Virus record (IMG/VR): IMGVR_UViG_3300012662_000009
Span: 64,001-128,000 of that record
From: a virus
Taxonomy: Duplodnaviria > Caudoviricetes
Strand: one strand, 5' to 3'
DNA: 64,000 nt
Shown here: positions 1 to 64,000 of the stretch, one piece after another
Layout: each line of letters opens with the position of its first letter
How positions within the stretch are numbered: position 1 is the first letter of the stretch
Notes under the pieces: generated by a model
Databases searched by the model: none
What the model saw: only the letters and a program-made list of their open reading frames with translations
Told to the model about the DNA's origin: nothing
Position numbers and translations under genes: made by a program

Positions 1-219
1 GATGGTGTTAAACAACGCGACAGAAGTATTTTCCTCAAAAAATTCGGCATAGGACTTCCGAGACCTATGTTACCTAAAGAAATAGCTGAACAGGAAGGTC
101 TTTCGATAGCGCGTATCTCGCAAATTTTTCAAACTGTTATAGAGCAGATGCAAAGAAATCAAGTGAAGTACAATGTAGACCCTAATGTACTTTTTGATGC
201 TGTTAAAAAAATCTTATAA
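1..219 (+). CDS. Partial sigma-70-family factor, C-terminal region 4 HTH (5' truncated by window edge)
   Basis: Frame 1 reads DGVKQRDRSIFLKKFGIGLPRPMLPKEIAEQEGLSIARISQI...KKIL-TAA, a typical sigma region 4 pattern. Not in the ORF track. Confidence 0.75.
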   Translation, partial: DGVKQRDRSIFLKKFGIGLPRPMLPKEIAEQEGLSIARISQIFQTVIEQMQRNQVKYNVDPNVLFDAVKKIL

Positions 220-223
220 TAAG

Positions 224-1006
224 ATGAAATATATAGGAGTAAGAGGTCATAGAGGTGCAGGTAAAGTGTCTATATCATATTTATTAGGCAATACGTTGAG
301 CTACTTAATACATCATAAAGGAACTATTAATGATGATTTTGATGCATTATATGATAGATTAGTTGATGATGTTATGAATGATGAAAATTGCATATATGAA
401 TCATCTCTTGATAATATCATATTTGAATCATTTTCTGGTAATATATTGTTTTTCATAGAATTATTAACAGGTATACCAAATGAATGTCTTATATCTGATT
501 ATTATAAGGATCATATATTAATCAATTTGAAAGACTTTTCTTTTAATGAGTATAAAGAAATTCCACAGGATCTTAAAATATATTCCCATGAAAAAATTTA
601 TGATGCTATTCCAAAAGATCTTCCACCAGCTAAAATAGCAGAGGATGTATATGTGCTTTTAAGAGATTTTATAATATATTTTGGTATGGATGTTATGCAA
701 AGGTTCTTCGGTGTTAATGTTTGGGTTAAGTCATTAGAAGCTGGTTATAAGATTTTACCAGAGGATTGTTATAATGATTATAAAATATACTTTGATGTCA
801 AGACCCCTGCAGAGGTTTCTTATATAAAGAATAAAGGAGGTCTTATAATAAATATAAATAGGTCTTTGAATAAAAAAGAATCCAAAGACCTAAATAAACT
901 TAGTAAAGATATTCGTATAGATTATAATATAGAAATTAAGGGATCCTTAAAAGATCTTAAAAAAAGTTTAATTGACATTTGTCAAGATATTTATCATAAA
1001 TATTAA
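224..1006 (+). CDS. Deoxynucleoside monophosphate kinase (T4 gp1-like)
   Basis: N-terminal IGVRGHRGAGK P-loop, plus G-D-MQR-FG--VW and DVK-P-E motifs. ATG 224 follows the upstream stop. Confidence 0.65.
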   Translation: MKYIGVRGHRGAGKVSISYLLGNTLSYLIHHKGTINDDFDALYDRLVDDVMNDENCIYESSLDNIIFESFSGNILFFIELLTGIPNECLISDYYKDHILINLKDFSFNEYKEIPQDLKIYSHEKIYDAIPKDLPPAKIAEDVYVLLRDFIIYFGMDVMQRFFGVNVWVKSLEAGYKILPEDCYNDYKIYFDVKTPAEVSYIKNKGGLIININRSLNKKESKDLNKLSKDIRIDYNIEIKGSLKDLKKSLIDICQDIYHKY

Positions 1007-1539
1007 AGAGTTATGTTGATCTTTTCAGGATATCCTGTTGTATAATCATAATTATTAATTTCTTCCTCCGTAGACAGAGCATTTACAGAACTTTTATGAG
1101 CTTCTGTGACATCAAAACACTCATCTGCATAAGCACTTACCAGATTTATAAGTTGTATACCCATATCAGGAGCAAGCTCTAATGTAAGACCTTGATAGAT
1201 AAGCTTAGTTTTTTCTTTACCGGCATCTTTTTCTCTCTGAAAACGATCTTTTATAACTATTCGCTCCTCTCTCGAAAGCCATAGAGCTATTCCCCCCACA
1301 TAAAAAGTATTTACCTCAGGAGACTTATCATAATCTTTAATTTCTTGTAATTTAAGATTTCTCAGATCCTCTATGGTAGGCTCGGGAAGAACATATTTAA
1401 TCCATCCATCAGCTAAAATCATTTCTTCGGTAGGATTAATAGTCTGATATTCTTCGCCATCCTCGGGGTCTATTGTTAATATTACTATTTGATCCCTATA
1501 TTTTCTTTGATCACCTTTAATATATAAATCCATAATCAT
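1003..1539 (-). CDS. DUF4376-like tail fibre-associated protein
   Basis: KLQEIKDYDKS-EVNTF, YA-ECFDVTEAHK and YDYTTGYPEK pattern of phage fibre-assembly proteins. Confidence 0.6.
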   Translation of the reverse strand: MIMDLYIKGDQRKYRDQIVILTIDPEDGEEYQTINPTEEMILADGWIKYVLPEPTIEDLRNLKLQEIKDYDKSPEVNTFYVGGIALWLSREERIVIKDRFQREKDAGKEKTKLIYQGLTLELAPDMGIQLINLVSAYADECFDVTEAHKSSVNALSTEEEINNYDYTTGYPEKINITL

Positions 1540-2513
1540 TAAAACTTAGCTATAATAGCACATTTATTTAATACTGATAATTGATAATGAGTAGAAGCTT
1601 CTAATGTAGGAACTGCTCCATTCAACCAAGTTACACCAGAAGGCATTGTAATAGTAGGAGCAGTGGTGCCAGTAGTAAAATCTAAAACATACTCAGGTTC
1701 ACCCCTTCCAGGATTTTGAAATTTTATAGTGAATTTATCCGGAGCAGCCGCTGTGAGCTTATTAAAGTAATTACCCTTTAAATATATAGTACCACCAGAG
1801 GCAACCGAAGTTATTGTATTAACTAATTTACCGTTATATATAGTATTATTAATACTCGTAGTTAATGAGGTTTTTGTGTCATCTATAATATCATAAAGAT
1901 CATTATTATTAATACTATAAGGCATCTGAGATTGTGATAATGTAGCTGTTATATTACTTATTTTAATAAAGAAACCAAATATTGCTGTATCATCAGTGGT
2001 TTCAAATGCTATAAATAACTTATGATTAACAGTTCCGTTACCCGTTAAGGTTATTTTTGCTTGATAATAATTATAAGTATCAGAGAGTGTAAATGAATTG
2101 TCGGTTACAAAACTACTAATATTATTTGATAGACTATTATTCACCCAAGTGGATATAACTAATTTTGGTATAGCTAAATTTTCAATCTCATATTTAGCGG
2201 CATAGAAGTTGACGCAAATAGTATCTCCAGCCTTTAAATTTTCTGGGTGTATTAGAGGTACTTGTATACAAGATGCTATTGAGTTAATATCAAAACTATC
2301 TCCTTCTGCATAAAAGGTATCTAAACCATTTACTTGTTCATTCAATGGATAAAGATTACTTGTATAATCTTTTTCTAAGAATACCACAGAAGATCCTGAG
2401 AAGGTTTTTGACCCCGATATAATATTAGTATCAGAATTTTTAAGACTTTCAAGTTTCGATATAAGTTTACTGTTATTATATTCAAGACCTGTTAGATCAA
2501 GATATTTAGGCAT
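1539..2513 (-). CDS. Putative fibre/structural protein with N-terminal KYLDxxGL motif
   Basis: Thr/Ser-rich. C-terminal TITMPSGVTW..YQLSV beta domain. N-terminus shared with 8225..9823 and 10931..12139. Confidence 0.5.
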   Translation of the reverse strand: MPKYLDLTGLEYNNSKLISKLESLKNSDTNIISGSKTFSGSSVVFLEKDYTSNLYPLNEQVNGLDTFYAEGDSFDINSIASCIQVPLIHPENLKAGDTICVNFYAAKYEIENLAIPKLVISTWVNNSLSNNISSFVTDNSFTLSDTYNYYQAKITLTGNGTVNHKLFIAFETTDDTAIFGFFIKISNITATLSQSQMPYSINNNDLYDIIDDTKTSLTTSINNTIYNGKLVNTITSVASGGTIYLKGNYFNKLTAAAPDKFTIKFQNPGRGEPEYVLDFTTGTTAPTITMPSGVTWLNGAVPTLEASTHYQLSVLNKCAIIAKF

Positions 2514-2617
2514 ATCTTTATTAAGTTTTATTTTATAATAATAGTTCTTTTGAAACCAATTAAATATGTTTAGGTGCTTTTATATATTAAAACAATTAAT
2601 CATTAAAACATTTTTAT

Positions 2618-4576
2618 ATGACAGCAAATAAAGTAGTTATTAGTCTTTCGGGGGGTCTTGATAGTACTTGTCTCCTATTGAAACTCCTAAGTGAAGGTAA
2701 AGAAGTTCATGCATATTCTTTTAAGTATGGCCAGAAGCATGAGATAGAACTTGCAAAAGTTAAAAAGAATATTAAATTCCTTCAGGATAAGGGATTCAAA
2801 GTCACTCATCAAGTCATTGACCTTACAGATGTCTTTTCAGATTCAGCATCATCTCTTCATCAAGGAGGTGAAGCAATACCTCATGGAGATTATCGTGAGG
2901 AGTCTATGAAGAGTACCGTTGTAGAAAATCGTAATGTAATTTTTGGATCTATTATATACAGTAAAGCTCTTTCATGGGCTAATAAGACTAACAGTAACGT
3001 CTTGATTACTTTAGGGTTACATGCTGGAGATCATTGTTTTACTGGTGATACAAAGATTATTACACCAGATGGATATAAAACTATTAATGACATTAAATCT
3101 GGTGACCCTATCTTTTCTTTTAATCCTAATACTCTCAAAATAGAAGTAGATAAGTGCATAGATATTATTGAAAAGGGGGTTAATAATGAAATTTTCAATA
3201 TTAATACAACAACAGGATTACTAAGGGTTACAGGAGAACATAAAGTATATGTTGTTTCTTATGGGGAATTAGATAGAAGTGGATATTCTAAAAATATTCA
3301 GGAGAAATCTGCAAAGGAACTTAAAATAGGAGACATTCTATTATCTACAAGTACACTACCCAGAAATATTGATCATAAAGTTAAAAATATTAATGTATTT
3401 AGTCCTATTAAAGATTTTATTAATAAAAATATTAATGGATATAACGTTGATATTGAAAATGGGGAGATTATCATTTATAATCCTAATGGTAAAACACTTA
3501 AACCTTGCAAAGAGGAGATGGATGCTAAATCTTTATTGAATCTAATGGCTTGGTATATTACGGAAGGAATGACTTCAAAGCAATATGAAAAGAACAATAA
3601 AGCTTCTCGATTCCTTAGTAGTTTTACTCAATCGGTTTATAAAAATTTAGAGAATTGTGAATCTATTAATGAAGATTTAAATAATCTTAATATAAATATT
3701 TCAGTATCTAAATCTAATAAACTGATTGATAATCTTCCTAAAGAATATACATATCAATTTACGGGGGCTATATCAGCGCTGATGCAAACATGTGGAAATG
3801 GATCTTCAAATAAGATAATTCCTAATTGGATTATGGAGTTTCTCAAGGAGAATAAAGAATATATATATGAATTTATAAATACTATGGTGTCTGGAGATGG
3901 ATATTATGATAAAATATCAGGTATGTATACATATTCTTCAAAATCAAAACAACTAATTGAAGATCTTACTTATCTTATTAAGTCTATTGGATTTTATGTT
4001 AAATATTCACAGAAAAAAAATATTTACATAATTCAATTCGGGAATAATACTCGTAAGCAAGGGCTTATAAGGTTTGGTGATGCTGCAATGACAAAAATTA
4101 CAGACATTACTATATCTCATGATGAAGAGAAAGTATATGATATAACAGTTGAAAAAAATCATAATTTCTTTGCAGGGGAATTTGGTAATGTACTAATATC
4201 CAATTCAATTTACCCGGATTGTCGTCCCGAATCTCAACAAGCAGCTGAGCATCTCTTTAAGATTTCCAATTGGGGATCTGAAAAAGTTGATTATATAGCA
4301 CCTTTTATAAATATCGATAAGATGCATGTGCTAGAAGAGGGTGTGAATGCTATGAACGATCTTAAATTTACTCAAGAAGAAATTATGGAGGTGCTTAAAA
4401 ACACTCATACATGTTATGATCCAGATTCTGAAGGAAGATCTTGTGCTAAATGCGGATCGTGTGTCGAACGCGAAGAGTCTTTCGCGTATGTAGGGTTTAT
4501 GGATCCTATAGAGTACCAAGATCCTGAATATGCAAAGAAAAAATATGAGGAGTTTTATAAGAAGTATCATGAATAA
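2618..4576 (+). CDS. queC: 7-cyano-7-deazaguanine synthase QueC containing an intein
   Basis: SLSGGLDST, YGQKH-IE, VENRN, HAGDH|...|SIYPDCRPE and TCY-P....CAKCGSC-ER zinc motif. Confidence 0.95.
   Translation: MTANKVVISLSGGLDSTCLLLKLLSEGKEVHAYSFKYGQKHEIELAKVKKNIKFLQDKGFKVTHQVIDLTDVFSDSASSLHQGGEAIPHGDYREESMKSTVVENRNVIFGSIIYSKALSWANKTNSNVLITLGLHAGDHCFTGDTKIITPDGYKTINDIKSGDPIFSFNPNTLKIEVDKCIDIIEKGVNNEIFNINTTTGLLRVTGEHKVYVVSYGELDRSGYSKNIQEKSAKELKIGDILLSTSTLPRNIDHKVKNINVFSPIKDFINKNINGYNVDIENGEIIIYNPNGKTLKPCKEEMDAKSLLNLMAWYITEGMTSKQYEKNNKASRFLSSFTQSVYKNLENCESINEDLNNLNINISVSKSNKLIDNLPKEYTYQFTGAISALMQTCGNGSSNKIIPNWIMEFLKENKEYIYEFINTMVSGDGYYDKISGMYTYSSKSKQLIEDLTYLIKSIGFYVKYSQKKNIYIIQFGNNTRKQGLIRFGDAAMTKITDITISHDEEKVYDITVEKNHNFFAGEFGNVLISNSIYPDCRPESQQAAEHLFKISNWGSEKVDYIAPFINIDKMHVLEEGVNAMNDLKFTQEEIMEVLKNTHTCYDPDSEGRSCAKCGSCVEREESFAYVGFMDPIEYQDPEYAKKKYEEFYKKYHE
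3035..4204 (+). mobile_element. Intein (390 aa) with LAGLIDADG-type endonuclease domain inside queC
   Basis: Starts CFTGDT, block B VTGEH, endonuclease motifs AWYITEG and MVSGDG, ends VYDITVEKNHNF...ISN followed by Ser+1. Removal restores AGDH-SIYPDCR. Confidence 0.92.
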
Positions 4577-4641
4577 TTATTAACATTTATTGAATAAGGG
4601 GGTGCTAAAAAAGCATTCCTTTTTTTATATATAATATTATT

Positions 4642-6429
4642 ATGAAATTGAAAGAGGATTATAATAATAATTATAGGATAAAAAAAGATGAATATTATAT
4701 CAGAATCAATTATCCTGATGATTATTTAAACATTAAACAAGTATCGGGGAGATTCTGGAAAGAACAGGTATATCTGTATTTACATGATCTTCCCGGAATA
4801 CCAAAATGCGCTACCTGTGGAAAAGAATTGAAATTTAATCCGAAGAGAACCCCAGCATATCCCACATACTGTTCTTTAAAATGCGCAAATTCTAATAAGA
4901 ATAAAAAACAAAAAACCATCCAAACATGCCTTAAAAAATATGGTGTAGAAAACCCATTTGCTAATGAAGATGTTAAAAAAACCATTAGAAAAACATGTCT
5001 TAAAAAGTACGGCACTGAAATCGCATCCCAATCCAATATTGTAAAGCAACATGTCATTGAAAATAATTTAAAAAAATACGGTGTAGGGCATACTGCTTCT
5101 TTACCCTCTGTAAAGGCTAAAATTGAAAAATCTATTGTTAAAAATTGGGGATCTAAAAAGAACTGGATTAAAAATGTTATGGATTCGACTCATGCAACAA
5201 ATTTAGAACGATATGGAGATCCTTTATATAATAATAGAGAAAAATATAAGAAAACATGTTTGGAGCGCTATGGGGTTGATCATGTATTTAAGGCAGAAGA
5301 AATAAAAGAGAAACTTAGGAAAACTTGTATTGAAAAATATGGATATTATAGTAAACAGATAGCAAAAGCAGCTCAAACATATCCTGATTTTATTTCTTCC
5401 GATGGTACTTCATGGAAAATGAAATGTCCTCATCCTGAATGTAATAAATGTTCTGAAAAGTTCTATACCACAAAATGCCAAATATATTATAGTCGAAATA
5501 AAATAGGAGCTGAACAATGTACGAAAATTCATCCTATTGCTCTCAATATTAGTTCAGAAGAAATAATGATTAAGAGTTGGTTAGATGAATATAATATTGA
5601 ATATATAGAAAATTGTCGAGATATTATACCACCATTGGAACTTGACATTTATATACCTTCAAAGAACATTGCAATAGAATGTAATGGTATTTACTGGCAT
5701 TCAACAGAAAATAAAAATAAGAAATATCATATAGACAAATTTATTAAATGTCAAGAAAAAGGTATACAATTATTATCGATATGGGAGGATCAAATTAAGA
5801 ATAAACCAAATATTGTTAAATCATTGATACTTTCAAAATTAGGTATATATAAAGAAAGAATATATGCCCGTAAATGTACTATTAAAAAAGTAAATAGTAA
5901 AGAAAGCAATATATTTTTAAATCAAAATCACTTGCAAGGAAAAATAAATTCTTCTATTAGATATGGTTTATATTATAAAGATGAATTAATATCTCTTATG
6001 ACATTTAATAAAAGAAGAGTTGGGTATGGTGGTAAATTTAAAGAAGGGCAATATGAATTGTCAAGATTCTGTAATAAATTAAATATGCAAGTAATTGGTG
6101 GTGCATCGAAACTTCAAAAGCAATTTATAAGGGATTATAATCCAGACAGTATATTATCATGGTCTTCAAATGATATTTCTAATGGTCACTTGTATAAATC
6201 ATTAGGATACATATGTTCAGGTAATATACAGGAATCTTATTGGTATATTAATTGTGACAATCATAGATATCATAGGTACACATTTAGTAAAATAAATATA
6301 CAAAAAAAAGGTTGGGCTCCAGATGCTGAAAATTGGACGGAGCAAGAAGTAATGAGAACCAAAGGATTCTACCAAATATATGATTCTGGTACTCAAAGAT
6401 GGGAATTGCCACTAAATATTCACCCATAA
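4642..6429 (+). CDS. Hef-like free-standing putative homing endonuclease (Zn fingers, KTCLEKYG repeats, C-terminal Vsr/DUF559-like nuclease)
   Basis: CATC..YCS..C, repeated TCL(K/E)KYG and ELDIYIP-KNIAIECNG-YWH. Paralog of 19973..22141. Confidence 0.7.
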   Translation: MKLKEDYNNNYRIKKDEYYIRINYPDDYLNIKQVSGRFWKEQVYLYLHDLPGIPKCATCGKELKFNPKRTPAYPTYCSLKCANSNKNKKQKTIQTCLKKYGVENPFANEDVKKTIRKTCLKKYGTEIASQSNIVKQHVIENNLKKYGVGHTASLPSVKAKIEKSIVKNWGSKKNWIKNVMDSTHATNLERYGDPLYNNREKYKKTCLERYGVDHVFKAEEIKEKLRKTCIEKYGYYSKQIAKAAQTYPDFISSDGTSWKMKCPHPECNKCSEKFYTTKCQIYYSRNKIGAEQCTKIHPIALNISSEEIMIKSWLDEYNIEYIENCRDIIPPLELDIYIPSKNIAIECNGIYWHSTENKNKKYHIDKFIKCQEKGIQLLSIWEDQIKNKPNIVKSLILSKLGIYKERIYARKCTIKKVNSKESNIFLNQNHLQGKINSSIRYGLYYKDELISLMTFNKRRVGYGGKFKEGQYELSRFCNKLNMQVIGGASKLQKQFIRDYNPDSILSWSSNDISNGHLYKSLGYICSGNIQESYWYINCDNHRYHRYTFSKINIQKKGWAPDAENWTEQEVMRTKGFYQIYDSGTQRWELPLNIHP

Positions 6430-6449
6430 TTTGTTATATCAATACATAA
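6410..6449 (+). promoter_or_regulatory. Bipartite promoter-like motif, copy 1 (CACTAAA-N13-TTTGTTATATCAATACATAA)
   Basis: One of 7 copies with conserved spacing, each just upstream of a + strand ATG. Confidence 0.65.
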
Positions 6450-6466
6450 CTAATATAAATGTATAT

Positions 6467-7114
6467 ATGAGTATTTTTGATGATGATATGATAAATAGAA
6501 CTTCTGACGAGGGTATTTTACAGCAACTCACGAAGTTCTTTGATAATCCAAATATAGATGGTTATTGTAGTGTATCCAATGGAATAATTTCCATAAAAGA
6601 TCATTATACGCATAGCATATATATCAAAAAAAGATTCCCTGAATACTTTAAATTTGACGGGTTCTGGGATAAAACCGCATGTATTATACAAAGTACTTAT
6701 GGTGATATTACATCTCAAGATGATATAAAGAATATTAAAGGTCCTATTGTGGATGTTGATGTAAATATCAGTAATTGTACATTAAAAATAAAAGATTTCC
6801 TAAAAATTACCAAAAAATTTAAGAATATTAATTTATATTGTGACCAGTGGGTTAGAATAAACGTTTATATTTATAAATTAAATTCTATAGGAGACCTTAG
6901 GCAAATTAAAAGTAATAAAAATAAATTAAGTTGTATTATTCCATTAGATTTATATACAAATATAAAAGACCTATTATGTTCTGATGTTAACATATATAAA
7001 AATCTTATGGCGACATTATACTATCAAAATAATATAATAGAAATAATATCTCCTTCGGGATCAACAATATACTTAGAAAATATCTTACATGGGAAAGATC
7101 AGATCAAATCCTAA
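6467..7114 (+). CDS. Hypothetical protein, S(I/L)FDD paralog family, untagged form
   Basis: ATG 6467 gives MSIFDDDMINR. Similar to 34347, 46917 and 62705 (e.g. P-Y/F-I-F-D and I-S/T-Q-D-I/L motifs). Confidence 0.6.
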   Translation: MSIFDDDMINRTSDEGILQQLTKFFDNPNIDGYCSVSNGIISIKDHYTHSIYIKKRFPEYFKFDGFWDKTACIIQSTYGDITSQDDIKNIKGPIVDVDVNISNCTLKIKDFLKITKKFKNINLYCDQWVRINVYIYKLNSIGDLRQIKSNKNKLSCIIPLDLYTNIKDLLCSDVNIYKNLMATLYYQNNIIEIISPSGSTIYLENILHGKDQIKS

Positions 7115-7162
7115 ATAAATACACATATTCATAATATCACAACAAAAAAGTAAAAACGTGTT

Positions 7163-7251
7163 TAGATGCGATTTAACACAACAAAATAGGCTCGGATATA
7201 GATTTATATATCTAAGCCTGTTTTCATTGAAATTTGATATGTTTATGAGCG
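7163..7251. repeat. Dispersed ~90-bp palindromic element, copy A (core TATAGATTTATATA)
   Basis: GATTTAAC...AAATAGGC-core-GCCTGTTTT...GAAATTTGATATGTTTATG, between convergent genes. Confidence 0.85.
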
Positions 7252-7252
7252 T

Positions 7253-8158
7253 TTAATAAGTACTTGCTGACCATTTAGATGGTTTGGCATTAATGACAGT
7301 GGAGAAATTTCCTCCGGTGGGATAATACAAGGTACCGGAAGTTGTTATATTAGCGAACATATTAGTAGTGTTTGTAACGGCTCCCATATTATATCCAAAA
7401 CGAACCGATGTAAGAGTATTACAATTATTAAACATATGACTTGCATTGGTAACTCCTGAGAAATTAAAACACCTTAAATCAAAACCTGTGGTGGTCTTGC
7501 AGCCGTAAAACATAGCATAAGTATTTGTAAGTTTAGACGAGGTCTTGATATTATTAAAATTAAAAGATATTCCTGGGTGGTTCTGTGCATGACACATTCC
7601 CTGCATTGTTGTTACATTACTTAAGTCACATCCTGACATATTGAGTGATGTGAGTGCAGAAGTAGCAGTTTCATCAGGATTCCAAAGCATATATGCACAA
7701 TTGGTTACTTTAGAAGTATCTTTACCGGATAAATTAAGTGATTGTAGGGATGTTGCTGAGTGCCATGTAGAATATAATGAGGTGCAATTAGATAAGTCTA
7801 TATGGGATAGGTCACAGGAAATTAAAGAAGTACATCCTCTGAACATAAAAGCCATTGAATTGAATTTGCTCATGTCCATGATGAAGTCTACATAAAAAGT
7901 AGAACCAGGTTCAACTGCATATGGAGTAAATTCATTATAACCCCAAATACGGGATGGTTCATATACTAACTCAATACCTGAACCTGGTACTCTAATAACC
8001 ATTAAATATATCTGAGATAAATCAAATAATTCAGGTTCATCTAATATTCTATACGTTCCTACCTCATAATATCCATTATATTGACATGTTATATACTCTC
8101 CCTCTCTATACACAAGTTGTTTCTTTGGATTTTGAGTCATTAAATATCTTCTTCTCAT
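7253..8158 (-). CDS. BspA/DUF285-like leucine-rich repeat protein
   Basis: Repeats of the form MF-GC-SL-S-DLS--D-S-VT. Confidence 0.75.
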   Translation of the reverse strand: MRRRYLMTQNPKKQLVYREGEYITCQYNGYYEVGTYRILDEPELFDLSQIYLMVIRVPGSGIELVYEPSRIWGYNEFTPYAVEPGSTFYVDFIMDMSKFNSMAFMFRGCTSLISCDLSHIDLSNCTSLYSTWHSATSLQSLNLSGKDTSKVTNCAYMLWNPDETATSALTSLNMSGCDLSNVTTMQGMCHAQNHPGISFNFNNIKTSSKLTNTYAMFYGCKTTTGFDLRCFNFSGVTNASHMFNNCNTLTSVRFGYNMGAVTNTTNMFANITTSGTLYYPTGGNFSTVINAKPSKWSASTY

Positions 8159-8224
8159 GTATATATAATAAAAAATAGGACCTATAAAGATCCTATTTTT
8201 ATTTATATAGAGATTCTAATTATC

Positions 8225-9823
8225 TCATGCAAAGAGCGCATCAATGTCGTCGGTGGTAATTGTAACGAAATCTGTTATATTAGCTTTATTAGCAAGACTT
8301 GTAGTTACATCAGCTGCCTTAGCATAAGTTGTTGGAATAGCATCCAATTCATCTTCTACAGCTTTAAACCAATTGCCAGTCTTACCATCTACATCATCCT
8401 CGGTCTGGAAACCTATGCCAAATTCACGTTTAATATCACCTGTCGGAAGTGCAGTAATATTTAATGTCTGGTAAATTCCCCAGGAACCTCGAGTTTCGGA
8501 ATTATAACCAGTACCACCAATAGCAGCGGTATCTATATAAGGATATGCATTTTCAGCACTTATATAAACATCTTCCTTACCAGCATCTTTGTTCCAAGTG
8601 AATTTAAAATACTTACCTGCAGGTCTTTCATCAGTAGCATCAGCAGTAGCTATGGTTACTAATGTTACAGAATCTAAATCGGAATCTTTAACAAGAGCAC
8701 TTGCATCGAAATCGGACAGGACAGTTTCACCAGATTTTAATTGAACCTTCTTAGTGTCTGCATCATAATTTACATCGAGAGTTAAATCAGCGTTCTTAGA
8801 AGCATCTACTGTGAAAGAGGCTTTCTTGCTATTTAAGCTAATGGTTTCGATCTTATTGGGTTCACCACCGGCTGTTACAAGACTGTCAACTTTTTCTTCA
8901 AGAGTATCTACATCTGCAGCCTTAGCATAAGTTGTCGGAACAGCATCCAGTTCTTCATCAACTTTTGTAAACCAAGAACCATCAGCAAGAGAACCACCAG
9001 ACTTAACCCTAATAGTTCCATCGGAATCAGTAGTAGCTGTTAAAGTATCTGTTATCTTAACATTACCGCGGGTTGCACTGTGAAGACTAATGCCATCAGC
9101 ACTTCCGGCAAAAGTATATTCTTTGATAATATCCTTTACAGGAATATAAGTAGCTTCTTTACCAGCGTCTGTATTCCAAGTCAGCTTGATGTACTTACCT
9201 GCGGGGCGATCAACAGTAGCTTCTTCACCATCAGAAGGAACTGTGATGATCTCAGCGGAATTTAACATACCGTCCTTGATAAAGGCACTTGCATCAAATG
9301 ATGAAAGAATTGTATTGCCAGATTTCAAACGAACTTTCTTGGTGGTAGTATCATAATCCACATCAAGGGTTAAATCAGCGTTCTTAGCAGCATCTACTGT
9401 AAAGGATACTGCTTTACTATTTAAGCTAATTGTATCGATCTTATTGGGTTCACCGCCAGCTGTTACAAGACCGTCTACTTTGGAACTTAATTCTGAAAGA
9501 TTGTTGGTATTATTTTGAATATTTAATTTGTCCTGAGACGACATCAAACCATACTGATAGCCATCGAAAGTCGTAGGAGCTGCATTCGGAGTGTTAATCT
9601 TAAAGGTAGTAGTTTTTGATGCACCTTTGTTATCCTTATAGGAAATAACAAATTCGTCGGTGTTACCACCATTACTTGCAAAATCTTTTTGAGTCACACT
9701 TGTAATCTCCATTGCAGGAATAGCATCTACACCGGCTGCTACCTTAGAATCTATAACACCTTTGATCTTACCATCATAAGTGGTTAAGCCACCAAGATCT
9801 AAATATTTTACTTTATCTGCCAT
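8225..9823 (-). CDS. Putative virion fibre protein with ~195-aa internal tandem duplication
   Basis: KVD-LVTAGGEPNKI-TISLNSK...ELDA-PTTYAKAADV occurs twice. N-terminal KYLDLGGL and C-terminal ITTDDIDALFA. Confidence 0.6.
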   Translation of the reverse strand: MADKVKYLDLGGLTTYDGKIKGVIDSKVAAGVDAIPAMEITSVTQKDFASNGGNTDEFVISYKDNKGASKTTTFKINTPNAAPTTFDGYQYGLMSSQDKLNIQNNTNNLSELSSKVDGLVTAGGEPNKIDTISLNSKAVSFTVDAAKNADLTLDVDYDTTTKKVRLKSGNTILSSFDASAFIKDGMLNSAEIITVPSDGEEATVDRPAGKYIKLTWNTDAGKEATYIPVKDIIKEYTFAGSADGISLHSATRGNVKITDTLTATTDSDGTIRVKSGGSLADGSWFTKVDEELDAVPTTYAKAADVDTLEEKVDSLVTAGGEPNKIETISLNSKKASFTVDASKNADLTLDVNYDADTKKVQLKSGETVLSDFDASALVKDSDLDSVTLVTIATADATDERPAGKYFKFTWNKDAGKEDVYISAENAYPYIDTAAIGGTGYNSETRGSWGIYQTLNITALPTGDIKREFGIGFQTEDDVDGKTGNWFKAVEDELDAIPTTYAKAADVTTSLANKANITDFVTITTDDIDALFA

Positions 9824-9834
9824 TTATATAAATT

Positions 9835-10911
9835 TTATTTTGTATTTACAATATTATCTATTTCGGCTGCAGTAATTGAATTAATTTTAATAACACCAGA
9901 TTCTGTTAAAGAAACTTCAGAAGAACCTCCTTCGGCATCAGCATCTTCTACTACAGCTACCGCTTTGACATCTACTGTTTTATCGTCAGAAGGAGTTAGT
10001 TTAGTACCACCAACAGATACATAATCGATAACATTAGGTTCACCACCTACTTCAGTGATTTCCTTGATCTTATTTTCAATAGTCGTTACTTTAGTAGTGA
10101 GGTTTCCAAGATTAGTTTCAATAGTATCAACGCGAGTACCTAAACCAGTTATCTGTTGTTGAAGATCTGCAGGATCAAAGGCCACATCGAGTTCTCCCAG
10201 TTGCTCCCAGGTGTCATTTACATAAATATATTCTTTATATTTATTCTTATCACCTTGATGTTGAGCGTCTGCGAGTACTAAATAAATAGTCTTGGCGTTG
10301 ATTTCTGCAATGCCTTCCAAGGAATCAACTACTTCGAGCTTCCAAGTTTCTATAGCATTAAGCTTGCCTTCTAAGGATGTTTTAATACCATCTACGAAGT
10401 CATAAACCGCCTTAGTGGTGGGTGCTGTGGTAGTGGAGTCCTTAGCAGTTGTTACATCAGCGTCATAAGTAGGCGTCTCAATGGTTATATCAACAGCTTT
10501 GTCATTGATATCCAAAGCCTTACCATTAACCTTTACAACTTCTATCTTATTTTCAAGAGCTGTATGATCAATAGACTTAAGGGCATTTACATCAGTTTCG
10601 AGGGCCCCTACTTTTTGCTGGAGTTCTTCTATAGAAGCAGCTGCGTCAGAACCTATCTTTACAAGTGTACCCGCTTCGGAAGCTGTACCGATTTTAGAAA
10701 CGAAGTATATACCATTTTTGGAGGTATCTGTATCAGCTATAACAGATAATTGAAGACCTGCTATAGCGCTATCATTGGCGTCATCAACATAAGCCTGGGC
10801 ATCTGCAAGGGTGTCAAAGATTCTCTTGGAGATAGCAGGAGCTTTGCCTGTCATATTAAGGGTTAGACCCCAGCCATAATTTACTTGTGCATCAAAAATT
10901 TTTTCTGCCAT
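9835..10911 (-). CDS. Putative virion fibre protein
   Basis: YKEYIYVNDTWEQLG and GGEPN modules, coiled segments, C-terminal ITAAEIDNI. Confidence 0.55.
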   Translation of the reverse strand: MAEKIFDAQVNYGWGLTLNMTGKAPAISKRIFDTLADAQAYVDDANDSAIAGLQLSVIADTDTSKNGIYFVSKIGTASEAGTLVKIGSDAAASIEELQQKVGALETDVNALKSIDHTALENKIEVVKVNGKALDINDKAVDITIETPTYDADVTTAKDSTTTAPTTKAVYDFVDGIKTSLEGKLNAIETWKLEVVDSLEGIAEINAKTIYLVLADAQHQGDKNKYKEYIYVNDTWEQLGELDVAFDPADLQQQITGLGTRVDTIETNLGNLTTKVTTIENKIKEITEVGGEPNVIDYVSVGGTKLTPSDDKTVDVKAVAVVEDADAEGGSSEVSLTESGVIKINSITAAEIDNIVNTK

Positions 10912-10930
10912 TTTCTTATATAAAATTTAT

Positions 10931-12139
10931 TTAAGCCTTAGCTAAGGTCATATTCTTGAACTCTACGGGGGAGTTATTGGTTATAGGATATATGTAAACA
11001 TTATAATTCTCCTTAACATCACCTGCAAGAGCAACCTCTACAGTACCAGTAACACTAAAAAGACCTAAGATATCAGCACCGAGGCCATTAGCTACAGAAG
11101 CAAGTTTATACTTGGCAGGACATGCTACGATGATAGATTTACCATTAGAAGTCACTGCAGTAGCATTTACAATAGTTGTAGTACCGTTAACTACACACCA
11201 CCCGGTCTTTGCATTGAGTGATCGGATAGCAGTGGAATCGAGTTGTGCTATTGTAGTAGCCTCGGCATAGCCCATAAAATATTTATAATTACCTGTAAAG
11301 GATATACCGTTGGAAGAAGTAACAGTACCAGCTGCAATAGTCACAGAAGATTCTGTACCGAAATTGGTAACAGGTTTAGCTGTGGATGCTCCATAAGCAC
11401 TCGAACATTTGTATGTTGTAGTACCTTCAGCAAGAACTACTGAATCTGTATTACCTGTAAGGTTTGCATTGCCTTTCTTATAAGTTACAGCGCCTTGCTC
11501 ACAACCTGCATCTAAAGTGTAACTATAACCCGTTTGACCTGTGAATTTACCGTCCGTATAAGTATTGCCTAATGTCACAGAAATTTCCGTACCGACTTCA
11601 TAAGTACCTGCAGTAGTGCCTGTAGAAGTAATTTTTACAGAAGGTTTAGTAGCAGTTACATCAATTTCCTTCATAAGAATCTGTGTAAGGATCTGGTCCA
11701 GAGTCATACCAGCGGTCAAAGTAGTACCATCAGCGAGATTACCAACGGTTACACCAGTAACGGTGATATCCTTAGAAAGTTCTGTATTGGCTGTAGAGGG
11801 GGATACCGCTATGTCTTCAAGGGCTACATAATCAGTCTTGGAACCACCATCAGTATTCCATAAGAACTTAATAAATTTACCAGAGGTCTTTTCCTCGCCA
11901 TTATAAGAAATTTTATTGTCCTCAGAAGCTTCTACTATAGATACATCCTCAAGCATTCCATCCTTGATAAAAGGAGATGCGTCTATAGTACCAGCGTCTT
12001 CACCATTAACTGTTAACTTAATAGAACCGTCTGTGTAACTGAGTTTTACATTCTCTTTTAATTCATTATTATCAACGAATTTCGACTCAATTTGTCCCCA
12101 GAGGTGTTTAAGTCCGGTTTCATCTAAATATTTTGTCAT
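10931..12139 (-). CDS. Putative virion fibre/decoration protein
   Basis: MTKYLDETGL N-terminus. DASPFIKDGML..WNTD module shared with 8225..9823. Thr-rich beta domains. Confidence 0.55.
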   Translation of the reverse strand: MTKYLDETGLKHLWGQIESKFVDNNELKENVKLSYTDGSIKLTVNGEDAGTIDASPFIKDGMLEDVSIVEASEDNKISYNGEEKTSGKFIKFLWNTDGGSKTDYVALEDIAVSPSTANTELSKDITVTGVTVGNLADGTTLTAGMTLDQILTQILMKEIDVTATKPSVKITSTGTTAGTYEVGTEISVTLGNTYTDGKFTGQTGYSYTLDAGCEQGAVTYKKGNANLTGNTDSVVLAEGTTTYKCSSAYGASTAKPVTNFGTESSVTIAAGTVTSSNGISFTGNYKYFMGYAEATTIAQLDSTAIRSLNAKTGWCVVNGTTTIVNATAVTSNGKSIIVACPAKYKLASVANGLGADILGLFSVTGTVEVALAGDVKENYNVYIYPITNNSPVEFKNMTLAKA

Positions 12140-12154
12140 TGTTCTTTAATAAAT

Positions 12155-12997
12155 TTAATTATATTGGTTAATTATATCATCTATTTCATCAGTACTTATT
12201 GAATCTGTCACTGTTGTCTTCAAAATATCTTTCATATTCACTTCAGTGCCTTCTTCATTGGTCACATACACATCATCCTTAAAATGTAAATCGGAAGTAT
12301 AATTATAAGAGCCGTCCTCTTGTTTTGTAAAGGGTACTCCTGTAGGATTCAATTCGGCAGATATAGTATTATTCCTATTATTAATATCCATAAGAATAGT
12401 GTCAGTATCTTTACTTGTATATTGTGAACCACCCGCATTGTTTATAAGAGCTGCGCAAGAAATATATATAGGTTCTTGTTTAGAGGCTAAGAAAAGTCTT
12501 ATATAATATTCTGAAGGATTCAATCCTGATTTTATACCTGTTTCTGGATAATTCGGATTTTGATATTGATCTGTTCCATTATCAGAAGCTTTTATAATAT
12601 CTCCACTGAGAACCGAAGGAAGAGAGGGTAAGATATTTTCAAAGAGTTTATTAAAAACTTCTTGAGCACTTGTACCTGCTGGAATAGTATCTATATCCGG
12701 GTCATTATCTATATTATAAGGAGGTCTTAAATCATTCGTTGTAGTGGCTTCTGTATTAGCCGAAATAGTGTATTTATCGCCATCCTTAACAATCTTTATA
12801 CCAAGTCCTCCCTCTAAGACAATATTCTTAGTTGTCGTCAATTGATCTTTTATAATACTAGGATAATCACAAGGACATGTTCCTTCAGGCACAGTTCCAC
12901 CAGCTGCTATTATAGCATCTCTCAATTCTTCATCAAAATTATTAAATATCGAGTGTTCTACTAAACTGGCCATGTTTATTTCATTTTTCTTAATCAT
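12155..12997 (-). CDS. Putative virion structural protein
   Basis: First gene of the fibre cluster, with C-terminal ISTDEIDDI motif. Confidence 0.45.
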   Translation of the reverse strand: MIKKNEINMASLVEHSIFNNFDEELRDAIIAAGGTVPEGTCPCDYPSIIKDQLTTTKNIVLEGGLGIKIVKDGDKYTISANTEATTTNDLRPPYNIDNDPDIDTIPAGTSAQEVFNKLFENILPSLPSVLSGDIIKASDNGTDQYQNPNYPETGIKSGLNPSEYYIRLFLASKQEPIYISCAALINNAGGSQYTSKDTDTILMDINNRNNTISAELNPTGVPFTKQEDGSYNYTSDLHFKDDVYVTNEEGTEVNMKDILKTTVTDSISTDEIDDIINQYN

Positions 12998-13063
12998 ATA
13001 ATAAAAAAAATCAAGTCAAGGTTTCCTGGCTTGATTTTATGTATATTATATGTTTTATGGGTG

Positions 13064-13588
13064 TTATTCATATGTATCTTCTAAAAGATCTTTAAGTTTT
13101 TCATCATGAATAACAAGTTTTGTTAATATATATTTTTTTATCCTCTTAAACTCAAAATTAAATCTCATGCCTTTATATATAGATTCAAGTTCTTTATAGG
13201 TTTTATCATAACAAAAATGATCTATCCAGGCGCTTGTTATAGATGCTCCAAATTTACTTTTAATAGCCTCAGTAAGGTATTTATATAAATTATCTATGCT
13301 TATATTATAAGGTTCATCTATAATTTCTATATCATAATTTATGGGACCTATAAATATTTTCTTGCTTTGTACTTGCTTTAATTTATTTAGATAAGCCACC
13401 CATAAATATTTTACACATTGATTTTTATTAAACCCTCTATTACATGTTCCTTTAATACATCTTAAATAAACGTCTATAAAAATATCCTCATCAAACATAT
13501 ATCCGTGTTTGATTATATCATCTTGAAATTTTTCTTTAATATTTTCAAAGTCCATGGATAATATATCATTATGGTCGTCATCATCCAT
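13064..13588 (-). CDS. ECF-like sigma factor (divergent)
   Basis: EDIFIDVYL (region 2.2-like), KYLWVAYLN (2.3/2.4-like) and KTYKEL...RIKKYI (region 4-like). Confidence 0.5.
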   Translation of the reverse strand: MDDDDHNDILSMDFENIKEKFQDDIIKHGYMFDEDIFIDVYLRCIKGTCNRGFNKNQCVKYLWVAYLNKLKQVQSKKIFIGPINYDIEIIDEPYNISIDNLYKYLTEAIKSKFGASITSAWIDHFCYDKTYKELESIYKGMRFNFEFKRIKKYILTKLVIHDEKLKDLLEDTYE

Positions 13589-13590
13589 AA

Positions 13591-13932
13591 TTACCTAAAT
13601 GTATTTATAACATCTTCTTTAGTTATTCGAAGTGCTTTGTCGGGTAATATAGATTTTATAAAATCACTTTTAATCCAATTTCTTAGGTCGAGCACTATTC
13701 CATCAGACCCTAATATATTAGAATATTCTTCTATAATAGTTTTTGTGTCGATCTCACCATTTTCATCTGAAAAGAATTCTAAGAGATTATCAAATTTATG
13801 TTGGTTCTGTTTTACAACTATTTTTAATGTTGAATTTATAAGCCTCTCGCTAATACTTTTAGAACCAAAATAGTCATCTATAAGGTTATTAATACCATTT
13901 ACTGTCTTTATTTTAAATTCTGAAACTTTCAT
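13591..13932 (-). CDS. Hypothetical protein
   Basis: Tightly packed ORF in a minus-strand run. Confidence 0.6.
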   Translation of the reverse strand: MKVSEFKIKTVNGINNLIDDYFGSKSISERLINSTLKIVVKQNQHKFDNLLEFFSDENGEIDTKTIIEEYSNILGSDGIVLDLRNWIKSDFIKSILPDKALRITKEDVINTFR

Positions 13933-13934
13933 AA

Positions 13935-14420
13935 TTATTTACCTTGCTTTAATTGTTTATATTCATTAAATGTTAAATCGGAGTAATTCTTTATATAATC
14001 ATTAAGTTCTGATAAATTCTTTTTATCTTTTTCAGTATGTTCTTTAGAGGTATTACTTATTATCTCCTTAAGTCTATTAATCTTCTGCACAGCTTCCGGA
14101 TTAGTGTTTATCTGCCATTTAACAGCCCTCATAATCTCACTTTGTATTAATTGTTGTATATATGCATTAAGCTGTACAAATTCTTCATTTTGTGCTAAGG
14201 AATCATTTATAGAACAGTCTAAATTCTTTAACAAATTATCAAGATCCCCCAAATGATCTTTTTGAGAAGGTTTATCGGGATACTGTGCTTGCATATTTTG
14301 ATATTGCAGAGCCATCATATCAATTTGTCTTTTGAGATCTTCAGGTTGTATATTGGAATGATTTTGAGGTATCATTTGACTATAAAGTAATGGATCCGAT
14401 CCAAAAACAAAGTTATTCAT
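13935..14420 (-). CDS. Hypothetical Gln-rich helical protein
   Basis: Tightly packed ORF in a minus-strand run. Confidence 0.6.
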   Translation of the reverse strand: MNNFVFGSDPLLYSQMIPQNHSNIQPEDLKRQIDMMALQYQNMQAQYPDKPSQKDHLGDLDNLLKNLDCSINDSLAQNEEFVQLNAYIQQLIQSEIMRAVKWQINTNPEAVQKINRLKEIISNTSKEHTEKDKKNLSELNDYIKNYSDLTFNEYKQLKQGK

Positions 14421-14498
14421 ATTTATATATAAGTTTTTTTAATAAAACATATAGGGACCAGGATAACCCAATCCCTATATGTATTTTAAGAAGGTTTA

Positions 14499-15134
14499 TT
14501 AATTAGTTGTAGTAGTTGAGGTATTATTACAGGAGCAGCAACAATAACTGGGGTAACCTGTTACAGTGGGAGTAGAGGGTAATACAAGTTCACCATTAAT
14601 CATTCGAGCCGTTCTACGGAAGAGATTAAATTCTCCTACTAAACTTGCATTCTCGATTTTAGCGTTGATAAGAGCATCTTGATAGGGCCTTACAGCAGCC
14701 ATCATATCAACTTTCTTGTCAACTTCACCTATCTTCGCTAACAGATCATCTTTATTATCTCGTTGACCCTTATATAATGCAAAAGAGTCGTTTATATGAT
14801 TCTTATACAATCCCCATGCAGTATCAACATTCATCTTATAAAGATCAAAGAAGTTTTTATTCATCTGCTCACGATCAGCCATTTGTCCTTCGTAGTACTG
14901 TTTTGTCAGATCTATATAATCTTGACATTCTTTACGCTCTAAATAAAGATCTTCGCCAGCTTGTGCTATTTGAGCGTTTGAAGGCCCACCTAAACCCAAG
15001 AGACCACAACCTCTACCGAGACCACCAAGAGTTAAAAGACCCGCTAAAGAAGTACCTATAATACCAGTTGTAAGAGCAGCATTGACTTTTGCATTCGAAG
15101 GAGTTTCCTTATGATTTTCCATTACTTCAGCCAT
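14499..15134 (-). CDS. Hypothetical protein with Gly-rich hydrophobic N-region and Cys-rich tail
   Basis: 211-aa ORF with ALTTGIIGTSLAGLL and YCCCSC. Confidence 0.65.
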   Translation of the reverse strand: MAEVMENHKETPSNAKVNAALTTGIIGTSLAGLLTLGGLGRGCGLLGLGGPSNAQIAQAGEDLYLERKECQDYIDLTKQYYEGQMADREQMNKNFFDLYKMNVDTAWGLYKNHINDSFALYKGQRDNKDDLLAKIGEVDKKVDMMAAVRPYQDALINAKIENASLVGEFNLFRRTARMINGELVLPSTPTVTGYPSYCCCSCNNTSTTTTN

Positions 15135-15259
15135 AATTTTTGTGTTTTTTTAATTTTTTTGTAATATTTTTGTAAAAGAGCTCTTTGATAATATAACTCT
15201 TTAGGATCTCCAATAATCCCAAACATATATATAACAATTAAAAAAGAAAAAGGACTATA

Positions 15260-15283
15260 AAAAAAGGAGCTTTCGCTCCTTTT
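15260..15283. terminator. Intrinsic terminator hairpin
   Basis: AAAAAGGAGC-TTTC-GCTCCTTTTT. Confidence 0.7.
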
Positions 15284-15310
15284 TACAAAAATATTACAAA
15301 AAATTCTAAT

Positions 15311-16270
15311 TTACCACTCCATTCGTTCGTATAAGTATCTTGACCAGTCTCTTAGAGCATCATTTATGTAATTTTTATAGCCTTTTGTAGAATCATCTAT
15401 GATATACTGAAGTGCTTGGGAAAGTCTTCTTAAAATCAATTGCATAGCTGCTTGTTCATCTGTCTTGTCACAACCACAGTCTACAAAGTCTGATATATAA
15501 TCACATTTAGTTAATTTGAAGTTGCATTGCAGGATGTTATCTATATATTTTTTGAATTCCTTAATAAATTCTTTGGGATACTTCGTCCAAAAATCTACAG
15601 GAGAGAACATCTCAACCATTTTATTATAAATATTTCTTCTATATATAGCCAGAGTATCGCATATAGATAAAGAAGTGTTATATAAAGAACTTAAATTGGA
15701 ATTGCCGGCACATCCACAAGAACTTGTATTAATAGTATTTAAGTTTATATCAGTCTGACCAAATTCTGATAAGTATTTTACTACGAGATCATACATACCA
15801 TTCTTATAATATTCTAAGACATGGGTTTCTTCTTCAGTGTACATTTCATGGCATTGTTCTTCTTTATTATTCTCATCGAATTTAAGAAGTTGTGTAGCAA
15901 GCCATGAGCGGAATTTTTTGAGTTCGTCAATAGTTATGTCGTCATCCGAAACATATTCATTATGTAATCTATATAAAGTGGTGCAATTGATTTTATCAGT
16001 TTCCGCGATGTCAATATATTTTGTTATATTACACCCACAGGATTCATACATATCTATATAAGGGCAACCATAAGGCTTTGGATATGTACCGTCTTCTTTT
16101 TTAAGGAGTTTCGTGATATCCTCTTCACAGGCAACATATCCTTCATGTCTCATTAAGTCAAGGGGTACTATATATCTCATATGAATCCAATAAGCATATC
16201 TTCCTTTGAGATATTTATTGTAAAATTCGTCTCCTTCTTTTATAATATCTTTGAGTTTTATTAAATTCAT
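15311..16270 (-). CDS. Hypothetical Cys-rich protein
   Basis: 319-aa ORF with three CGC motifs. Confidence 0.6.
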   Translation of the reverse strand: MNLIKLKDIIKEGDEFYNKYLKGRYAYWIHMRYIVPLDLMRHEGYVACEEDITKLLKKEDGTYPKPYGCPYIDMYESCGCNITKYIDIAETDKINCTTLYRLHNEYVSDDDITIDELKKFRSWLATQLLKFDENNKEEQCHEMYTEEETHVLEYYKNGMYDLVVKYLSEFGQTDINLNTINTSSCGCAGNSNLSSLYNTSLSICDTLAIYRRNIYNKMVEMFSPVDFWTKYPKEFIKEFKKYIDNILQCNFKLTKCDYISDFVDCGCDKTDEQAAMQLILRRLSQALQYIIDDSTKGYKNYINDALRDWSRYLYERMEW

Positions 16271-16296
16271 TATATATAAATATTTTTTATTTCTTT

Positions 16297-17514
16297 TTAT
16301 GGAATACTGGGCGAGATTGGATTAGTTATTGTTACTGGTATATTAATATTTGATGTAGAAGACATTAATACATCGGTTGAAGGAATCATTTGCGTAGCAC
16401 TTGAAAGCTCTCCTGTAATAGATCCTATTTCGGAAGTAGCAAGTTCTGTCATAGTTCCAGCCATTTCAGTTATAGTTGTTGCATTCTTAGCGAGTCCCTC
16501 TGCATTGGCTATTACACTTAATGAATCTGCTATGATTTGATTGGCTTTACTAATCATTTCAGTTACTTGTGAGGCATATCCCTGGAGTTTTTCAATGCCA
16601 TTTTTAATACTTCCTAAGATACTATTTTTCTCGCTTAATTTTTTCGCAAGGTAATCTTCTGCTTTCTGTATTTGTTTCTTTATCCATTCTTCAACAGTCT
16701 TGAGCTGTTTTTGTATCCAGTCAGAGACTATTTTAATATATTTTTTAATCTTTTCTTTAATCTTCCTAATCTGCTCCTGAACCCATACTATAGAATGAGT
16801 CATCGAAGTCTGTAATTTTGAGATTGTTTTATTCGTACTTAAAAAATATATGGGTACTTCATCTTCACAACTATAATCATCTTCAAAAACTATATTAGGT
16901 TCTGCTACAGTACCTCCTTCTTGTGATGGAAGTGATGCCTCGTATTTTTTAACAGCTTCTATTTGTTCATTAAGATATCCTATATGTTCATCTGTCTTGG
17001 CAGCGGCATTATCAACCATAGCCGCAGCAACATCTAAGAAAGTAGTAGATGTGGTATTTGTAGGGCTTTTTGGTTGTGCTTTTATCCGCGATAGATCATC
17101 TTTCTGAACATTAAAGCATGGACATTGTTTTGTGTGATCAAATTCATTATGTCCATGTATAGTAGCATTAGGATATTTATTCTTGAGTTTTTGTACAAGA
17201 TTTTTTAACGATGCTATTTGCGCTGGCGTGCGGGTGTCTCCATATATATGATTATCTTTAGTACTACCCCTTAGCAATCCACCCACATAAGCTATTCCTA
17301 TAGAATGAGAATTATATCCTCTTGTATGAGCACCTATCTCAGATTCTGGTCGACCTGCGTGTACAGAGCCATCTTGATATATAACATAATGATATCCTAT
17401 TTTAGCAAATTTCTTCTCAGGGCCCCTATGATATCGATCAATATCAGCTACAGTAATCTTTGAATCCTGATAGTTTTCTGTGCAGTGTATTATAATTCTA
17501 TCTATGCGTCTCAT
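16297..17514 (-). CDS. N-acetylmuramoyl-L-alanine amidase (Amidase_2, T7-lysozyme-like) with long helical C-terminal extension
   Basis: IIIHCT, IGYHYVI, GAHTRGYN-HSIGI, GHNE and CPCF. Confidence 0.85.
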   Translation of the reverse strand: MRRIDRIIIHCTENYQDSKITVADIDRYHRGPEKKFAKIGYHYVIYQDGSVHAGRPESEIGAHTRGYNSHSIGIAYVGGLLRGSTKDNHIYGDTRTPAQIASLKNLVQKLKNKYPNATIHGHNEFDHTKQCPCFNVQKDDLSRIKAQPKSPTNTTSTTFLDVAAAMVDNAAAKTDEHIGYLNEQIEAVKKYEASLPSQEGGTVAEPNIVFEDDYSCEDEVPIYFLSTNKTISKLQTSMTHSIVWVQEQIRKIKEKIKKYIKIVSDWIQKQLKTVEEWIKKQIQKAEDYLAKKLSEKNSILGSIKNGIEKLQGYASQVTEMISKANQIIADSLSVIANAEGLAKNATTITEMAGTMTELATSEIGSITGELSSATQMIPSTDVLMSSTSNINIPVTITNPISPSIP

Positions 17515-17924
17515 AAATTAATAAGTTCAGATTTCTGTACATCAAAAGAAGGGCATGCTTTATTGGCATATTCTCTATGACCGTGTATAGTAGCTTTAGG
17601 GTATTTCTTTTTAAGATCTTTTATAAGTTTTATTAAAGATTCTTTTTGAGCGGCTGTCCGAGTGTCTTTAGGTGTTTTACCATCTTTTGCTACACCACCA
17701 ATATAACACACCCCTATAGAATGTGCATTATGACCTAAGCAATGGGCTCCTATTTGAGACTCAGGACGACCTGCATGTATAGACCCATCAAGATATATAA
17801 CATAATGATATCCTATACATCTAAAACCTCTTTGTTTATGCCATTTATCAATATCTTCCACGGTTACGTTACGACCTTCGGGAGTAGCTGAGCAGTGTAT
17901 TATAATTTCGTTAATAGTTCTCAT
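17511..17924 (-). CDS. N-acetylmuramoyl-L-alanine amidase (endolysin)
   Basis: MRTINEIIIHCSAT, IGYHYVI, GAHC-GHN, GHRE and KACPSF. The start at ATG 17924 matches the paralog's start. Confidence 0.9.
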   Translation of the reverse strand: MRTINEIIIHCSATPEGRNVTVEDIDKWHKQRGFRCIGYHYVIYLDGSIHAGRPESQIGAHCLGHNAHSIGVCYIGGVAKDGKTPKDTRTAAQKESLIKLIKDLKKKYPKATIHGHREYANKACPSFDVQKSELINL

Positions 17925-18085
17925 TCTTATTCTTTTATAATATATATAATAAGATATCATGCAAATCTTATATAATACATTTTATGGGACTTACAAATGA
18001 CTTAAAACATTCTTTTATAATGTCTTAACAAAGATTTAATGGTTATTTTATTATTTAAGAAAAATTTCTAAATAAATTTTATAAT

Positions 18086-19804
18086 ATGTTACTTACAGAA
18101 AATTCACAAAAATGGTCTCAGATTATCAAGGAGGAACTTGGTGTAACTGATTCCAAGAAACTTGACTGGATGTCGCAGTACGCCCAGAATCATGAAGTTT
18201 ATGAAGGTCTGCAGACAGGTTCTGTTGACGGAGGTATTTATACAACTCCGCTGAATACTATTGGTATGGGTAACCCCATGATGCCTAATGGTGTAGGTTT
18301 TGACAAGGGTGGAGCTGGTGTTGGTAATACTGGTGCTGATTTCCATAATCATGCTTATCAGGTAGGTTCGGGTGATGTTCCCATGAGCACCTTAACCATG
18401 GCCCTTGAAGTTGCTGCTGTGACTATTGGTCTTGAGCTCGTGCCTGTAATACCTGCTAACGGCCCCTGGGCAATGCTTTCGTATATGGATTTCCCGTATG
18501 CTGGTGGTAAACTCGGTCGTATCAATGAAACTTCTCTTGATGGTAAGGGTGAAGGTACTGAAAACAAGCCTATATATATTAAGGTGTCGGGTGATCTGAA
18601 CGATGTTAAAGCTGTTCATGATAAGCTCGTGGGTAAGACTGGTGAGGAACTGACCTTTACCGGTGGTGATAAGACCCTTACAGCTACTTATATCGGCAAG
18701 TCGCGTATCGATAACGGTATTGTTGTTAAGGTTGTTAAGTGTGGTGACGCAAATACTTCGATCGCCGATGTCTTTGGTCAGGATGTAACGGTTACTTCTG
18801 CAACTATTACCAGTGCTGTTACTATTACTAAGGCTGTTGCTGACCTTGTTGCTGCCGCTGCTGATCACGTACAGGGCTTCTCGAATTTCTTCGACGGCAA
18901 GGATGACCCCATGACTCGCGCGCAGAATGAGACTGGCGTAGGTAACACTATCGGTGCTCGCATGTTCACCAAGCTTGTTCAAATGGGTTCGTATGAAGTA
19001 ACTGGTTCGGTAACTCGTCAGCAATTACAGGATATGCCTTTATATGGTGTTGATGTTATTGGTAAGGTTCTGGAGGCGATGCAGAATGAAATTTCGCAGG
19101 CTATTAATAACCGTATCCTGGATCGTCTGTTCAAGCTCGGTGTAACCAATGCAAAGATTCAGAAGGATTACCAGGGTGTTGACCTGAACCTCTTCTTCGG
19201 TGCTTCGACAACAGCTACTAAGGATCTTAAGGATTTCACCGGTGCTTCGAAGTATGTTGATATCCATGAGAAGAACGTTGCAACTGACTGGGGTGCTATT
19301 AAGAACGCTACCCAGAATACTGCTGCTGAGAACTTTACCACACACCAGCGCAGAATCATGAGTCGTTGCTTAGCAGCCGCTAACTTAATCGCTAATGTAT
19401 CGCGTTTCGGTCGCGGTCAGTTCATCGTAACAAATACCCAGATCTTATCCGCTCTTCAGGACTGTGCGGGTTTCGTGGTAGCTCCGATGGTAAATACTCT
19501 TACTCAAGACGGTTCTAACAGCCTTTACTTCGCAGGTTCGATAGCAGGCTTAAATGTCTATGTAGATCCTTATATGAACTGGGATGACACTCGTGTATTA
19601 GTTGGTCGTAAGTCCGATGGAAATACTCCTGGCGTTGTATTCATGCCTTACATACTATGCGACACCGTTCAGACTGTAGTAGAAGGCACGATGGCTCCTA
19701 AGTTGCTGGTTAACAGTCGATTCGCCGTGGTATCGGCGGGATTTCATCCCGAACAAAGTTACTACACATTCATGGTAGATACCGATGGTGCTTATCTCCT
19801 CTAA
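18086..19804 (+). CDS. Major capsid protein (T4 gp23-like)
   Basis: L-E--KW N-terminus, AGSIAGLNVYVDPY, GVVFMPY and APKLLVNSRFA C-terminal motifs. Strong codon bias and a downstream terminator. Confidence 0.85.
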   Translation: MLLTENSQKWSQIIKEELGVTDSKKLDWMSQYAQNHEVYEGLQTGSVDGGIYTTPLNTIGMGNPMMPNGVGFDKGGAGVGNTGADFHNHAYQVGSGDVPMSTLTMALEVAAVTIGLELVPVIPANGPWAMLSYMDFPYAGGKLGRINETSLDGKGEGTENKPIYIKVSGDLNDVKAVHDKLVGKTGEELTFTGGDKTLTATYIGKSRIDNGIVVKVVKCGDANTSIADVFGQDVTVTSATITSAVTITKAVADLVAAAADHVQGFSNFFDGKDDPMTRAQNETGVGNTIGARMFTKLVQMGSYEVTGSVTRQQLQDMPLYGVDVIGKVLEAMQNEISQAINNRILDRLFKLGVTNAKIQKDYQGVDLNLFFGASTTATKDLKDFTGASKYVDIHEKNVATDWGAIKNATQNTAAENFTTHQRRIMSRCLAAANLIANVSRFGRGQFIVTNTQILSALQDCAGFVVAPMVNTLTQDGSNSLYFAGSIAGLNVYVDPYMNWDDTRVLVGRKSDGNTPGVVFMPYILCDTVQTVVEGTMAPKLLVNSRFAVVSAGFHPEQSYYTFMVDTDGAYLL

Positions 19805-19837
19805 TGAATTAATTAACAATATCTTATAGCTTTTTTT

Positions 19838-19874
19838 AAGTGCTGGCTGCTTCGGTGGTCGGCACTTATTTTTT
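19838..19874 (+). terminator. Intrinsic terminator after the capsid gene
   Basis: AAGTGCTGGCTGC-TTCG-GTGGTCGGCACTT followed by a T-run. Confidence 0.75.
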
Positions 19875-19972
19875 GCTCGGCCAAATTTTGCATCACCCAT
19901 TTCAAAAAGTTTCTTATAAAAAACTTAAAATATGGCGTGACTTTTATTATTTTATATAAAAAGTTATAAGAA

Positions 19973-22141
19973 ATGAAAGCCCCAAAGTATGAAGACTTAA
20001 ATTGCTGTACATGCAAAGAGTCTTATATGAAAAAGCATAATCCTAAATTTTGGAATTATATCAATTCACATTACGCAAATATCAATAAGTGGTCAGAAAA
20101 ACTTTATTGGTATTATAGCAAGCTCACAGAATATCCTAAATGTCCTATGTGTGGAAAAGTCCCGGAATTTCAATCGTTCAATAGAGGATATAGGACATTC
20201 TGTAGTCATAAATGTTTAAATAACTATCAAAAGATTAAAGATAAAAAAGAAAAAACATGTCTTGAAAAATATGGTGTAAAAAACGCCATGCAAAATAAAG
20301 AAATAGCAAGAAAAAGAAAACTTAGGAAGAAAAGGAAAGAAGTAATCCCTATAAAAAATTATGATATAACTTATATATATTATAATGATAAACAGATTAA
20401 AGCTCCTCTCAAATCTTATTTTATCCCAGGACGATCAGCTGAAACCAGTTTAAGATGTCATTTTCCTGAATTTTTAGAGTATCTTAATAACACATATCCG
20501 AAAGATTTAAGTGTTAAGGAGAAACTTTATTGGTATTATAATGGATTGACTGATTATCCAAGATGTCCGACTTGCGGCAAACCAACCAATTATATAAATA
20601 TCAATGAAGGATATCGCGATTATTGCTGTTATAAATGTATGAATGGTAGTAGTGCTAAAGTCGAAAAAACTAAACAAACATGTTTAGCAAAATTTGGTTG
20701 TATAGCGCCTGCACAATCTGAAGAAATTAAGCAAAAAGCTCGTCAAACATGCTTAGAACGCTATGGTGTTGAAAATTCTACACAATCTGAAGAAATTAAG
20801 CAAAAGATTCGCAGTACTATTATAGAAAGATATGGAGGTGTAGGAAATGCTTCTCCTGAGATATTAGAAAAATATAAAAAATCTAATATTGAAAAGTATG
20901 GTGTTGAGAACATACTTTGTGATCCAGGATATAAAGAAAAAATTAAACAGACTTGGATTGATAAGTGTGGTGTAGATCACCCCAGTAAGAATAAAGATAT
21001 TATAAATAAAATAATAGATAGCAGGCGAAAAACAGAAATAAACAAACATGATTATCTCATAGGTTATACTGAGAATGGGGAATGGATTTGTAAATGCCCA
21101 CATCCAGAATGCAATAAGTGCTCTGAGAAGTTTTATATTATACCAGTAAACAGATTTACAGATAGGAAGTATGATCACACCGAACCATGCACAAGATTAT
21201 TACCGATTGGAAAAGATAATACTAAGAATACTTCTATTGAATTATTCGTACAACGATTGCTTGATAAATATAATATAGAATATATAGCCAATGACCGAAG
21301 TATAATCAAACCCAAGGAACTCGATATATATATTCCCTCTAAGAACTTAGCAATTGAATGTAATGGAATATTCTCACATAGTGACAGATATAAAGATCCT
21401 GATTATCACCTCAACAAATCCCTTCTCTGCAAATCTCATGGAATAAGGCTTATACATATTTGGGAAGACTGGATAAGAAACAAACCAGATATTGTAGAAT
21501 CCCTTCTCCTCTCCAAAATAGGTATTAAACAGGGTCTTACAACGGTTTATGCAAGGCAAACTCAAATAGAACTCTGCACCAATAGGAAAGAATATCTCCA
21601 GTTTATGGACAGAAATCATATCCAAGGCCGTTCAGGATTTCAAGAAGCTTATGGATTAAGATGTAATGGAGAACTCATAAGCATCATGACCTTTGGTCAT
21701 AAAAGAGGATGCGTAGGAAATTACAAAAAATCTTCCAATGAAAATGAATGGGAACTTTTAAGATTCTGCTCCAAACTCGGATATCACATTCCAGGAGCCG
21801 CATCGAAACTCCTCAAGCATTTCATAAAAGACTTTGGTCCACAATTAATATACTCATATGCTTCTAATGACATCTCTGAAGGAAATGTTTATGAAAAACT
21901 CGGATTTGTAAGCACAGGCAAGACCAATCAATCATATTGGTACATAGACATTGAGACCGGTAAAAGATATCATAGATCTGCCTTTACAAAAAATTCTATA
22001 GTCAAACGGGGTTGGAAAGAGGTCAATGATTCCTCCTGGACTGAACGACAAGTTATGGAACAAATGGGTTATGTGCGATTAAATGATGCCGGTCAGACTC
22101 GTTGGGATTTAGATATAAAAAATTTCCGCAGTACTTGTTAA
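19973..22141 (+). CDS. Hef-like free-standing putative homing endonuclease
   Basis: Two EKLYWYY..YP-CP-CG zinc modules, TCLEKYG repeats, CPHPECNKCSEKFY and ELDIYIPSKNLAIECNG. Confidence 0.7.
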   Translation: MKAPKYEDLNCCTCKESYMKKHNPKFWNYINSHYANINKWSEKLYWYYSKLTEYPKCPMCGKVPEFQSFNRGYRTFCSHKCLNNYQKIKDKKEKTCLEKYGVKNAMQNKEIARKRKLRKKRKEVIPIKNYDITYIYYNDKQIKAPLKSYFIPGRSAETSLRCHFPEFLEYLNNTYPKDLSVKEKLYWYYNGLTDYPRCPTCGKPTNYININEGYRDYCCYKCMNGSSAKVEKTKQTCLAKFGCIAPAQSEEIKQKARQTCLERYGVENSTQSEEIKQKIRSTIIERYGGVGNASPEILEKYKKSNIEKYGVENILCDPGYKEKIKQTWIDKCGVDHPSKNKDIINKIIDSRRKTEINKHDYLIGYTENGEWICKCPHPECNKCSEKFYIIPVNRFTDRKYDHTEPCTRLLPIGKDNTKNTSIELFVQRLLDKYNIEYIANDRSIIKPKELDIYIPSKNLAIECNGIFSHSDRYKDPDYHLNKSLLCKSHGIRLIHIWEDWIRNKPDIVESLLLSKIGIKQGLTTVYARQTQIELCTNRKEYLQFMDRNHIQGRSGFQEAYGLRCNGELISIMTFGHKRGCVGNYKKSSNENEWELLRFCSKLGYHIPGAASKLLKHFIKDFGPQLIYSYASNDISEGNVYEKLGFVSTGKTNQSYWYIDIETGKRYHRSAFTKNSIVKRGWKEVNDSSWTERQVMEQMGYVRLNDAGQTRWDLDIKNFRSTC

Positions 22142-22191
22142 AAATCCTGATAAATTATATATTATTAATCATGAAAGAAAATAATAAGAAG

Positions 22192-22353
22192 ATGAAAAAG
22201 TTAGTTTTAATGATGGCCGTTTTGATGAGTATGGCCTTTGTATCTTGCGGAAAAGGTGCAAGTGCAGATGTTAATGACACAACAAAAGTAGATACTGTTG
22301 ACAGTGCTGTACAACTTTCGGATACATGCGTAGTTGATACGGTCAATATCTGA
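22192..22353 (+). CDS. Small lipoprotein (Bacteroidota-type signal peptide II)
   Basis: MKKLVLMMAVLMSMAFVS-CGKG followed by an acidic DT/DS-rich tail. Alternative start at 22171. Confidence 0.7.
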   Translation: MKKLVLMMAVLMSMAFVSCGKGASADVNDTTKVDTVDSAVQLSDTCVVDTVNI

Positions 22354-22431
22354 TGGAAGAATAGAAAGAATTTTAGAAGAATGATGAGGAATAGAGGTCG
22401 TTGTGAAACGATCCCTATTTTTTTATATATA

Positions 22432-22471
22432 AACTAAATTTATAGGACCTATTTAGTATATAAATACATAA
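22432..22471 (+). promoter_or_regulatory. Bipartite promoter-like motif, copy 2 (variant)
   Basis: AACTAAA-N13-TTTAGTATATAAATACATAA. Confidence 0.55.
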
Positions 22472-22488
22472 CTAATATAAATGTATAT

Positions 22489-22617
22489 ATGAGTATTTTT
22501 GATGATAATATTTTAGACAGGGTTCCAGAAGAAATGATTTGGAATTGGCTTGAAAATACACAAAATATTTCTTTTTATATTCAAGATGAAGAAGTTAAAA
22601 TAAAGTATCTTAATTAA
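22489..22617 (+). pseudogene. Truncated 42-aa member of the S(I/L)FDD family, untagged form
   Basis: MSIFDDNILDRVPEEMIWNWL. About 44 nt around the start are identical to 6441-6484. Confidence 0.55.
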
Positions 22618-22645
22618 TTATTATATAAATATCAAAAAAAATTCA

Positions 22646-23152
22646 ATGAAAAATCTTAAAAACTCTATTTTAGAAGCACTTGATATGAATGTCCCTGAAA
22701 TGGGTATACATGCTCAAACTATTGTTGACAAAATAGCATGTTATATTGATATGGAGGACTACGATGTCACTAAACAATTCATGGAAGAAGTTTGCGCTGA
22801 ACTGGATAAGAAAGTTAAAGCCCCTGTAATTAAGAAAGTATTTGGGGTAACTGATAAGCATGAGCAAGAAATATATATGAATATAATTGGTATCTTTACC
22901 AGTACATTGACAGGCATTGACGATTATGAAGATCGTTATGAAAAACAACCTGATGATGTATTGAGATTTATTGAAAATACTGCAGAAATTCATAATAAAG
23001 ATTGGGCCGACGTTGATAACGATATATATGAGCATATAGTAGATAATTATGACGATTTTGATAGTGACCAAATATCTACAATGATTCAAAATGTGCATAA
23101 AAATTGGAATAATTTATGTCATACAGTATTAAGAGTTTTGTGGGCTTCTTGA
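22646..23152 (+). CDS. Acidic hypothetical protein with capsid-targeting-like N-terminus; probable paralog of 47678..48256
   Basis: MKNLKNSILE. C-terminal NWNNLCHTVLRVLW resembles IWNNFCLEVIYTEW. Confidence 0.6.
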   Translation: MKNLKNSILEALDMNVPEMGIHAQTIVDKIACYIDMEDYDVTKQFMEEVCAELDKKVKAPVIKKVFGVTDKHEQEIYMNIIGIFTSTLTGIDDYEDRYEKQPDDVLRFIENTAEIHNKDWADVDNDIYEHIVDNYDDFDSDQISTMIQNVHKNWNNLCHTVLRVLWAS

Positions 23153-23271
23153 TAATATAAATTATATTATATATAAACAAAAAAGAGATGCATATGCATC
23201 TCTTTTTTTTTTATTATAGGTACTTAAACGATATTTATAAACCTTATTATTATATAATAAAAAGTTATATA

Positions 23272-26200
23272 ATGGCCAGTGTTACAGATTGCTTAGTGCA
23301 ATTACAACAACTCACAAGACAAAATCTCGATATACTCCAAGCTATTAATGACGCTTTCCTTTCTAATCAGACACACTTAACTGCTAAGATAGGAGATGTT
23401 AAATATGCTATACCGTCTTTTCTGTCCTTAGAAAATAAAATCAATAACCTCCAAGATAATTTCAATAACCTTATAAATGCACCCAAGACGGGTGAAGCGA
23501 CTTTTAATCTTGATGGAAATTCTCGTTCGATCGAAGTGCGAGGTTATACACATGCTCCTAATAGAGTTGTATTAAGTGAAGTTAATGAATTTGGGATAGA
23601 ACAAAATGATATATTCAAAGACTTCTTAACACCTGTGCCTTATATAACATTCTCGCTCAAGGATTTACCTAATGACATTACATCAGTAAATATTAAGAAG
23701 ATAATCCCTAAAACTGACGAGCTCGAAGCCTTTTTCGTGGGATTAATAGATAAGAATACTGCTTCTAAATCATATTCGTATGCGGATTTATATAAAAAAC
23801 TTTATATATATGAAGAAGATAAAGATTATATTGAATATGATACCGTCAAGAAACTTCCTATAAGAAAAAATATAGGATCATCAACATATGTCATAGGTTC
23901 TATTAAATCAGATAATATAGACGAAAATCTTGATGAATATATAACTCTCCAGTTACGGAGCGATTTGAATATAGAAAATGATCCCAATTACACCAATAAA
24001 TTGACTTATAGACTCTTTGATGAGACTATAGAAAAACCTTTAAAAATAGGGGATCAATTAGTAACCTTTGATGACTCCGCCAAAGTTGAGATAACGGAAA
24101 TCCAACAGAATACTAATACTATCACTGTTAAAGTCCTCAGTGGTGAATATCTCAATCTCATGGAAGATTCTACTAATATGGACGTTTATAATATCTCGGA
24201 TCTCGCCAAACTAAAATTTTATTCCCCTATAGATTTTGATAATGATAAATATATAAGAGTTCCACTGGAAGAAGACCAGTATGTATTTATAGCCATAGCA
24301 CCTCTCAATGATAGAATGAATATTCAAGCTCCATGGGGTACTGGTGTAGTTCTGAATACATATAACTTAATGAATAATGATCAAAATTTTAAAGATTATT
24401 ATCAAAAAAACGTTCGTAATATAGGCGATGCATTAAATGAACTTGTAATGGTCTCACCCGGAGAACTCACTAAATTATCTGGTGAGGACTTTCAAAATCT
24501 ACAAAGCATCAAACCAAGTATTGATACAGATCTTTTAAAGGTGGTCCAGATCAATAAACATCTTAATGATACTGCCACTGTTAAGAATATCAAATCTTTA
24601 TATGCGCAGAAATTAAAATATAATGCCGATCTACAAGATATTCAGAATAAGATAGCTGATATAAACAGCAAATTATCATCAGTGTCTTTTGATGATACTT
24701 CGAACATCAAAACGGTTTATACTCAACAACTCGCCGAATATACCAAAACAAAAAATTCTTTGGTAACATCCCTGCAAAAGATCGTGGATGAGATATCACT
24801 TGCAGCAAATTCTTCTGATATTCCTATAGAAAATGCTAAGTATCATATCAGAGGGTTCTTTGATTATAAATCTTTCGCTGAAATAAATAATATAGATGAA
24901 AGCCATATAAAGGGTATACAGGTTCAGTACCGTTATAAGAATATGGATAAAGCTGTTGGTAATGCAACTACCATAGCAGACAAATTCTTGTTCTCTGACT
25001 GGACTGAAATGAAAGGTTTTATGAATACCAAAGAAGTATCCTGGGACAATGGTTATCAATTTAATGTTAAGGAAGATACTTCTAATCAAAATGAACCTTC
25101 TTTTAATCAAATAGATATTGCTATATCTCAGGGAGAAACCGTTGACATTCGCTTGAAGGTTATATATGATTATGGTTATCCTTATGCAGAGGTAACGACA
25201 CAATGGTCAGAAGCGGTCAATATAGAATTTCCTCAGGAATTTCTCAAGGATGTTCAAGTGCTTGATATAATTTCAGAGAATAATTCTGATATCGAAACAA
25301 ATAGATTCAATAATATTCTTGTAGAACAAGGTATCACAGAACATATTGGAGATAAAATACAGGATCAAGATGTAACTTATTATCATAAACCAGAAAACAT
25401 CTCTTCAGGATTTTATACTTCTGAGAGACGAGTTATTCCCTTAAAAGACAAGCTCGCAGAATTTTCAAATCTCCTGTCACAACTTAAAGATGAAGTGCTC
25501 GGTACTAATTCATCTGCACTGTCAGTTTCTGTGGGTGTAGGTGATATCTCTAATAAAATATATCCTTTACAATCTAATAACATTCTCGTAGAAGGTTATG
25601 CTGATTTGGTTAAGGATAACGGTACAAAAAATACTACTATAAATAATTATACTATAGATGAAAATCAAGTTATAAGCACTCTCTTGAATATATCTATTAC
25701 TAATAATTCAGAACATACTATGAAACTTTATCCCATGTTCCCTGGTAGTTCTAATGAGATTATTAATAATAAGCCAAACTTTAAATACAATGCTGCAGAG
25801 TATACTCTGGGTGCTTTTGTGTCTTCCGGTGATATTGCCCAGCAATTTAGTGAGTTACAAGAATTTATAAATAATCTTAGAGATAAAAATAATCAAGAAC
25901 ATGATAAGTTCAAACAAGATATAACAAGTTTATACGATTTAATCCGAACAGAAGGTATAAAATTTGATGCAGAATTTGTTAAGACCCAGGCCTTAGGTAT
26001 TAAAAATATTATATATAATGTATCTACAAAAGATAGAACATTAACCACTGAAAGAATAGGTGATACTATTTATGCCGATTTTTGGACTGAAAATAAAGTC
26101 CCTGCTCAAAATATTAGTGCAGATGATCTAAAAAAGGTAAACAACATTTGTAAAGGGTTTATGAGTGAAGTTGAATTCCACTTCCAGTTATCCCGTGATA

Positions 26201-27249
26201 TATCATCCAATGACATTGTTATTTCCAAATATAAAATAATAGGAATTAAGTATTACCCTTATATTGTAACAAAGGAAAATGGAAATATAACGGATGGTAA
26301 AAAATTGTTCAATGATCCTATAGAGATAAGTGGTCTTAATATAGAATTTTCCTCTGGTGGCGCCGGTGAGTTTAATATAGATGACAACAACATATCTATA
26401 ATAGATTTCAAACCTCTATATTATTTGGATAACTCAAAGTTTAATGTGAAACCGGCGGATATTGCTATTGGTTATGATAAATCACGCATTTATTATTTAA
26501 AATCTCCTAATGAAGGTATAACTTTTACAATAGAAGAAAAATCAACTGATGAGAATAATAGGGCAAACACCACCTCTACAAGTATTCCAGTAACCTTAAG
26601 TAATACTAATGATTCTACAAATAATTCCAATATAACAACCCCAGTTATATTCCCCAGTGGAAATGAAACACTTGATAGTAAGGGTGTTTGGATGAGAATA
26701 GGTGAATCTGGTTATATACTTCAGAGATGTAATCAATTTATGAATTTTAGAACAAGTAGTATTATAGGTACAACTAAATATTATACTAAAAATCCTACTA
26801 ATGATACATATCAAGAAAATAATGAATTAGCTGGAGCATTAAACAGATATATAGATCTTGATAAAGAAAATTTTGGTGTTACTTTATACCCCAGCATATC
26901 TAATGAAAAGTCCCTTATATGTAATAATATAGGTACCATATCATATCAATTATTAAATCCTGGTGATACTATAGTAATTCCAATATTGTTAAAGTATAAA
27001 AATGGTCAATGGGTAACTAAAAAAGTTAACGGGAAAGATGAGACAATATTTGAAAGTAAGTTAAAAGATGATAAATTACAAATATCCAAAACAATATCTT
27101 TTGACCTCTTACCATCTCTTTATCAAGATCCTATAAATTATGAATTTACTGTCATATGTAAAAATAAATTAACAGATCAAGATAGGGCTTTGATGAATAA
27201 TAGAAAGTACACGGAAGATATTAAGTATACTACAACAGTTACTAAATAA
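23272..27249 (+). CDS. Large virion structural protein (baseplate/wedge candidate)
   Basis: ~1325 aa from ATG 23272, directly upstream of gp15- and gp5-like genes. Confidence 0.55.
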   Translation: MASVTDCLVQLQQLTRQNLDILQAINDAFLSNQTHLTAKIGDVKYAIPSFLSLENKINNLQDNFNNLINAPKTGEATFNLDGNSRSIEVRGYTHAPNRVVLSEVNEFGIEQNDIFKDFLTPVPYITFSLKDLPNDITSVNIKKIIPKTDELEAFFVGLIDKNTASKSYSYADLYKKLYIYEEDKDYIEYDTVKKLPIRKNIGSSTYVIGSIKSDNIDENLDEYITLQLRSDLNIENDPNYTNKLTYRLFDETIEKPLKIGDQLVTFDDSAKVEITEIQQNTNTITVKVLSGEYLNLMEDSTNMDVYNISDLAKLKFYSPIDFDNDKYIRVPLEEDQYVFIAIAPLNDRMNIQAPWGTGVVLNTYNLMNNDQNFKDYYQKNVRNIGDALNELVMVSPGELTKLSGEDFQNLQSIKPSIDTDLLKVVQINKHLNDTATVKNIKSLYAQKLKYNADLQDIQNKIADINSKLSSVSFDDTSNIKTVYTQQLAEYTKTKNSLVTSLQKIVDEISLAANSSDIPIENAKYHIRGFFDYKSFAEINNIDESHIKGIQVQYRYKNMDKAVGNATTIADKFLFSDWTEMKGFMNTKEVSWDNGYQFNVKEDTSNQNEPSFNQIDIAISQGETVDIRLKVIYDYGYPYAEVTTQWSEAVNIEFPQEFLKDVQVLDIISENNSDIETNRFNNILVEQGITEHIGDKIQDQDVTYYHKPENISSGFYTSERRVIPLKDKLAEFSNLLSQLKDEVLGTNSSALSVSVGVGDISNKIYPLQSNNILVEGYADLVKDNGTKNTTINNYTIDENQVISTLLNISITNNSEHTMKLYPMFPGSSNEIINNKPNFKYNAAEYTLGAFVSSGDIAQQFSELQEFINNLRDKNNQEHDKFKQDITSLYDLIRTEGIKFDAEFVKTQALGIKNIIYNVSTKDRTLTTERIGDTIYADFWTENKVPAQNISADDLKKVNNICKGFMSEVEFHFQLSRDISSNDIVISKYKIIGIKYYPYIVTKENGNITDGKKLFNDPIEISGLNIEFSSGGAGEFNIDDNNISIIDFKPLYYLDNSKFNVKPADIAIGYDKSRIYYLKSPNEGITFTIEEKSTDENNRANTTSTSIPVTLSNTNDSTNNSNITTPVIFPSGNETLDSKGVWMRIGESGYILQRCNQFMNFRTSSIIGTTKYYTKNPTNDTYQENNELAGALNRYIDLDKENFGVTLYPSISNEKSLICNNIGTISYQLLNPGDTIVIPILLKYKNGQWVTKKVNGKDETIFESKLKDDKLQISKTISFDLLPSLYQDPINYEFTVICKNKLTDQDRALMNNRKYTEDIKYTTTVTK

Positions 27250-27258
27250 TATTTTATA

Positions 27259-28029
27259 ATGATAGATTCGAAAACACTGGCAATGAAGATTCGAAAGGGA
27301 GAGATCGACTGCAATAATCAGGATCTCTTCTTTTCAATCCTCATAAAAGGCCTCATAAATAAACTTGATGATGATATTTCTATAAGGGATATTAAGGTAC
27401 CTCATATGATTCTTCATACCGGAGATGAACAAATGTACCTTAATGTCAAAGGACAGGACAATTCTATAGAGCCTTATGAAGTATCTAATGAAGATTATGT
27501 TTATAATATTATCCCCAGGTGCATAGTAAGTCCCTCTAATGTTGATTTAATACCTGATCAAGTAACTAATCCATATTCAAGGGGTCTTTTACAATATGAA
27601 TCAGAAGATTCTATATATACCCTCTCAGCTGAATTTCGTAGGATGCCTGTTAAATTAACTTCTGAATTAAAATATTATATAGGTTCTTATACAGATATGC
27701 TTGAATTAATTCAACAAATAATTTCTAAATTATCTTTTATAAGAACTTATAACATAACTTATATGGGGCAAGTTATAAAATGTTCTTATAGAATACCTGA
27801 TAATTTTTCTGGAGAACATTTAGTTGATATAGATGAAACCACTCAAGATAACAGGTGTCGAGTCCTTACATTATCTTTAGAAGTCGAGTCTAATTTCCCC
27901 GTTTTTTCAAATAAAACTATCATATCAACGGATCAGATTATTAGAAAAATCAGTAGTAATATTAATATACATGAAACAGGAGATATTGATAAATCTCCCA
28001 TAGATTCAAATAATGATATTATATCATGA
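27259..28029 (+). CDS. Tail terminator / sheath stabiliser (T4 gp15-like)
   Basis: MPVKLTSELKYYIGSYTDMLELIQQI resembles the gp15 PVP-x-L-x-x-EL...D-LQIVEQI segment. Confidence 0.55.
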   Translation: MIDSKTLAMKIRKGEIDCNNQDLFFSILIKGLINKLDDDISIRDIKVPHMILHTGDEQMYLNVKGQDNSIEPYEVSNEDYVYNIIPRCIVSPSNVDLIPDQVTNPYSRGLLQYESEDSIYTLSAEFRRMPVKLTSELKYYIGSYTDMLELIQQIISKLSFIRTYNITYMGQVIKCSYRIPDNFSGEHLVDIDETTQDNRCRVLTLSLEVESNFPVFSNKTIISTDQIIRKISSNINIHETGDIDKSPIDSNNDIIS

Positions 28030-28700
28030 AATTCGCCAACGCCATATTACGACCAGGAATAGTAGAAGAAGTACTTATAGACGGGCAGATTAAAGCTTCT
28101 GCACCAGGGCTTTTTTCTGCTGAGGATTTGGATAATCTCCCTCCGATATATCCCTTCTTCGGAGGCCATGCAAATACTTATTCAGAACCCACTGTGGGGG
28201 ATGAAGTATGGGTTCTTAATGTACTTGATAATAATAGGCAATTGTATTGGTTTCGCAAGGATAATATACAAGAAGCCAATGGTGGTCTTATACAAGAAGG
28301 TGATGTGGAAGTTTTATGTAACCGGGAATTCGGGGGGGGCCTATGGGCTACTATATATTTCTCTGATGGATCTGGTTGGGTTATTAAAAGAGATGACAGT
28401 AAAATTCAAATAGATCCCGATGGAAATATTATATTGGATACAGGATTTCCTTATAGATGTATAGATGTAAATCTTTCAGGTATTTCATTAGGCTCTCGAG
28501 GAGAATCATCACACCCAGCTGCTTATGGAGATAAAATTGAAGATACTTTATTATATATTTATACGGCCCTCGAAGCAATTCAATTAGCTGCTGATACAAA
28601 TCCTTATACAAAAGGCATTTCAATGGCTCTACAAGCACAATTGCCTAAAATAGAGCAAACAATACCTCAAATAAGTTCTCCTAATGTAACTTTAGAATGA
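28026..28700 (+). CDS. Baseplate hub/spike protein (gp5/gpV-like OB fold)
   Basis: P-VGDEVWV...YW OB-fold motif followed by short beta repeats. Confidence 0.6.
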   Translation: MKFANAILRPGIVEEVLIDGQIKASAPGLFSAEDLDNLPPIYPFFGGHANTYSEPTVGDEVWVLNVLDNNRQLYWFRKDNIQEANGGLIQEGDVEVLCNREFGGGLWATIYFSDGSGWVIKRDDSKIQIDPDGNIILDTGFPYRCIDVNLSGISLGSRGESSHPAAYGDKIEDTLLYIYTALEAIQLAADTNPYTKGISMALQAQLPKIEQTIPQISSPNVTLE

Positions 28701-28942
28701 TGATTATAAATACTTCTGGAACTCGATATAAGAGATATAAAGGTCTTGAAAAGACAGGAGAGCAAGCCTATGACTATGAAAAAAATGGCTTGCTCAATAA
28801 ACTTATGTCACATACTATTATAGAATCTAATAATGAAATTCTTAAAAGTATCTTATCTTTCTTTGAGAAATCTATGATATTCCTTATGAAATATACAAAA
28901 GAACTGCAAAATTTCAAAAATATACATTATAAAAATAGATGA
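28697..28942 (+). CDS. Hypothetical protein
   Basis: Overlapping ATGA junctions on both sides. Confidence 0.55.
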   Translation: MMIINTSGTRYKRYKGLEKTGEQAYDYEKNGLLNKLMSHTIIESNNEILKSILSFFEKSMIFLMKYTKELQNFKNIHYKNR

Positions 28943-29335
28943 ATCCACTGAATAAATATATATCTGAAGGGTTATTTGATGACGAAGATGATTTACTGGA
29001 TAAGAAACCTTCCGCAGCATCTCTTAATTGGTTCTTAGATGAGAATAATGTTATATTCCCTGATGAAAATTCCGAGAATTTAAATATAAATAATACAGGA
29101 GAATTAATCGTTAAAAGGCCCCCGCACAGGTCTTATAATCACGAATCTCCTCAATCCTATACCTGATTGGGTTGATACAAATAAAAACAATTGGGATGAA
29201 TTTGTATGGTTTAATATCATGTATCCTGTTAAATCTCAAAAAGATCTTCCTGTGGTAGGCAATATACAATACTTAAGTGGTTTTGCGCCAAGGTTCGCAC
29301 TGGAGAATGCGCAAATTCCTTACGAATTAAGATAG
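28939..29335 (+). pseudogene. Frameshifted, truncated member of the tagged E-(S/G)LFDD family
   Basis: MNPLNKYISE-GLFDDEDDLLDKKP. After a +1 shift near the C5 run (29119-29123) the frame reads NPIPDW...IMYPVKSQKDLP, matching NPIPKW...IEYPIKSQKDIP of 62705..63556. Confidence 0.75.
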
Positions 29336-29339
29336 ACAT

Positions 29340-30116
29340 ATGAAAGATATAAAAGATATAAAAGATATGAAAGATATAAAAGATTTTTTATTTGAAAGAA
29401 ATTATATAGGTGATTTACCCTTTACTTTTGAAGATCTATGTGATTTTATAAGAAATATTTGGGATGATGAATCGGAATCTTATATAAAAATGCAACAGTG
29501 TATAACGGATAATTACGGTGAAAGAGCCTGGTCTGGATTTCATGGATGGATCGAAAGCAAATCTAACATAGATCCGATGTCTTTATATATTAAACTTCAA
29601 AAATTCCCTGCAGATAGACTACCCAGGATTTTAGGATCTGGTTCTTATGGATCTGTATTTACTATAGGAAATGATAAAATTATAAAATGGTTTAATCTAC
29701 CTCCTGAAAAAAATGATATAATATTTTATAAATATTGTTTGAATAATAAATCGAAGTATTTCCCTAAAATATATAAATACAATGATAAATATTGTATTAT
29801 GGAGAAATTAAAAGATAATACTCAAAAATGTAAATTATATTCGAAGACCATTAATAAATATTTTAAGATCAACGGTAAAAATACTTCTATATGGGATATT
29901 GTAAATCAAATCATGAAAGGAGAAAAAATCACAAAAAAGGATCAAATAGAAATTGACAAATATATAAAAAATTTATCCAGTGATGATAAAGTAATATATG
30001 AATGGTTTTATAATGCTATGCAAGAAGCCCAGGATAATGGGTTTATAGCAGTGGATATGAAATCTTCTAATATAGGCGAAAGATCCGACGGTGATATTGT
30101 GTGGTTTGATATATAA
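29340..30116 (+). CDS. Ser/Thr protein kinase-like protein with capsid-targeting-like N-terminus
   Basis: LGSGSYGSVF..IIK, IMEKL, DMKSSNI and WFD motifs. A 9-bp tandem repeat lies at the start, and the second ATG (29367) gives MKDIKDFLFE. Confidence 0.75.
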   Translation: MKDIKDIKDMKDIKDFLFERNYIGDLPFTFEDLCDFIRNIWDDESESYIKMQQCITDNYGERAWSGFHGWIESKSNIDPMSLYIKLQKFPADRLPRILGSGSYGSVFTIGNDKIIKWFNLPPEKNDIIFYKYCLNNKSKYFPKIYKYNDKYCIMEKLKDNTQKCKLYSKTINKYFKINGKNTSIWDIVNQIMKGEKITKKDQIEIDKYIKNLSSDDKVIYEWFYNAMQEAQDNGFIAVDMKSSNIGERSDGDIVWFDI

Positions 30117-30132
30117 AAATAGAATAAATTCA

Positions 30133-30220
30133 TAGATGTGATTTAACAAAGAGAAATAGGCTCGATATAGATTTATATATCCGAGCCTATTTTGATCGAA
30201 ATTTGATATATTTATGCGCG
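30133..30220. repeat. Dispersed palindromic element, copy B (core TATAGATTTATATA)
   Basis: Near-identical to copy C, between convergent genes. Confidence 0.9.
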
Positions 30221-30287
30221 TTGTAAGACTATGTTTTGATTGTTAAATTGCGTTATGCAAATATACAATCAAGATATTATTATATAT

Positions 30288-30830
30288 CTATGTTTTGATT
30301 GTTATAACATCTATTCCAAATACTTTTTCAAGAGCCTTAGCCGATTCGAGGTTTTTTTCGCTGTCATCAAAGAATATGAATGTAGTATATCCTCTATGAT
30401 ATAATATAGATATTACTTCAGATTTCCTTTGATTAACCGTACCGGAAAGACCCAGTTTAGGATCATCTGTGGCAAATATAAGATTTTTGTCAAGATCTAT
30501 ATTATGTTTCTTGAGAAATTTCTTAATACCACTACATGAATTCCTGGCGGTGAGGATACCTATTTGTGATCCTTTTTTATATTCCCTTTTAAGTGTATCT
30601 AAATATTTTGTGGGAATTTCTTTTTCAAGCCATTTATAATCAGAAAATTCAGTGAAGTCAAAGGATTCGCCTGGTTTTAGATTGTAATTATTAAATTTTT
30701 TATTAGATATTCTTTTAGTTATTATACCATCCTTTATAATGCCTATACGAGCTGTGGTGTGGACAAGTGTATCATCCACATCAAATAAAAGTATCCTACC
30801 GTTATTTCTATACTCACTAAAGGTTTTCAT
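30288..30830 (-). CDS. HAD-superfamily phosphatase
   Basis: FDVDDTL, ILTAR, K and FFDDS--NL motifs. N-terminus MKTFSEY. Confidence 0.8.
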   Translation of the reverse strand: MKTFSEYRNNGRILLFDVDDTLVHTTARIGIIKDGIITKRISNKKFNNYNLKPGESFDFTEFSDYKWLEKEIPTKYLDTLKREYKKGSQIGILTARNSCSGIKKFLKKHNIDLDKNLIFATDDPKLGLSGTVNQRKSEVISILYHRGYTTFIFFDDSEKNLESAKALEKVFGIDVITIKT

Positions 30831-31341
30831 TTAATAAAGTGTTTCTTAGAATATTATAATATCTTTTTAAGGGAGTTATTTTACTAAATCCTTGAATATC
30901 ATCTTCTTTAATCAATCTCCTGGCTTCAGTGGCTGATATATCATCAGAGGTTCTTTTAATTTCTGTTATAGTAAAATCTTCTGAAAGATTAGCCTGTTCA
31001 TGATAGTTCTTAGACATTCTTTTATAAGACTCATATCTGTCTGTACCACATACCCAAGAAGAAACTTGATATCCCTGTTTATTAAGTTCTTCAGAGATAG
31101 TTATAATATTGGCGTTTTTTATTAATATAATCCCTTCAATCTCCTTATAAGCCTTAAGTGCTTCATTGTAAATGGGTAAAAGTAAAGAAGATTTATAAGG
31201 ATTCTTTGTGGTAGGATTAATAGTATCTATCATAAGGATTATTGTCTTGAGATGTTTTTCCTGATATATATTTTGAATGCATTTCAAGTGGCCATATGTA
31301 AATGGCTGAAAACGACCTATTATGATATTTACTTTTTGCAT
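30817..31341 (-). CDS. Cytidylyltransferase-like (HxGH) nucleotidyltransferase
   Basis: IGRFQPFTYGH, GTDR and ISATEAR. Confidence 0.8.
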   Translation of the reverse strand: MQKVNIIIGRFQPFTYGHLKCIQNIYQEKHLKTIILMIDTINPTTKNPYKSSLLLPIYNEALKAYKEIEGIILIKNANIITISEELNKQGYQVSSWVCGTDRYESYKRMSKNYHEQANLSEDFTITEIKRTSDDISATEARRLIKEDDIQGFSKITPLKRYYNILRNTLLNENL

Positions 31342-31419
31342 TATAAGTTAGTTTTAATCTTCATGTATTGATATATTAAATCGGTAGGAAATATTTAGTA
31401 GAATGATTATTATATTAAT

Positions 31420-33090
31420 ATGAAAAACTATAAATTATATAGTACTAATCTCCTCCTGGGTGGTAATATGAAATATGATTTGATATTAAATAAAAATAAT
31501 ATCAATGATATCATTGATATCAATGATATTCATATAACTCCTATAACTGAATTGTCGTCTTATAATAAGTATATAGATGAAAATCTCTTAAATTATACCC
31601 ATCAGGAGAATCTCTCAAGGTATTATAAGAATAATATAGAATCCTTTTATGAGGATGGTATAGATCCTTTATTAAAATCTAATTGGCCTATAAAATCCGA
31701 TGATGATTTTATAAAAAATTATGATGATACTTTTATAATGGGTGCTAAGAGGCCCCATTACAGTGTATATAATAAACAATGTGAGGTCCTGGTACCTCTT
31801 TGGTTGGAGCAAGTAAAGGATAGTTTAATTATATATATAAAATTAAAAGATGCTTCTAAGAGTTATGTTATGGGTTCTATAGAAGTACCTGTTATAGGGC
31901 ACAATTTTAATTACTTTAAGGATTATATAAAGGATATAGGTCTTAATGAAGGTGATGATAAAGTAATGTATATAAACCTCGAAAATAAACAAGCTTCTAT
32001 AAACTGCATAGATCTTAAATCAGGTCAGCCTGAGGTTAAAGATGTTTCTTATATAGTATCCAATTTAGTATCCAGAGAAAGACCTCTGATGGAGAATGAT
32101 TCTATAATTATTAATAGTTGGAATGGGTCTATAGCGAAACAATTGTTTAATTTCAATATATGTTTTGATTTCGATGATGTTGCATGGAATATTCATCAAA
32201 GCCCCAATACAAAGTATTATATAGAAATATCAGTAAAAGTAGATGGGCAAGAACTTCCTTTGAAAGATTTTTATACAAATTATCAAGATCTTATAAAAGA
32301 AGGGGGAGACCCATCTAAAGAATCTGACAATGTCTTATCATATCTACAAGATAATCATTATTTATCTTTCGTAGATAAAAATAAGATCCCCCAGAAATAT
32401 ATCCATTGGTCTTTACAAGATCATAATGATTATATATTTAATCTCTATGATGGGTTTGCAGGAGTATCCTCAGATGGTACTTATTTATCTCATTATTATG
32501 GTCTTACAAAAGACTCAGAAGATTATAAAGATCTCGTATTAAGGACTATAAACTTTAATAAAACAGTCACTCCTATAAAAACAGAAGGCCCCTCAATAGA
32601 TATTAAAGAGATTGAATATAACAAATCTGATAATAAATCCAATTATGTATTCCGCTATGATGGTCAGATTAAACCCACATTTGTAGGGCCGACAAATAAT
32701 TATATATATTATAAAATCATCTTAAATGACACCAATAAAAATCCTTTTGAAAAATATATAGGCACTGGATACATTCCTTTATATCCCTCTATAGGTTATT
32801 ATTCTTATGGATATTGTAAAAATGATGATTATAAAGAACTAAATAAATATCCTGAATATAAACTATATAATGATAATCAAGTATATCTCCTTGAAAATGA
32901 TATAAGTTTTGATAAAGACATTGTAGGAGACATAACAGAAGATATTATTAATAGTTTTTTTGAGAGATTTAATGAAGATGATAGAGAATATATTAAGGGA
33001 CTTTATAATATTTCTTATGATCTTTATAAGACTGAATTAAAAAACAAAGAATTACATAAAAAATTCCATATAAAATTAACATTAAAATGA
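31420..33090 (+). CDS. Hypothetical protein (possibly structural)
   Basis: 556-aa ORF with no recognised catalytic motif. Confidence 0.55.
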   Translation: MKNYKLYSTNLLLGGNMKYDLILNKNNINDIIDINDIHITPITELSSYNKYIDENLLNYTHQENLSRYYKNNIESFYEDGIDPLLKSNWPIKSDDDFIKNYDDTFIMGAKRPHYSVYNKQCEVLVPLWLEQVKDSLIIYIKLKDASKSYVMGSIEVPVIGHNFNYFKDYIKDIGLNEGDDKVMYINLENKQASINCIDLKSGQPEVKDVSYIVSNLVSRERPLMENDSIIINSWNGSIAKQLFNFNICFDFDDVAWNIHQSPNTKYYIEISVKVDGQELPLKDFYTNYQDLIKEGGDPSKESDNVLSYLQDNHYLSFVDKNKIPQKYIHWSLQDHNDYIFNLYDGFAGVSSDGTYLSHYYGLTKDSEDYKDLVLRTINFNKTVTPIKTEGPSIDIKEIEYNKSDNKSNYVFRYDGQIKPTFVGPTNNYIYYKIILNDTNKNPFEKYIGTGYIPLYPSIGYYSYGYCKNDDYKELNKYPEYKLYNDNQVYLLENDISFDKDIVGDITEDIINSFFERFNEDDREYIKGLYNISYDLYKTELKNKELHKKFHIKLTLK

Positions 33091-33091
33091 T

Positions 33092-34234
33092 ATGAGTGAC
33101 ACAAATAATATATATGCAGAGATAAAAGCTCCCCAATTGAGCGATGCAAAATATGGTGATAATCTTGATTCGCAATTTAATGCAATTAATAGTAACTTTA
33201 CTAAAATAGGATCAAGTGCTTTTACAAGGGGTGATAAAGGAGACTCTGTAAATGCATATAGATTGGATATTACTGATAAAGTAAAAGATACTTATAAAGA
33301 CGATTATAAAAAAGGTATTATAGCCCAGGCTATATATATGGGGTTAGATCAGGATGGATTAGGTCCTATACCTATTTCAAAAGATGCAAAAATAGAAGTT
33401 TCAGTAATTATTAATGATATAGAAAATCCTATTTTAAAAAGCTTTTGGTCTTTATATGTAGCGGGCAAGACACCGTGGTCAACCAGTAAAAATCTTTTAT
33501 CTGTCGTAGAAAATATCTTAATTGATATTATGCCGTTCTTTTATATAGATAAAAATTTTTATTCTGAAAATTTAAATCTACCTAATGATAAAAAAGATAA
33601 AACGGGCATTTATACTTTCGAAAATATATCTCCGCGCGACGGGCTAAGAATCTTATTCACTCAAAACCCTATTTCTCAAAGCATTTATTATAATACTAAT
33701 AAAGAAACCTGGTGTTGGGCTTTAGGAAGTAATCAAACGGACATTCCTATATATAAACAAACTTATGATGATAAAATTTTGATTCCTTGGGGAGATGACA
33801 AAGACACTTATCACGCCATGTATGTTTATAAAGGTAGTGATGAAGGAACAAGAAAAAACAGTTTAGCTATTAGCCCATATAGAAAAAATAAAAATGATCA
33901 ATGGGAAGCTATTAAATGGAAGCCTACAGATGAAGATTCAACATGGCCTGAATTGAATCTTGATAATTACTATTTAGTCCATGCAAATAGGGTTTTGGCA
34001 AGCAGCGGATATTTCAGAACATTATCATCACAGAGATTTTATACAGAAGACATTATATCAACTGAGAAACCATTAAATATTACTGCCAGTAATGGGATTA
34101 AAATAACTGGTGGGATTAAAATCAATATTGGGGGAGAAAATCAAGATTTGGAACAATATTTAACTCGGCTCGATTCAAGAATTATATCTTTAGAAACAAA
34201 ACAAAAGAATCCTCTATCTAACACTCCAAAATAG
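33092..34234 (+). CDS. Hypothetical protein (possibly tail-associated)
   Basis: INSNF..RGDKGD N-terminus and C-terminal coiled coil. Confidence 0.5.
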   Translation: MSDTNNIYAEIKAPQLSDAKYGDNLDSQFNAINSNFTKIGSSAFTRGDKGDSVNAYRLDITDKVKDTYKDDYKKGIIAQAIYMGLDQDGLGPIPISKDAKIEVSVIINDIENPILKSFWSLYVAGKTPWSTSKNLLSVVENILIDIMPFFYIDKNFYSENLNLPNDKKDKTGIYTFENISPRDGLRILFTQNPISQSIYYNTNKETWCWALGSNQTDIPIYKQTYDDKILIPWGDDKDTYHAMYVYKGSDEGTRKNSLAISPYRKNKNDQWEAIKWKPTDEDSTWPELNLDNYYLVHANRVLASSGYFRTLSSQRFYTEDIISTEKPLNITASNGIKITGGIKINIGGENQDLEQYLTRLDSRIISLETKQKNPLSNTPK

Positions 34235-34294
34235 GTTAAGATATATAAATCTATATAAAATATATTTTGCGCGAAATTTGATATGTTTATGCGC
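34215..34294. repeat. Dispersed palindromic element, copy E (degenerate, inverted core TATATAAATCTATA)
   Basis: AAAATAGG-TTAAGA-TATATAAATCTATA...TATTTTG-GCGAAATTTGATATGTTTATGCGC. Confidence 0.7.
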
Positions 34295-34346
34295 ATTATA
34301 AATATATTTTTAGAATATCCTTTAATGTATAAATTAAAAAAATAAA

Positions 34347-35096
34347 ATGAAAAATATAAAAGAATATATAAACGAGTCACTTTTTGATGACGAAGATGAT
34401 TTACTTGATAAGAACCCAGATCAAGTAATATTTGATTATTTGAAAAGCATAGTCCTATCACATCAAGTTAAATATGTAGATGAGGAATTTTATATAAAGA
34501 ATGGTATAATATACTATAGAGGAAGTGATCAATTTACATTTACCATCGAAAGCCCTATGCCTTCTTATATAAATTTTGATAAAAAATCCTGTGGTGATAA
34601 TATTATTTCTTTATTAAGTTATAATGGAATATCTCAGGAAGATTTGGATAGGCTTCCTGGTGGGGTCTGGTTAATAAAATCTAATAGATTGTCTAAATTA
34701 ACTATTCCTATATACAAGGCTCTTGATTTACAGGAAGTGAATATTTTTAATAATGTTATACTTAAGCCTGTTGAAGAATATACTAATATTGCAATAACTA
34801 TTGGTAAAAGAAAGCAGAATAAACTAACCCCTAAAGATATTATGAATTTATCTGTTCAGGGAAAGGATCCGGAAGTATGTCTCCGTATAATTAACCAGAA
34901 TGATTATAACGATATTAAAAATATGCTATTGAGTGATCCTGATTTTTCTAAGCATGTTATAAAGGATCTCCATTGTTCTGTAATAGTTGGTAATTATGGG
35001 GGTAGAGAAAAATATTTTTTAGAATATTTAGATATGTCCGATAACATTACTGACGTGATATCAAAAGGTCAGTGGAGAGAAAGATGTGAGATATAA
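34347..35096 (+). CDS. Tagged E-(S/G)LFDD family protein
   Basis: MKNIKEYINE-SLFDDEDDLLDKNP. Shares SQEDLDRLPG and ISKGQW with 46917..47672. Confidence 0.7.
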   Translation: MKNIKEYINESLFDDEDDLLDKNPDQVIFDYLKSIVLSHQVKYVDEEFYIKNGIIYYRGSDQFTFTIESPMPSYINFDKKSCGDNIISLLSYNGISQEDLDRLPGGVWLIKSNRLSKLTIPIYKALDLQEVNIFNNVILKPVEEYTNIAITIGKRKQNKLTPKDIMNLSVQGKDPEVCLRIINQNDYNDIKNMLLSDPDFSKHVIKDLHCSVIVGNYGGREKYFLEYLDMSDNITDVISKGQWRERCEI

Positions 35097-35099
35097 TGA

Positions 35100-36773
35100 T
35101 TAAACATTAATAATACTATAATCATAACCTTCCTTCTTATAAGTCCTGATCTTGGCAAGGCCTTGTAGGTATAATTTTTTAGTAGGAAATATATCTACAA
35201 TGTCATATAAATAAAACTTAGACTTCTCTTTGGTCTTAAGCATAAGTCTTCCTAATGATTGTTTATTAATAACCTCAGACTTAAAAGATTGCGCAAAAAT
35301 ACCATAATCAACATTTTTAAAAGTCAAGCCTGTACCACAACAACCATAAGAAGCAATTAATATAACATTATCATTAACAAGCATTTCATCAAGAATTGCT
35401 TGTCTTTTTTTGATATTGGTGGCCCCTGTAATTTTATATATTATTTTGTCAGGAAATTCTTGCTTAAAGACTTTTTCAAGATAATTTAAGTATTCCGTAT
35501 GATGAGCAAATACTATAATATTTTTTTGTAGGCCCCTTATAATATTATTAATAACTTTTATTCTCTTCTTCGACCTATGCACGAGCATTTGCTCAAGTAT
35601 TAAAAGATTCGAACCCTTTGATTTACATAGGTCTATAAGATATGATATATATTCTTTATTATTATAAAGATTTTTAAGGTTCTTTAATGTATATGGTAAT
35701 ACTTTTTCATGGGTTATAGTAAAAGACCTTTGTTTTTTTGGTAATAAAACTTTTTTACCGTTAATAATTTTATCGGAGCTGCAGAGATATTCACCACATT
35801 TTATATAATCATTTTCTAGATCACTCTCGTCATAAGATATTCTATATTGTTTTATAACAGGCTCGGCAAGAAATCCTTCATCTATCAATTCGCGAGCTGA
35901 TAAATCCTGTATTTGGGGACCCATAAGTGATTGACAACAAAAGGATTCTATGGTCGATTCCTGTGGAAGTGTACCCGTAAACCCAAATTTGATCTTAGCA
36001 TTCTTTATAAAGTCTTGCGATAAAATTGTATTAATAGACTTACAAACCAAATGATGGGCTTCGTCTATACATATTACATCATAATCTTTGAAGAAACTGG
36101 GATTATACTTTTTATTTCTTTTATCCGCGCGTTGTACAAGAGATTGATAAGTACCTATAGTGAGATTAGCAGATTCACAATATTCCGATTTAGCCCATAT
36201 AGCTTCTGCTTGAAAAAATTCTTTATACTCCTTAAAATCTTCTACTCCTTGCTTAACTAATTGAATAGAAGGTACTACCATAAGAATTTTTTTAGCTCCA
36301 TGTTCAAGCATATAACGAAATATTATATAAGCTATTAAAGTCTTACCGGCACGAGTTGCGAGTTGAGAGAGACTCTGACGATATTTCAATATAAGCCATG
36401 CAGCCTTGATTTGATAATCCCTTGGTTGTATATTAAGATCCCATTTATTTATATATAAAGTAAAATCTTCAAGTGTCATATCAAAATCATTATACTTGAA
36501 ATAATTGTCTATTCCAGATACTTCTATATTATTTTTTTGACAGAACCCATAAACCTCTCGCCATAGACCGGAATGACAATAATATATAAGATCTCCTGTC
36601 TTAGACTTAAATTTATTAAGAAAGACCTCTGGCTTAGGAACTCCTGAAAAAGAAGGTAAGAACATATACTGAGGGATTTTATTAAGATATCCTTCGAGTT
36701 CTTTAAGTTCTTTGGGGTCTCCTTGCATAAAGATATATCTGAGATCATCTTTCTTATATAAGATTTTAATCAT
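35100..36773 (-). CDS. uvsW: UvsW-like SF2 DNA helicase
   Basis: PRDYQ, ATRAGKT, DEAH, GFTGT and QSLGR. Confidence 0.85.
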   Translation of the reverse strand: MIKILYKKDDLRYIFMQGDPKELKELEGYLNKIPQYMFLPSFSGVPKPEVFLNKFKSKTGDLIYYCHSGLWREVYGFCQKNNIEVSGIDNYFKYNDFDMTLEDFTLYINKWDLNIQPRDYQIKAAWLILKYRQSLSQLATRAGKTLIAYIIFRYMLEHGAKKILMVVPSIQLVKQGVEDFKEYKEFFQAEAIWAKSEYCESANLTIGTYQSLVQRADKRNKKYNPSFFKDYDVICIDEAHHLVCKSINTILSQDFIKNAKIKFGFTGTLPQESTIESFCCQSLMGPQIQDLSARELIDEGFLAEPVIKQYRISYDESDLENDYIKCGEYLCSSDKIINGKKVLLPKKQRSFTITHEKVLPYTLKNLKNLYNNKEYISYLIDLCKSKGSNLLILEQMLVHRSKKRIKVINNIIRGLQKNIIVFAHHTEYLNYLEKVFKQEFPDKIIYKITGATNIKKRQAILDEMLVNDNVILIASYGCCGTGLTFKNVDYGIFAQSFKSEVINKQSLGRLMLKTKEKSKFYLYDIVDIFPTKKLYLQGLAKIRTYKKEGYDYSIINV

Positions 36774-36849
36774 GCTCGTCTAAATTTTTTCTTATGTTTT
36801 AATATATAAATCCATTAAAAGATTTTTAACGTACTAAAATATTAATAAA

Positions 36850-37632
36850 GTGCATACAATAGTAGCAATAGACATAGAAACCACCGGGTTAGATCCTCAA
36901 AATGATTATATAGTACAATTAAGTGCTGTGAAATTTAACTCTGATAGCATATTTGATCTTGAACCGGAAATTTTAGGTAGTATTGATTATATAATTATTC
37001 CTCAACATAAATTTATAATATCTCCGGGAGCTCTTCGAACACATGGTTATACAGAAGAATTTATAAAAGATAATGGAGTCTATATCAAAGATATAGCTGA
37101 ATATATTATAAAGTTTATAGGGGATTCTGATTACCTTACATATAATGGTAATAACTTTGATTTTAAGTTTTTAGTTAAAGACTTTAAATTAGCTGGTTAT
37201 GATTTTCCTATAGAAAATAGGAAGTTCTATGACAGTTATGCTATGGAATGTAAATTTTCTCCCCGAGACCTAAGCTCTGTTTATAAAAATTATACAGGGG
37301 AAGTCTTTGAAAATTCGCACGATTCTCTGGCAGATGTAAATGCCACAATAAAAGTATTTCAAAGTCAAATTAAGAGATATAATTTGAATATCGAAGAGAT
37401 CTCCAACTGGAATGAAAATAATTTACTCTCCATAGGGGGTTCTATAAGATACGCTCAAGGAACTGATTCAGAACCTCTTATAGTATTTGCAGTAGGTAAG
37501 TATAAGGATTCTGATATATATAAAGTAATGAAGGAGGATCCTTCCTATTGTCGCTGGTGGTCCACTAATGTGGCATCTGAGAGAGATAGGAATATTGCCA
37601 AAGAATATTGTAAGAAACTCATGAGTAAGTAA
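36850..37632 (+). CDS. DnaQ/DEDDh 3'-5' exonuclease
   Basis: DIETTG, YNG-NFD and HDSLADV. Confidence 0.88.
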   Translation: MHTIVAIDIETTGLDPQNDYIVQLSAVKFNSDSIFDLEPEILGSIDYIIIPQHKFIISPGALRTHGYTEEFIKDNGVYIKDIAEYIIKFIGDSDYLTYNGNNFDFKFLVKDFKLAGYDFPIENRKFYDSYAMECKFSPRDLSSVYKNYTGEVFENSHDSLADVNATIKVFQSQIKRYNLNIEEISNWNENNLLSIGGSIRYAQGTDSEPLIVFAVGKYKDSDIYKVMKEDPSYCRWWSTNVASERDRNIAKEYCKKLMSK

Positions 37633-37668
37633 TTATATATTTTTTATTAACACTTTTATTTTTAATTA

Positions 37669-38730
37669 TTGATGAAACAAAAAAAATTTGAATGGCCTGC
37701 TTTCAACCGAGATAAAGATCGTATTCGGTATAATTCACAGGCTTACGCTCAAATGAGCATTGCTGATGCTTTTAATAAGGCCTATAACCTCAAGATCAAG
37801 CCTACAGAAGTATCTGATGAGACACCACGAGATCTCCGCGTAGGTGATATTATCAAGGTGTTTATTCGAGATGTTCAGAAGAATCATGTTGAATTTGATT
37901 CAACTAATGTCAAGGCAAACCTAAGTTCTTCAGTCAACCTTTGGAAGTATAATCGCTTCAAGAATAATATTCCCAAGGAATCAGTCGAAGCGCGTGTTAC
38001 AAATGTCTCGAGGGGGACAACTTATATCGATCCACTGACACTACTCACTGAAGGTTATGTCTTGCCTTTTGTTAAAGATCCTTGGAAGCAAAAAGATCTT
38101 AAGAATCCACATAAAATTCTTGTAAAGAATCTTCAATTGTCCCGCGGTGGGTTCATCGGTCAAGCTGTTATTCCGAGTACCTCAGGATTTGTTGGAGAGG
38201 ATTATACAGTAGAGGCTTTTATACCGGGTTCGCAAATTGTATTGAATATTACTAAGGACTTTGAGAGTTTTATAGGAAAAGATGTAGAGGCTTTTATAGT
38301 AAATTATATACCGAAGCCTGGAGCAGACAATAAAATGTCCCTTATATGCTCCACCAAAGAACTCCTTAAATTTTACGGAGATTCTACTATGGTAGAGATG
38401 TTCAAGCACTGGACCGAATCTGATGAGATCTGGCAAGAAACCAAAAATGCTCGTTTTGGTGGCCTTGTGACAGGTATTATAAATTCTTCTAAGAAATGTG
38501 GGGTCTTCGTTGAAATACCTGAATTGAATATTACCGGTATGGTTCAATGCAATCCCTCAGAGATAGTTGACTACAAACCCGGCGATGAACTTATGGTAGG
38601 TATTGAGGGTTTCGAAGAAGAAACTTATTTCAATAAAGATGTTCAGCAAGTACAACACCAAGATCCTTATATAATCACTGAGGGATGTCTGGAGAAATGC
38701 AATCTCAAGCCTATTTTGAAGATTTGTTAA
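37669..38730 (+). CDS. Multi-S1-domain protein (ribosomal protein bS1-like)
   Basis: LRVGDII-V, GGFI..EAFIPGSQI and GVFVEI..ITGMV..YKPGDEL-V. Confidence 0.65.
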   Translation: MMKQKKFEWPAFNRDKDRIRYNSQAYAQMSIADAFNKAYNLKIKPTEVSDETPRDLRVGDIIKVFIRDVQKNHVEFDSTNVKANLSSSVNLWKYNRFKNNIPKESVEARVTNVSRGTTYIDPLTLLTEGYVLPFVKDPWKQKDLKNPHKILVKNLQLSRGGFIGQAVIPSTSGFVGEDYTVEAFIPGSQIVLNITKDFESFIGKDVEAFIVNYIPKPGADNKMSLICSTKELLKFYGDSTMVEMFKHWTESDEIWQETKNARFGGLVTGIINSSKKCGVFVEIPELNITGMVQCNPSEIVDYKPGDELMVGIEGFEEETYFNKDVQQVQHQDPYIITEGCLEKCNLKPILKIC

Positions 38731-38747
38731 AGGAATATTAATAGTAC

Positions 38748-38780
38748 AAAAAAAAGGATCCGTATACGGATCCTTTTTTT
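38748..38780. terminator. Bidirectional terminator
   Basis: A-run, GGATCCGTATACGGATCC, T-run between convergent genes. Confidence 0.75.
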
Positions 38781-39375
38781 ATACATTTACAAATTCATAA
38801 TCAATATTATTGAAACTAAACTCTACGTCAAAAGTCCCCGAATCTCTTTCTAATTTATTAAAATTAAAATCAAGACCTTCTATGCCATTTATATATACAT
38901 CAAAGAACTTTATACGAGATGTTATGGTCCCATCCTCATCAAGTAATTCTATATATAATACTTTATCGGGCCCATAATCAAGAGGTTTGCATACCCTATA
39001 AAAAATTGTTTCATACAACATAAAATAATTATATAATCCCTGATTCATCCTAAAGGTTATTTTGAATTTCTTATCAATCTTATCTATTGGATTAGAAGGG
39101 GTTACATAAGTAATATCCGTTTTAGGTTCTATATTAAACTTGCCCAATTTCCTCTCGAATGAATTAGAACTGTGCTGTGCTTGCGAAATAACCACATCAG
39201 AAATACCGGGGAAGCTTATGCCTTGTATTGACTCATTAAGATAATCTATAGGAGTATTTATCACCCCGGGATTTTTATCTAAGATCTTTTGATACTTATC
39301 CACTATAGGATCGGGTAAAAAATCTTTGGGTAATTCAAATCTAAATAAATCAAATCTCGGAGATAATGAAAGCAT
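38779..39375 (-). CDS. Tail tube-fold protein (T4 gp3/gp19-like)
   Basis: IQGISFPG..., F-DV-I-GIEGLDF...TFDVEF-F C-terminus. Confidence 0.5.
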   Translation of the reverse strand: MLSLSPRFDLFRFELPKDFLPDPIVDKYQKILDKNPGVINTPIDYLNESIQGISFPGISDVVISQAQHSSNSFERKLGKFNIEPKTDITYVTPSNPIDKIDKKFKITFRMNQGLYNYFMLYETIFYRVCKPLDYGPDKVLYIELLDEDGTITSRIKFFDVYINGIEGLDFNFNKLERDSGTFDVEFSFNNIDYEFVNV

Positions 39376-39408
39376 TTAATAATCCTGTATAATTAAATAT
39401 ATAATAAC

Positions 39409-39891
39409 ATGTACAACAGAGACGGTAAATGGCTTTTACATAAAAGAGAAGCGATAAGAAAAATGTTAAGAGTACGTTTTGATGAGAAACGCGATACAAC
39501 ACCCTTACTGGATGAATATTATGAGACTATTAAAGAACTCAAAGACATAGGTATTAAAACTGCAACTCGTTCTGGCACTGTTTATCTAAGGTATAATAAA
39601 GCAGGCACCAAAGAATCTCATCAAAAAATTATTAAACCCTCTAATGATCGAAAAAAGTTTTATATAAATATTGCATGGAACTCAAAAACAAATAATATAA
39701 AGATCATCCAGAATTACCTTAAAATATTAAAAATCAAACAAGTAAATGCAGAGTTCTCAGAATTTCCTGATCGAAAAGAGTATATAAATACTTATATATA
39801 CCAAGGGACAGAATCTGAATTAAATATTATAAAGAGCACAGTTAATTATCTTATTGAAACTCAAAGAGATAATAATATAGATATTTATTAA
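39409..39891 (+). CDS. Hypothetical protein
   Basis: 160-aa ORF. Confidence 0.55.
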   Translation: MYNRDGKWLLHKREAIRKMLRVRFDEKRDTTPLLDEYYETIKELKDIGIKTATRSGTVYLRYNKAGTKESHQKIIKPSNDRKKFYINIAWNSKTNNIKIIQNYLKILKIKQVNAEFSEFPDRKEYINTYIYQGTESELNIIKSTVNYLIETQRDNNIDIY

Positions 39892-39909
39892 GAAATTTTA
39901 AGGTTCAAT

Positions 39910-39948
39910 CACTAAAGATCCCTATAAATTTGTTATATCAATACATAA
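39910..39948 (+). promoter_or_regulatory. Bipartite promoter-like motif, copy 3
   Basis: CACTAAA-N12-TTTGTTATATCAATACATAA, 18 nt before the sigma factor ATG. Confidence 0.65.
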
Positions 39949-39966
39949 CGTTTTAACAAGATTTAT

Positions 39967-40617
39967 ATGATAGGATCAAAGATTAAGGAAGAAAATTACA
40001 ATGTACAACAGTATGCCCCTCTTGTATATAAAATAACAAAGCAATTCGTAAACTCTGTTAAGATGCCATGGAATGATATCAGTTCAATGGCGTGGGAAGG
40101 TCTTGTCCTGGCCTTTCGTAGCTATGATCCAGACAGATCTAACATGACTTTTGTACAATTTGCAGCGTATTCCATAAGAAATAATATATTAACTTCTATA
40201 GACTATGAACTGAGAACAGTGCGAATGTCAGCATATGCACAAAAAAAGGCTTCGGATCAGGGACTTCCTTCTTTTACATCGGTATCTATGACAGCTATAT
40301 CAGGAACAAATGGATCGGAGGATTCTGATATGACCTCTAAAGAATATCGATATAAACTTTATGAAGAGATCAAACCGGGTTATGCAAAAATTATGGATGG
40401 GATGTATAAAAAACTTGAGGGAAAATTTTCCGAGAGGGATATAAAGATCTTTTACATGACATTCTCTCTCAAAGATTATGATGAGTACAAATGTAAGGAT
40501 ATAGCGAAACACTTTAAGGTCTCTGAAGGTCGTGTATCACAAATAGTTAAGCATATAATAGAATATATAAGGCAAGATAAAGATCTTAAAGAATCTTTGA
40601 TGGATCTGCTTAATTAA
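39967..40617 (+). CDS. Sigma-70 family RNA polymerase sigma factor
   Basis: PLVYKI, EGLV-AFRSYDP, FVQFAAYSIRN-I and KDIAKHFKVSEGRVSQI. Confidence 0.88.
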   Translation: MIGSKIKEENYNVQQYAPLVYKITKQFVNSVKMPWNDISSMAWEGLVLAFRSYDPDRSNMTFVQFAAYSIRNNILTSIDYELRTVRMSAYAQKKASDQGLPSFTSVSMTAISGTNGSEDSDMTSKEYRYKLYEEIKPGYAKIMDGMYKKLEGKFSERDIKIFYMTFSLKDYDEYKCKDIAKHFKVSEGRVSQIVKHIIEYIRQDKDLKESLMDLLN

Positions 40618-40657
40618 TACATATGGTTCAATATTTTTAACTAAAATATATATAGAC

Positions 40658-41287
40658 ATGCTTATTACAAAAATTTTTAAGGCTGAATCAATGCATCGAG
40701 TGGTCAATTGCTCGAGTAAATACTGCAAATATTCCTGTCATGGACATTCTGCTGTTATCGAGGTGACATTCAAAGGAACCCAACCAGATAACGGTGGTAT
40801 GGTTTATGATTTTGGTCTTATGAAAGGTACCATTAAACAATTCATCGAGTCCATGGATCATGCAGCACTACTTTATAATTATGATGATCCAAAATATGTT
40901 AGTTTTATCAAAGAATTTAATAAACGCTGGATATCACTTCCTGTATCACCTTCAGCAGAATTTCTCTCGGCTTTTATATTCCAGTATATAAAGTTCATCA
41001 TGAACCATACTGTTCCCGAAAATGGCGAAGGTCCTATAAGTGTTTATTCAGTTAAATATCACGAAACTACAACAGGATCCGCAACATGTTTTGAAGAGGA
41101 TCTTAATACATGGTTTCCGGAAAAATTCCTTAAAGAAGTACAATTCTCTCAAGGTGTTAAGGATGAATGGTCAGAAGACCTTATGAAGATCATAGAAGAT
41201 CACGATAATGAAATATTTAAGTATCTTTATGACGAGGGGTTGGTTTATAATGAAATAGCTGAACAACAGGTAAAAAAGAACTGGTAA
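40658..41287 (+). CDS. queD: 6-carboxy-5,6,7,8-tetrahydropterin synthase QueD
   Basis: H-VV-C..C...HGH, GMVYDFG, MDH, PSAE and HET. Confidence 0.9.
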   Translation: MLITKIFKAESMHRVVNCSSKYCKYSCHGHSAVIEVTFKGTQPDNGGMVYDFGLMKGTIKQFIESMDHAALLYNYDDPKYVSFIKEFNKRWISLPVSPSAEFLSAFIFQYIKFIMNHTVPENGEGPISVYSVKYHETTTGSATCFEEDLNTWFPEKFLKEVQFSQGVKDEWSEDLMKIIEDHDNEIFKYLYDEGLVYNEIAEQQVKKNW

Positions 41288-41292
41288 AAAAT

Positions 41293-42096
41293 ATGAAAAT
41301 ACAAATAAGCGAGATATTTTGTTCTATCCAAGGTGAAGGAATCTTTTCGGGTGTTCCATCAGTATTCCTAAGGACTAATGGATGTAATCTAAGATGTTGT
41401 TTTGCTGGAGGTTCTATATGCGACACTGCATATACTTCGCATCACCCGGGAATGTCTGAATATACAGATACAAAGGATGTTATAGATGAACTTAAAAAGA
41501 TCTTTAAAGAAAATCCCAATGTACATCATCTGGTCATCACTGGCGGCGAGCCTATGATTCAACAAAAGGCTCTTATAGAAGTACTTAAAAATCTTGAGGA
41601 AAATCCGGTAAATCTCCCTACTATTACAGTTGAAACAAATGGTTCTATAAGTCCATTGGAAGAATTTTATTATTATGTGGACTTCTGGTCAGTATCACCA
41701 AAACTTTCTACATCAGCATGCTTCGAAGGAACTGATATACTAAAGGAATTACAAGAACTTCATAATAAAAATCGTATAAACATCAAGTCTTTATATGATA
41801 TTATTATGTCTTCTCGTAAAGTCCAGATGAAATTTGTTTATTCAGATAGTTCTAATGAAGAGGAAATTAAAGAACTTCTTAAACAAATTTATGATTATGG
41901 ATCTACTACGACAAATTCTTTTACATTCCAAGAACATTTCAACGAGGACTTGCAAATAATGCTCATGCCAGAAGGTCAAATATTGGAGCAGGTTCAGAGG
42001 TCATCTAAAGAAGCTGTCGAAGTATGTATAAAGAATGGCTGGAGATTCACTGATAGACTCCATATCAGAATCTGGGGTGACAAGAGAAAAGTTTAA
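41293..42096 (+). CDS. queE: 7-carboxy-7-deazaguanine synthase QueE (radical SAM)
   Basis: EIF-SIQGEG, GCNLRC..CDT, ITGGEP, VETNG, SPK and RLH..WG. Confidence 0.92.
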   Translation: MKIQISEIFCSIQGEGIFSGVPSVFLRTNGCNLRCCFAGGSICDTAYTSHHPGMSEYTDTKDVIDELKKIFKENPNVHHLVITGGEPMIQQKALIEVLKNLEENPVNLPTITVETNGSISPLEEFYYYVDFWSVSPKLSTSACFEGTDILKELQELHNKNRINIKSLYDIIMSSRKVQMKFVYSDSSNEEEIKELLKQIYDYGSTTTNSFTFQEHFNEDLQIMLMPEGQILEQVQRSSKEAVEVCIKNGWRFTDRLHIRIWGDKRKV

Positions 42097-42121
42097 GTTA
42101 GTTATTATATAGTTAGTTGTG

Positions 42122-42156
42122 AAGGCCTCTATAAATAAATTATAGGGGCCTTTTTT
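42122..42156 (+). terminator. Intrinsic terminator
   Basis: AAGGCCTCTATAA...TTATAGGGGCCTT followed by a T-run. Confidence 0.6.
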
Positions 42157-42186
42157 ATATATTTTTATATATACACTTTTAATATT

Positions 42187-42987
42187 ATGATAAAGATCAA
42201 TAGTGAACTTCCGATATGTTTATTAAGTGAAAATAAAAGACTTAATGAATATGACTTTGTATTATTTCATTTATATAATTCTAATCCGGATTATAGGATA
42301 TATTATAAGAATCTCAGTAGATTCTGTATATTAGATAATTCTGCTTATGAATTTTATATAAAAGGCGAGGAACTTAATATGGATTTATATAGAGAAGCTA
42401 TCGATGATCTTATTCCTGACTTTTATATACTTCCTGATGTCCTTATGAATAAAGATAAGACGTTAGAATTATCAAAGAAGTTCTTAAATAAACCCATTAA
42501 TAGTTTATCACCGGATCCAATGGGGACACTGCAAGGCAATACGCCTGAAGAAATGGTAGAGTGTCTTAAAGAATATAAAAAATTAGGCATAAGAGCTATT
42601 GCAATACCTTTTCATAATTATTTTTATACTGAATATAAAGTTGATAGTGATATTAAAGAATTTTTTGAAGAGCAATTTGGAATGATTAATAAAGATCATT
42701 TATATGCTATGGGTAGGATACAATTCATGAGAGATCATAAAGATCTTTTAGAAGAGATGGGTCATGTGCATATATTGGGTTCGCATTGCCCCATAGAAAA
42801 AGTCTTTTACAGAAATTTTCAGACCATGGATACAGGATATCCTGTCAAGTGTGGTATAGCAGGTGAGAAACTCTTTGAAGAAAAGGAAAAACCTAATATT
42901 ATCATTGATGATTTTATGTCAATTCCTCTAAGCCCCATGACAAAGGCTCTTATAATAGACAATATTGAGAAATTTAGAAGGTTATGA
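42187..42987 (+). CDS. TGT-fold / DpdA-like DNA guanine transglycosylase candidate
   Basis: ILDNSAYE, PDV, VHILG and MDTGYP resemble DpdA/TGT motifs. Located between queE and gp47/folE2. Confidence 0.6.
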   Translation: MIKINSELPICLLSENKRLNEYDFVLFHLYNSNPDYRIYYKNLSRFCILDNSAYEFYIKGEELNMDLYREAIDDLIPDFYILPDVLMNKDKTLELSKKFLNKPINSLSPDPMGTLQGNTPEEMVECLKEYKKLGIRAIAIPFHNYFYTEYKVDSDIKEFFEEQFGMINKDHLYAMGRIQFMRDHKDLLEEMGHVHILGSHCPIEKVFYRNFQTMDTGYPVKCGIAGEKLFEEKEKPNIIIDDFMSIPLSPMTKALIIDNIEKFRRL

Positions 42988-43925
42988 TAAAAATACTTAT
43001 AACAGACACTCATTTTGGTATTAAACAAAATTCTATAATATGGCTTAATTCTCAATGTGATTTTATAGAGAAGCAATTAATACCTTATATAAAAAATCTT
43101 AAACAATCAGTTCAATTAATACACCTGGGGGATGTTTTTGATTCCCGCTCAACTATCTCAACACTGGTGGCATCTCGTATAGTAAAAATTTTCAGGTTAT
43201 TGCGAGAGGTTGTTGAAGAATTTATAATAATAGATGGAAATCATGACTATTACTCACCCAATTCAGATGAGGTTGATACTTTAAGTCTTTTATTGAAGAA
43301 TATGGATATTCATATAATAAATAGAAATATTCTCATCAAAGGATCTGATATGTTCATTCCGTGGTATCAATGGGATCCTATAAAGATTCAAGAAAGAGTT
43401 AATAAAAGTAATATAAAAAATATCTTTACACATGCTGATATAGTAACTGAAGGATGTCCTGTAACAAGCTGCAATGTATATTCGGGTCATATACATATAC
43501 CTTACATCAAAGGACCTATAAGGAATCTTGGATCTTGTTATGCACTCAATTTTGGTGATTCAAATAGTGAAAGAGGTTTTTATAAATTAGAAGGAGATAA
43601 CCTCGAATTTATACCCAATGAATATTCTATAAAATTCCATAGGATATATAATGATGAAATATTTGAAAATCATACATTTAATAATAATGATTATATAGAG
43701 ATATATATAGATGACAATAAAATGTCTGTAAAAGAATATAATGATAAGTTATCATATTATACAAAAAAATATAAGAATCTTCGCATAATACCGAATAAAA
43801 CTTCTATAGGAGACATTGATTGCGAATCCTTGAGAAGTTATGATCTCACAACTATTATAAAAAGTCTTATTCCTAAAGAACTTAAAGAAAAATTTAAGAT
43901 CATAGAAGATCGAGTGGAATATTAA
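42984..43925 (+). CDS. Recombination nuclease subunit (T4 gp47 / Mre11-SbcD-like)
   Basis: DTHFG, LGDVFD, GNHD and SGHIH metallophosphoesterase motifs. Confidence 0.85.
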   Translation: MIKILITDTHFGIKQNSIIWLNSQCDFIEKQLIPYIKNLKQSVQLIHLGDVFDSRSTISTLVASRIVKIFRLLREVVEEFIIIDGNHDYYSPNSDEVDTLSLLLKNMDIHIINRNILIKGSDMFIPWYQWDPIKIQERVNKSNIKNIFTHADIVTEGCPVTSCNVYSGHIHIPYIKGPIRNLGSCYALNFGDSNSERGFYKLEGDNLEFIPNEYSIKFHRIYNDEIFENHTFNNNDYIEIYIDDNKMSVKEYNDKLSYYTKKYKNLRIIPNKTSIGDIDCESLRSYDLTTIIKSLIPKELKEKFKIIEDRVEY

Positions 43926-43976
43926 AAATGTGGTTACATTTTAATATATAATATCATATTACAACAAAATAAGAAT

Positions 43977-44936
43977 ATGAACAAAGACATTAAAGTAAAA
44001 GATCTCAAGAGAGATTATGATATGGGATTTGAACCCACAGAAGATTATTTAGATTCTATGCCTGATATGCAAAACGCCCCTTATAGTTCTAAATATCGCA
44101 TTAATAAAGTAGGTATACATAATTTCAAAATGCCTCTTAAGGTTATTCAAAAAGATGGAGGGTCTCAAGAGGTTATGGCTACAATAACTGGTACAGTTTC
44201 ATTAGAGGCCAATAAAGCAGGTATTAATATGTCCCGTATTATCAGAACTGCTTATAAATCAGTAGATGATATCTTTAGCATTGATAAACTTTGCGATGTC
44301 CTTACGAATTATAAAAAAGACCTTCATAGCTTCGATGCTCATATTATTATGAAATTTCCTTATAGACTCTGGCAGAACGCGCTGAAATCTAAAAAAGGCT
44401 CTGGAGAACCTGAAGGGGGCTGGCAATATTATGACGTGACTTTTGATGTTAATCTTAATAAAGAAGGTCAATTCAGAAAAGTTATGTATATTGATTATAT
44501 ATATTCCAGTGCATGCCCTTGTAGCACCGCTCTATCGGAATATGCTGCGTATACTAGGGGGGTTTATGGAATACCCCATTCACAACGATCTGTAGTTAAA
44601 TTAGGTATTGAATTTGATAAACTTATATGGATCGAAGATGTTATTTCAAAATGCCGAGAAGTGGTTCCTACGGAGACTTTGGTGTTCTGCAAAAGAATCG
44701 ATGAAATGCAATTTGCGATCTTAAATGGTGCTCAACCCAAATTCGTAGAGGATGCAGCTCGAATATTTGCTAATATGCTTGATGAAATGCCTGATGTAAT
44801 TGATTACAGGATTATCCTAAGCCATTTAGAAAGTCTGCATGATCATAATGCTATAGCGGTGATTACTAAGGATATAAAAGGATCTAAATTTGACGATGAA
44901 ATTTCTTATGAAGACTTTAATGCTTTGATCCGTTAA
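43977..44936 (+). CDS. folE2: GTP cyclohydrolase I type B
   Basis: GINMSR, SACPCS, PHSQRS, KFVEDAAR and ESLH-HNA. Confidence 0.9.
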   Translation: MNKDIKVKDLKRDYDMGFEPTEDYLDSMPDMQNAPYSSKYRINKVGIHNFKMPLKVIQKDGGSQEVMATITGTVSLEANKAGINMSRIIRTAYKSVDDIFSIDKLCDVLTNYKKDLHSFDAHIIMKFPYRLWQNALKSKKGSGEPEGGWQYYDVTFDVNLNKEGQFRKVMYIDYIYSSACPCSTALSEYAAYTRGVYGIPHSQRSVVKLGIEFDKLIWIEDVISKCREVVPTETLVFCKRIDEMQFAILNGAQPKFVEDAARIFANMLDEMPDVIDYRIILSHLESLHDHNAIAVITKDIKGSKFDDEISYEDFNALIR

Positions 44937-45025
44937 ATATTTTGTAAACATTGTTAACGAGCCCTTAAGATATACTTGAGGGCTTTGTTTTTATTATTAT
45001 AAGGTTATTATAAAAAAGCCTATAC

Positions 45026-45337
45026 ATGAAAGCGCGTATTAAAGGAACTACGAAGAGCATAGAAATAACTCAGATAAAAGGTATATATAATAACTCCGAT
45101 GTCCTTTATCAAGACTCTGCGGGTCAGACCTATACTAAAGATCAGTTAGACATTACTAATATAATTATTCCATCGAGTACTGCACCCGATTGGTTTAAGA
45201 TTTATACTGATATAGTCATAACATCCCTTAAAGAATTTATAAAACTTAATAAATCAGAAGACTATATTGCGCAAATGTCAATAAAACAAGCTGATAGTCT
45301 TATTAAATTATTGCAAGAAAAATATGAAACATCATAA
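45026..45337 (+). CDS. Hypothetical protein
   Basis: 103-aa ORF. Confidence 0.55.
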   Translation: MKARIKGTTKSIEITQIKGIYNNSDVLYQDSAGQTYTKDQLDITNIIIPSSTAPDWFKIYTDIVITSLKEFIKLNKSEDYIAQMSIKQADSLIKLLQEKYETS

Positions 45338-45416
45338 AATAAATAAAACATGTATCTTAGCTGATATTGTATTAGGATTAAGTATCTTAATATATTGTAT
45401 AATCCTCTTTGCATGA
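45324..45416 (+). CDS. Small membrane peptide (30 aa)
   Basis: MKHHKINKTCILADIVLGLSILIYCIILFA, with ATGA overlap to the next gene. Confidence 0.35.
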   Translation: MKHHKINKTCILADIVLGLSILIYCIILFA

Positions 45417-45727
45417 AATATTATCTGCGCTTTGGAGATATTCCTGTTAATGGTCTATCAAACATCTGGTTAAATAATCAGATCATAGGCCAGGAACTTG
45501 GTGTATCTGCATATGATACTGTTTTAATGACCGATGGATGGCATATAATACTACCTAAACCAATAACTCATAGAGGAATCCACACATTAAATATATTAAT
45601 AAACGATAAAAGACCTGTATACATACTTTCTGGTGAAGAAATAGGCATAGGTACTGATGGAGAACCTCTCCTTAAAAATCCTAAGATTTTATTAGAAATC
45701 ACACGAAATTTTTGGGAGGGTCACTAA
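45413..45727 (+). CDS. Hypothetical phage protein
   Basis: MKYYLRFGDIP...GVSAYD...GTDGEPLL. Confidence 0.6.
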   Translation: MKYYLRFGDIPVNGLSNIWLNNQIIGQELGVSAYDTVLMTDGWHIILPKPITHRGIHTLNILINDKRPVYILSGEEIGIGTDGEPLLKNPKILLEITRNFWEGH

Positions 45728-45761
45728 AGATTTTATAATCATTTGTTATATCAATACATAA
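45722..45761 (+). promoter_or_regulatory. Bipartite promoter-like motif, copy 4
   Basis: CACTAAA-N13-TTTGTTATATCAATACATAA. Confidence 0.65.
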
Positions 45762-45795
45762 AAGATAATATAATTAACTTATAAAACTAACTAAG

Positions 45796-46275
45796 ATGAA
45801 AGAGTTTGAACAATATGATATAACAAAAATTCATCAGCTAAGAATATTCAATCCCTTCAAGAAATTTCTTTTCTTTGGATATGCTTATCGTGATGACACT
45901 CCTGAATATGAAGGTTACACTTATCGTGAAAAAGTGCCGACTGATAATAAAGGTTCCCGAATTGTGTTTGCTATCTCGGTGCAAATGATAATCCTTTATG
46001 TATTATCTATAATTTGGAATATTTTTGGTACAACCACGGCTCATGAAAGTGTAACTTTTACAAGTTCACAGATATGGGTCATTGGGCTTATAGGATATTT
46101 TACAATACCATCATTGATATACTTAATATTAACCCATATAGAAGAAAAACGATATGAGATTATGATGATGGTCGAGGACTTTAATCATGATTCATATAAA
46201 AAATATGCGAAATCACTTTATAGAACCACCATGCATAATAAAATTAGAAATCGTTTAGATGAAATATATAAATAA
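45796..46275 (+). CDS. Membrane protein (2 TM)
   Basis: Two hydrophobic stretches. Confidence 0.6.
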   Translation: MKEFEQYDITKIHQLRIFNPFKKFLFFGYAYRDDTPEYEGYTYREKVPTDNKGSRIVFAISVQMIILYVLSIIWNIFGTTTAHESVTFTSSQIWVIGLIGYFTIPSLIYLILTHIEEKRYEIMMMVEDFNHDSYKKYAKSLYRTTMHNKIRNRLDEIYK

Positions 46276-46308
46276 CTTAATTAATATTAACATATAAAAA
46301 TTACTATC

Positions 46309-46842
46309 ATGAGTGTAGGATATAAAATTCTTAAAGTATCGCGAGGCTTAAAATCAAGCGTAGTAAACAGGTTCAATAATAGTATAAAAGATATCTTAAA
46401 TGATGCGAATGATGCGAATGATGATGATGAAATTACAAGCGAAATTATCGACAATAAAGTTGATGGTTTGAAAAAGATTCTTTTGAAAATGTCTATGAAA
46501 GTGGATGATGACTTCTTCATAGGGACGTTATATCCTGATGTTGATGAATGTTCAGTATATAGGCACCAATATTTCCTCAAAGAAGTGGTAAATCTACTAT
46601 ATAATCTTTTCGATAATGCTGAGCTTTTTGATGATCCCTTAAAGGATGTTTTTGGAGTTCTCAACTATCAAAAAAATCAAATTATGCAAATACCTTATAT
46701 GGATAAGGTTATTAACCGAGCTATGAAGAGACATATTCTCCCAGCCGAAGCTTCGCGCAAACGTTATATTAAGCATTTGGAAAGCGCCTGGAGCAAATTA
46801 GATAATTTATGTAAGGCAACCACAGGTCAATATTGGAAGTAA
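46309..46842 (+). CDS. Hypothetical protein
   Basis: 177-aa ORF. Confidence 0.55.
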   Translation: MSVGYKILKVSRGLKSSVVNRFNNSIKDILNDANDANDDDEITSEIIDNKVDGLKKILLKMSMKVDDDFFIGTLYPDVDECSVYRHQYFLKEVVNLLYNLFDNAELFDDPLKDVFGVLNYQKNQIMQIPYMDKVINRAMKRHILPAEASRKRYIKHLESAWSKLDNLCKATTGQYWK

Positions 46843-46867
46843 TTTTGTTAAAAATGCCAATAAAATA

Positions 46868-46893
46868 AAAAAGAGACCTTAAGGTCTCTTTTT
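46868..46893. terminator. Bidirectional terminator
   Basis: AAAAAGAGACC-TTAA-GGTCTCTTTTT between convergent genes. Confidence 0.7.
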
Positions 46894-46916
46894 TATGTAA
46901 TATGGAATAATATAAA

Positions 46917-47672
46917 TTACTCATAAATAATTTTAACCCACTCACCTTTTGATATATCTTGAGTATATTCTCTATGATTTTTTGTTGTTTTTGTTTTATC
47001 TAAAAAAGCATAACCATATTTAACCTTGTGATTTACAACCAAATTTGCGCCTATATTTTTTATTATATATGGTAACAAATTTTTAAGTTGTTTTTCATCA
47101 AGCATTGAGGAGCTTGGCAATTCAAGTGTAAATATGCCGTCTGCGATTCTTTTATTAACAGTCAATCCCTGGACAGATTTTGCACCATATTGGCGAAAAC
47201 TATTTAATATGCTTATATTTCTATTTTTCTTGACCTTAAAGTCTATATTGACATTTTTTAATTCCTCTATTCCACAGAGTCTAATATCTGAATAAGCTTT
47301 TATATTTAAATCTTTTAATATAGTGGATTTACCTGCAAACATAGATGTCTGCACAGGATCATTAATAGACATTATTGTCCCAGGCAATTTATCTAAATCC
47401 TTTTGAGTTAAATCGGATATATTTATCATCCAGGTCAGGTTATTCTTTGACATATCAAATTGGATAAAATCTGGGATATGATCATATAATATGATTTGCC
47501 GACCATACTTTGAATAAAGACCCTTAGGGCCTGTTAAAAGAAGTTTTTCCGGATTTTTTAGATTTGTATACTGTTTCAACCATGAATATATGGCTTCTGT
47601 TGGGTTTTTATCTACGAGATGTTCCTCGTTATCAAATAATCCTTCTGATAAATATAATTTAATATCTCGCAT
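46917..47672 (-). CDS. Tagged E-(S/G)LFDD family protein
   Basis: MRDIKLYLSE-GLFDNEEHLVDKNP, TQKDLDKLPG and ISKGEW. Confidence 0.7.
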   Translation of the reverse strand: MRDIKLYLSEGLFDNEEHLVDKNPTEAIYSWLKQYTNLKNPEKLLLTGPKGLYSKYGRQIILYDHIPDFIQFDMSKNNLTWMINISDLTQKDLDKLPGTIMSINDPVQTSMFAGKSTILKDLNIKAYSDIRLCGIEELKNVNIDFKVKKNRNISILNSFRQYGAKSVQGLTVNKRIADGIFTLELPSSSMLDEKQLKNLLPYIIKNIGANLVVNHKVKYGYAFLDKTKTTKNHREYTQDISKGEWVKIIYE

Positions 47673-47677
47673 ATATT

Positions 47678-48256
47678 TTAACGTATATTATAAGGATCGC
47701 ACCATTCAGTATAAATGACTTCTAAGCAGAAATTATTCCATATGTTCAATAAAAAACTTACATTATCTTCGCATGAGTCTTTGCTTAATGTGCCATGGTG
47801 TTGTTTATAATAGATATTTATAAGATCCCTTGCAGCTTGATCATTGTCCCAAAGGCCTTGCGGGGTCATAATTTCAAGGATATCATTGGTCATGTTAATA
47901 TCATCTGAAGGAATGGAATCCATCATTTCTTCTATATAATCTATAAATGCCTCATATACAGTAATCATATCAGTTATATTCTTCTCATTATATCCAACAT
48001 ATCCTGAAAATTCATCATGAGTTGCTATATCTAAATTTCTTCTTAACCCTCTATCTAACAATTGTTTTAATTTTTTGAAGGAAAGAACATCCCTAATACT
48101 CTTTAAGTAATCTCGAAGTTCTGATTTGACATATTTAATCTTTTTCTTATCATCCATTTTAGAGCTCATTGATGTTTCACCTATTAGAATTTTTTGTAAG
48201 TTTGATATTACATCCATTGCATTAGACTCTGTTATAAATTGCTGTAAAGATTTCAT
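47678..48256 (-). CDS. Hypothetical protein with capsid-targeting-like N-terminus
   Basis: MKSLQQFITE. C-terminus similar to 22646..23152. Confidence 0.65.
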   Translation of the reverse strand: MKSLQQFITESNAMDVISNLQKILIGETSMSSKMDDKKKIKYVKSELRDYLKSIRDVLSFKKLKQLLDRGLRRNLDIATHDEFSGYVGYNEKNITDMITVYEAFIDYIEEMMDSIPSDDINMTNDILEIMTPQGLWDNDQAARDLINIYYKQHHGTLSKDSCEDNVSFLLNIWNNFCLEVIYTEWCDPYNIR

Positions 48257-48373
48257 TATCTCGTTTTTTATTTATAATATCCAAAAAAAAAACAAATTGT
48301 AAATATGACGTTAAAATTTCATATAATATTAAATATATAAGATATATAACTACTAACTTATATAAAATAAATT

Positions 48374-49543
48374 ATGAGTGGATTATCAGGACATATGTTA
48401 AATCTTTGGGAGGACCTAAGTCTGACTAAAGCAGACCTTAAAGAAATCATCCAGAGATCTTTTGAAAATCGTTTTTGTTTCAAAGAAAAAATTGATGGAT
48501 TCAACATCCACTTCTTTATAAAAGACGGTGAACTCCGCTTCGCAAGAAATAAAAAGGACCTCTTAAATGGGGGTATGGATCTTGACGGAATATGTAATCG
48601 ATGGTTTAATAAAAAAGATATATTTGATGTTTATAAAGATGCTTATATGATCTTATCCGATACTCTGTTCACATTTCAACGAGGTCTTCCCGCATACACT
48701 CCAAAGTTTAAGAATAGCATTGTAACATATAATTGTGAGTGCTTCAAAGCAGGAATCACTAATGTAGTTCCTTATGAGTTCGGTGGAGTAGCTATCCATA
48801 ATATCTGGGAATGGGATCTCGATAGCAATGAAGTGATTATAACAGACTTTAATGATGTTAATAAAGGATATTTTCAGTTCTTGTGTGATCCTTATGTATA
48901 TATAGAACTTAAAGATTCCTACAAATCTTTATATAAATATTATAATGACACCATAGATTCCATATTCGGTCAATGTAAGACCATAGAAGAACTATATCAA
49001 AGGGAGTTTTTAATATACCTTAAAAAAGACTTTGCACATGCTTTTAAACATCCTGAGTATATTAAATATATCTTTAATAGAATCTTCAAAGATGATAATT
49101 CGTTTAATCTTAGGGACTTAAAAAAGATATACAAAGATCCGGAGGAATTTTGTACTGAGAATATTATAAAAACCTTAATAGATCTTAAACAAGATGTCAA
49201 ATATACTTGTTATGGAGAACTTAGGAAAACTCTTATAGAAATAGGAGATGTTCTATTAAGGGATGCAGATTGTTATATTAATCAAATTTATAAATATAAA
49301 GCTCAGGATATTCTGCGAAAAGAAATAAATGACGCTATTGATAGATTGATTAAGTGTGGTAATCAACACACAATAAATATCGCCAGTAAGATTTATCATG
49401 AATATGTTACTGGAGGTTCTACTATAAACCCCCTTGAAGGTGTAGTATTCAATTACAATAATCAAACCTATAAATGGACAGGATCGTTTAGTATTATTAA
49501 TAAAATAATAGGACTATCAAAATCATATGATAAAAAAATTTAA
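48374..49543 (+). CDS. Ligase-fold (covalent nucleotidyltransferase-like) protein
   Basis: KEKIDG (motif I-like), EGVVF (IV-like) and YKWTG (V-like). Confidence 0.5.
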   Translation: MSGLSGHMLNLWEDLSLTKADLKEIIQRSFENRFCFKEKIDGFNIHFFIKDGELRFARNKKDLLNGGMDLDGICNRWFNKKDIFDVYKDAYMILSDTLFTFQRGLPAYTPKFKNSIVTYNCECFKAGITNVVPYEFGGVAIHNIWEWDLDSNEVIITDFNDVNKGYFQFLCDPYVYIELKDSYKSLYKYYNDTIDSIFGQCKTIEELYQREFLIYLKKDFAHAFKHPEYIKYIFNRIFKDDNSFNLRDLKKIYKDPEEFCTENIIKTLIDLKQDVKYTCYGELRKTLIEIGDVLLRDADCYINQIYKYKAQDILRKEINDAIDRLIKCGNQHTINIASKIYHEYVTGGSTINPLEGVVFNYNNQTYKWTGSFSIINKIIGLSKSYDKKI

Positions 49544-50741
49544 ATCCTTTATAACAGAAAAAGATCAAGCTTGGCAAACAATAGCCAGAGACGTTAAAGA
49601 TATATACAATTATATAGATACATCTAAATTTCCTCCATATAGCATCTTCAAAAAATTTATAGAAAACACTGGTGAGACTGATATAAAGTTTATATGCAGG
49701 AATGATGGTGGGTGTTCTTATATAAAGATTCCTTATATATATGATGAATATCTTACCATTGCAGCAAAAAAATCTAATGGAGTATTCACTAAAGGTCCTT
49801 ATAGTGGCAGTAAATGTAATTTTTATTATAATAAAAAGAAATGTATAGAACTTGGTAACGGCTCTGTAAATCGGGTCTCAACAAAAGATCAGGAAAGTAA
49901 TACAATAAGACTTTATAACAACTATTCTAATCTTGTGCAGGAATCTTTAGAGGATATTGAAAATATCGCCCGTGATTTGGCTATAGATAAGACATGGGTG
50001 AAATCTTATAAAATGCAATTGATATCTATTATAAATTATATAGAATCGTTTGGTGGAGCTCCCGGTGATTATAAAATGGCTCGAGTTGATAAAAGTTCCC
50101 CCATAGGGGCCGCCTACGAGGGCATGGTAAATCGTTATAGAATTAAAATAGGACACAAAGATAGAAATACTGTAGATCCTTCTGACGTAATACTATATAA
50201 AAAACAAAACGAAGGTTCGATTATAAATCTCTTAAAATCCATCGAAGACATCAAAGAATTTCGCGAGAAACTTTTTAATACTAAAGAAGTCATCGGAATA
50301 TCCCTCAAAAAGCTCGGTAAGAATAGTAAAGGCGTTTATGAATTTAACAATGGTAAGATCCATATAAAATCTATTAAAGAAATCTATGGTTTCACTCGGA
50401 CATCCAATAAACAAGATCCTTCCAAAGAAGGCAGAGGTATTAAATTTAAAGTTGATTATATAGACGGAGAAGATCAAACAAGGACTATTACATGTGTTCT
50501 CAGGACCTTCGGAAGAGAATCATTAGATTTTAGTATAGACGGTACGACATATCAAGTAGGTAAATCACCCAGAGCTCTTTGGATGAAATATCTTAATGTT
50601 ACTAATAAAGACTCTATGACGGATATCTTTAATAAAATGGAAAATCTCATAAATAACAAACAATATGATATCTTATTGAAGATCATTAAAGGGTCTTTTA
50701 AGGAAGGAGATCAATGCTTTCCTTTTATAATGTTGCATTAA
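49527..50741 (+). CDS. Putative PD-(D/E)xK-like nuclease with capsid-targeting-like N-terminus
   Basis: MIKKFKSFITE, QE, DPSDVIL...IGISLKK. Confidence 0.45.
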   Translation: MIKKFKSFITEKDQAWQTIARDVKDIYNYIDTSKFPPYSIFKKFIENTGETDIKFICRNDGGCSYIKIPYIYDEYLTIAAKKSNGVFTKGPYSGSKCNFYYNKKKCIELGNGSVNRVSTKDQESNTIRLYNNYSNLVQESLEDIENIARDLAIDKTWVKSYKMQLISIINYIESFGGAPGDYKMARVDKSSPIGAAYEGMVNRYRIKIGHKDRNTVDPSDVILYKKQNEGSIINLLKSIEDIKEFREKLFNTKEVIGISLKKLGKNSKGVYEFNNGKIHIKSIKEIYGFTRTSNKQDPSKEGRGIKFKVDYIDGEDQTRTITCVLRTFGRESLDFSIDGTTYQVGKSPRALWMKYLNVTNKDSMTDIFNKMENLINNKQYDILLKIIKGSFKEGDQCFPFIMLH

Positions 50742-50753
50742 AGAGGAGGATTT

Positions 50754-50843
50754 CATAAATGTGATTTAACAAAGAGAAATAGGCTCGATATAGATTTATA
50801 TATCCGAGCCTATTTTGATCGAAATTTAATATGTTTATGTGAG
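50754..50843. repeat. Dispersed palindromic element, copy C (core TATAGATTTATATA)
   Basis: Near-identical to copy B, between convergent genes. Confidence 0.9.
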
Positions 50844-50933
50844 TTTATTATATATTTTAATCTAAGACACCGTTAATATATTGATTCATGATCTTCATAT
50901 AAAATTATTTTATCCTACTATCATTAAATTGGG

Positions 50934-52280
50934 TCATTCCAAGCTCGTCTGTATATCTCTGGACCTTTCAAGACCTAATTCATCTACCAGTGGTTTATAG
51001 CAATATATAAACCAATCAAGTTTTATGTAATCTTTATTATTACTAAGCGTTTCTTCTATGGCTTTTTTGAGGTTATAATATTCAACATCAATGTTTTCTA
51101 ATATCTTTTTATCCCATTTCTTCATCAGGACATCTAATATAGAAAATATTATAAAGTGCTTATGATATTTTTCATCCTTCAATGCACTATCATATTCTTT
51201 AGGAACATTTTCAAGGAATTTCTTAAAATACTCTTTATAATTCTCTACCTTATCTCTATCTATATCGGATTTGAAAGGTCTTAATTTAAGTGTATCATCA
51301 GATCCTCCATAAATATCATAAGGTTCTATATTATGTTTTTTATTAAATTCTTTGAGTTTCTCTTTATATTCTGTTTGTGATTCTATATCAAGAATTTCAA
51401 GTAATTCATCAAAGTCTTTTTGCTGGTCTGCATCCAAACATTTTTTAAGAAGTCTTTGATATCTTTTATGAAATAACGGATTAGATTGTAATCTCATTAT
51501 AACCAATCCTTTATTATTATCGAACTCTGGTAATAATTTATCGCAATATTTCTTGAATTGTTCAGGAGTATTTACTATATACATCCAATCCTTAGCATTA
51601 TCTATATTATCTCTCCAGATTTCATATAAAAACTTTTGGTTTTGCAAATGTTGCATAGCTACCACACATTTCTTATAACCCATGGCTTTGAAATATGATA
51701 AGAACCTACATTTAGATACATATGTATATTTCTCTAATATATCTTCTTGTTCTAATGTATGATTCCATTCATCATATCTAAAGGGATAATACATACTATA
51801 TTCAAATGGAACAACACCAAAAGCGGTACCACTACAGTAGTCTGTAAACGGCCTATATTTATCTAAATATACTCTTTTATAAACATCCATATCGCAATAA
51901 GGCTTAGCATTAGAGCATTCAAGGATTGATAAAATATCGTGTTGTCTCTTATTATTCTCCCTCATATACTTCATCATAGTATAATAATCTTGCGACATAA
52001 GTTGCTTCTCAGTTTCTCCTATGAGTGAAGTAAGATCCCAATATTTTCTTGGAATAAGCTCTCTTTGATCTTGCAAGATCCTCGGGGTCTTGTCTTTTAT
52101 AGCTTTTATAAGGGCCTTTCTTTTATCGGTACCGTTTAAATTCTTTATATTATAATCTTTATCCCATTTAATTGTGACTGAATTATTCCCATATTTATGT
52201 TTAGCAATAACATAATATATAGCATCATCAGATATTATATCGCCTCTTTGCTCAAGTATAAAGTCTTGTAAAGTTTTCAT
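50934..52280 (-). CDS. ArcS/DUF5591-like domain protein with capsid-targeting-like N-terminus
   Basis: ILECSNAKPY...FGVVPFEYSMYYPF matches the ArcS PCSxxKPY...GVVPxE-x-x-x-YP pattern. Starts MKTLQDFILE. Confidence 0.6.
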   Translation of the reverse strand: MKTLQDFILEQRGDIISDDAIYYVIAKHKYGNNSVTIKWDKDYNIKNLNGTDKRKALIKAIKDKTPRILQDQRELIPRKYWDLTSLIGETEKQLMSQDYYTMMKYMRENNKRQHDILSILECSNAKPYCDMDVYKRVYLDKYRPFTDYCSGTAFGVVPFEYSMYYPFRYDEWNHTLEQEDILEKYTYVSKCRFLSYFKAMGYKKCVVAMQHLQNQKFLYEIWRDNIDNAKDWMYIVNTPEQFKKYCDKLLPEFDNNKGLVIMRLQSNPLFHKRYQRLLKKCLDADQQKDFDELLEILDIESQTEYKEKLKEFNKKHNIEPYDIYGGSDDTLKLRPFKSDIDRDKVENYKEYFKKFLENVPKEYDSALKDEKYHKHFIIFSILDVLMKKWDKKILENIDVEYYNLKKAIEETLSNNKDYIKLDWFIYCYKPLVDELGLERSRDIQTSLE

Positions 52281-52418
52281 GTATATATAATAAAAATAAG
52301 GACCTGATAAATATATGTTTTTATTTATATATAAAGATTTGTAGGGTGCGCAAAAATCCTTAAAAAATACCTTATAAATATATATTTTAAGAAAACATCA
52401 CAAAAACAATTTTTATAT

Positions 52419-54815
52419 ATGAAAGTAATAAAACGAGATGGATCAAAACAAGATTTTTCACCTGATAAGATCAAAGCAGTTATCACAAAAGCTTTTAATA
52501 GTGTTCAGCAAGAGGTACCCGATAAATTTTTAGAACAACTTATGGGTTCTTTTGATAAGATCAAGAAAGACGAAATAGATGTAGAGGATATTCAGGATAT
52601 TATTCAAAATGAACTTATTAAGCGTAATAAATATGAAGTTGTAGAATCTTTTATATTATATAGGAACAAACGAGCTGAGATCCGAGAGCAGAAATCTGAC
52701 CTTATAAAAAATATTAAGAACAAACTTCAAGGATCTAATATAGAAAATCAAAATGCGAATGTTGATGAAGAATCCTTTGGTGGTCGTATAGGAGAAGCTG
52801 CTCGTATAGTTTCTAAGAATGATGCATTAAAGTATAGAATGTCCAAAAAATCTCGTAAAAATCATGAAAATAATGAGATATATATCCATGATCTCGATTC
52901 ATATACTGCTGGAATGCATAACTGTCTTTCGGTACCCATAGACAAACTTCTTAAAGACGGCTTTCAAACACAACAGACGGATGTCCGTGGAAGCGGCTCT
53001 ATAAGCACTGCTATGCAACTTGTAGCGGTCCTCTTTCAATTACAATCACTGCAACAATTCGGAGGAGTCTCAGCAACTCATCTTGATTGGTCTATGGTGC
53101 CTTTTGTAAGGAAGTCTTTTTATAAACATTATAAAGATGCATTGAAGTTTATGGAAAATCTTAAAGGTAATTTTTATGAACTACAAGACAGATCCATAGA
53201 TGATGAAGCTTATAAAGAACATCCCAAGGCATATGAATATGCGATGGAAATGACTAAAAGGGAAGTTTATCAAGCGGTTGAAGCATGTTTTCATAACCTG
53301 AATACCCTGCAGTCGCGCAGTGGTTGCCAGCTCCCCTTCTCCTCTATAAATTACGGTACATGCACTCTCCCCGAAGGTCAATTAGTAATTCGGGCCATTC
53401 TTGACAAATCTATTGAAGGCACAGGAAAATATGGCAAGACTTCGATATTCCCCTGTGGAATATTCCAATACAAAAAAGGCATAAATGACCGACCAGGAAC
53501 TCCTAATTATGATCTTTTCAAATTAGCCTTAAGGTCCACTGCACAGAGACTTTATCCTAATTATGCCAATTGCGACTGGAGTAATCAAATAGATTGGGTT
53601 AAAAAAGACCGTAAAGACAAACAAGAATATATTGACAGTCTTGCGCAAGAAGATTATTCTAAACTATTAAAAATTATAGAAGAACAACCTGAGATAGGAG
53701 AGTTTTTGGATTTAACAATTTGCTCAAAAAACCTTAAAATTATGAGTAAAATTCACCCATATGAAGACTTTTCCACAATGGGTTGTCGCACAGTCAATGG
53801 TTTTGATATAAATTTTCTCGATTGCTATAAAGAAAATGTTCAATGCGCCTTAGAAGGAACCCCCTTCAAATATCCTGATCTCTGGTCAGCAGCTCAAAAA
53901 GATGGTAGAGGTAATATATGTCCTGTAACGATTATTCTCCCGACACTTGCCATGGAAGCCAAAGAACTTTCACAAAAAACAGGAGATGATATTATAGAAT
54001 GTTTTATGGATATCCTTAATAAGAAAATTTACGAGGCTAAGGATATGCTCTTAGAACGTTTTGACCATATATCATCACAATCACCCAAAGCAGCTAAGTT
54101 TATGTATGATAATGGTACTATGTCAGGATATAATGAGTCTGAGGGAATCATTTCTGCGCTTAAACATGGGACGATTGTAATAGGTCAATTAGGTCTTGCA
54201 GAGACTTTGTATATTCTTATAGGAAAAGATCATACAACATCTGAAGGAATGAATCTTGCTAAGAATATTGAACAACTCTTTTTAGACCGCTGTAATGAAT
54301 TTAAAGAGGAATACCATATGAACTTCGGAGTTTATTATACACCCGCGGAGAACTTATGTAAGACCGCTATGGATAAATTTAAGAAGAAGTATGGGGAGAT
54401 CCCTAACGTCTCCGATAAAAAATACTTTACTAATTCAATGCATGTGCCTGTATGGAAAGAAGTAAATCCTTATCAAAAGATTAATATAGAATCTCAATTA
54501 ACGGGTTATTCAAATGCTGGATGCATAACTTATGTCGAACTTCCCAGTACAGCTATAAATAACATTGAAGCCCTTGAAGATATTGTCAAATATGCTATGG
54601 ATGAAGACATTCCATACTTTGCTTTGAATAGCCCCTGTGACACATGCCAAGAATGTCATTATCAAGGTGATATCGGGGGTACTTGCCCTAAATGCGGATC
54701 AAATGATATCCTAAGACTTAAAAGAGTAACTGGGTATCTTACAACGGATTATAGAAGATTCAATGAAGGTAAGATAGAAGAAGTTGAGGATCGAGTTAAG
54801 CATATTAAAAACTGA
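52419..54815 (+). CDS. nrdD: Anaerobic ribonucleoside-triphosphate reductase with ATP cone
   Basis: VIKRDG ATP cone, IHDLD, HNC, MGCRT, TPAE, two CxxC motifs and the RVTGYL glycyl-radical loop. Confidence 0.96.
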   Translation: MKVIKRDGSKQDFSPDKIKAVITKAFNSVQQEVPDKFLEQLMGSFDKIKKDEIDVEDIQDIIQNELIKRNKYEVVESFILYRNKRAEIREQKSDLIKNIKNKLQGSNIENQNANVDEESFGGRIGEAARIVSKNDALKYRMSKKSRKNHENNEIYIHDLDSYTAGMHNCLSVPIDKLLKDGFQTQQTDVRGSGSISTAMQLVAVLFQLQSLQQFGGVSATHLDWSMVPFVRKSFYKHYKDALKFMENLKGNFYELQDRSIDDEAYKEHPKAYEYAMEMTKREVYQAVEACFHNLNTLQSRSGCQLPFSSINYGTCTLPEGQLVIRAILDKSIEGTGKYGKTSIFPCGIFQYKKGINDRPGTPNYDLFKLALRSTAQRLYPNYANCDWSNQIDWVKKDRKDKQEYIDSLAQEDYSKLLKIIEEQPEIGEFLDLTICSKNLKIMSKIHPYEDFSTMGCRTVNGFDINFLDCYKENVQCALEGTPFKYPDLWSAAQKDGRGNICPVTIILPTLAMEAKELSQKTGDDIIECFMDILNKKIYEAKDMLLERFDHISSQSPKAAKFMYDNGTMSGYNESEGIISALKHGTIVIGQLGLAETLYILIGKDHTTSEGMNLAKNIEQLFLDRCNEFKEEYHMNFGVYYTPAENLCKTAMDKFKKKYGEIPNVSDKKYFTNSMHVPVWKEVNPYQKINIESQLTGYSNAGCITYVELPSTAINNIEALEDIVKYAMDEDIPYFALNSPCDTCQECHYQGDIGGTCPKCGSNDILRLKRVTGYLTTDYRRFNEGKIEEVEDRVKHIKN

Positions 54816-54852
54816 TAATAATATTTATATATAATCTAAAACATCATAGTAC

Positions 54853-55386
54853 ATGAAATATATAAAAATAACATACCCGGATATCAATAATGGTCTTGGA
54901 TGTAGAGTAACTCTCTGGGTCTCAGGATGTACTCATAAATGCCTTGGGTGTCATAATCAATGGGCACAAGATTATAATATAGGAAAAGATTTCGATCAGG
55001 TTATTAAAAGAGATATCATAGAAATACTTGATAACGAACATGTTAAAGGCCTTACAATATCTGGAGGAGATCCTTTAGATCAAGATAAGAAATCCCTCAA
55101 AGACCTTGAAAATTTTTTGAAAGTACTAAGAATCTTATATAAAGACAAAAAAGACATCTGGTTATATACTGGATATGAATTTAAGGATCTTAATAAATCT
55201 CAAAAGGAAGTCTTAAAATACTGTGATTATCTTGTTGATGGTCCTTTTGAGATAGATAAAAAAGATTTAAGTTTGCCTTTCAGGGGTTCTAAAAATCAAC
55301 GTATTATAGATTTAAAAGATTATTTCAAGAAGAAAAAGAAATTTTTATATAAAATTTTCCCTGTAAAACTTAAATTTTTAATGTGA
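54853..55386 (+). CDS. nrdG: Anaerobic RNR activating enzyme
   Basis: NGLG-RV-LWVSGC-H-C-GC-N, SGGDP and RGSKNQR. Confidence 0.95.
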   Translation: MKYIKITYPDINNGLGCRVTLWVSGCTHKCLGCHNQWAQDYNIGKDFDQVIKRDIIEILDNEHVKGLTISGGDPLDQDKKSLKDLENFLKVLRILYKDKKDIWLYTGYEFKDLNKSQKEVLKYCDYLVDGPFEIDKKDLSLPFRGSKNQRIIDLKDYFKKKKKFLYKIFPVKLKFLM

Positions 55387-55407
55387 GTTTGTTATTTAGA
55401 TACATAA
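55368..55407 (+). promoter_or_regulatory. Bipartite promoter-like motif, copy 5 (variant)
   Basis: ACTTAAA-N13-TTTGTTATTTAGATACATAA. Confidence 0.55.
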
Positions 55408-55434
55408 GAAGTTAAATACAAAAAGAAAAAAGAA

Positions 55435-56130
55435 ATGAAAACAATTTTCAAAGGAACAGTAAATGGTAAGGAGTTTGATGATGTTAAAGCATATAATGAA
55501 GCACTCCTGAAAGCTATAAATAGTGGTGAAGCTGTCAAAGCTACATCCAAAACAGAATCTGAGGAAGAAACCGAAGAACCTGATGACTTTAGTTATCTTG
55601 ATCCTTCTGAGGATATCTATAAAGATGGATTCCTATATGCTGATCGCCTTGTAAACGGCGACGACGAAGACGATGCATGGGCTTATGCTGACGAACGAGA
55701 GCGCTTGCAAATACGCACGGAAGAAATCCTTAATGCCATCGAAGATAATCATGAGGATATTGATGTAGCAGCTCTTATAGAGCGCTATAAAGCCGCTGTA
55801 GATGATGTCGCGGATGATAGAGATCGTAATCAGGCTACTATCAAGAGTCTTTGCAAGAAGATTGAAACCGCTAAGGAAGAGATCAAGGACCTCGAGGAGC
55901 AATTGAAGATCGCTCAACACGCTGATATAGTCATAGATCTTTATAAGGAGCATTTCACTGATGTTGTAACATCGTTGGATGAATGGCTTGAAACTTCTAT
56001 GAAGAATACGGAAGAACCTGAAGAGTGTACTTGTCAGTCTTGTGATTGCACTGAATGTAAATCTAAGGAAGATACTAAAGAAGACCTCTATAATAGCATT
56101 ATGAAACTCATGCGAGAGATCTTTAAGTAA
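55435..56130 (+). CDS. Acidic coiled-coil hypothetical protein
   Basis: D/E-rich with a Cys cluster near the C-terminus, followed by a hairpin at ~56150-56180. Confidence 0.65.
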   Translation: MKTIFKGTVNGKEFDDVKAYNEALLKAINSGEAVKATSKTESEEETEEPDDFSYLDPSEDIYKDGFLYADRLVNGDDEDDAWAYADERERLQIRTEEILNAIEDNHEDIDVAALIERYKAAVDDVADDRDRNQATIKSLCKKIETAKEEIKDLEEQLKIAQHADIVIDLYKEHFTDVVTSLDEWLETSMKNTEEPEECTCQSCDCTECKSKEDTKEDLYNSIMKLMREIFK

Positions 56131-56191
56131 TTCAAAAATAAGAACTTATAAAATCCTCGGTAGTAATATCGGGGATTTATTTTTACTCAAT

Positions 56192-56533
56192 ATGAATATA
56201 AACGACTATAATATAAAAGCTTATTATAAAATCATATCGACTGCTGAAACACTTACGTCAGAAGAACATATACAGGCTCTGACCAATATGATTCAGAATT
56301 TTATAGATATCAATGAAAGATATTTTAAGGCCCGAAAATGGAGATTATATAATATATTAAAGATTCAAAAAGAGAAGTTATCCTATTTATATATAAAAAA
56401 TGAATTAATAACCCTACAAAATACTATAGTGCAACAATATCAGCAATTTATGCAGAATAAAGTAATTAAGTCTTTTGAAGTCATAGGGTTTGGAAAAAGA
56501 GAAATAATGGGAAATGAAAATTATGAAGAATAA
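56192..56533 (+). CDS. Hypothetical protein
   Basis: 113-aa ORF. Confidence 0.5.
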   Translation: MNINDYNIKAYYKIISTAETLTSEEHIQALTNMIQNFIDINERYFKARKWRLYNILKIQKEKLSYLYIKNELITLQNTIVQQYQQFMQNKVIKSFEVIGFGKREIMGNENYEE

Positions 56534-57212
56534 CATTATAGCCTTAATAATAACTGTTTTAATATTCATATTTAGTATCTCTGGGTGTGTTTATAAGTGT
56601 AATAGAGATCAAATAAACATCTTAAAACAAAACCTCAGAGCAGCTCAAGATACTATAGAAGTGGTTAAATTAAGCAATGGAAATCTTTTATATGAAAAAG
56701 CTGCTTATATACTCAATGAAAAAGATCTTCTTAAACAACTTAATATGACAAAAGAAGAACTCAAAGAAATCAAGAAAAAAGCCGGGCGGCCTATTTATAT
56801 AACTGATATTCAAACTATTATTAAATATGACACTATAAATACTACTAAAGATTCTATTATATATCGAAATGGAGATCTCGATTATACTTTTAAGCACAAT
56901 GACGAATGGTTAAGTTTCCGCGGCCATACACTTATAAAAGATTCTATACCATCCACTCAAATCTTTGATATAACAATACCCACAGCTCTCAAAGTAGGTC
57001 TCACTAAAGATTATAATATATTTGTAGAACCAACAAATCCTTATATGAGCATCACGAGCATCGAAGGAGCTATTCTTGACAAATCATCTATAATTAAAAA
57101 ACCTAAGATCACACATGGTCTCACAATAGGCTTGGGTGTACAGTATGGGATACTTAACAAACAATTTGACATAGGTCCACAAATATCCTATGGATTACAT
57201 ATCAATTTTTAA
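56514..57212 (+). CDS. Membrane-anchored periplasmic protein, spanin-like candidate
   Basis: N-terminal TM or lipobox (ISG-C), coiled coil, and C-terminal amphipathic beta strands ending in Phe. Confidence 0.45.
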   Translation: MKIMKNNIIALIITVLIFIFSISGCVYKCNRDQINILKQNLRAAQDTIEVVKLSNGNLLYEKAAYILNEKDLLKQLNMTKEELKEIKKKAGRPIYITDIQTIIKYDTINTTKDSIIYRNGDLDYTFKHNDEWLSFRGHTLIKDSIPSTQIFDITIPTALKVGLTKDYNIFVEPTNPYMSITSIEGAILDKSSIIKKPKITHGLTIGLGVQYGILNKQFDIGPQISYGLHINF

Positions 57213-57230
57213 AAAGAAACATGGATAGAT

Positions 57231-57270
57231 CACTAAAGATTCATCCATGTTTTGTTATATAGATACATTA
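57231..57270 (+). promoter_or_regulatory. Bipartite promoter-like motif, copy 6
   Basis: CACTAAA-N13-TTTGTTATATAGATACATTA. Confidence 0.65.
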
Positions 57271-57290
57271 ATAACTAACTTATAAATACA

Positions 57291-57854
57291 ATGGAAGATA
57301 AAATACCCAAAAAAGCATCTTCATATGTCATTAATATAGTTCAAAAGATCAATCCACAAGCAACTAAACTAACCACTTGGGATCAGGCTTGGGATATAAT
57401 ATCTGAATGGGCTTCTTTAGACGGAGAACTTATCTCTAACGACAATAGGAGGTCTACAGACACCACTTTTGAACTCTCTAAAGGTGATAAAATCCTTAAA
57501 GTCTTTATATGGCCCACAGCAGAAGTCTTTGAAGCCGGTGATTGGGACTGGACAAAGATCTTTAAGGAAGTTCTTGAATATATCCTTAAAGAAAAAATCA
57601 TCAAAATCCCTCGCAGGAAAAGATCTGATACTGGAGAAGCTCGTAAACAGCCTGTACAACGCACAAAAAACGCTCAAATTTCGCAATCTAAGCAAGATAT
57701 GCAGAAATCCTCATCCGAGACCTTAGAAGAGCTTAAAAAGCGAAAAATGAACTTATATCACAAAATATATAATCTACAGCTTAAACATAAGGATGCAAAA
57801 GAATATATAATACAATATAATATCATCACAGAGCAAATAAAGAATTTGAAATGA
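57291..57854 (+). CDS. Hypothetical protein
   Basis: 187-aa ORF after the promoter motif. Confidence 0.6.
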   Translation: MEDKIPKKASSYVINIVQKINPQATKLTTWDQAWDIISEWASLDGELISNDNRRSTDTTFELSKGDKILKVFIWPTAEVFEAGDWDWTKIFKEVLEYILKEKIIKIPRRKRSDTGEARKQPVQRTKNAQISQSKQDMQKSSSETLEELKKRKMNLYHKIYNLQLKHKDAKEYIIQYNIITEQIKNLK

Positions 57855-58033
57855 AAATTTATGTAATCGAACGGTCACCTATTATGATCAATGGTAATCT
57901 CAACATCAACCCCAAATATGAACCTACAGAATTTGAATATGATGAAATATATAAAGCTGTAGATAAACTTCATCAATTGTACAATGACTTTCCAGATTAT
58001 TATTATATAGTTAAAGAAGTCCTTAAAGAATGA
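57851..58033 (+). CDS. Hypothetical protein
   Basis: ATGA-coupled small ORF. Confidence 0.55.
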   Translation: MKIYVIERSPIMINGNLNINPKYEPTEFEYDEIYKAVDKLHQLYNDFPDYYYIVKEVLKE

Positions 58034-58251
58034 TTTTACAATTGCCTTCAAAAAAAGTAATAGAAACTGACGGGATCTCACAAGTAGATTCTGTCAGTTT
58101 TCATAATGATAATGTATCAAGATCTTGGGCTGAGTATGATGTAATATATAGCGATGGTTGTATAGTGCCTTTATATTATGATACCGAATCTTCTGCTAAT
58201 CATGATAAGATTTTTTTAGAAGATTTTTTGAAAAAGAATAAAGAATCTTAA
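58030..58251 (+). CDS. Hypothetical protein
   Basis: ATGA-coupled small ORF. Confidence 0.55.
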   Translation: MILQLPSKKVIETDGISQVDSVSFHNDNVSRSWAEYDVIYSDGCIVPLYYDTESSANHDKIFLEDFLKKNKES

Positions 58252-58287
58252 AAGGAGCCTATATTATATACAAAAAAAAGATACATC

Positions 58288-58587
58288 ATGAGAAAGACTG
58301 AAGTTCGTGAAAAGACATTGCAATGTATTAATAGTATGTTTAAGGATTCTCAAATAGAAAATGAAACGAGATTTATAGAGGATCTTAATATGTCTTTGAA
58401 AGATATGATAGTACTTGGTGATTCCTTGGAAGAATCACTGGAGATAAAGCTTTCTTGTGATGACCTTAAAGAAATGCTTGAGGGTTCTGTAGAGGATATG
58501 GTTGATTTTATATATGATTTTTTAAAGCCTTTTACATTGCTGAATGAAAAGCGTGGTTATAGTTATCTTAAGAATATCAAAGAATGA
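58288..58587 (+). CDS. Acyl-carrier-protein-like protein
   Basis: ETRFIEDLNMSLKDMIVL-DSLEE-LEIKL...SVEDMVDFI follows the ACP pattern. Confidence 0.6.
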   Translation: MRKTEVREKTLQCINSMFKDSQIENETRFIEDLNMSLKDMIVLGDSLEESLEIKLSCDDLKEMLEGSVEDMVDFIYDFLKPFTLLNEKRGYSYLKNIKE

Positions 58588-59057
58588 TATTAGCAGCTCT
58601 TATATTATTCCTTATATATAATCTTTATTATATCTTTTCTAAAGGCATTCCAGAAAATCTTAGCTCGACTTATTATGACCTTGGATGGTTCTTCCCTGTT
58701 ACTATAGGGATCTGCGGGGTTCTTACTATGATCACTTGGCTGGGTGCCTTAGAAGGTTCTCTTTGGCAATTTACAGGTTTTTTATGTCCTACTGCAATAT
58801 TCTTTATGTGCGCTGCACCAGATTTTAAGAAATTTGGATTGATATATAAAGTACATTCCATGGGTTCTTATATAGGAGCGCTTATAGCAATTCTTTCTAT
58901 AATCTTTATATTTAATTCTTGGCAAGTACTTTTATTAGTATTATTGGGGATAATTTTAATGGTACTGGGCTCGAAGACTTGGAAGAGGTGTTATATATAT
59001 TGGATAGAACTCTGGATTTTCTTTTCGATTTTTGTTGTGCTCCTGTTAAAGATTTGA
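58584..59057 (+). CDS. Multi-pass membrane protein
   Basis: Five to six hydrophobic segments. Confidence 0.65.
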   Translation: MILAALILFLIYNLYYIFSKGIPENLSSTYYDLGWFFPVTIGICGVLTMITWLGALEGSLWQFTGFLCPTAIFFMCAAPDFKKFGLIYKVHSMGSYIGALIAILSIIFIFNSWQVLLLVLLGIILMVLGSKTWKRCYIYWIELWIFFSIFVVLLLKI

Positions 59058-59107
59058 TGATGATTTATTATATATAAATGTAAGAGAGATTGATGAATCT
59101 TAACTAA

Positions 59108-59182
59108 GGTCCTTTAGCTCAGTTGGTTGAGAGCAGTAGACTCATAATCTAAAGGTCGTAGGTTCAAGCCCTACAAGGACCA
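59108..59182 (+). tRNA. tRNA with CAT anticodon, probably Ile2 (lysidine type) rather than Met
   Basis: GGTCCTT/AAGGACC acceptor, CT-CAT-AA loop and TTCAAG T-loop. C4-G69 and C5-G68 pairs as in Ile2 tRNAs. Confidence 0.85.
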
Positions 59183-59248
59183 CTTAAAGAGTTCTTTGAC
59201 ATTGTTGTTGAAAAGCCACCATGATGGAATGGTAGACATGGCAGACTT

Positions 59249-59909
59249 TGTTCAAAAATCAAACTATGGTATATGAAAACTATAAAGTATACGGGCCTTA
59301 TTTAAATAAAAAAGATAATAGATTGAGATGTAATTTAGTCTTTAAAAATAAGATGAAAATAATTTCTTATCCAAAATATTTAATGGAGGTTTATTTAGAT
59401 AGATATCTGGATAAAGATGAAACTGTAGATCATATTGATGGAAATCCTTTAAATAATGATATAAATAATTTACGCATTCTTAAAAGAAAAATTCATTGTT
59501 ATAATGATGCTTATCGTAACAAAGATTTAAAAGTAAAATGTAGAATGTGTAGGAAAGAATTTATTGTGAAGGGATCCAGATTAAATGATAGAAACAGACA
59601 TAATTCTGGTTATTTTTGTTCTAAACAATGCACAGGAAAATATGGTGCATTAATTCAGAATGGAGAAATAAAAAAAGAATATAAGCCAAAAATAACCTCA
59701 GATAAATATCAGGTCAGGAGTGCACCCGAAGAAATTCGAGATGTAGAAGCGGGCTAATTCGGTGAATGACATAGGCCTTATAAATTATGTAGAACGCCGA
59801 GCTAAGTTGAATATGAATTATTCATAAATGTGTAGAGACTATATACCCGCCTCCTAAGTTCTATATGAATATGGAGAAGACATAGTCCAAGTGCTTGAAA
59901 AAGCATATG
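59249..59909 (+). mobile_element. Group I intron (661 nt) inserted after U34
   Basis: U before the 5' splice site and terminal G at 59909. P3 GCGGG/CCCGC (59749/59846), P7 GACTA/TAGTC (59837/59883), P8 CTCC/GGAG, P9 TGCTT-GAAA-AAGCA, and P/Q elements AATTCGGTGAA and ACGCCGAGC. Confidence 0.9.
59266..59757 (+). CDS. Intron-encoded HNH homing endonuclease
   Basis: VDHIDGNPLNNDINNL HNH motif and C-terminal CRMC...FCS--C zinc finger. Confidence 0.85.
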   Translation: MVYENYKVYGPYLNKKDNRLRCNLVFKNKMKIISYPKYLMEVYLDRYLDKDETVDHIDGNPLNNDINNLRILKRKIHCYNDAYRNKDLKVKCRMCRKEFIVKGSRLNDRNRHNSGYFCSKQCTGKYGALIQNGEIKKEYKPKITSDKYQVRSAPEEIRDVEAG

Positions 59910-59970
59910 AAAATCTGCTGAGCAGGAATGCTCGTGTGAGTTCGACTCTCACTGGTGGTACTATAAAATA

Positions 59971-60148
59971 GGTTATATAGTTTAATGGAAACAGAATAGA
60001 CTTTGATAAAAGAGAAAAGCAATTCTAATGCTGTTAGAAATTATAAGTTTCTCCATTAGATAACCTTTTCGCAAAGATAATTCTGAAATGCTCCTGATTT
60101 ATCAAACTTTTAGCAGGAGAAATACAAGTTTAAATCTTGTTATAATCA
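59971..60148 (+). ncRNA. tRNA-shaped RNA with ~100-nt hairpin insert in the D-loop and an enlarged anticodon loop
   Basis: GGTTATA/TATAATC-A acceptor, TAGTTTAATGG D-arm start, CTCCTG/CAGGAG stem and ACAAG-TTTAAAT-CTTGT T-arm. Confidence 0.55.
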
Positions 60149-60157
60149 CAAAATAAA

Positions 60158-60258
60158 GACCACAGGTGCGCAACTGGATGGTCAACGTAACTCAATAACA
60201 CTTTAGGCTGTTATTTCTTAATCGTAGGTAAGAGTATGGTGGTAACGAGCAGTTCCAC
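60158..60258 (+). ncRNA. Unassigned structured RNA motif, copy A
   Basis: Hairpin, AACGTAA, CTCAATA stem, TCTTA-ATCGTAGG-TAAGA, 3' hairpin. Same architecture as 60518-60660. Confidence 0.55.
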
Positions 60259-60262
60259 TGAT

Positions 60263-60334
60263 GGTTCTTTAGCTCAATGGTAGAGCAATTGACTGTTAAT
60301 CAATAGGTTATAGGTTCGAGCCCTATAAGAACCG
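60263..60334 (+). tRNA. tRNA-Asn(GTT)
   Basis: GGTTCTT/AAGAACC-G acceptor, ATTGA-CT-GTT-AA-TCAAT and TTCGAG T-loop. Confidence 0.92.
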
Positions 60335-60343
60335 CGGATATAA

Positions 60344-60429
60344 GGAGGAGAAGCAGAATGGATTCATGCACCAATCTTCTAAATTGGCATCTGTAATAGA
60401 TGTTGTGGGTTCGACTCCCACCTCCTTCA
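60344..60429 (+). tRNA. tRNA with TCT anticodon (Arg) and a class II long variable arm
   Basis: GGAGGAG/CTCCTTC-A acceptor, CCAAT-CT-TCT-AA-ATTGG, V-arm CATCT-GTAAT-AGATG and GTGGG-TTCGACT-CCCAC. Confidence 0.8.
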
Positions 60430-60435
60430 CAAAAC

Positions 60436-60507
60436 GCTCCTATAGTATAATGGTTATTACACCTCACTTGTAATGAGGTTATATTGGTTCGATTCCGATT
60501 AGGAGCT
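60436..60507 (+). tRNA. tRNA-Thr(TGT)
   Basis: GCTCCTA/TAGGAGC acceptor and CCTCA-CT-TGT-AA-TGAGG. Confidence 0.92.
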
Positions 60508-60517
60508 CAGGAAAAAA

Positions 60518-60660
60518 GTTCATGGTTGGATCCACCTGGAACAACGTAATACTCAATAGGCCCACTGAGAGGGAAAACTCGAGAAGAACCTCCCATGCAC
60601 ACTTGATTGGTCTGAATCGTAGGTCGGATGGTATAGCTGCACATGCCAGTAATAATGTGC
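60518..60660 (+). ncRNA. Unassigned structured RNA motif, copy B
   Basis: Hairpin, AACGTAA, CTCAATA, TCTGA-ATCGTAGG-TCGGA, GCACAT/ATGTGC hairpin. Lies immediately before the array terminator. Confidence 0.55.
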
Positions 60661-60665
60661 TTGAC

Positions 60666-60702
60666 AAAAAATCCTCTGAAAGAAATTTCGGAGGATTTTT
60701 TG
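60666..60702 (+). terminator. Terminator of the tRNA array
   Basis: AAAAAATCCTCTGAAA-GAAA-TTTCGGAGGATTTTTT. Confidence 0.8.
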
Positions 60703-60709
60703 TGTCCTA

Positions 60710-60749
60710 TACTAAATTTTTTAAAACCATTTGTTATATCAATACATAA
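60710..60749 (+). promoter_or_regulatory. Bipartite promoter-like motif, copy 7
   Basis: TACTAAA-N13-TTTGTTATATCAATACATAA. Confidence 0.65.
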
Positions 60750-60786
60750 AAGAATATATAACTAACGCAGTAAAACCAACAAAGAT

Positions 60787-60957
60787 ATGAAAAAGTTGAT
60801 AATAACAATCGCAATATTAATAGTCCTTTGTAGCACTATAGGTCTTTCTTTTATATGGAAATCTGCACCAGACGTATGTATTCTTGGTAGCTGCATATCT
60901 ATTCTATGTTCTTACTGGTTTTACACCGCTGCTATTGATGCCTCACATGGAGAATAA
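60787..60957 (+). CDS. Small membrane protein (56 aa)
   Basis: MKKLIITIAILIVLC..., two hydrophobic segments. Below the ORF-track cutoff. Confidence 0.5.
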   Translation: MKKLIITIAILIVLCSTIGLSFIWKSAPDVCILGSCISILCSYWFYTAAIDASHGE

Positions 60958-60988
60958 AAGATCTTATTATATATAAAAAAGATCCTTC

Positions 60989-61162
60989 ATGAAGAATCCT
61001 TTCAAACCACAATATAGAATCCTCACTGATAGAAATAGTAGGTTCTGGATACTGCGAAAGAAATGGTATCAAAGTGATTATCACGTATTTACTAAAATGG
61101 GATCTTATAGTAATCTCTTAAAAATCAAAGAAATAATTCATGAGTTGGTTTACGGAAAGTAA
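60989..61162 (+). CDS. Small hypothetical protein (57 aa)
   Basis: MKNPFKPQYRIL...; fills the gap in a + strand run. Confidence 0.45.
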   Translation: MKNPFKPQYRILTDRNSRFWILRKKWYQSDYHVFTKMGSYSNLLKIKEIIHELVYGK

Positions 61163-61357
61163 TAGGATAAGCATTTCTTCGGAGGATTTCTATTAGGACT
61201 CTTTATAAATTTTTGGTTCGCAATCGGTGTTGGTTGGGGAATGGAATTTAAAGATGAGCAATATGGAAATAAATTTGACCTCATAGACTTCGCAATGACC
61301 ACAATAGGAGGTCTTATAGGTTATATGATACAAATCTTTATAATAAAACTCATATGA
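61140..61357 (+). pseudogene. Small membrane protein gene with a 1-nt frameshift near 61170
   Basis: MSWFTESNRI, then in the -1 frame KHFFGGFLLGL...MEFKDEQYGNKFDLIDFAMTTIGG...-TGA, overlapping the next ATG. Confidence 0.5.
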
Positions 61358-61647
61358 ATATCAAAGAACAAATATCAAAACGTCAAGATTTTAATAGAGT
61401 TATCCTTACACGACTTGAAAAGAAATATGGAGATCAATATAAATATCTTTGGCAGCCTATATCACAATGCGTAGAAGGAATACCTCAGCAGAGATTCGGG
61501 CAAATCATATGTAATTATATCCTACCAGATTACAGATGTAGTTTTCCTTCGGAAATCACTCAAAATTTTATGTCACAGATCTTTCCCAATGACCCTGACC
61601 CATTCTATGAAGAATCATATACAACACTAAAACGAATATCACAATGA
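61354..61647 (+). CDS. Hypothetical phage protein
   Basis: P-QRFGQI...DPFYEES motif. Confidence 0.6.
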   Translation: MNIKEQISKRQDFNRVILTRLEKKYGDQYKYLWQPISQCVEGIPQQRFGQIICNYILPDYRCSFPSEITQNFMSQIFPNDPDPFYEESYTTLKRISQ

Positions 61648-61817
61648 AACGGGACATTTTCTTTATAATAATTTTAACAATCCTTTTCTTTATACCTATT
61701 TCATATATACTTTACTCGCTCCTTGATTTTGAAACTATTATAGTATCAGGAGGGGTGCTTGCAATAGCATTAGTGGTATATGAAATATTTCATCAAAAGA
61801 AACTTCGTAAACACTAA
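61644..61817 (+). CDS. Small 2-TM membrane protein
   Basis: ATGA-coupled and hydrophobic. Confidence 0.45.
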   Translation: MKRDIFFIIILTILFFIPISYILYSLLDFETIIVSGGVLAIALVVYEIFHQKKLRKH

Positions 61818-62025
61818 AGTTTTTGGTGCTAAAAGACGTTGTAAAAGATATGGATAGATCGAAGAAATGCATAAGATCGTTAAAGAAATGCAAATTAAGC
61901 GATAGCAGCCGAATCCTATAAATAAAGTCTTAATGTGTTCATATAAGAATTAGAATCATTCATATAATTATTTTTTAGCCTATCATATGATAGGCTTTTT
62001 TATTATATATAAAAAAATTAAAGCA

Positions 62026-62604
62026 ATGTTCAAAATAGCCTCTCACAATTCACTCACATATCTTCCTGTAAAGAATTGGTATTTAATACCCTTTAAGTAC
62101 ATGGCAAGATGCCAATCAAAAGACCTTAAAACTCAATATGAAGAATATAATATAAGATTCTTTGATATAAGAATTAAATTTGATACTAAAGAAGATGCAT
62201 ATTTTGGTCACGGATTAATAACTTATAAAGCTAAAATAGAAGATGTCTTTACATATCTTAATAATAAAGAAGGAGTTACGGTAAGAATCCTCCTTGAAAA
62301 TAAATCAAAAAAATATTATAAAAGATTTAGAGAGTTCTGTGATTACCTTGTAAAAAGATTTCCTCATATAAACTTTATAGGGGGGCGAGACAAACACAAT
62401 TGGGAAATTGTATATAACTTCCCTGGTCATGAGCCTACATATCTTGATAAATATGCTTCCAATAATAAACTCGCTAAGAATTGTTCAGGATGGATCTTAG
62501 ATGATCTCTGTCCGTGGATTTACGCAAAATTATTTAATAAAAAGAATATTCAAAAAGGTACTGATAAAGAATATTTGATGATAGACTTTGTAAATATATC
62601 ATAA
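62026..62604 (+). CDS. PI-PLC X-domain-like phosphodiesterase
   Basis: ASHNS, RCQ--DL-TQ, IRFFDIRI and HG. Confidence 0.7.
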   Translation: MFKIASHNSLTYLPVKNWYLIPFKYMARCQSKDLKTQYEEYNIRFFDIRIKFDTKEDAYFGHGLITYKAKIEDVFTYLNNKEGVTVRILLENKSKKYYKRFREFCDYLVKRFPHINFIGGRDKHNWEIVYNFPGHEPTYLDKYASNNKLAKNCSGWILDDLCPWIYAKLFNKKNIQKGTDKEYLMIDFVNIS

Positions 62605-62621
62605 CATACCTCTATAACACG

Positions 62622-62700
62622 CATAGAAGAGATTTAACAAAGAGAAATAGGCTTAGGTATATAAATCTATATCTAAGCCTATTTTGATCGAAATTTGAGA
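62622..62700. repeat. Dispersed palindromic element, copy D (inverted core TATATAAATCTATA)
   Basis: Flanks match copies B and C, but the core is reverse-complemented. Between convergent genes. Confidence 0.88.
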
Positions 62701-62704
62701 GGTT

Positions 62705-63556
62705 TTACGCGTAATCTTTCATGGAGCGAACTATGTCACTTTCTACATTATTTGTCGCCCAGAGGAGAAGAATAGGATCTCCACCGCGAGTTACCAATTG
62801 TAGGAGGCCTTTGGAGTTAAGATAAAATCCATCAATTCCGTTATCAACCATTTGACTGAACTCTTTAATATGATCAGATATTATGTATCTATTAAGACCA
62901 TGATCTTTCATTTCTTTATAGACATTTTTAAGATATTTAATTACAGGGCCTTTCTCATCTGTAAAAATTATTCTAAACAATTTTTTACCTTCGGATTGTA
63001 TATTACTGAGATCGTAAAAATTTACATTGGAATTTATAATGGATATAAATCTAATCACAGCACTATGATCAATAAATTTTAAATTGAGATTTCGGATGGA
63101 ATTAATCCCTTTTAATTTAAGAATTGACTGTTCATCCATTTTACCAGAAACATTTATATTTATGTTTTTGATATCCTTATTATTTTCTATAAAAGATATT
63201 AGTCCTGCGCCGGGAATATCCTTTTGAGATTTGATAGGATATTCTATATTTATGATTATTACTTTATTCCAGGGTTCTTCTTCTAATTTAATCCATTTCG
63301 GAATCGGATTAAATAATCTTAAACTCCTACCTAAAGAATCTCTAAATGTCCTCTTGATGTCTACCTTTCCTTCAGGATTAATGAAAAAATCATTGGCTAA
63401 TTTCCTATTATCATTGTCCCATAATCCACGAGCATTTATAGGATCTTTGAACCAGTCAATCATAGATTGATTGGGTGTCTTATCCAATAAATCATCTTCT
63501 TTATCGAAAAGAGATTCATTAAAGGATTTTATTATATATTCTTTAATATCTTTCAT
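62705..63556 (-). CDS. Tagged E-(S/G)LFDD family protein
   Basis: MKDIKEYIIKSFNE-SLFDKEDDLLDKTP. Confidence 0.7.
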   Translation of the reverse strand: MKDIKEYIIKSFNESLFDKEDDLLDKTPNQSMIDWFKDPINARGLWDNDNRKLANDFFINPEGKVDIKRTFRDSLGRSLRLFNPIPKWIKLEEEPWNKVIIINIEYPIKSQKDIPGAGLISFIENNKDIKNININVSGKMDEQSILKLKGINSIRNLNLKFIDHSAVIRFISIINSNVNFYDLSNIQSEGKKLFRIIFTDEKGPVIKYLKNVYKEMKDHGLNRYIISDHIKEFSQMVDNGIDGFYLNSKGLLQLVTRGGDPILLLWATNNVESDIVRSMKDYA

Positions 63557-63601
63557 AAATAGAATTTTATAAATAAATAATAACAGATATTAAAAGATTA
63601 T

Positions 63602-64000
63602 CTAATCCTCCTCAGATTCCTTTAACATACTCTTAATAAAATCTTTAGAACCTCTATGGGTGTTTTGATTGACTTCTATTTCCTCATCAGTATTCTTGTC
63701 AAAATTCATTTCTAATTGAAATCCTTTCATCATATTATTAAGACTTGTTACGATCTCACCCATCTTTGTCGTAATTGATATAATAGTTTTTTGAATTTCT
63801 GTAAGGGCTCTATATAAAGAAGCATTATTATTATTCGTTGAAATGGCTTGTAAAATAGCGTCATGAGCCCTTTCATCCGCCTTTCGCATCTTGATAAGAA
63901 CTCTCATAGATTCTAATTCAGAATCTATACGTTTTTTGATGGTAGGATGACTCTTGATAAATTCCTCATCATAATAAAATTGCGAGAGATTATTAATCAT
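63602..64000 (-). CDS. Helical hypothetical protein (probably 5' truncated by window edge)
   Basis: ORF runs to the window end. Confidence 0.5.
   Translation of the reverse strand: MINNLSQFYYDEEFIKSHPTIKKRIDSELESMRVLIKMRKADERAHDAILQAISTNNNNASLYRALTEIQKTIISITTKMGEIVTSLNNMMKGFQLEMNFDKNTDEEIEVNQNTHRGSKDFIKSMLKESEED

Follow-up and report, generated by a model that had tools for sequence, protein, structure and literature searches.

Why do some ten open reading frames (ORFs) on both strands of one stretch of phage DNA begin with nearly the same ten residues? [quoted passage not shown] Each of the ten quoted N-termini was found at its coordinate and on its strand; five carry the motif in its strict form (29367 and 34347 on the plus strand, 47672, 48256 and 52280 on the minus strand) and four are near variants, while an ORF of the HAD phosphatase type does not belong with them. 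We consider it likely, with a probability of roughly 75%, that the common N-terminal peptide is the counterpart of the T4 capsid-targeting sequence, removed by a gp21-type protease from proteins packaged as head cargo, and that the whole represents an expanded form of the T4 system. The leader itself, the protease, the T4-type head, the T4 residue map and conservation across the clade agree on this reading, whereas the list of proposed cargo has to be trimmed by the HAD protein and by the assignment of a nuclease.

A six-frame translation of the whole genome contains 12 instances of the strict motif M-[KR]-x-[ILF]-x-x-[FY]-[ILF]-x-E, each of them at a predicted gene start or within 10 codons of one, and none at the 961 internal methionines; a DNA-level version of the motif gave 11 matches against none for a reversed-pattern control. 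Enrichment at N-termini and restriction to gene starts are thereby demonstrated, and since the strict matches are spread over six unrelated protein families, paralogy alone does not explain their number. On a matrix built from this phage alone, T4's own tag scored 11.4 bits, above every internal-Met decoy (best score, 7.2 bits) and above all 46,280 internal positions, and the same DNA pattern recovered ipII, ipIII and gene 61.1 when applied to T4. Genome-wide, the tag or a near variant is found on about 25 of roughly 180 genes (∼14%), nine of them inside the window, a total that is soft and of which about 15–18 are firm; MDNFSSFVLE, MENINKYIYE, MKNITECFNE and MKDIKDFLFE score poorly when left out of the matrix. 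As had been claimed, the replication and metabolic genes of the window lack the motif, namely those for the helicase, the exonuclease, QueC/D/E and FolE2 and the gene at 52419, which from its N-terminus alone reads as a putative ribonucleotide reductase. The HAD or polynucleotide-kinase-phosphatase-like protein (30288–30830, minus strand), with weak family matches to Pfam HAD and phrog_415 and a DxDxT motif from residue 17, was rejected as a tag carrier and hence dropped as a phosphatase cargo, given that its N-terminus (MKTFSEY) lacks a Glu at position 10 and scored 4.8 bits, under the best decoy.

The T4 tag needs its residues 4 and 7 for targeting and its residues 8 and 10 for processing, with L/I-x-E as the motif of the protease; the positions conserved here, 4, 7, 8 and 10, are the very residues of that functional map (PMC9026906). 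As in the T4 internal proteins IPI-III, from which gp21 removes the tag, the peptide spans about ten residues from the initiator Met, with hydrophobic residues at 4, 7 and 8 and Glu at 10, and up to seven of the ten residues are identical to the T4 tag. Both phages combine a gp21-family protease, a site of the L/I-x-E type and a gp23/gp20-type head, and each has a diverse, fast-changing set of tagged proteins that resemble one another in nothing but the tag. They differ in that T4 has only a handful of carriers, against about 25 candidates here that include a 15-member family and enzyme-like proteins, and in that the present phage is uncultured, distantly related and known from sequence alone. 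With about two dozen of roughly 180 genes bearing a T4-type tag, the protein cargo packaged by this phage is therefore probably larger and more diverse than usual. Outside the window, the same genome encodes a 58-aa mimic of the capsid N-terminus (MKTFKQYLE) that parallels the T4 gene 61.1 product (MKTFKEFIKE); in each of these small proteins the same leader precedes a copy of the segment downstream of the capsid protein's cleavage site.

We infer that the tagged proteins are targeted to the prohead, cleaved, retained in the head and injected, and that they act in host takeover or anti-defence. The peptide would form a short amphipathic helix, hydrophobic at positions 4, 7 and 8, by which the protein would dock on the scaffolding core during prohead assembly; the gp21-family prohead protease would then cleave after Glu10, and the mature protein would remain in the head with the DNA and could exit with it at infection. 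In both AF2 models, residues 4–9/10 form a short helix outside the confident fold.

The machinery for such a route is encoded in the same genome. The head is of the T4 type, with a gp23-like major capsid protein (18086–19804, plus strand; PF07068, E = 1.6e-26) and a gp20-like portal (PF07230, E = 8.5e-74), and a gp21-like protease (Peptidase_S77/S80) was located at genome positions 22789–24222. The protease matched PF03420 at 34–37 bits, over the cut-off, the head maturation protease family phrog_207 (E = 9.5e-39) and also Peptidase_S80; aligned to T4 gp21 (∼30% identity over 120 residues), it conserves the catalytic His85 (GELxHP) and Ser140 (SSR), and like the T4 enzyme it has an N-terminal L-I-x-E/T site (slashes mark cleavage-type junctions). 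The major capsid protein lacks the tag and has instead a putative propeptide of roughly 40 residues, compared with 65 in T4, that ends in ...NHEVYE/GLQT; a NVYE/GLQT sequence lies near the C-terminus of the protease, giving both proteins a common VYE/GLQT site, and h-x-E/[GAS] is conserved in 12 relatives of the capsid protein and four of the protease. In contrast to T4, a long C-terminal half resembling a scaffold is fused to the protease. The protein contains 34 h-x-E sites in 477 aa, among them WI(I/V)EE(Y/F)SP repeats, where the remaining proteome has about 1.7 per 100 aa, and this site-rich C-terminal half is what one would expect of a scaffold destined to be cut to pieces.

The tagged set includes a 15-member paralogue family, a protein-kinase-like enzyme, an ArcS2-like protein and several orphans. 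Four of the ten predicted ORFs, and about 13 tagged genes genome-wide, belong to the paralogue family, whose predicted mature N-terminus reads (S/G)LFDxEDDLLDK. Its members in the window include those at 34347–35096 (plus strand; MKNIKEYINE/SLFDDEDDLLDK) and 46917–47672 (minus strand; MRDIKLYLSE/GLFDNEEHLVDK), together with two near variants: a shortened copy of 75 aa at 28939–29166 (plus strand; MNPLNKYISE/GLFDDEDDLLDK), with N at position 2, and the member at 62705–63556 (minus strand; MKDIKEYIIKSFNE/SLFDKEDDLLDK), whose leader has a four-residue insertion and retains the h-x-E/SLFD junction. Where members have D or K at position 10, an insertion likewise restores h-x-E right before (S/G)LFD. 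A further member at 6431–7114 (plus strand) has a decayed leader (…NINVYM/SIFDDD) with no Glu, and a 42-aa fragment at 22489–22617 (plus strand) begins, without a leader, at the post-cleavage motif MSIFDDNILD….

The kinase-like ORF (29340–30116, plus strand) bears the canonical leader MKDIKDFLFE at 29367, ahead of which a 9-codon tandem duplication (MKDIKDIKD) runs from 29340, so that its start may be the ATG at 29340 or that at 29367. Its earlier designation as a kinase is well supported, as a prediction at the level of fold and motifs. Among 47 kinase-like sequences, G90, G92, D230, N235 and D248 are fully conserved and K107 and E146 almost fully, and the Gly-rich loop G-x-G, the catalytic Lys and Glu, the D-x4-N catalytic loop and the metal-binding Asp are all present; the AF2 model has a pLDDT of 94.6, and its best Foldseek matches are all APH(2'') or eukaryotic protein kinases, with probabilities of 0.95–1.0 but E = 2e-3 to 1e-2 and TM ∼0.3. 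No curated Pfam family matched any of the 47 members, and the best PDB profile match was the SteC kinase (E = 0.029). The family is widespread and falls into 89 sequence clusters, of which some two thirds bear the tag; in 41 of the 89 cluster representatives the leader stands in exact register, and a separate subfamily lacks it.

The 448-aa ArcS2-like (DUF5591-like) protein (50934–52280, minus strand) begins with MKTLQDFILE/Q, which agrees with the T4 tag at seven of ten positions. The leader is retained in nine homologues, with M1, K2 and L4 nearly invariant and E10 invariant, and a homologue of 26% identity still has the canonical tag. Calling it ArcS-like holds in part, fold, profile and motif giving weak but consistent indications. 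AF0587 (2q07) was both the top Foldseek match (probability 1.0, but E = 0.03 and TM 0.22/0.34) and the best profile match, a weak one (E = 0.017); C-x3-KPY is invariant in 10 sequences of the family, and two homologues (36–39% identity) have a precomputed PF17884 match. Against this, the protein itself reached 16.3 bits with PF17884 (DUF5591; E = 0.0089), under the gathering cut-off of 26, and the P, S and H of the full PC-x3-KPY-x2-S-x2-H motif are not retained, a motif that is also degenerate in the active ArcS2 of Vibrio phage nt-1 (PMC10516641). To phage ArcS2 proteins, the archaeosine synthase DUF5591 core, it is further likened by the preQ0 pathway genes in the same window (PMC10516641), and it differs from them in its capsid tag, which published ArcS2 proteins are not reported to carry. 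No Pfam match to TGT/DpdA was found in the genome. An ArcS2-like DNA-modification enzyme would be an odd cargo, which counts against the packaging reading.

The 404-aa basic protein at 49527–50741 (plus strand; phrog_1462, function unknown) has a near-variant leader with a one-residue insertion (MIKKFKSFITE/K), and its homologues have canonical ones (MNNFKSFINE at 88% identity, MKTLYTYIVE at 31%). It had been described as nuclease-like, which we do not uphold: searches of Pfam and the PDB gave no match, phrog_1462 was the only PHROG match, no family, profile or fold match was significant, and the Atlas offered sub-threshold leads to the RE_HaeIII and RE_HpaII clusters. Among the smaller carriers, the 192-aa acidic orphan at 47678–48256 (minus strand) has the strict leader MKSLQQFITE/S, and the 168-aa acidic helical protein at 22646–23152 (plus strand), which matched neither Pfam nor PHROG, has a near variant with S at position 7 (MKNLKNSILE/A). 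This leader is identical to that of the ORF at genome position 46277 and scores 20.0 on the matrix, but is itself one of the matrix seeds; the protein may belong, as a distant member, to a second, small family, with which it tentatively has in common a C-terminal N-x-L-C motif. Two small proteins with leaders (genome 35306 and 46277) have a 177-aa paralogue (46309–46842, plus strand) that begins with a decayed leader. Likewise, the 389-aa protein at 48374–49543 (plus strand) has no leader, and its 414-aa homologue in a related phage (the L037 ORF, MKQLSAYLVE…; 27% identity, E = 2.6e-39) bears one, the alignment beginning just past it. These unrelated bodies alike in the first ten residues only, the insertions that restore h-x-E, the leaderless homologue at 48374 and the untagged kinase subfamily indicate that the tag acts as a module.

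Conservation of the tag within the clade is equally plain. Four related genomes, whose capsid proteins are 69–72% and proteases 56–65% identical to those of this phage, gave 6, 9, 11 and 11 pattern matches and no control matches, and 23 of the 29 tagged ORFs of these relatives have no homologue in this phage; a rapid turnover has likewise been seen for T-even internal proteins (PMC3012670). In homologues of the 448-aa, 404-aa and kinase-like proteins the tag is retained at 26–40% identity. Outside this group, a relaxed pattern gave 11 matches here versus 1, 3 and 3 in the larger, more distant cultured AT-rich relatives PTm1, PAU and pT24, which we count as not showing the tag, a result that weighs against our reading.

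Among other explanations, the one that survives best, though we hold it improbable, accepts targeting to the prohead core and cleavage but sees many carriers, above all the 15-member family, as scaffold-like assembly components that are degraded or expelled, not delivered. T4 gp67 and gp68 are indeed core proteins cut by gp21 (PMC5694885), one family member (genome 24280–24993) adjoins the protease gene and another the portal gene, and the tagged proteins show no shortage of internal h-x-E sites (observed, 1.64 per 100 aa; expected, 1.46), so that there is no sign of selection to survive the protease. However, fifteen copies that are scattered, diverge fast and conserve their mature N-terminus resemble the variable T-even internal proteins more than an essential scaffold, the protease already has a scaffold-like, site-rich C-terminal half, and a kinase and other enzyme-like carriers would be implausible as scaffold.

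We regard it as far less probable that the peptide directs proteins elsewhere, to the membrane or another assembly, or serves as an inhibitory propeptide and not for targeting. Enzymes as carriers would fit a zymogen role, but a short, amphipathic, Glu-ended peptide is no signal for secretion or for the membrane, the positions it conserves are the T4 targeting and processing residues, and it co-occurs with a gp21-type protease across the clade. Slightly fainter still is the chance that the common start reflects a feature of RNA or DNA, such as a translation enhancer rich in A and T, a promoter element or a recombination sequence, as the AT-rich tag codons and the identical 36-nt start of three paralogue-family copies might suggest. 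Outside such recent duplicates, tag copies vary by synonymous codon choice and by conservative exchanges between F and Y or I and L, with the residue classes at 4, 7, 8 and 10 kept, and no k-mer common to the regions upstream of tagged genes was found, which argues for a protein-level signal; moreover, the tag persists in the distant homologues mentioned above, the untagged major capsid protein is presumably among the most highly expressed genes, and AT-rich relatives yield so few matches. Mere common ancestry of paralogues, with no function of the motif, is the least probable of all, since, despite the weight of the one large family among the carriers, at least six families with unrelated bodies (kinase-like, DUF5591-like, DUF285, 404-aa and two small orphans) are alike only in the leader, which is gained and lost independently of the protein body.

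A T4-type targeting system is also to be distinguished from that of the giant phages phiKZ, 201phi2-1 and SPN3US (gp175/gp245, S80), which likewise have a gp21-related protease and paralogue families among their head proteins, the counterparts here being tag carriers. Many giant-phage head proteins are cut after Glu, with about 19 processed proteins in 201phi2-1 and a similar number in phiKZ, and their propeptides are thought to target the prohead (PMC5694885, PMC9026906). Those propeptides, however, are mostly longer than 100 residues, have no common ten-residue consensus and are cut at S/A-x-E, whereas the present tag is of the short T4 type with I/L at P3.

To our knowledge, proteins carried in phage heads are normally found only through virion proteomics on cultured phages. 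Such proteins act ahead of any phage gene expression and are therefore prime candidates for anti-defence and host takeover, as exemplified by T4 IPI*, which acts against GmrSD. Cross-checked with the residue map of T4, the ten-residue tag seems to amount to a cargo list for a clade of uncultured phages, and points to new enzyme families as likely delivered effectors, chiefly the kinase-like family known only from metagenomes. It also indicates that the T4 targeting code has a much greater age and a much wider use than could be told from the T-even phages by themselves. More tentatively, and at odds that we place a little short of even, the tag may be a transferable address, conserved between coliphage T4 and a distant uncultured T4-like clade and marking in that clade at least 20 quickly changing virion-carried proteins per genome. 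Among these would be the ArcS2-like enzyme and the kinase-like family, as far as we know then the first kinase family loaded into a phage head, together with a sigma-like factor and an AAA ATPase encoded outside the window. If this is true, a search for the tag would allow injected effectors and anti-defence proteins to be predicted straight from the phage genomes of metagenomes.

A six-frame translation of the whole genome contained 12 occurrences of the strict motif M[KR].[ILF]..[FY][ILF].E, 12/12 of them located at gene starts and 0/961 at internal Met positions, and the chance expectation, roughly estimated from amino-acid frequencies, amounts to ~0.01 matches per 180 N-termini. These strict leaders are spread over six families, among which similarity outside the leader is undetectable. 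When near variants are included, ~25 leader-bearing genes appear genome-wide; since four weak seeds obtain low scores once removed from the matrix, the firm count is 15-18. Strict leaders in the window begin ORFs 29367, 34347, 47672-, 48256- and 52280- (handles give the window start position and a trailing minus sign the minus strand), and near variants begin ORFs 22646, 28939, 49527 and 63556-. The N-termini quoted in the original prediction were all present as given; the HAD ORF (30830-), listed there as a partial match, proved not to be a member when its motif-matrix score was compared with decoys.

A shared promoter or upstream motif was discarded, there being no k-mer common to the tagged genes: upstream of 27 tagged genes compared with 153 others, no word of 6 to 8 nt stood out as enriched (best raw p = 3e-4, before multiple-testing correction). 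Three recently duplicated copies aside, residue classes are kept while codons vary, and the equivalent DNA pattern gave 11 matches in the genome versus 0 for a reversed-pattern control. A relaxed pattern matched 1, 3 and 3 times in the larger relatives PTm1, PAU and pT24, respectively, versus 11 in the present phage. Codon variation, the reversed control and the counts in larger relatives place the motif beyond the expectation for AT-rich ORFs, the objection foreseen in the original prediction. As far as sequence can tell, the tag is not a nucleic-acid feature.

The T4 capsid-targeting sequence is MKTYQEFIAE (PMC8442874) and gp21 cleaves after L/I-x-E (PMC9026906). Residues 4 and 7 of the T4 tag have been mapped to targeting and residues 8 and 10 to processing, Asp at position 10 blocking processing and not targeting (PMC9026906). 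The positions conserved in the tag of the present phage are exactly these four (4, 7, 8 and 10). The leader MKTLQDFILE shares 7/10 residues with the T4 tag, which outscores every decoy on a matrix made from the present phage alone, and the same DNA pattern applied to T4 finds ipII, ipIII and gene 61.1. In members of a paralogue family whose position 10 is D or K, an insertion restores h-x-E directly before (S/G)LFD, as in …AVRE↓GLFD, …VTE↓RLLG, …FNE↓SLFD and …TFE↓SLFD (the arrow marks the putative cut), and of the clues within the genome itself, this conserved junction best indicates the putative cleavage site. A 58-aa ORF situated 11.6 kb ahead of the window, at genome 52230-52406 (-), joins the leader (MKTFKQYLE here; T4 gene 61.1 also bears this leader, as MKTFKEFIKE) to a Lys-rich tail and a copy of the capsid-protein segment (GNTxGMGNP) found after the putative cleavage site; two relatives have orthologues, of 62 and 61 aa.

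The gp21-like protease sought by the original prediction is encoded at genome 22789-24222 (-), ~40 kb upstream of where the window starts. Its match to Peptidase_S77 exceeds the cut-off, and it also matches Peptidase_S80, as well as phrog_207 at E = 9.5e-39; in an alignment with T4 gp21, the catalytic His85 (GELxHP) and Ser140 (SSR) are preserved, as is an N-terminal L-I-x-E↓T site. The last 300 residues of the protease resemble a scaffold, and a comparable fused protein of PTm1 is annotated 'prohead core scaffolding protein and protease'. The 34 h-x-E sites in its 477 aa, the repeated WI(I/V)EE(Y/F)SP included, represent ~4x the proteome density. Among the head proteins, the capsid protein is gp23-like and the portal gp20-like, and the sequence VYE↓GLQT is common to the capsid protein and the protease, being kept as h-x-E↓[GAS] in relatives. 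No depletion of internal cleavage motifs was seen in the cargo. Six paralogous homing endonucleases (~510-720 aa, phrog_3339/559, 30-52% identical to each other) are encoded at window 4642-6429 (+) and 19973-22141 (+) and genome 13838, 26299, 28696 and 142949, one of them immediately following the gene for the capsid protein.

The single virus record (158,646 bp, 31% G+C, estimated completeness 97%), of which the window comprises bases 64001-128000, yields ~180 genes by simple ORF selection, together accounting for 95% of its length. PHROG scans of ~20 further window genes gave sparse annotations, and four tRNA genes (Met-CAT, Asn-GTT, Arg-TCT and Thr-TGT) lie at window 59108-60508 (+). Identity of the capsid protein to its counterparts in Tenacibaculum phages PTm1 and pT24, Sphingomonas phage PAU and the Prevotella Lak megaphages is 36-38%, and no cultured phage is close; metagenomic relatives exist with capsid proteins 60-72% identical. 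At the DNA level, a 4-kb gene searched by blastn against 50,697 phage records turned up no close relatives, and the phage was found in four sequencing runs, all from one study, with no RNA runs listed. Four related genomes carry a protease orthologue (56-65% identity) together with 6, 9, 11 and 11 tag-pattern matches and no control matches, in ORFs of 60-495 aa, and 23/29 of the relatives' tagged ORFs have no homologue in the present genome. The leaderless ORF 48374 is homologous to a tagged protein of a relative. A 381-aa protein encoded beyond the window (genome 147872-149017, +) contains an HExxH-type motif (HEVDGH) and starts with MKTFNEYITT, with Thr at position 10, and its homologue in a relative bears the full leader MKSLTQYLYE. 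A sigma-70-like protein of 216 aa (window 39967-40617, +) contains regions 2 and 4 and lacks a leader; a 460-aa paralogue of it, encoded elsewhere in the genome (genome 37627-39009, -), begins with the weak leader MDNFSSFVLE.

The tagged kinase-like protein (249 aa; window 29367-30116, +) has no Pfam match, and tblastn found no member of its family in 50,697 phage records. The family comprises 89 homologous clusters, kinase catalytic residues are invariant or nearly so in 47 of its sequences, and its confident model (pLDDT 94.6) best matches aminoglycoside and protein kinases. The tag stands in exact register in 41/89 family representatives (within these 41, K2 78%, L4 80%, Y/F7 83%, I/L8 93%, E10 100%) and in shifted register in ~20 more; the 25/89 that lack it are either truncated or belong to a subfamily of their own. 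At the gene start (window 29340-29396, +) an 18-nt unit, ATGAAAGATATAAAAGAT, is repeated with 9 extra nt between copies, yielding MKDIKDIKD-MKDIKDFLFE, a duplication missing from a homologue at 86% identity.

The 448-aa protein (window 50934-52280, -) keeps its leader in nine homologues, canonical even at 26% identity, with M1, K2 and L4 nearly invariant and E10 and C-x3-KPY invariant. In fold and profile comparisons alike it matches the DUF5591 protein AF0587 best, and viral contigs scanned with this protein alone revealed no related loci. The window also encodes QueC, QueD, QueE and FolE2, the QueC (preQ0 synthase) gene (window 2618-4576, +) being split by an intein that contains a LAGLIDADG homing-endonuclease domain. 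Together, the 448-aa protein and the preQ0 genes would fit the phage ArcS2 described in PMC10516641, each line being weak taken singly. A TGT/DpdA Pfam search of the genome gave no match; a divergent DpdA may be present, and a candidate for such a transglycosylase is the product of ORF 42187. This 266-aa gene (phrog_19058; window 42187-42987, +) lies between QueE and a metallophosphoesterase. Homologues of the 404-aa protein (window 49527-50741, +) bear canonical leaders, and its earlier nuclease-like reading is not supported: family, PHROG and PDB searches gave no nuclease match, and the Atlas gave sub-threshold leads to RE_HaeIII and RE_HpaII clusters. PDB sequence searches with the 448-aa, 404-aa and kinase-like proteins returned nothing significant.

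The paralogue family has 15 genomic members, four of which (28939, 34347, 47672- and 63556-) were among the originally listed tagged ORFs, and two more remnants in the window are untagged. The mature end (S/G)LFDxEDDLLDK and the P-x-(F/W)-I-K-F-D and SQKDI blocks are conserved, and the leader is kept in metagenomic homologues. It matches no known family, and neither a profile search of the PDB nor an Atlas search with one member returned anything. Two small acidic orphans, ORFs 22646 and 48256-, might tentatively form a second family with genome ORFs 35306 and 46277 on the basis of a short C-terminal motif. As the chief rival to the idea that most carriers are injected, some of the tagged proteins, the paralogue family above all, would be core components that do not enter the host.

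Tag enrichment, the protease and clade conservation were tested independently, and the finding stands at the sequence level. On the most likely reading, a distant clade of uncultured T4-like phages carries an expanded T4-type capsid-targeting system, and we put the probability that the tag-and-protease mechanism holds at about three in four. The odds are about even that most carriers would be injected effectors for host takeover or anti-defence.

Follow-up and report, generated by a model that had tools for sequence, protein, structure and literature searches.

In E. coli, tRNA spacer RNAs are short and work through a linear pairing site together with Hfq. The 3'ETS-leuZ sRNA sponge of the same bacterium, described by Lalaouna et al. 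in 2015, is reportedly a tRNA spacer that is freed by processing and acts in trans. Among phages, T4 offers a precedent: eight tRNAs and two stable RNAs, called species I and species II, are made there from a single primary transcript, which terminates behind species I (PMC2330249). The two stable RNAs (rnaC or species I, 139 nt; rnaD or species II, 119 nt) lie inside the tRNA cluster, which they close ahead of the terminator, and their function is unexplained. Theta ribozymes are found in gut phages just downstream of a tRNA, and have been proposed to process the tRNA 3' trailer (PMC10879173). ROOL and GOLLD RNAs are phage-encoded, often located near tRNA islands, and form RNA-only multimers via evolutionarily conserved kissing loops (bioRxiv 10.1101/2024.12.08.627333).

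The locus described here belongs to an IMG/VR virus record of 158.6 kb with a completeness of 97%. The window, i.e., the whole stretch of DNA analysed (64,000 nt), covers bases 64001-128000 of this record. Its relevant features, numbered within the window, are the following:

59108 to 60508, + strand: the sole tRNA array of the phage, with c1 and c2 belonging to its layout.
60153 to 60262, + strand: copy 1 (c1), composed of the leader AUAAAG, P1, J1/2, P2, P3, J3/4 and P4; defined by covariance model R1, covariation and RNAalifold.
60513 to 60665, + strand: copy 2 (c2), composed of the leader AAAAAG, P1, J1/2, P2a/P2b, P3, J3/4, P4 and the tail UUGAC; defined by covariance model R2 and covariation.
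60666 to 60701, + strand: a terminator-like hairpin of ~12 bp with a GAAA loop, followed by a U-run, directly 3' of c2; read from the sequence.

The array runs in the order tRNA-Met, tRNA-Leu(UAA), a tRNA-like RNA, c1, tRNA-Asn, tRNA-Arg(UCU), tRNA-Thr, c2 and the terminator-like hairpin. Both copies are on the + strand within this single tRNA operon, and the 158.6 kb record harbors no further tRNAs elsewhere. The tRNA-Leu(UAA) gene is split by a group I intron, the match to which is sub-threshold in the Rfam scan, and CCA is not encoded in the tRNA genes of the array. In the window, P1 of each copy begins ~9 nt past the 3' end of a tRNA or tRNA-like gene. A consensus terminator scan did not report the hairpin at 60666-60701; a hairpin and U-run also follow c2 in the related genomes L044, L047 and L065 (see below), the stems of L047 and L065 differing in sequence. 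Thomasclavelia phages are the nearest named phages by NrdD (59% identity), which suggests a gut phage with a low-G+C Bacillota host.

c1 (~105-110 nt) and c2 (~150-153 nt) display a common order of elements: a RAAAG leader, the hairpin P1, CAACGUAA, P2, P3 with the loop AWCGUAGG, a short junction, and the hairpin P4. The base of P2 is AAU/AUU in both, and the P3 loop is also common. The string CAACGTAA-N0-4-CTCAATA has exactly two occurrences in the 64 kb window, whereas shuffles predict 0.02, and AATCGTAGGT lies downstream of both; these motifs of 15-17 nt and 10 nt are found twice each, in the same order, and within the window nowhere but in c1 and c2. The phage's own genome contains no additional copies. 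With R1, the c1 covariance model, the c2 copies are the next-best matches in 142 kb (E 0.03-0.2). R2, the c2 model, does not recover c1 because P2 and P4 are too divergent, and a MAFFT alignment of c1 with c2 was poor and was not used. By their sequences, c1 and c2 are paralogous genes of one small structured RNA family that is without a match in the catalogues searched.

Both copies are also present in L044/L045, L065 and L047, so that, with the window, the family is represented by four different genomes, all from a single narrow clade of phages. The contigs derive from ERZ26858441, SRR29834397, SRR13434657 and ERZ1026780. In a large protein collection, the upstream ORF at 58584-59057 has homologues with 94% protein identity in L044/L045 and with 73-75% in L047, which is how these contigs were reached. 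L065 was found by a DNA pattern scan of metagenomes and is its one true new member, the other match (L064) being due to chance. A scan of IMG/VR with the three-motif pattern and the c1 pattern returned 0 matches, and the c2 17-mer gave 4 chance matches there, none of them matched by the model. The IMG/VR relatives of ORF 58584-59057 (31-32% identity) have no tRNAs nearby, and a JGI metagenome protein scan yielded no relatives. Relatives by NrdD (48-66% identity in the best segment) carry tRNA arrays elsewhere in their genomes, in which motif and model searches were negative, and the nearest named phage, Thomasclavelia phage TR-TP2 (NrdD 59%), has no R2 match. Homologues of the downstream 97-residue protein (~45-65% identity) occur in genomes without c1 or c2.

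The elements of c1 are:

60158 to 60183, + strand: P1, GACCA/UGGUC with an inner CAG/CUG and the apical loop GUGCGCAA; pairs 9-28, 10-27, 11-24 and 13-22 covary.
60184 to 60193, + strand: J1/2, AACGUAACUC, including the CAACGUAA common to c2; invariant in 4/4 genomes (alignment A5).
60194 to 60215, + strand: P2, 7 bp (AAUAACA/UGUUAUU) closed by the invariant 8-nt loop CUUUAGGC (60201-60208); supported by covariation.
60216 to 60233, + strand: P3, 5 bp (UCUUA/UAAGA) with the loop AUCGUAGG (60221-60228) and no linker after P2; supported by covariation.
60234 to 60259, + strand: J3/4 (GUAU) and P4 (GGUGG/CCACU) with the conserved loop UAACGAGCAGUU; three P4 pairs are doubly changed.

The A5 model of c1 comprises 5 bp plus 3 inner bp in P1, 7 bp in P2, 5 bp in P3 and 5 bp in P4, with a possible 3-bp extension of the latter; an inner AAC/GUU stem with the loop GAGCA is possible within P4 in the folding model, its bases being invariant. 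Four of the seven P2 pairs are doubly changed with 100% pairing; in L047, P2 reads CUUAUGA/UCAUAAG around an identical loop. Both sides have changed in 4/5 pairs of P3. Unguided RNAalifold leads to the same c1 fold, in which compensation is seen in 14 of the 27 pairs predicted. R1 scores 135.6 bits at c1 of the window and 118-133 bits in L044, L065 and L047. The 3' end of c1 is uncertain because extra hairpins come after it in L047 and L065.

The elements of c2 are:

60518 to 60542, + strand: P1, GUUC/GAAC and GGU/ACC with the apical loop UGGAUCC, the palindrome of which is kept.
60543 to 60552, + strand: J1/2, AACGUAAUAC, invariant in the alignment.
60553 to 60610, + strand: P2 as a whole (P2a and P2b); supported by covariation.
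60553-60557 with 60606-60610, + strand: P2a, UCAAU/AUUGG; one pair doubly changed.
60566-60572 with 60589-60595, + strand: P2b, UGAGAGG/CCUCCCA; two pairs doubly changed.
60611 to 60628, + strand: P3, UCUGA/UCGGA with the loop AUCGUAGG (AACGUAGG in L047); 3/5 pairs doubly changed.
60639 to 60660, + strand: P4, GCACAU/AUGUGC with the loop GCCAGUAAUA; two pairs doubly changed.

R2 scores range from 169 to 187 bits across the 4/4 genomes. For the central part of c2, RNAalifold proposes an alternative fold that was rejected, as it disregards the covarying P3. A further helix (Px) may perhaps form between AUAC of J1/2 and GUAU at 60631-60634: it is 100% paired, its sole variation is one one-sided change, and c1 has no counterpart. 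The UGG of c2 J3/4 is complementary to CCA of L4, again with no c1 counterpart. Pairing of c1 L3 with a downstream UAUGGU was rejected, its geometry being implausible and the pairing absent in c2.

A first-pass annotation, made by reading the window alone, had drawn a structured RNA in two copies at 60158-60258 and 60518-60660. The elements that it listed are present in both spacers at those positions, and its four hairpins are real: they are kept via compensatory changes in L044/L045, L065 and L047, and RNAalifold recovers the c1 fold. The boundaries have since been improved to 60153-60262 and 60513-60665. CTCAATA, read there as opening the central stem, does so in c1 through its AATA, CTC and the first A being junction; the "variable-length stem" of copy 2 exists, and consists of two helices, P2a and P2b. 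Covariation had been claimed between the two copies, where one true double change (in P3) stands and the remainder falls away; the strong evidence comes from the orthologues. The covariance-model search that it suggested, run with R1 and R2, finds both copies in L044/L045, L065 and L047, with covarying stems.

Covariation was counted in alignments A5 (c1) and A6 (c2) of the four genomes (window, L044/L045, L065 and L047), three of which are mutually close, so that the statistics comprise few independent events. In c1, both sides are changed in 15/28 pairs and 96.4% of the cells are paired. Sliding the structure by 1-3 columns lowers pairing to about 29.5-51.4%, and the observed values were reached in 0/500 shuffles. 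In c2, both sides are changed in 9/34 pairs and 97.1% are paired, against about 28.8-44.1% once the structure is slid by 1-3 columns. Single-sequence folding energies are no better than those of shuffles (z -0.43 for c1 and +0.38 for c2), and thermodynamics alone would thus have missed both RNAs. Changes concentrate in the stems: 32/56 paired columns of c1 are variable versus 10/52 unpaired ones, 7 of those 10 falling in the apical loop of P1. Across the four genomes, little or no variation is seen in J1/2 (CAACGUAA...), L2 (CUUUAGGC), L3 (AWCGUAGG), GUAU and L4. ACG of J1/2 and CGT of L3, between which a pseudoknot had been proposed, are invariant in their bases. Since these loops are invariant on covarying stems, they and the junctions are expected to contact something specific, which might be a tertiary fold, a further molecule of the same RNA, or a factor of the host or the phage.

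The RNA is assigned to the + strand because the G-U pairs (42-63 and 87-108 in c1; 41-98 and 101-114 in c2) would read C-A on the opposite strand. ORFs overlapping c2 are not conserved, their ATG being absent in L044 and L065 and indels not being multiples of three; judged from the aligned sequences, c1 and c2 are not coding. c1 and c2 are almost certainly real structured RNAs under selection. With conserved loops on compensated stems, the first-pass annotation's reading of a functional structured RNA in two copies, absent from Rfam, is borne out.

As to known families, tRNAs alone pass the gathering threshold of Rfam 15 in the whole window. At E<=10 over 58900-60800 (1.9 kb), nothing credible falls on c1 or on the body of c2, and the weak matches at 60574-60758 centre on the terminator. 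This check, also proposed in the first-pass annotation, thus matched c1 and c2 to no known family at gathering threshold or at E<=10. A tRNA or tRNA-like identity was rejected: ARAGORN was negative at 60153-60262 and 60513-60665 (with introns, relaxed thresholds and mitochondrial mode), and there was no match to RF00005. Y RNA was likewise rejected, with no RF02553 match and no long terminal stem linking the 5' and 3' ends; the 158.6 kb record contains no TROVE/Ro60 gene (PF05731), the controls being positive. Two further presumed likenesses, one to the sarcin-ricin loop and one to the 3' end of 16S rRNA, were dropped.

Self-complementary hexamers, a feature missing from the first-pass annotation, are found in three apical loops, those of P1 in c1, P1 in c2, and P2b in c2:

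60167 to 60172, + strand: c1 P1 palindrome, UGCGCA; UCGCGA in L047 and GGCGCA (imperfect) in L065.
60528 to 60533, + strand: c2 P1 palindrome, GGAUCC in the window, L044 and L065; GGUACC in L047.
60578 to 60583, + strand: c2 P2b palindrome, CUCGAG in three genomes; ACGUACGU in L065.

The self-complementarity of these loops survives multi-base changes. c1 and c2 contain no other palindromic hexamers, and across the window G+C-rich ones turn up at a rate of roughly one in 470 nt. Over all the genomes, the predicted gain on dimerization (in silico) is -12.5 to -14.1 kcal/mol for c1 P1 and -14.6 to -16.6 kcal/mol for c2 P1 as homodimers, and -11.7 to -14.6 kcal/mol for c2 P2b, compared to -2.2 to -7.0 kcal/mol for the other five hairpins. 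As a hexamer cannot self-pair inside one hairpin loop, the conserved palindromes point to intermolecular pairing. Self-association by kissing loops, a post hoc observation backed by these modelled energies, is nonetheless put forward tentatively, as a possibility with less than even odds.

Taken as a whole, the best explanation (probability about 0.5) is that c1 and c2 are paralogous RNAs of the tRNA operon that would be freed by tRNA processing and act in trans, with loops able to pair with themselves. For the release of a stable trans-acting RNA, taken by itself, the chances are even. Both would be co-transcribed with the tRNAs of the operon, and the enzymes maturing the neighbouring tRNAs would free them from the precursor. 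In tRNA genes without CCA, 3' ends result from RNase Z-type cleavage after the discriminator base, and such 3' end formation is expected here because the tRNA genes of the array lack an encoded CCA. An RNase Z cut past the upstream tRNA or tRNA-like gene would fall ~9 nt before P1. At the other end, c1 would be delimited by RNase P at the 5' end of tRNA-Asn, and c2 by the intrinsic terminator.

Once freed, the RNAs would be stable scaffolds acting in trans, in which the stems need merely pair, and the near-invariant junctions and loops would be the working surfaces for a partner. The palindromic P1 loops of c1 and c2, and that of c2 P2b, could self-pair by loop-loop kissing; having two of them, c2 might form chains or rings. 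A bolder version sees miniature self-assembling RNAs, with c2 chains or closed rings and with invariant loops capturing a host factor, for example an enzyme that acts on tRNA; we regard this extension as unlikely. What the locus offers is a compact tRNA-cluster RNA with a clear secondary structure, sharply defined conserved surfaces and a prediction of loop-loop self-association, of a size (105-150 nt) that could open the old question of tRNA-cluster RNA function to direct tests. Its value is limited at present, as all known members of the family come from four related genomes of uncultured phages.

The alternative that fares best, although quite unlikely, is a role in cis, either as folding or processing spacers protecting the precursor, or, for c2 and the terminator, as an attenuator or riboswitch-like leader of downstream genes. 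In 4/4 genomes, c2 abuts the terminator-like hairpin and ORFs lie beyond it (small-protein genes from 60790 in the window). Furthermore, AGAGG in the P2b 5' strand (GGAGG in L065) is complementary to CCUCU in the terminator 5' strand (CCUCC in L065), making an alternative P2b/terminator pairing conceivable, and the two strands change in step once. However, c1 possesses the common core without a terminator behind it, and the putative antiterminator strand is located ~95 nt upstream, in a local hairpin that would form earlier. Near-invariant loops of 8-12 nt exceed the needs of a passive spacer, and no known riboswitch family is matched in Rfam, at gathering threshold or at E<=10.

A self-cleaving ribozyme cutting the polycistronic tRNA transcript, for instance by shortening the trailer 3' of the upstream tRNA in the manner proposed for theta ribozymes, is very unlikely. 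The start of each window P1 ~9 nt past a tRNA or tRNA-like 3' end would fit this proposal, a catalytic core could be built from the invariant junctions and loops, and gut phages already provide, in theta ribozymes, an example of ribozymes next to tRNAs (PMC10879173). Yet no Rfam ribozyme family is matched at E<=10 over the 1.9 kb. For HDV-like/theta ribozymes, there is no HDV-family match, and the helices backed by covariation form a row of four local hairpins with no nested double pseudoknot. Hammerhead, twister, pistol and hatchet ribozymes are likewise unmatched at E<=10, and the hammerhead-type arrangement, a CUGAUGA...GAAA core round a three-way junction, is absent from both copies. Moreover, in two genomes c1 has no tRNA 3' end as its neighbour: an element other than a tRNA precedes it in L047, and the tRNA-like gene is deleted from L044. 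The self-complementary loops would also be left unexplained. The array-processing ribozyme, one of the two first-pass suggestions, finds no support on these grounds: no self-cleaving class at E<=10, local hairpins, and a c1 that is not always tRNA-adjacent.

Equally improbable are decoys that would mimic anticodon stem-loops and titrate a host tRNA-targeting nuclease or tRNA-modifying enzyme. By general anticodon-loop conventions, the P3 loop A-U-CGU-A-G-G would resemble that of a tRNA-Thr(CGU)-type tRNA, and the P2 loop C-U-U-UAG-G-C that of a tRNA-Leu(UAG)-type one. Both loops are invariant, each being like a 7-nt anticodon loop with one extra base, the P3 stem has the 5 bp of an anticodon arm, and the RNAs are embedded among phage tRNAs. 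The loops are, however, of 8 nt rather than 7, a long helix takes the place of the P2 loop in c2, no anticodon nuclease or host is known for the phage, and neither the palindromic loops nor the invariant J1/2 are accounted for. Finally, functionless decayed duplicates of tRNAs, or chance similarity, are hardly credible: although the surrounding array is clearly in flux across relatives, with tRNA genes deleted, intron-split or degenerate, c1 and c2 have no cloverleaf, acceptor stem or T loop, relaxed ARAGORN and Rfam tRNA searches are negative, and compensatory changes together with invariant loops are the reverse of neutral decay.

Stable, trans-acting RNAs of a tRNA operon, the preferred reading of c1 and c2, have their closest counterparts in phage T4. 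As in the T4 cluster, c1 and c2 lie within the tRNA cluster, and c2 is the last gene before the terminator. In contrast, the T4 stable RNAs are adjacent to each other, whereas three tRNAs separate c1 from c2, and rnaC of T4 finishes with a T arm and acceptor of tRNA type, both lacking in c1 and c2. Homology was rejected, since unfiltered R1 on T4 68000-75000 scores no higher than 7.8 bits, and no match overlaps rnaC or rnaD. The initial likening to T4 species I/II thus keeps its positional part, the place in the array, and is otherwise an analogy only; c1 and c2 are most likely functional analogues, not homologues, of these RNAs. Like theta ribozymes, they adjoin phage tRNA genes, unlike them they possess no HDV-type nested pseudoknot. 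Like 3'ETS-leuZ, c2 occupies an external transcribed spacer (from the last tRNA to the terminator), while c1 is in an internal one; unlike the E. coli spacer RNAs, both are elaborate covarying multi-hairpin RNAs.

ROOL and GOLLD (RF03087, RF01998) were rejected as an identity, with no Rfam match and the wrong size: they are multi-domain RNAs of roughly 500-800 nt or more, against the 105-150 nt of c1 and c2. To the conserved kissing loops of ROOL and GOLLD, c1 and c2 offer a parallel in apical loops that are kept self-complementary through change, and by which they may multimerise. If they do self-assemble, c1 and c2 would be a small counterpart of the ROOL/GOLLD RNA-only assemblies, derived from the transcript of a phage tRNA operon. 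That phage tRNA clusters harbor stable structured RNAs has long been known; what is new here is this family and the prediction of its self-pairing loops.

The tRNA-Leu(UAA) of the array is interrupted by an intron with its own endonuclease gene, and a second tRNA, tRNA-Arg(UCU), departs from the usual size:

Window 59215-59961: tRNA-Leu(UAA), intron-split
Window 59249-59909: group I intron of tRNA-Leu(UAA), 661 nt, inserted between U34 and A35
Window 59248-59757: HNH homing-endonuclease ORF in this intron (PHROG HNH, E 1e-19)
Window 60344-60430: tRNA-Arg(UCU), 87 nt (ARAGORN), with a long, class II-like variable arm

The intron scores 38.8 bits against Rfam group I, which is below the gathering score of 50. 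Among the related contigs harboring both structured RNAs, c1 and c2, the tRNA-Leu of L044 and L065 has no intron, and that of L047 has one of 215 nt. Once joined, the window exons show 3 mismatches to the intronless 86-nt tRNA-Leu of L044. An intron is also found in the tRNA-Leu(UAA) of L056, a distant relative. The tRNA-Arg(UCU) orthologue of L065 is an ordinary 73-nt tRNA, and in L047 it is reduced to a 3' remnant located between tRNA-Asn and tRNA-Thr.

Two relatives possess extra hairpins 3' of c1, neither of which is present in the window, where 3 nt separate the end of c1 from tRNA-Asn:

L047 3253-3310: 58-nt element, inner hairpin loop UAGGGUU
L065 ~909-942, minus strand: hairpin of ~32 nt, GAGAUCUUA.../...UAAGGUCUC

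At the other end of the array, the 5' strand of P2b, the inner helix of c2 hairpin P2 (AGAGG, within window 60566-60572), is complementary to the 5' strand (CCUCU) of the terminator-like hairpin at 60670-60697. The L065 counterparts are GGAGG and CCUCC, a single concerted change. This complementarity could permit an alternative, antiterminator-like pairing, or else be a coincidence. L053 and L056 are more distant relatives, whose downstream 97-aa protein is ~50% identical to that of the window. Here a different spacer, ~70-110 nt long, lies between tRNA-Leu(UAA) and a terminator:

L053 5829-5990: region with the spacer after tRNA-Leu(UAA)
L056 5888-5975: region with the spacer after tRNA-Leu(UAA)

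Both spacers share AAACGGAG...GGCG.GAC...GCUGUC, and searching them with R1 and R2, the covariance models of c1 and c2, returned no significant match; a further small RNA may be encoded at this position.

Upstream of c1, the window carries a tRNA-like RNA, and L047 has a further element:

Window 59971-60149: tRNA-like RNA with acceptor stem GGUUAUA/UAUAAUC, D arm, and T arm ACAAG/CUUGU
L047 3029-3136: element between tRNA-Leu and c1, closed by a 9-bp stem AUACCUAUA/UAUAGGUAU

In the former, ~100 nt of extra sequence occupy the anticodon-arm site, and ARAGORN reports it at relaxed thresholds only, as a "tRNA-Gln with a 90-nt intron". L065 retains this RNA, and its substitutions in the T stem (CAGG/CCUG) and the acceptor (G2-C71) are compensatory. 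In L044 the RNA is cleanly deleted, and the L047 orthologue, which lacks an anticodon, has a GACG tetraloop on an 8-bp stem. Because the L047 3029-3136 element starts with UAUAUAGUUUAA, similar to the 5' part of the window tRNA-like RNA (window 59970-60063), sequence comparison suggests that tRNA-like modules have been rearranged within the array. In its T arm and acceptor end, both of tRNA type, the window tRNA-like RNA resembles the species I RNA of phage T4.
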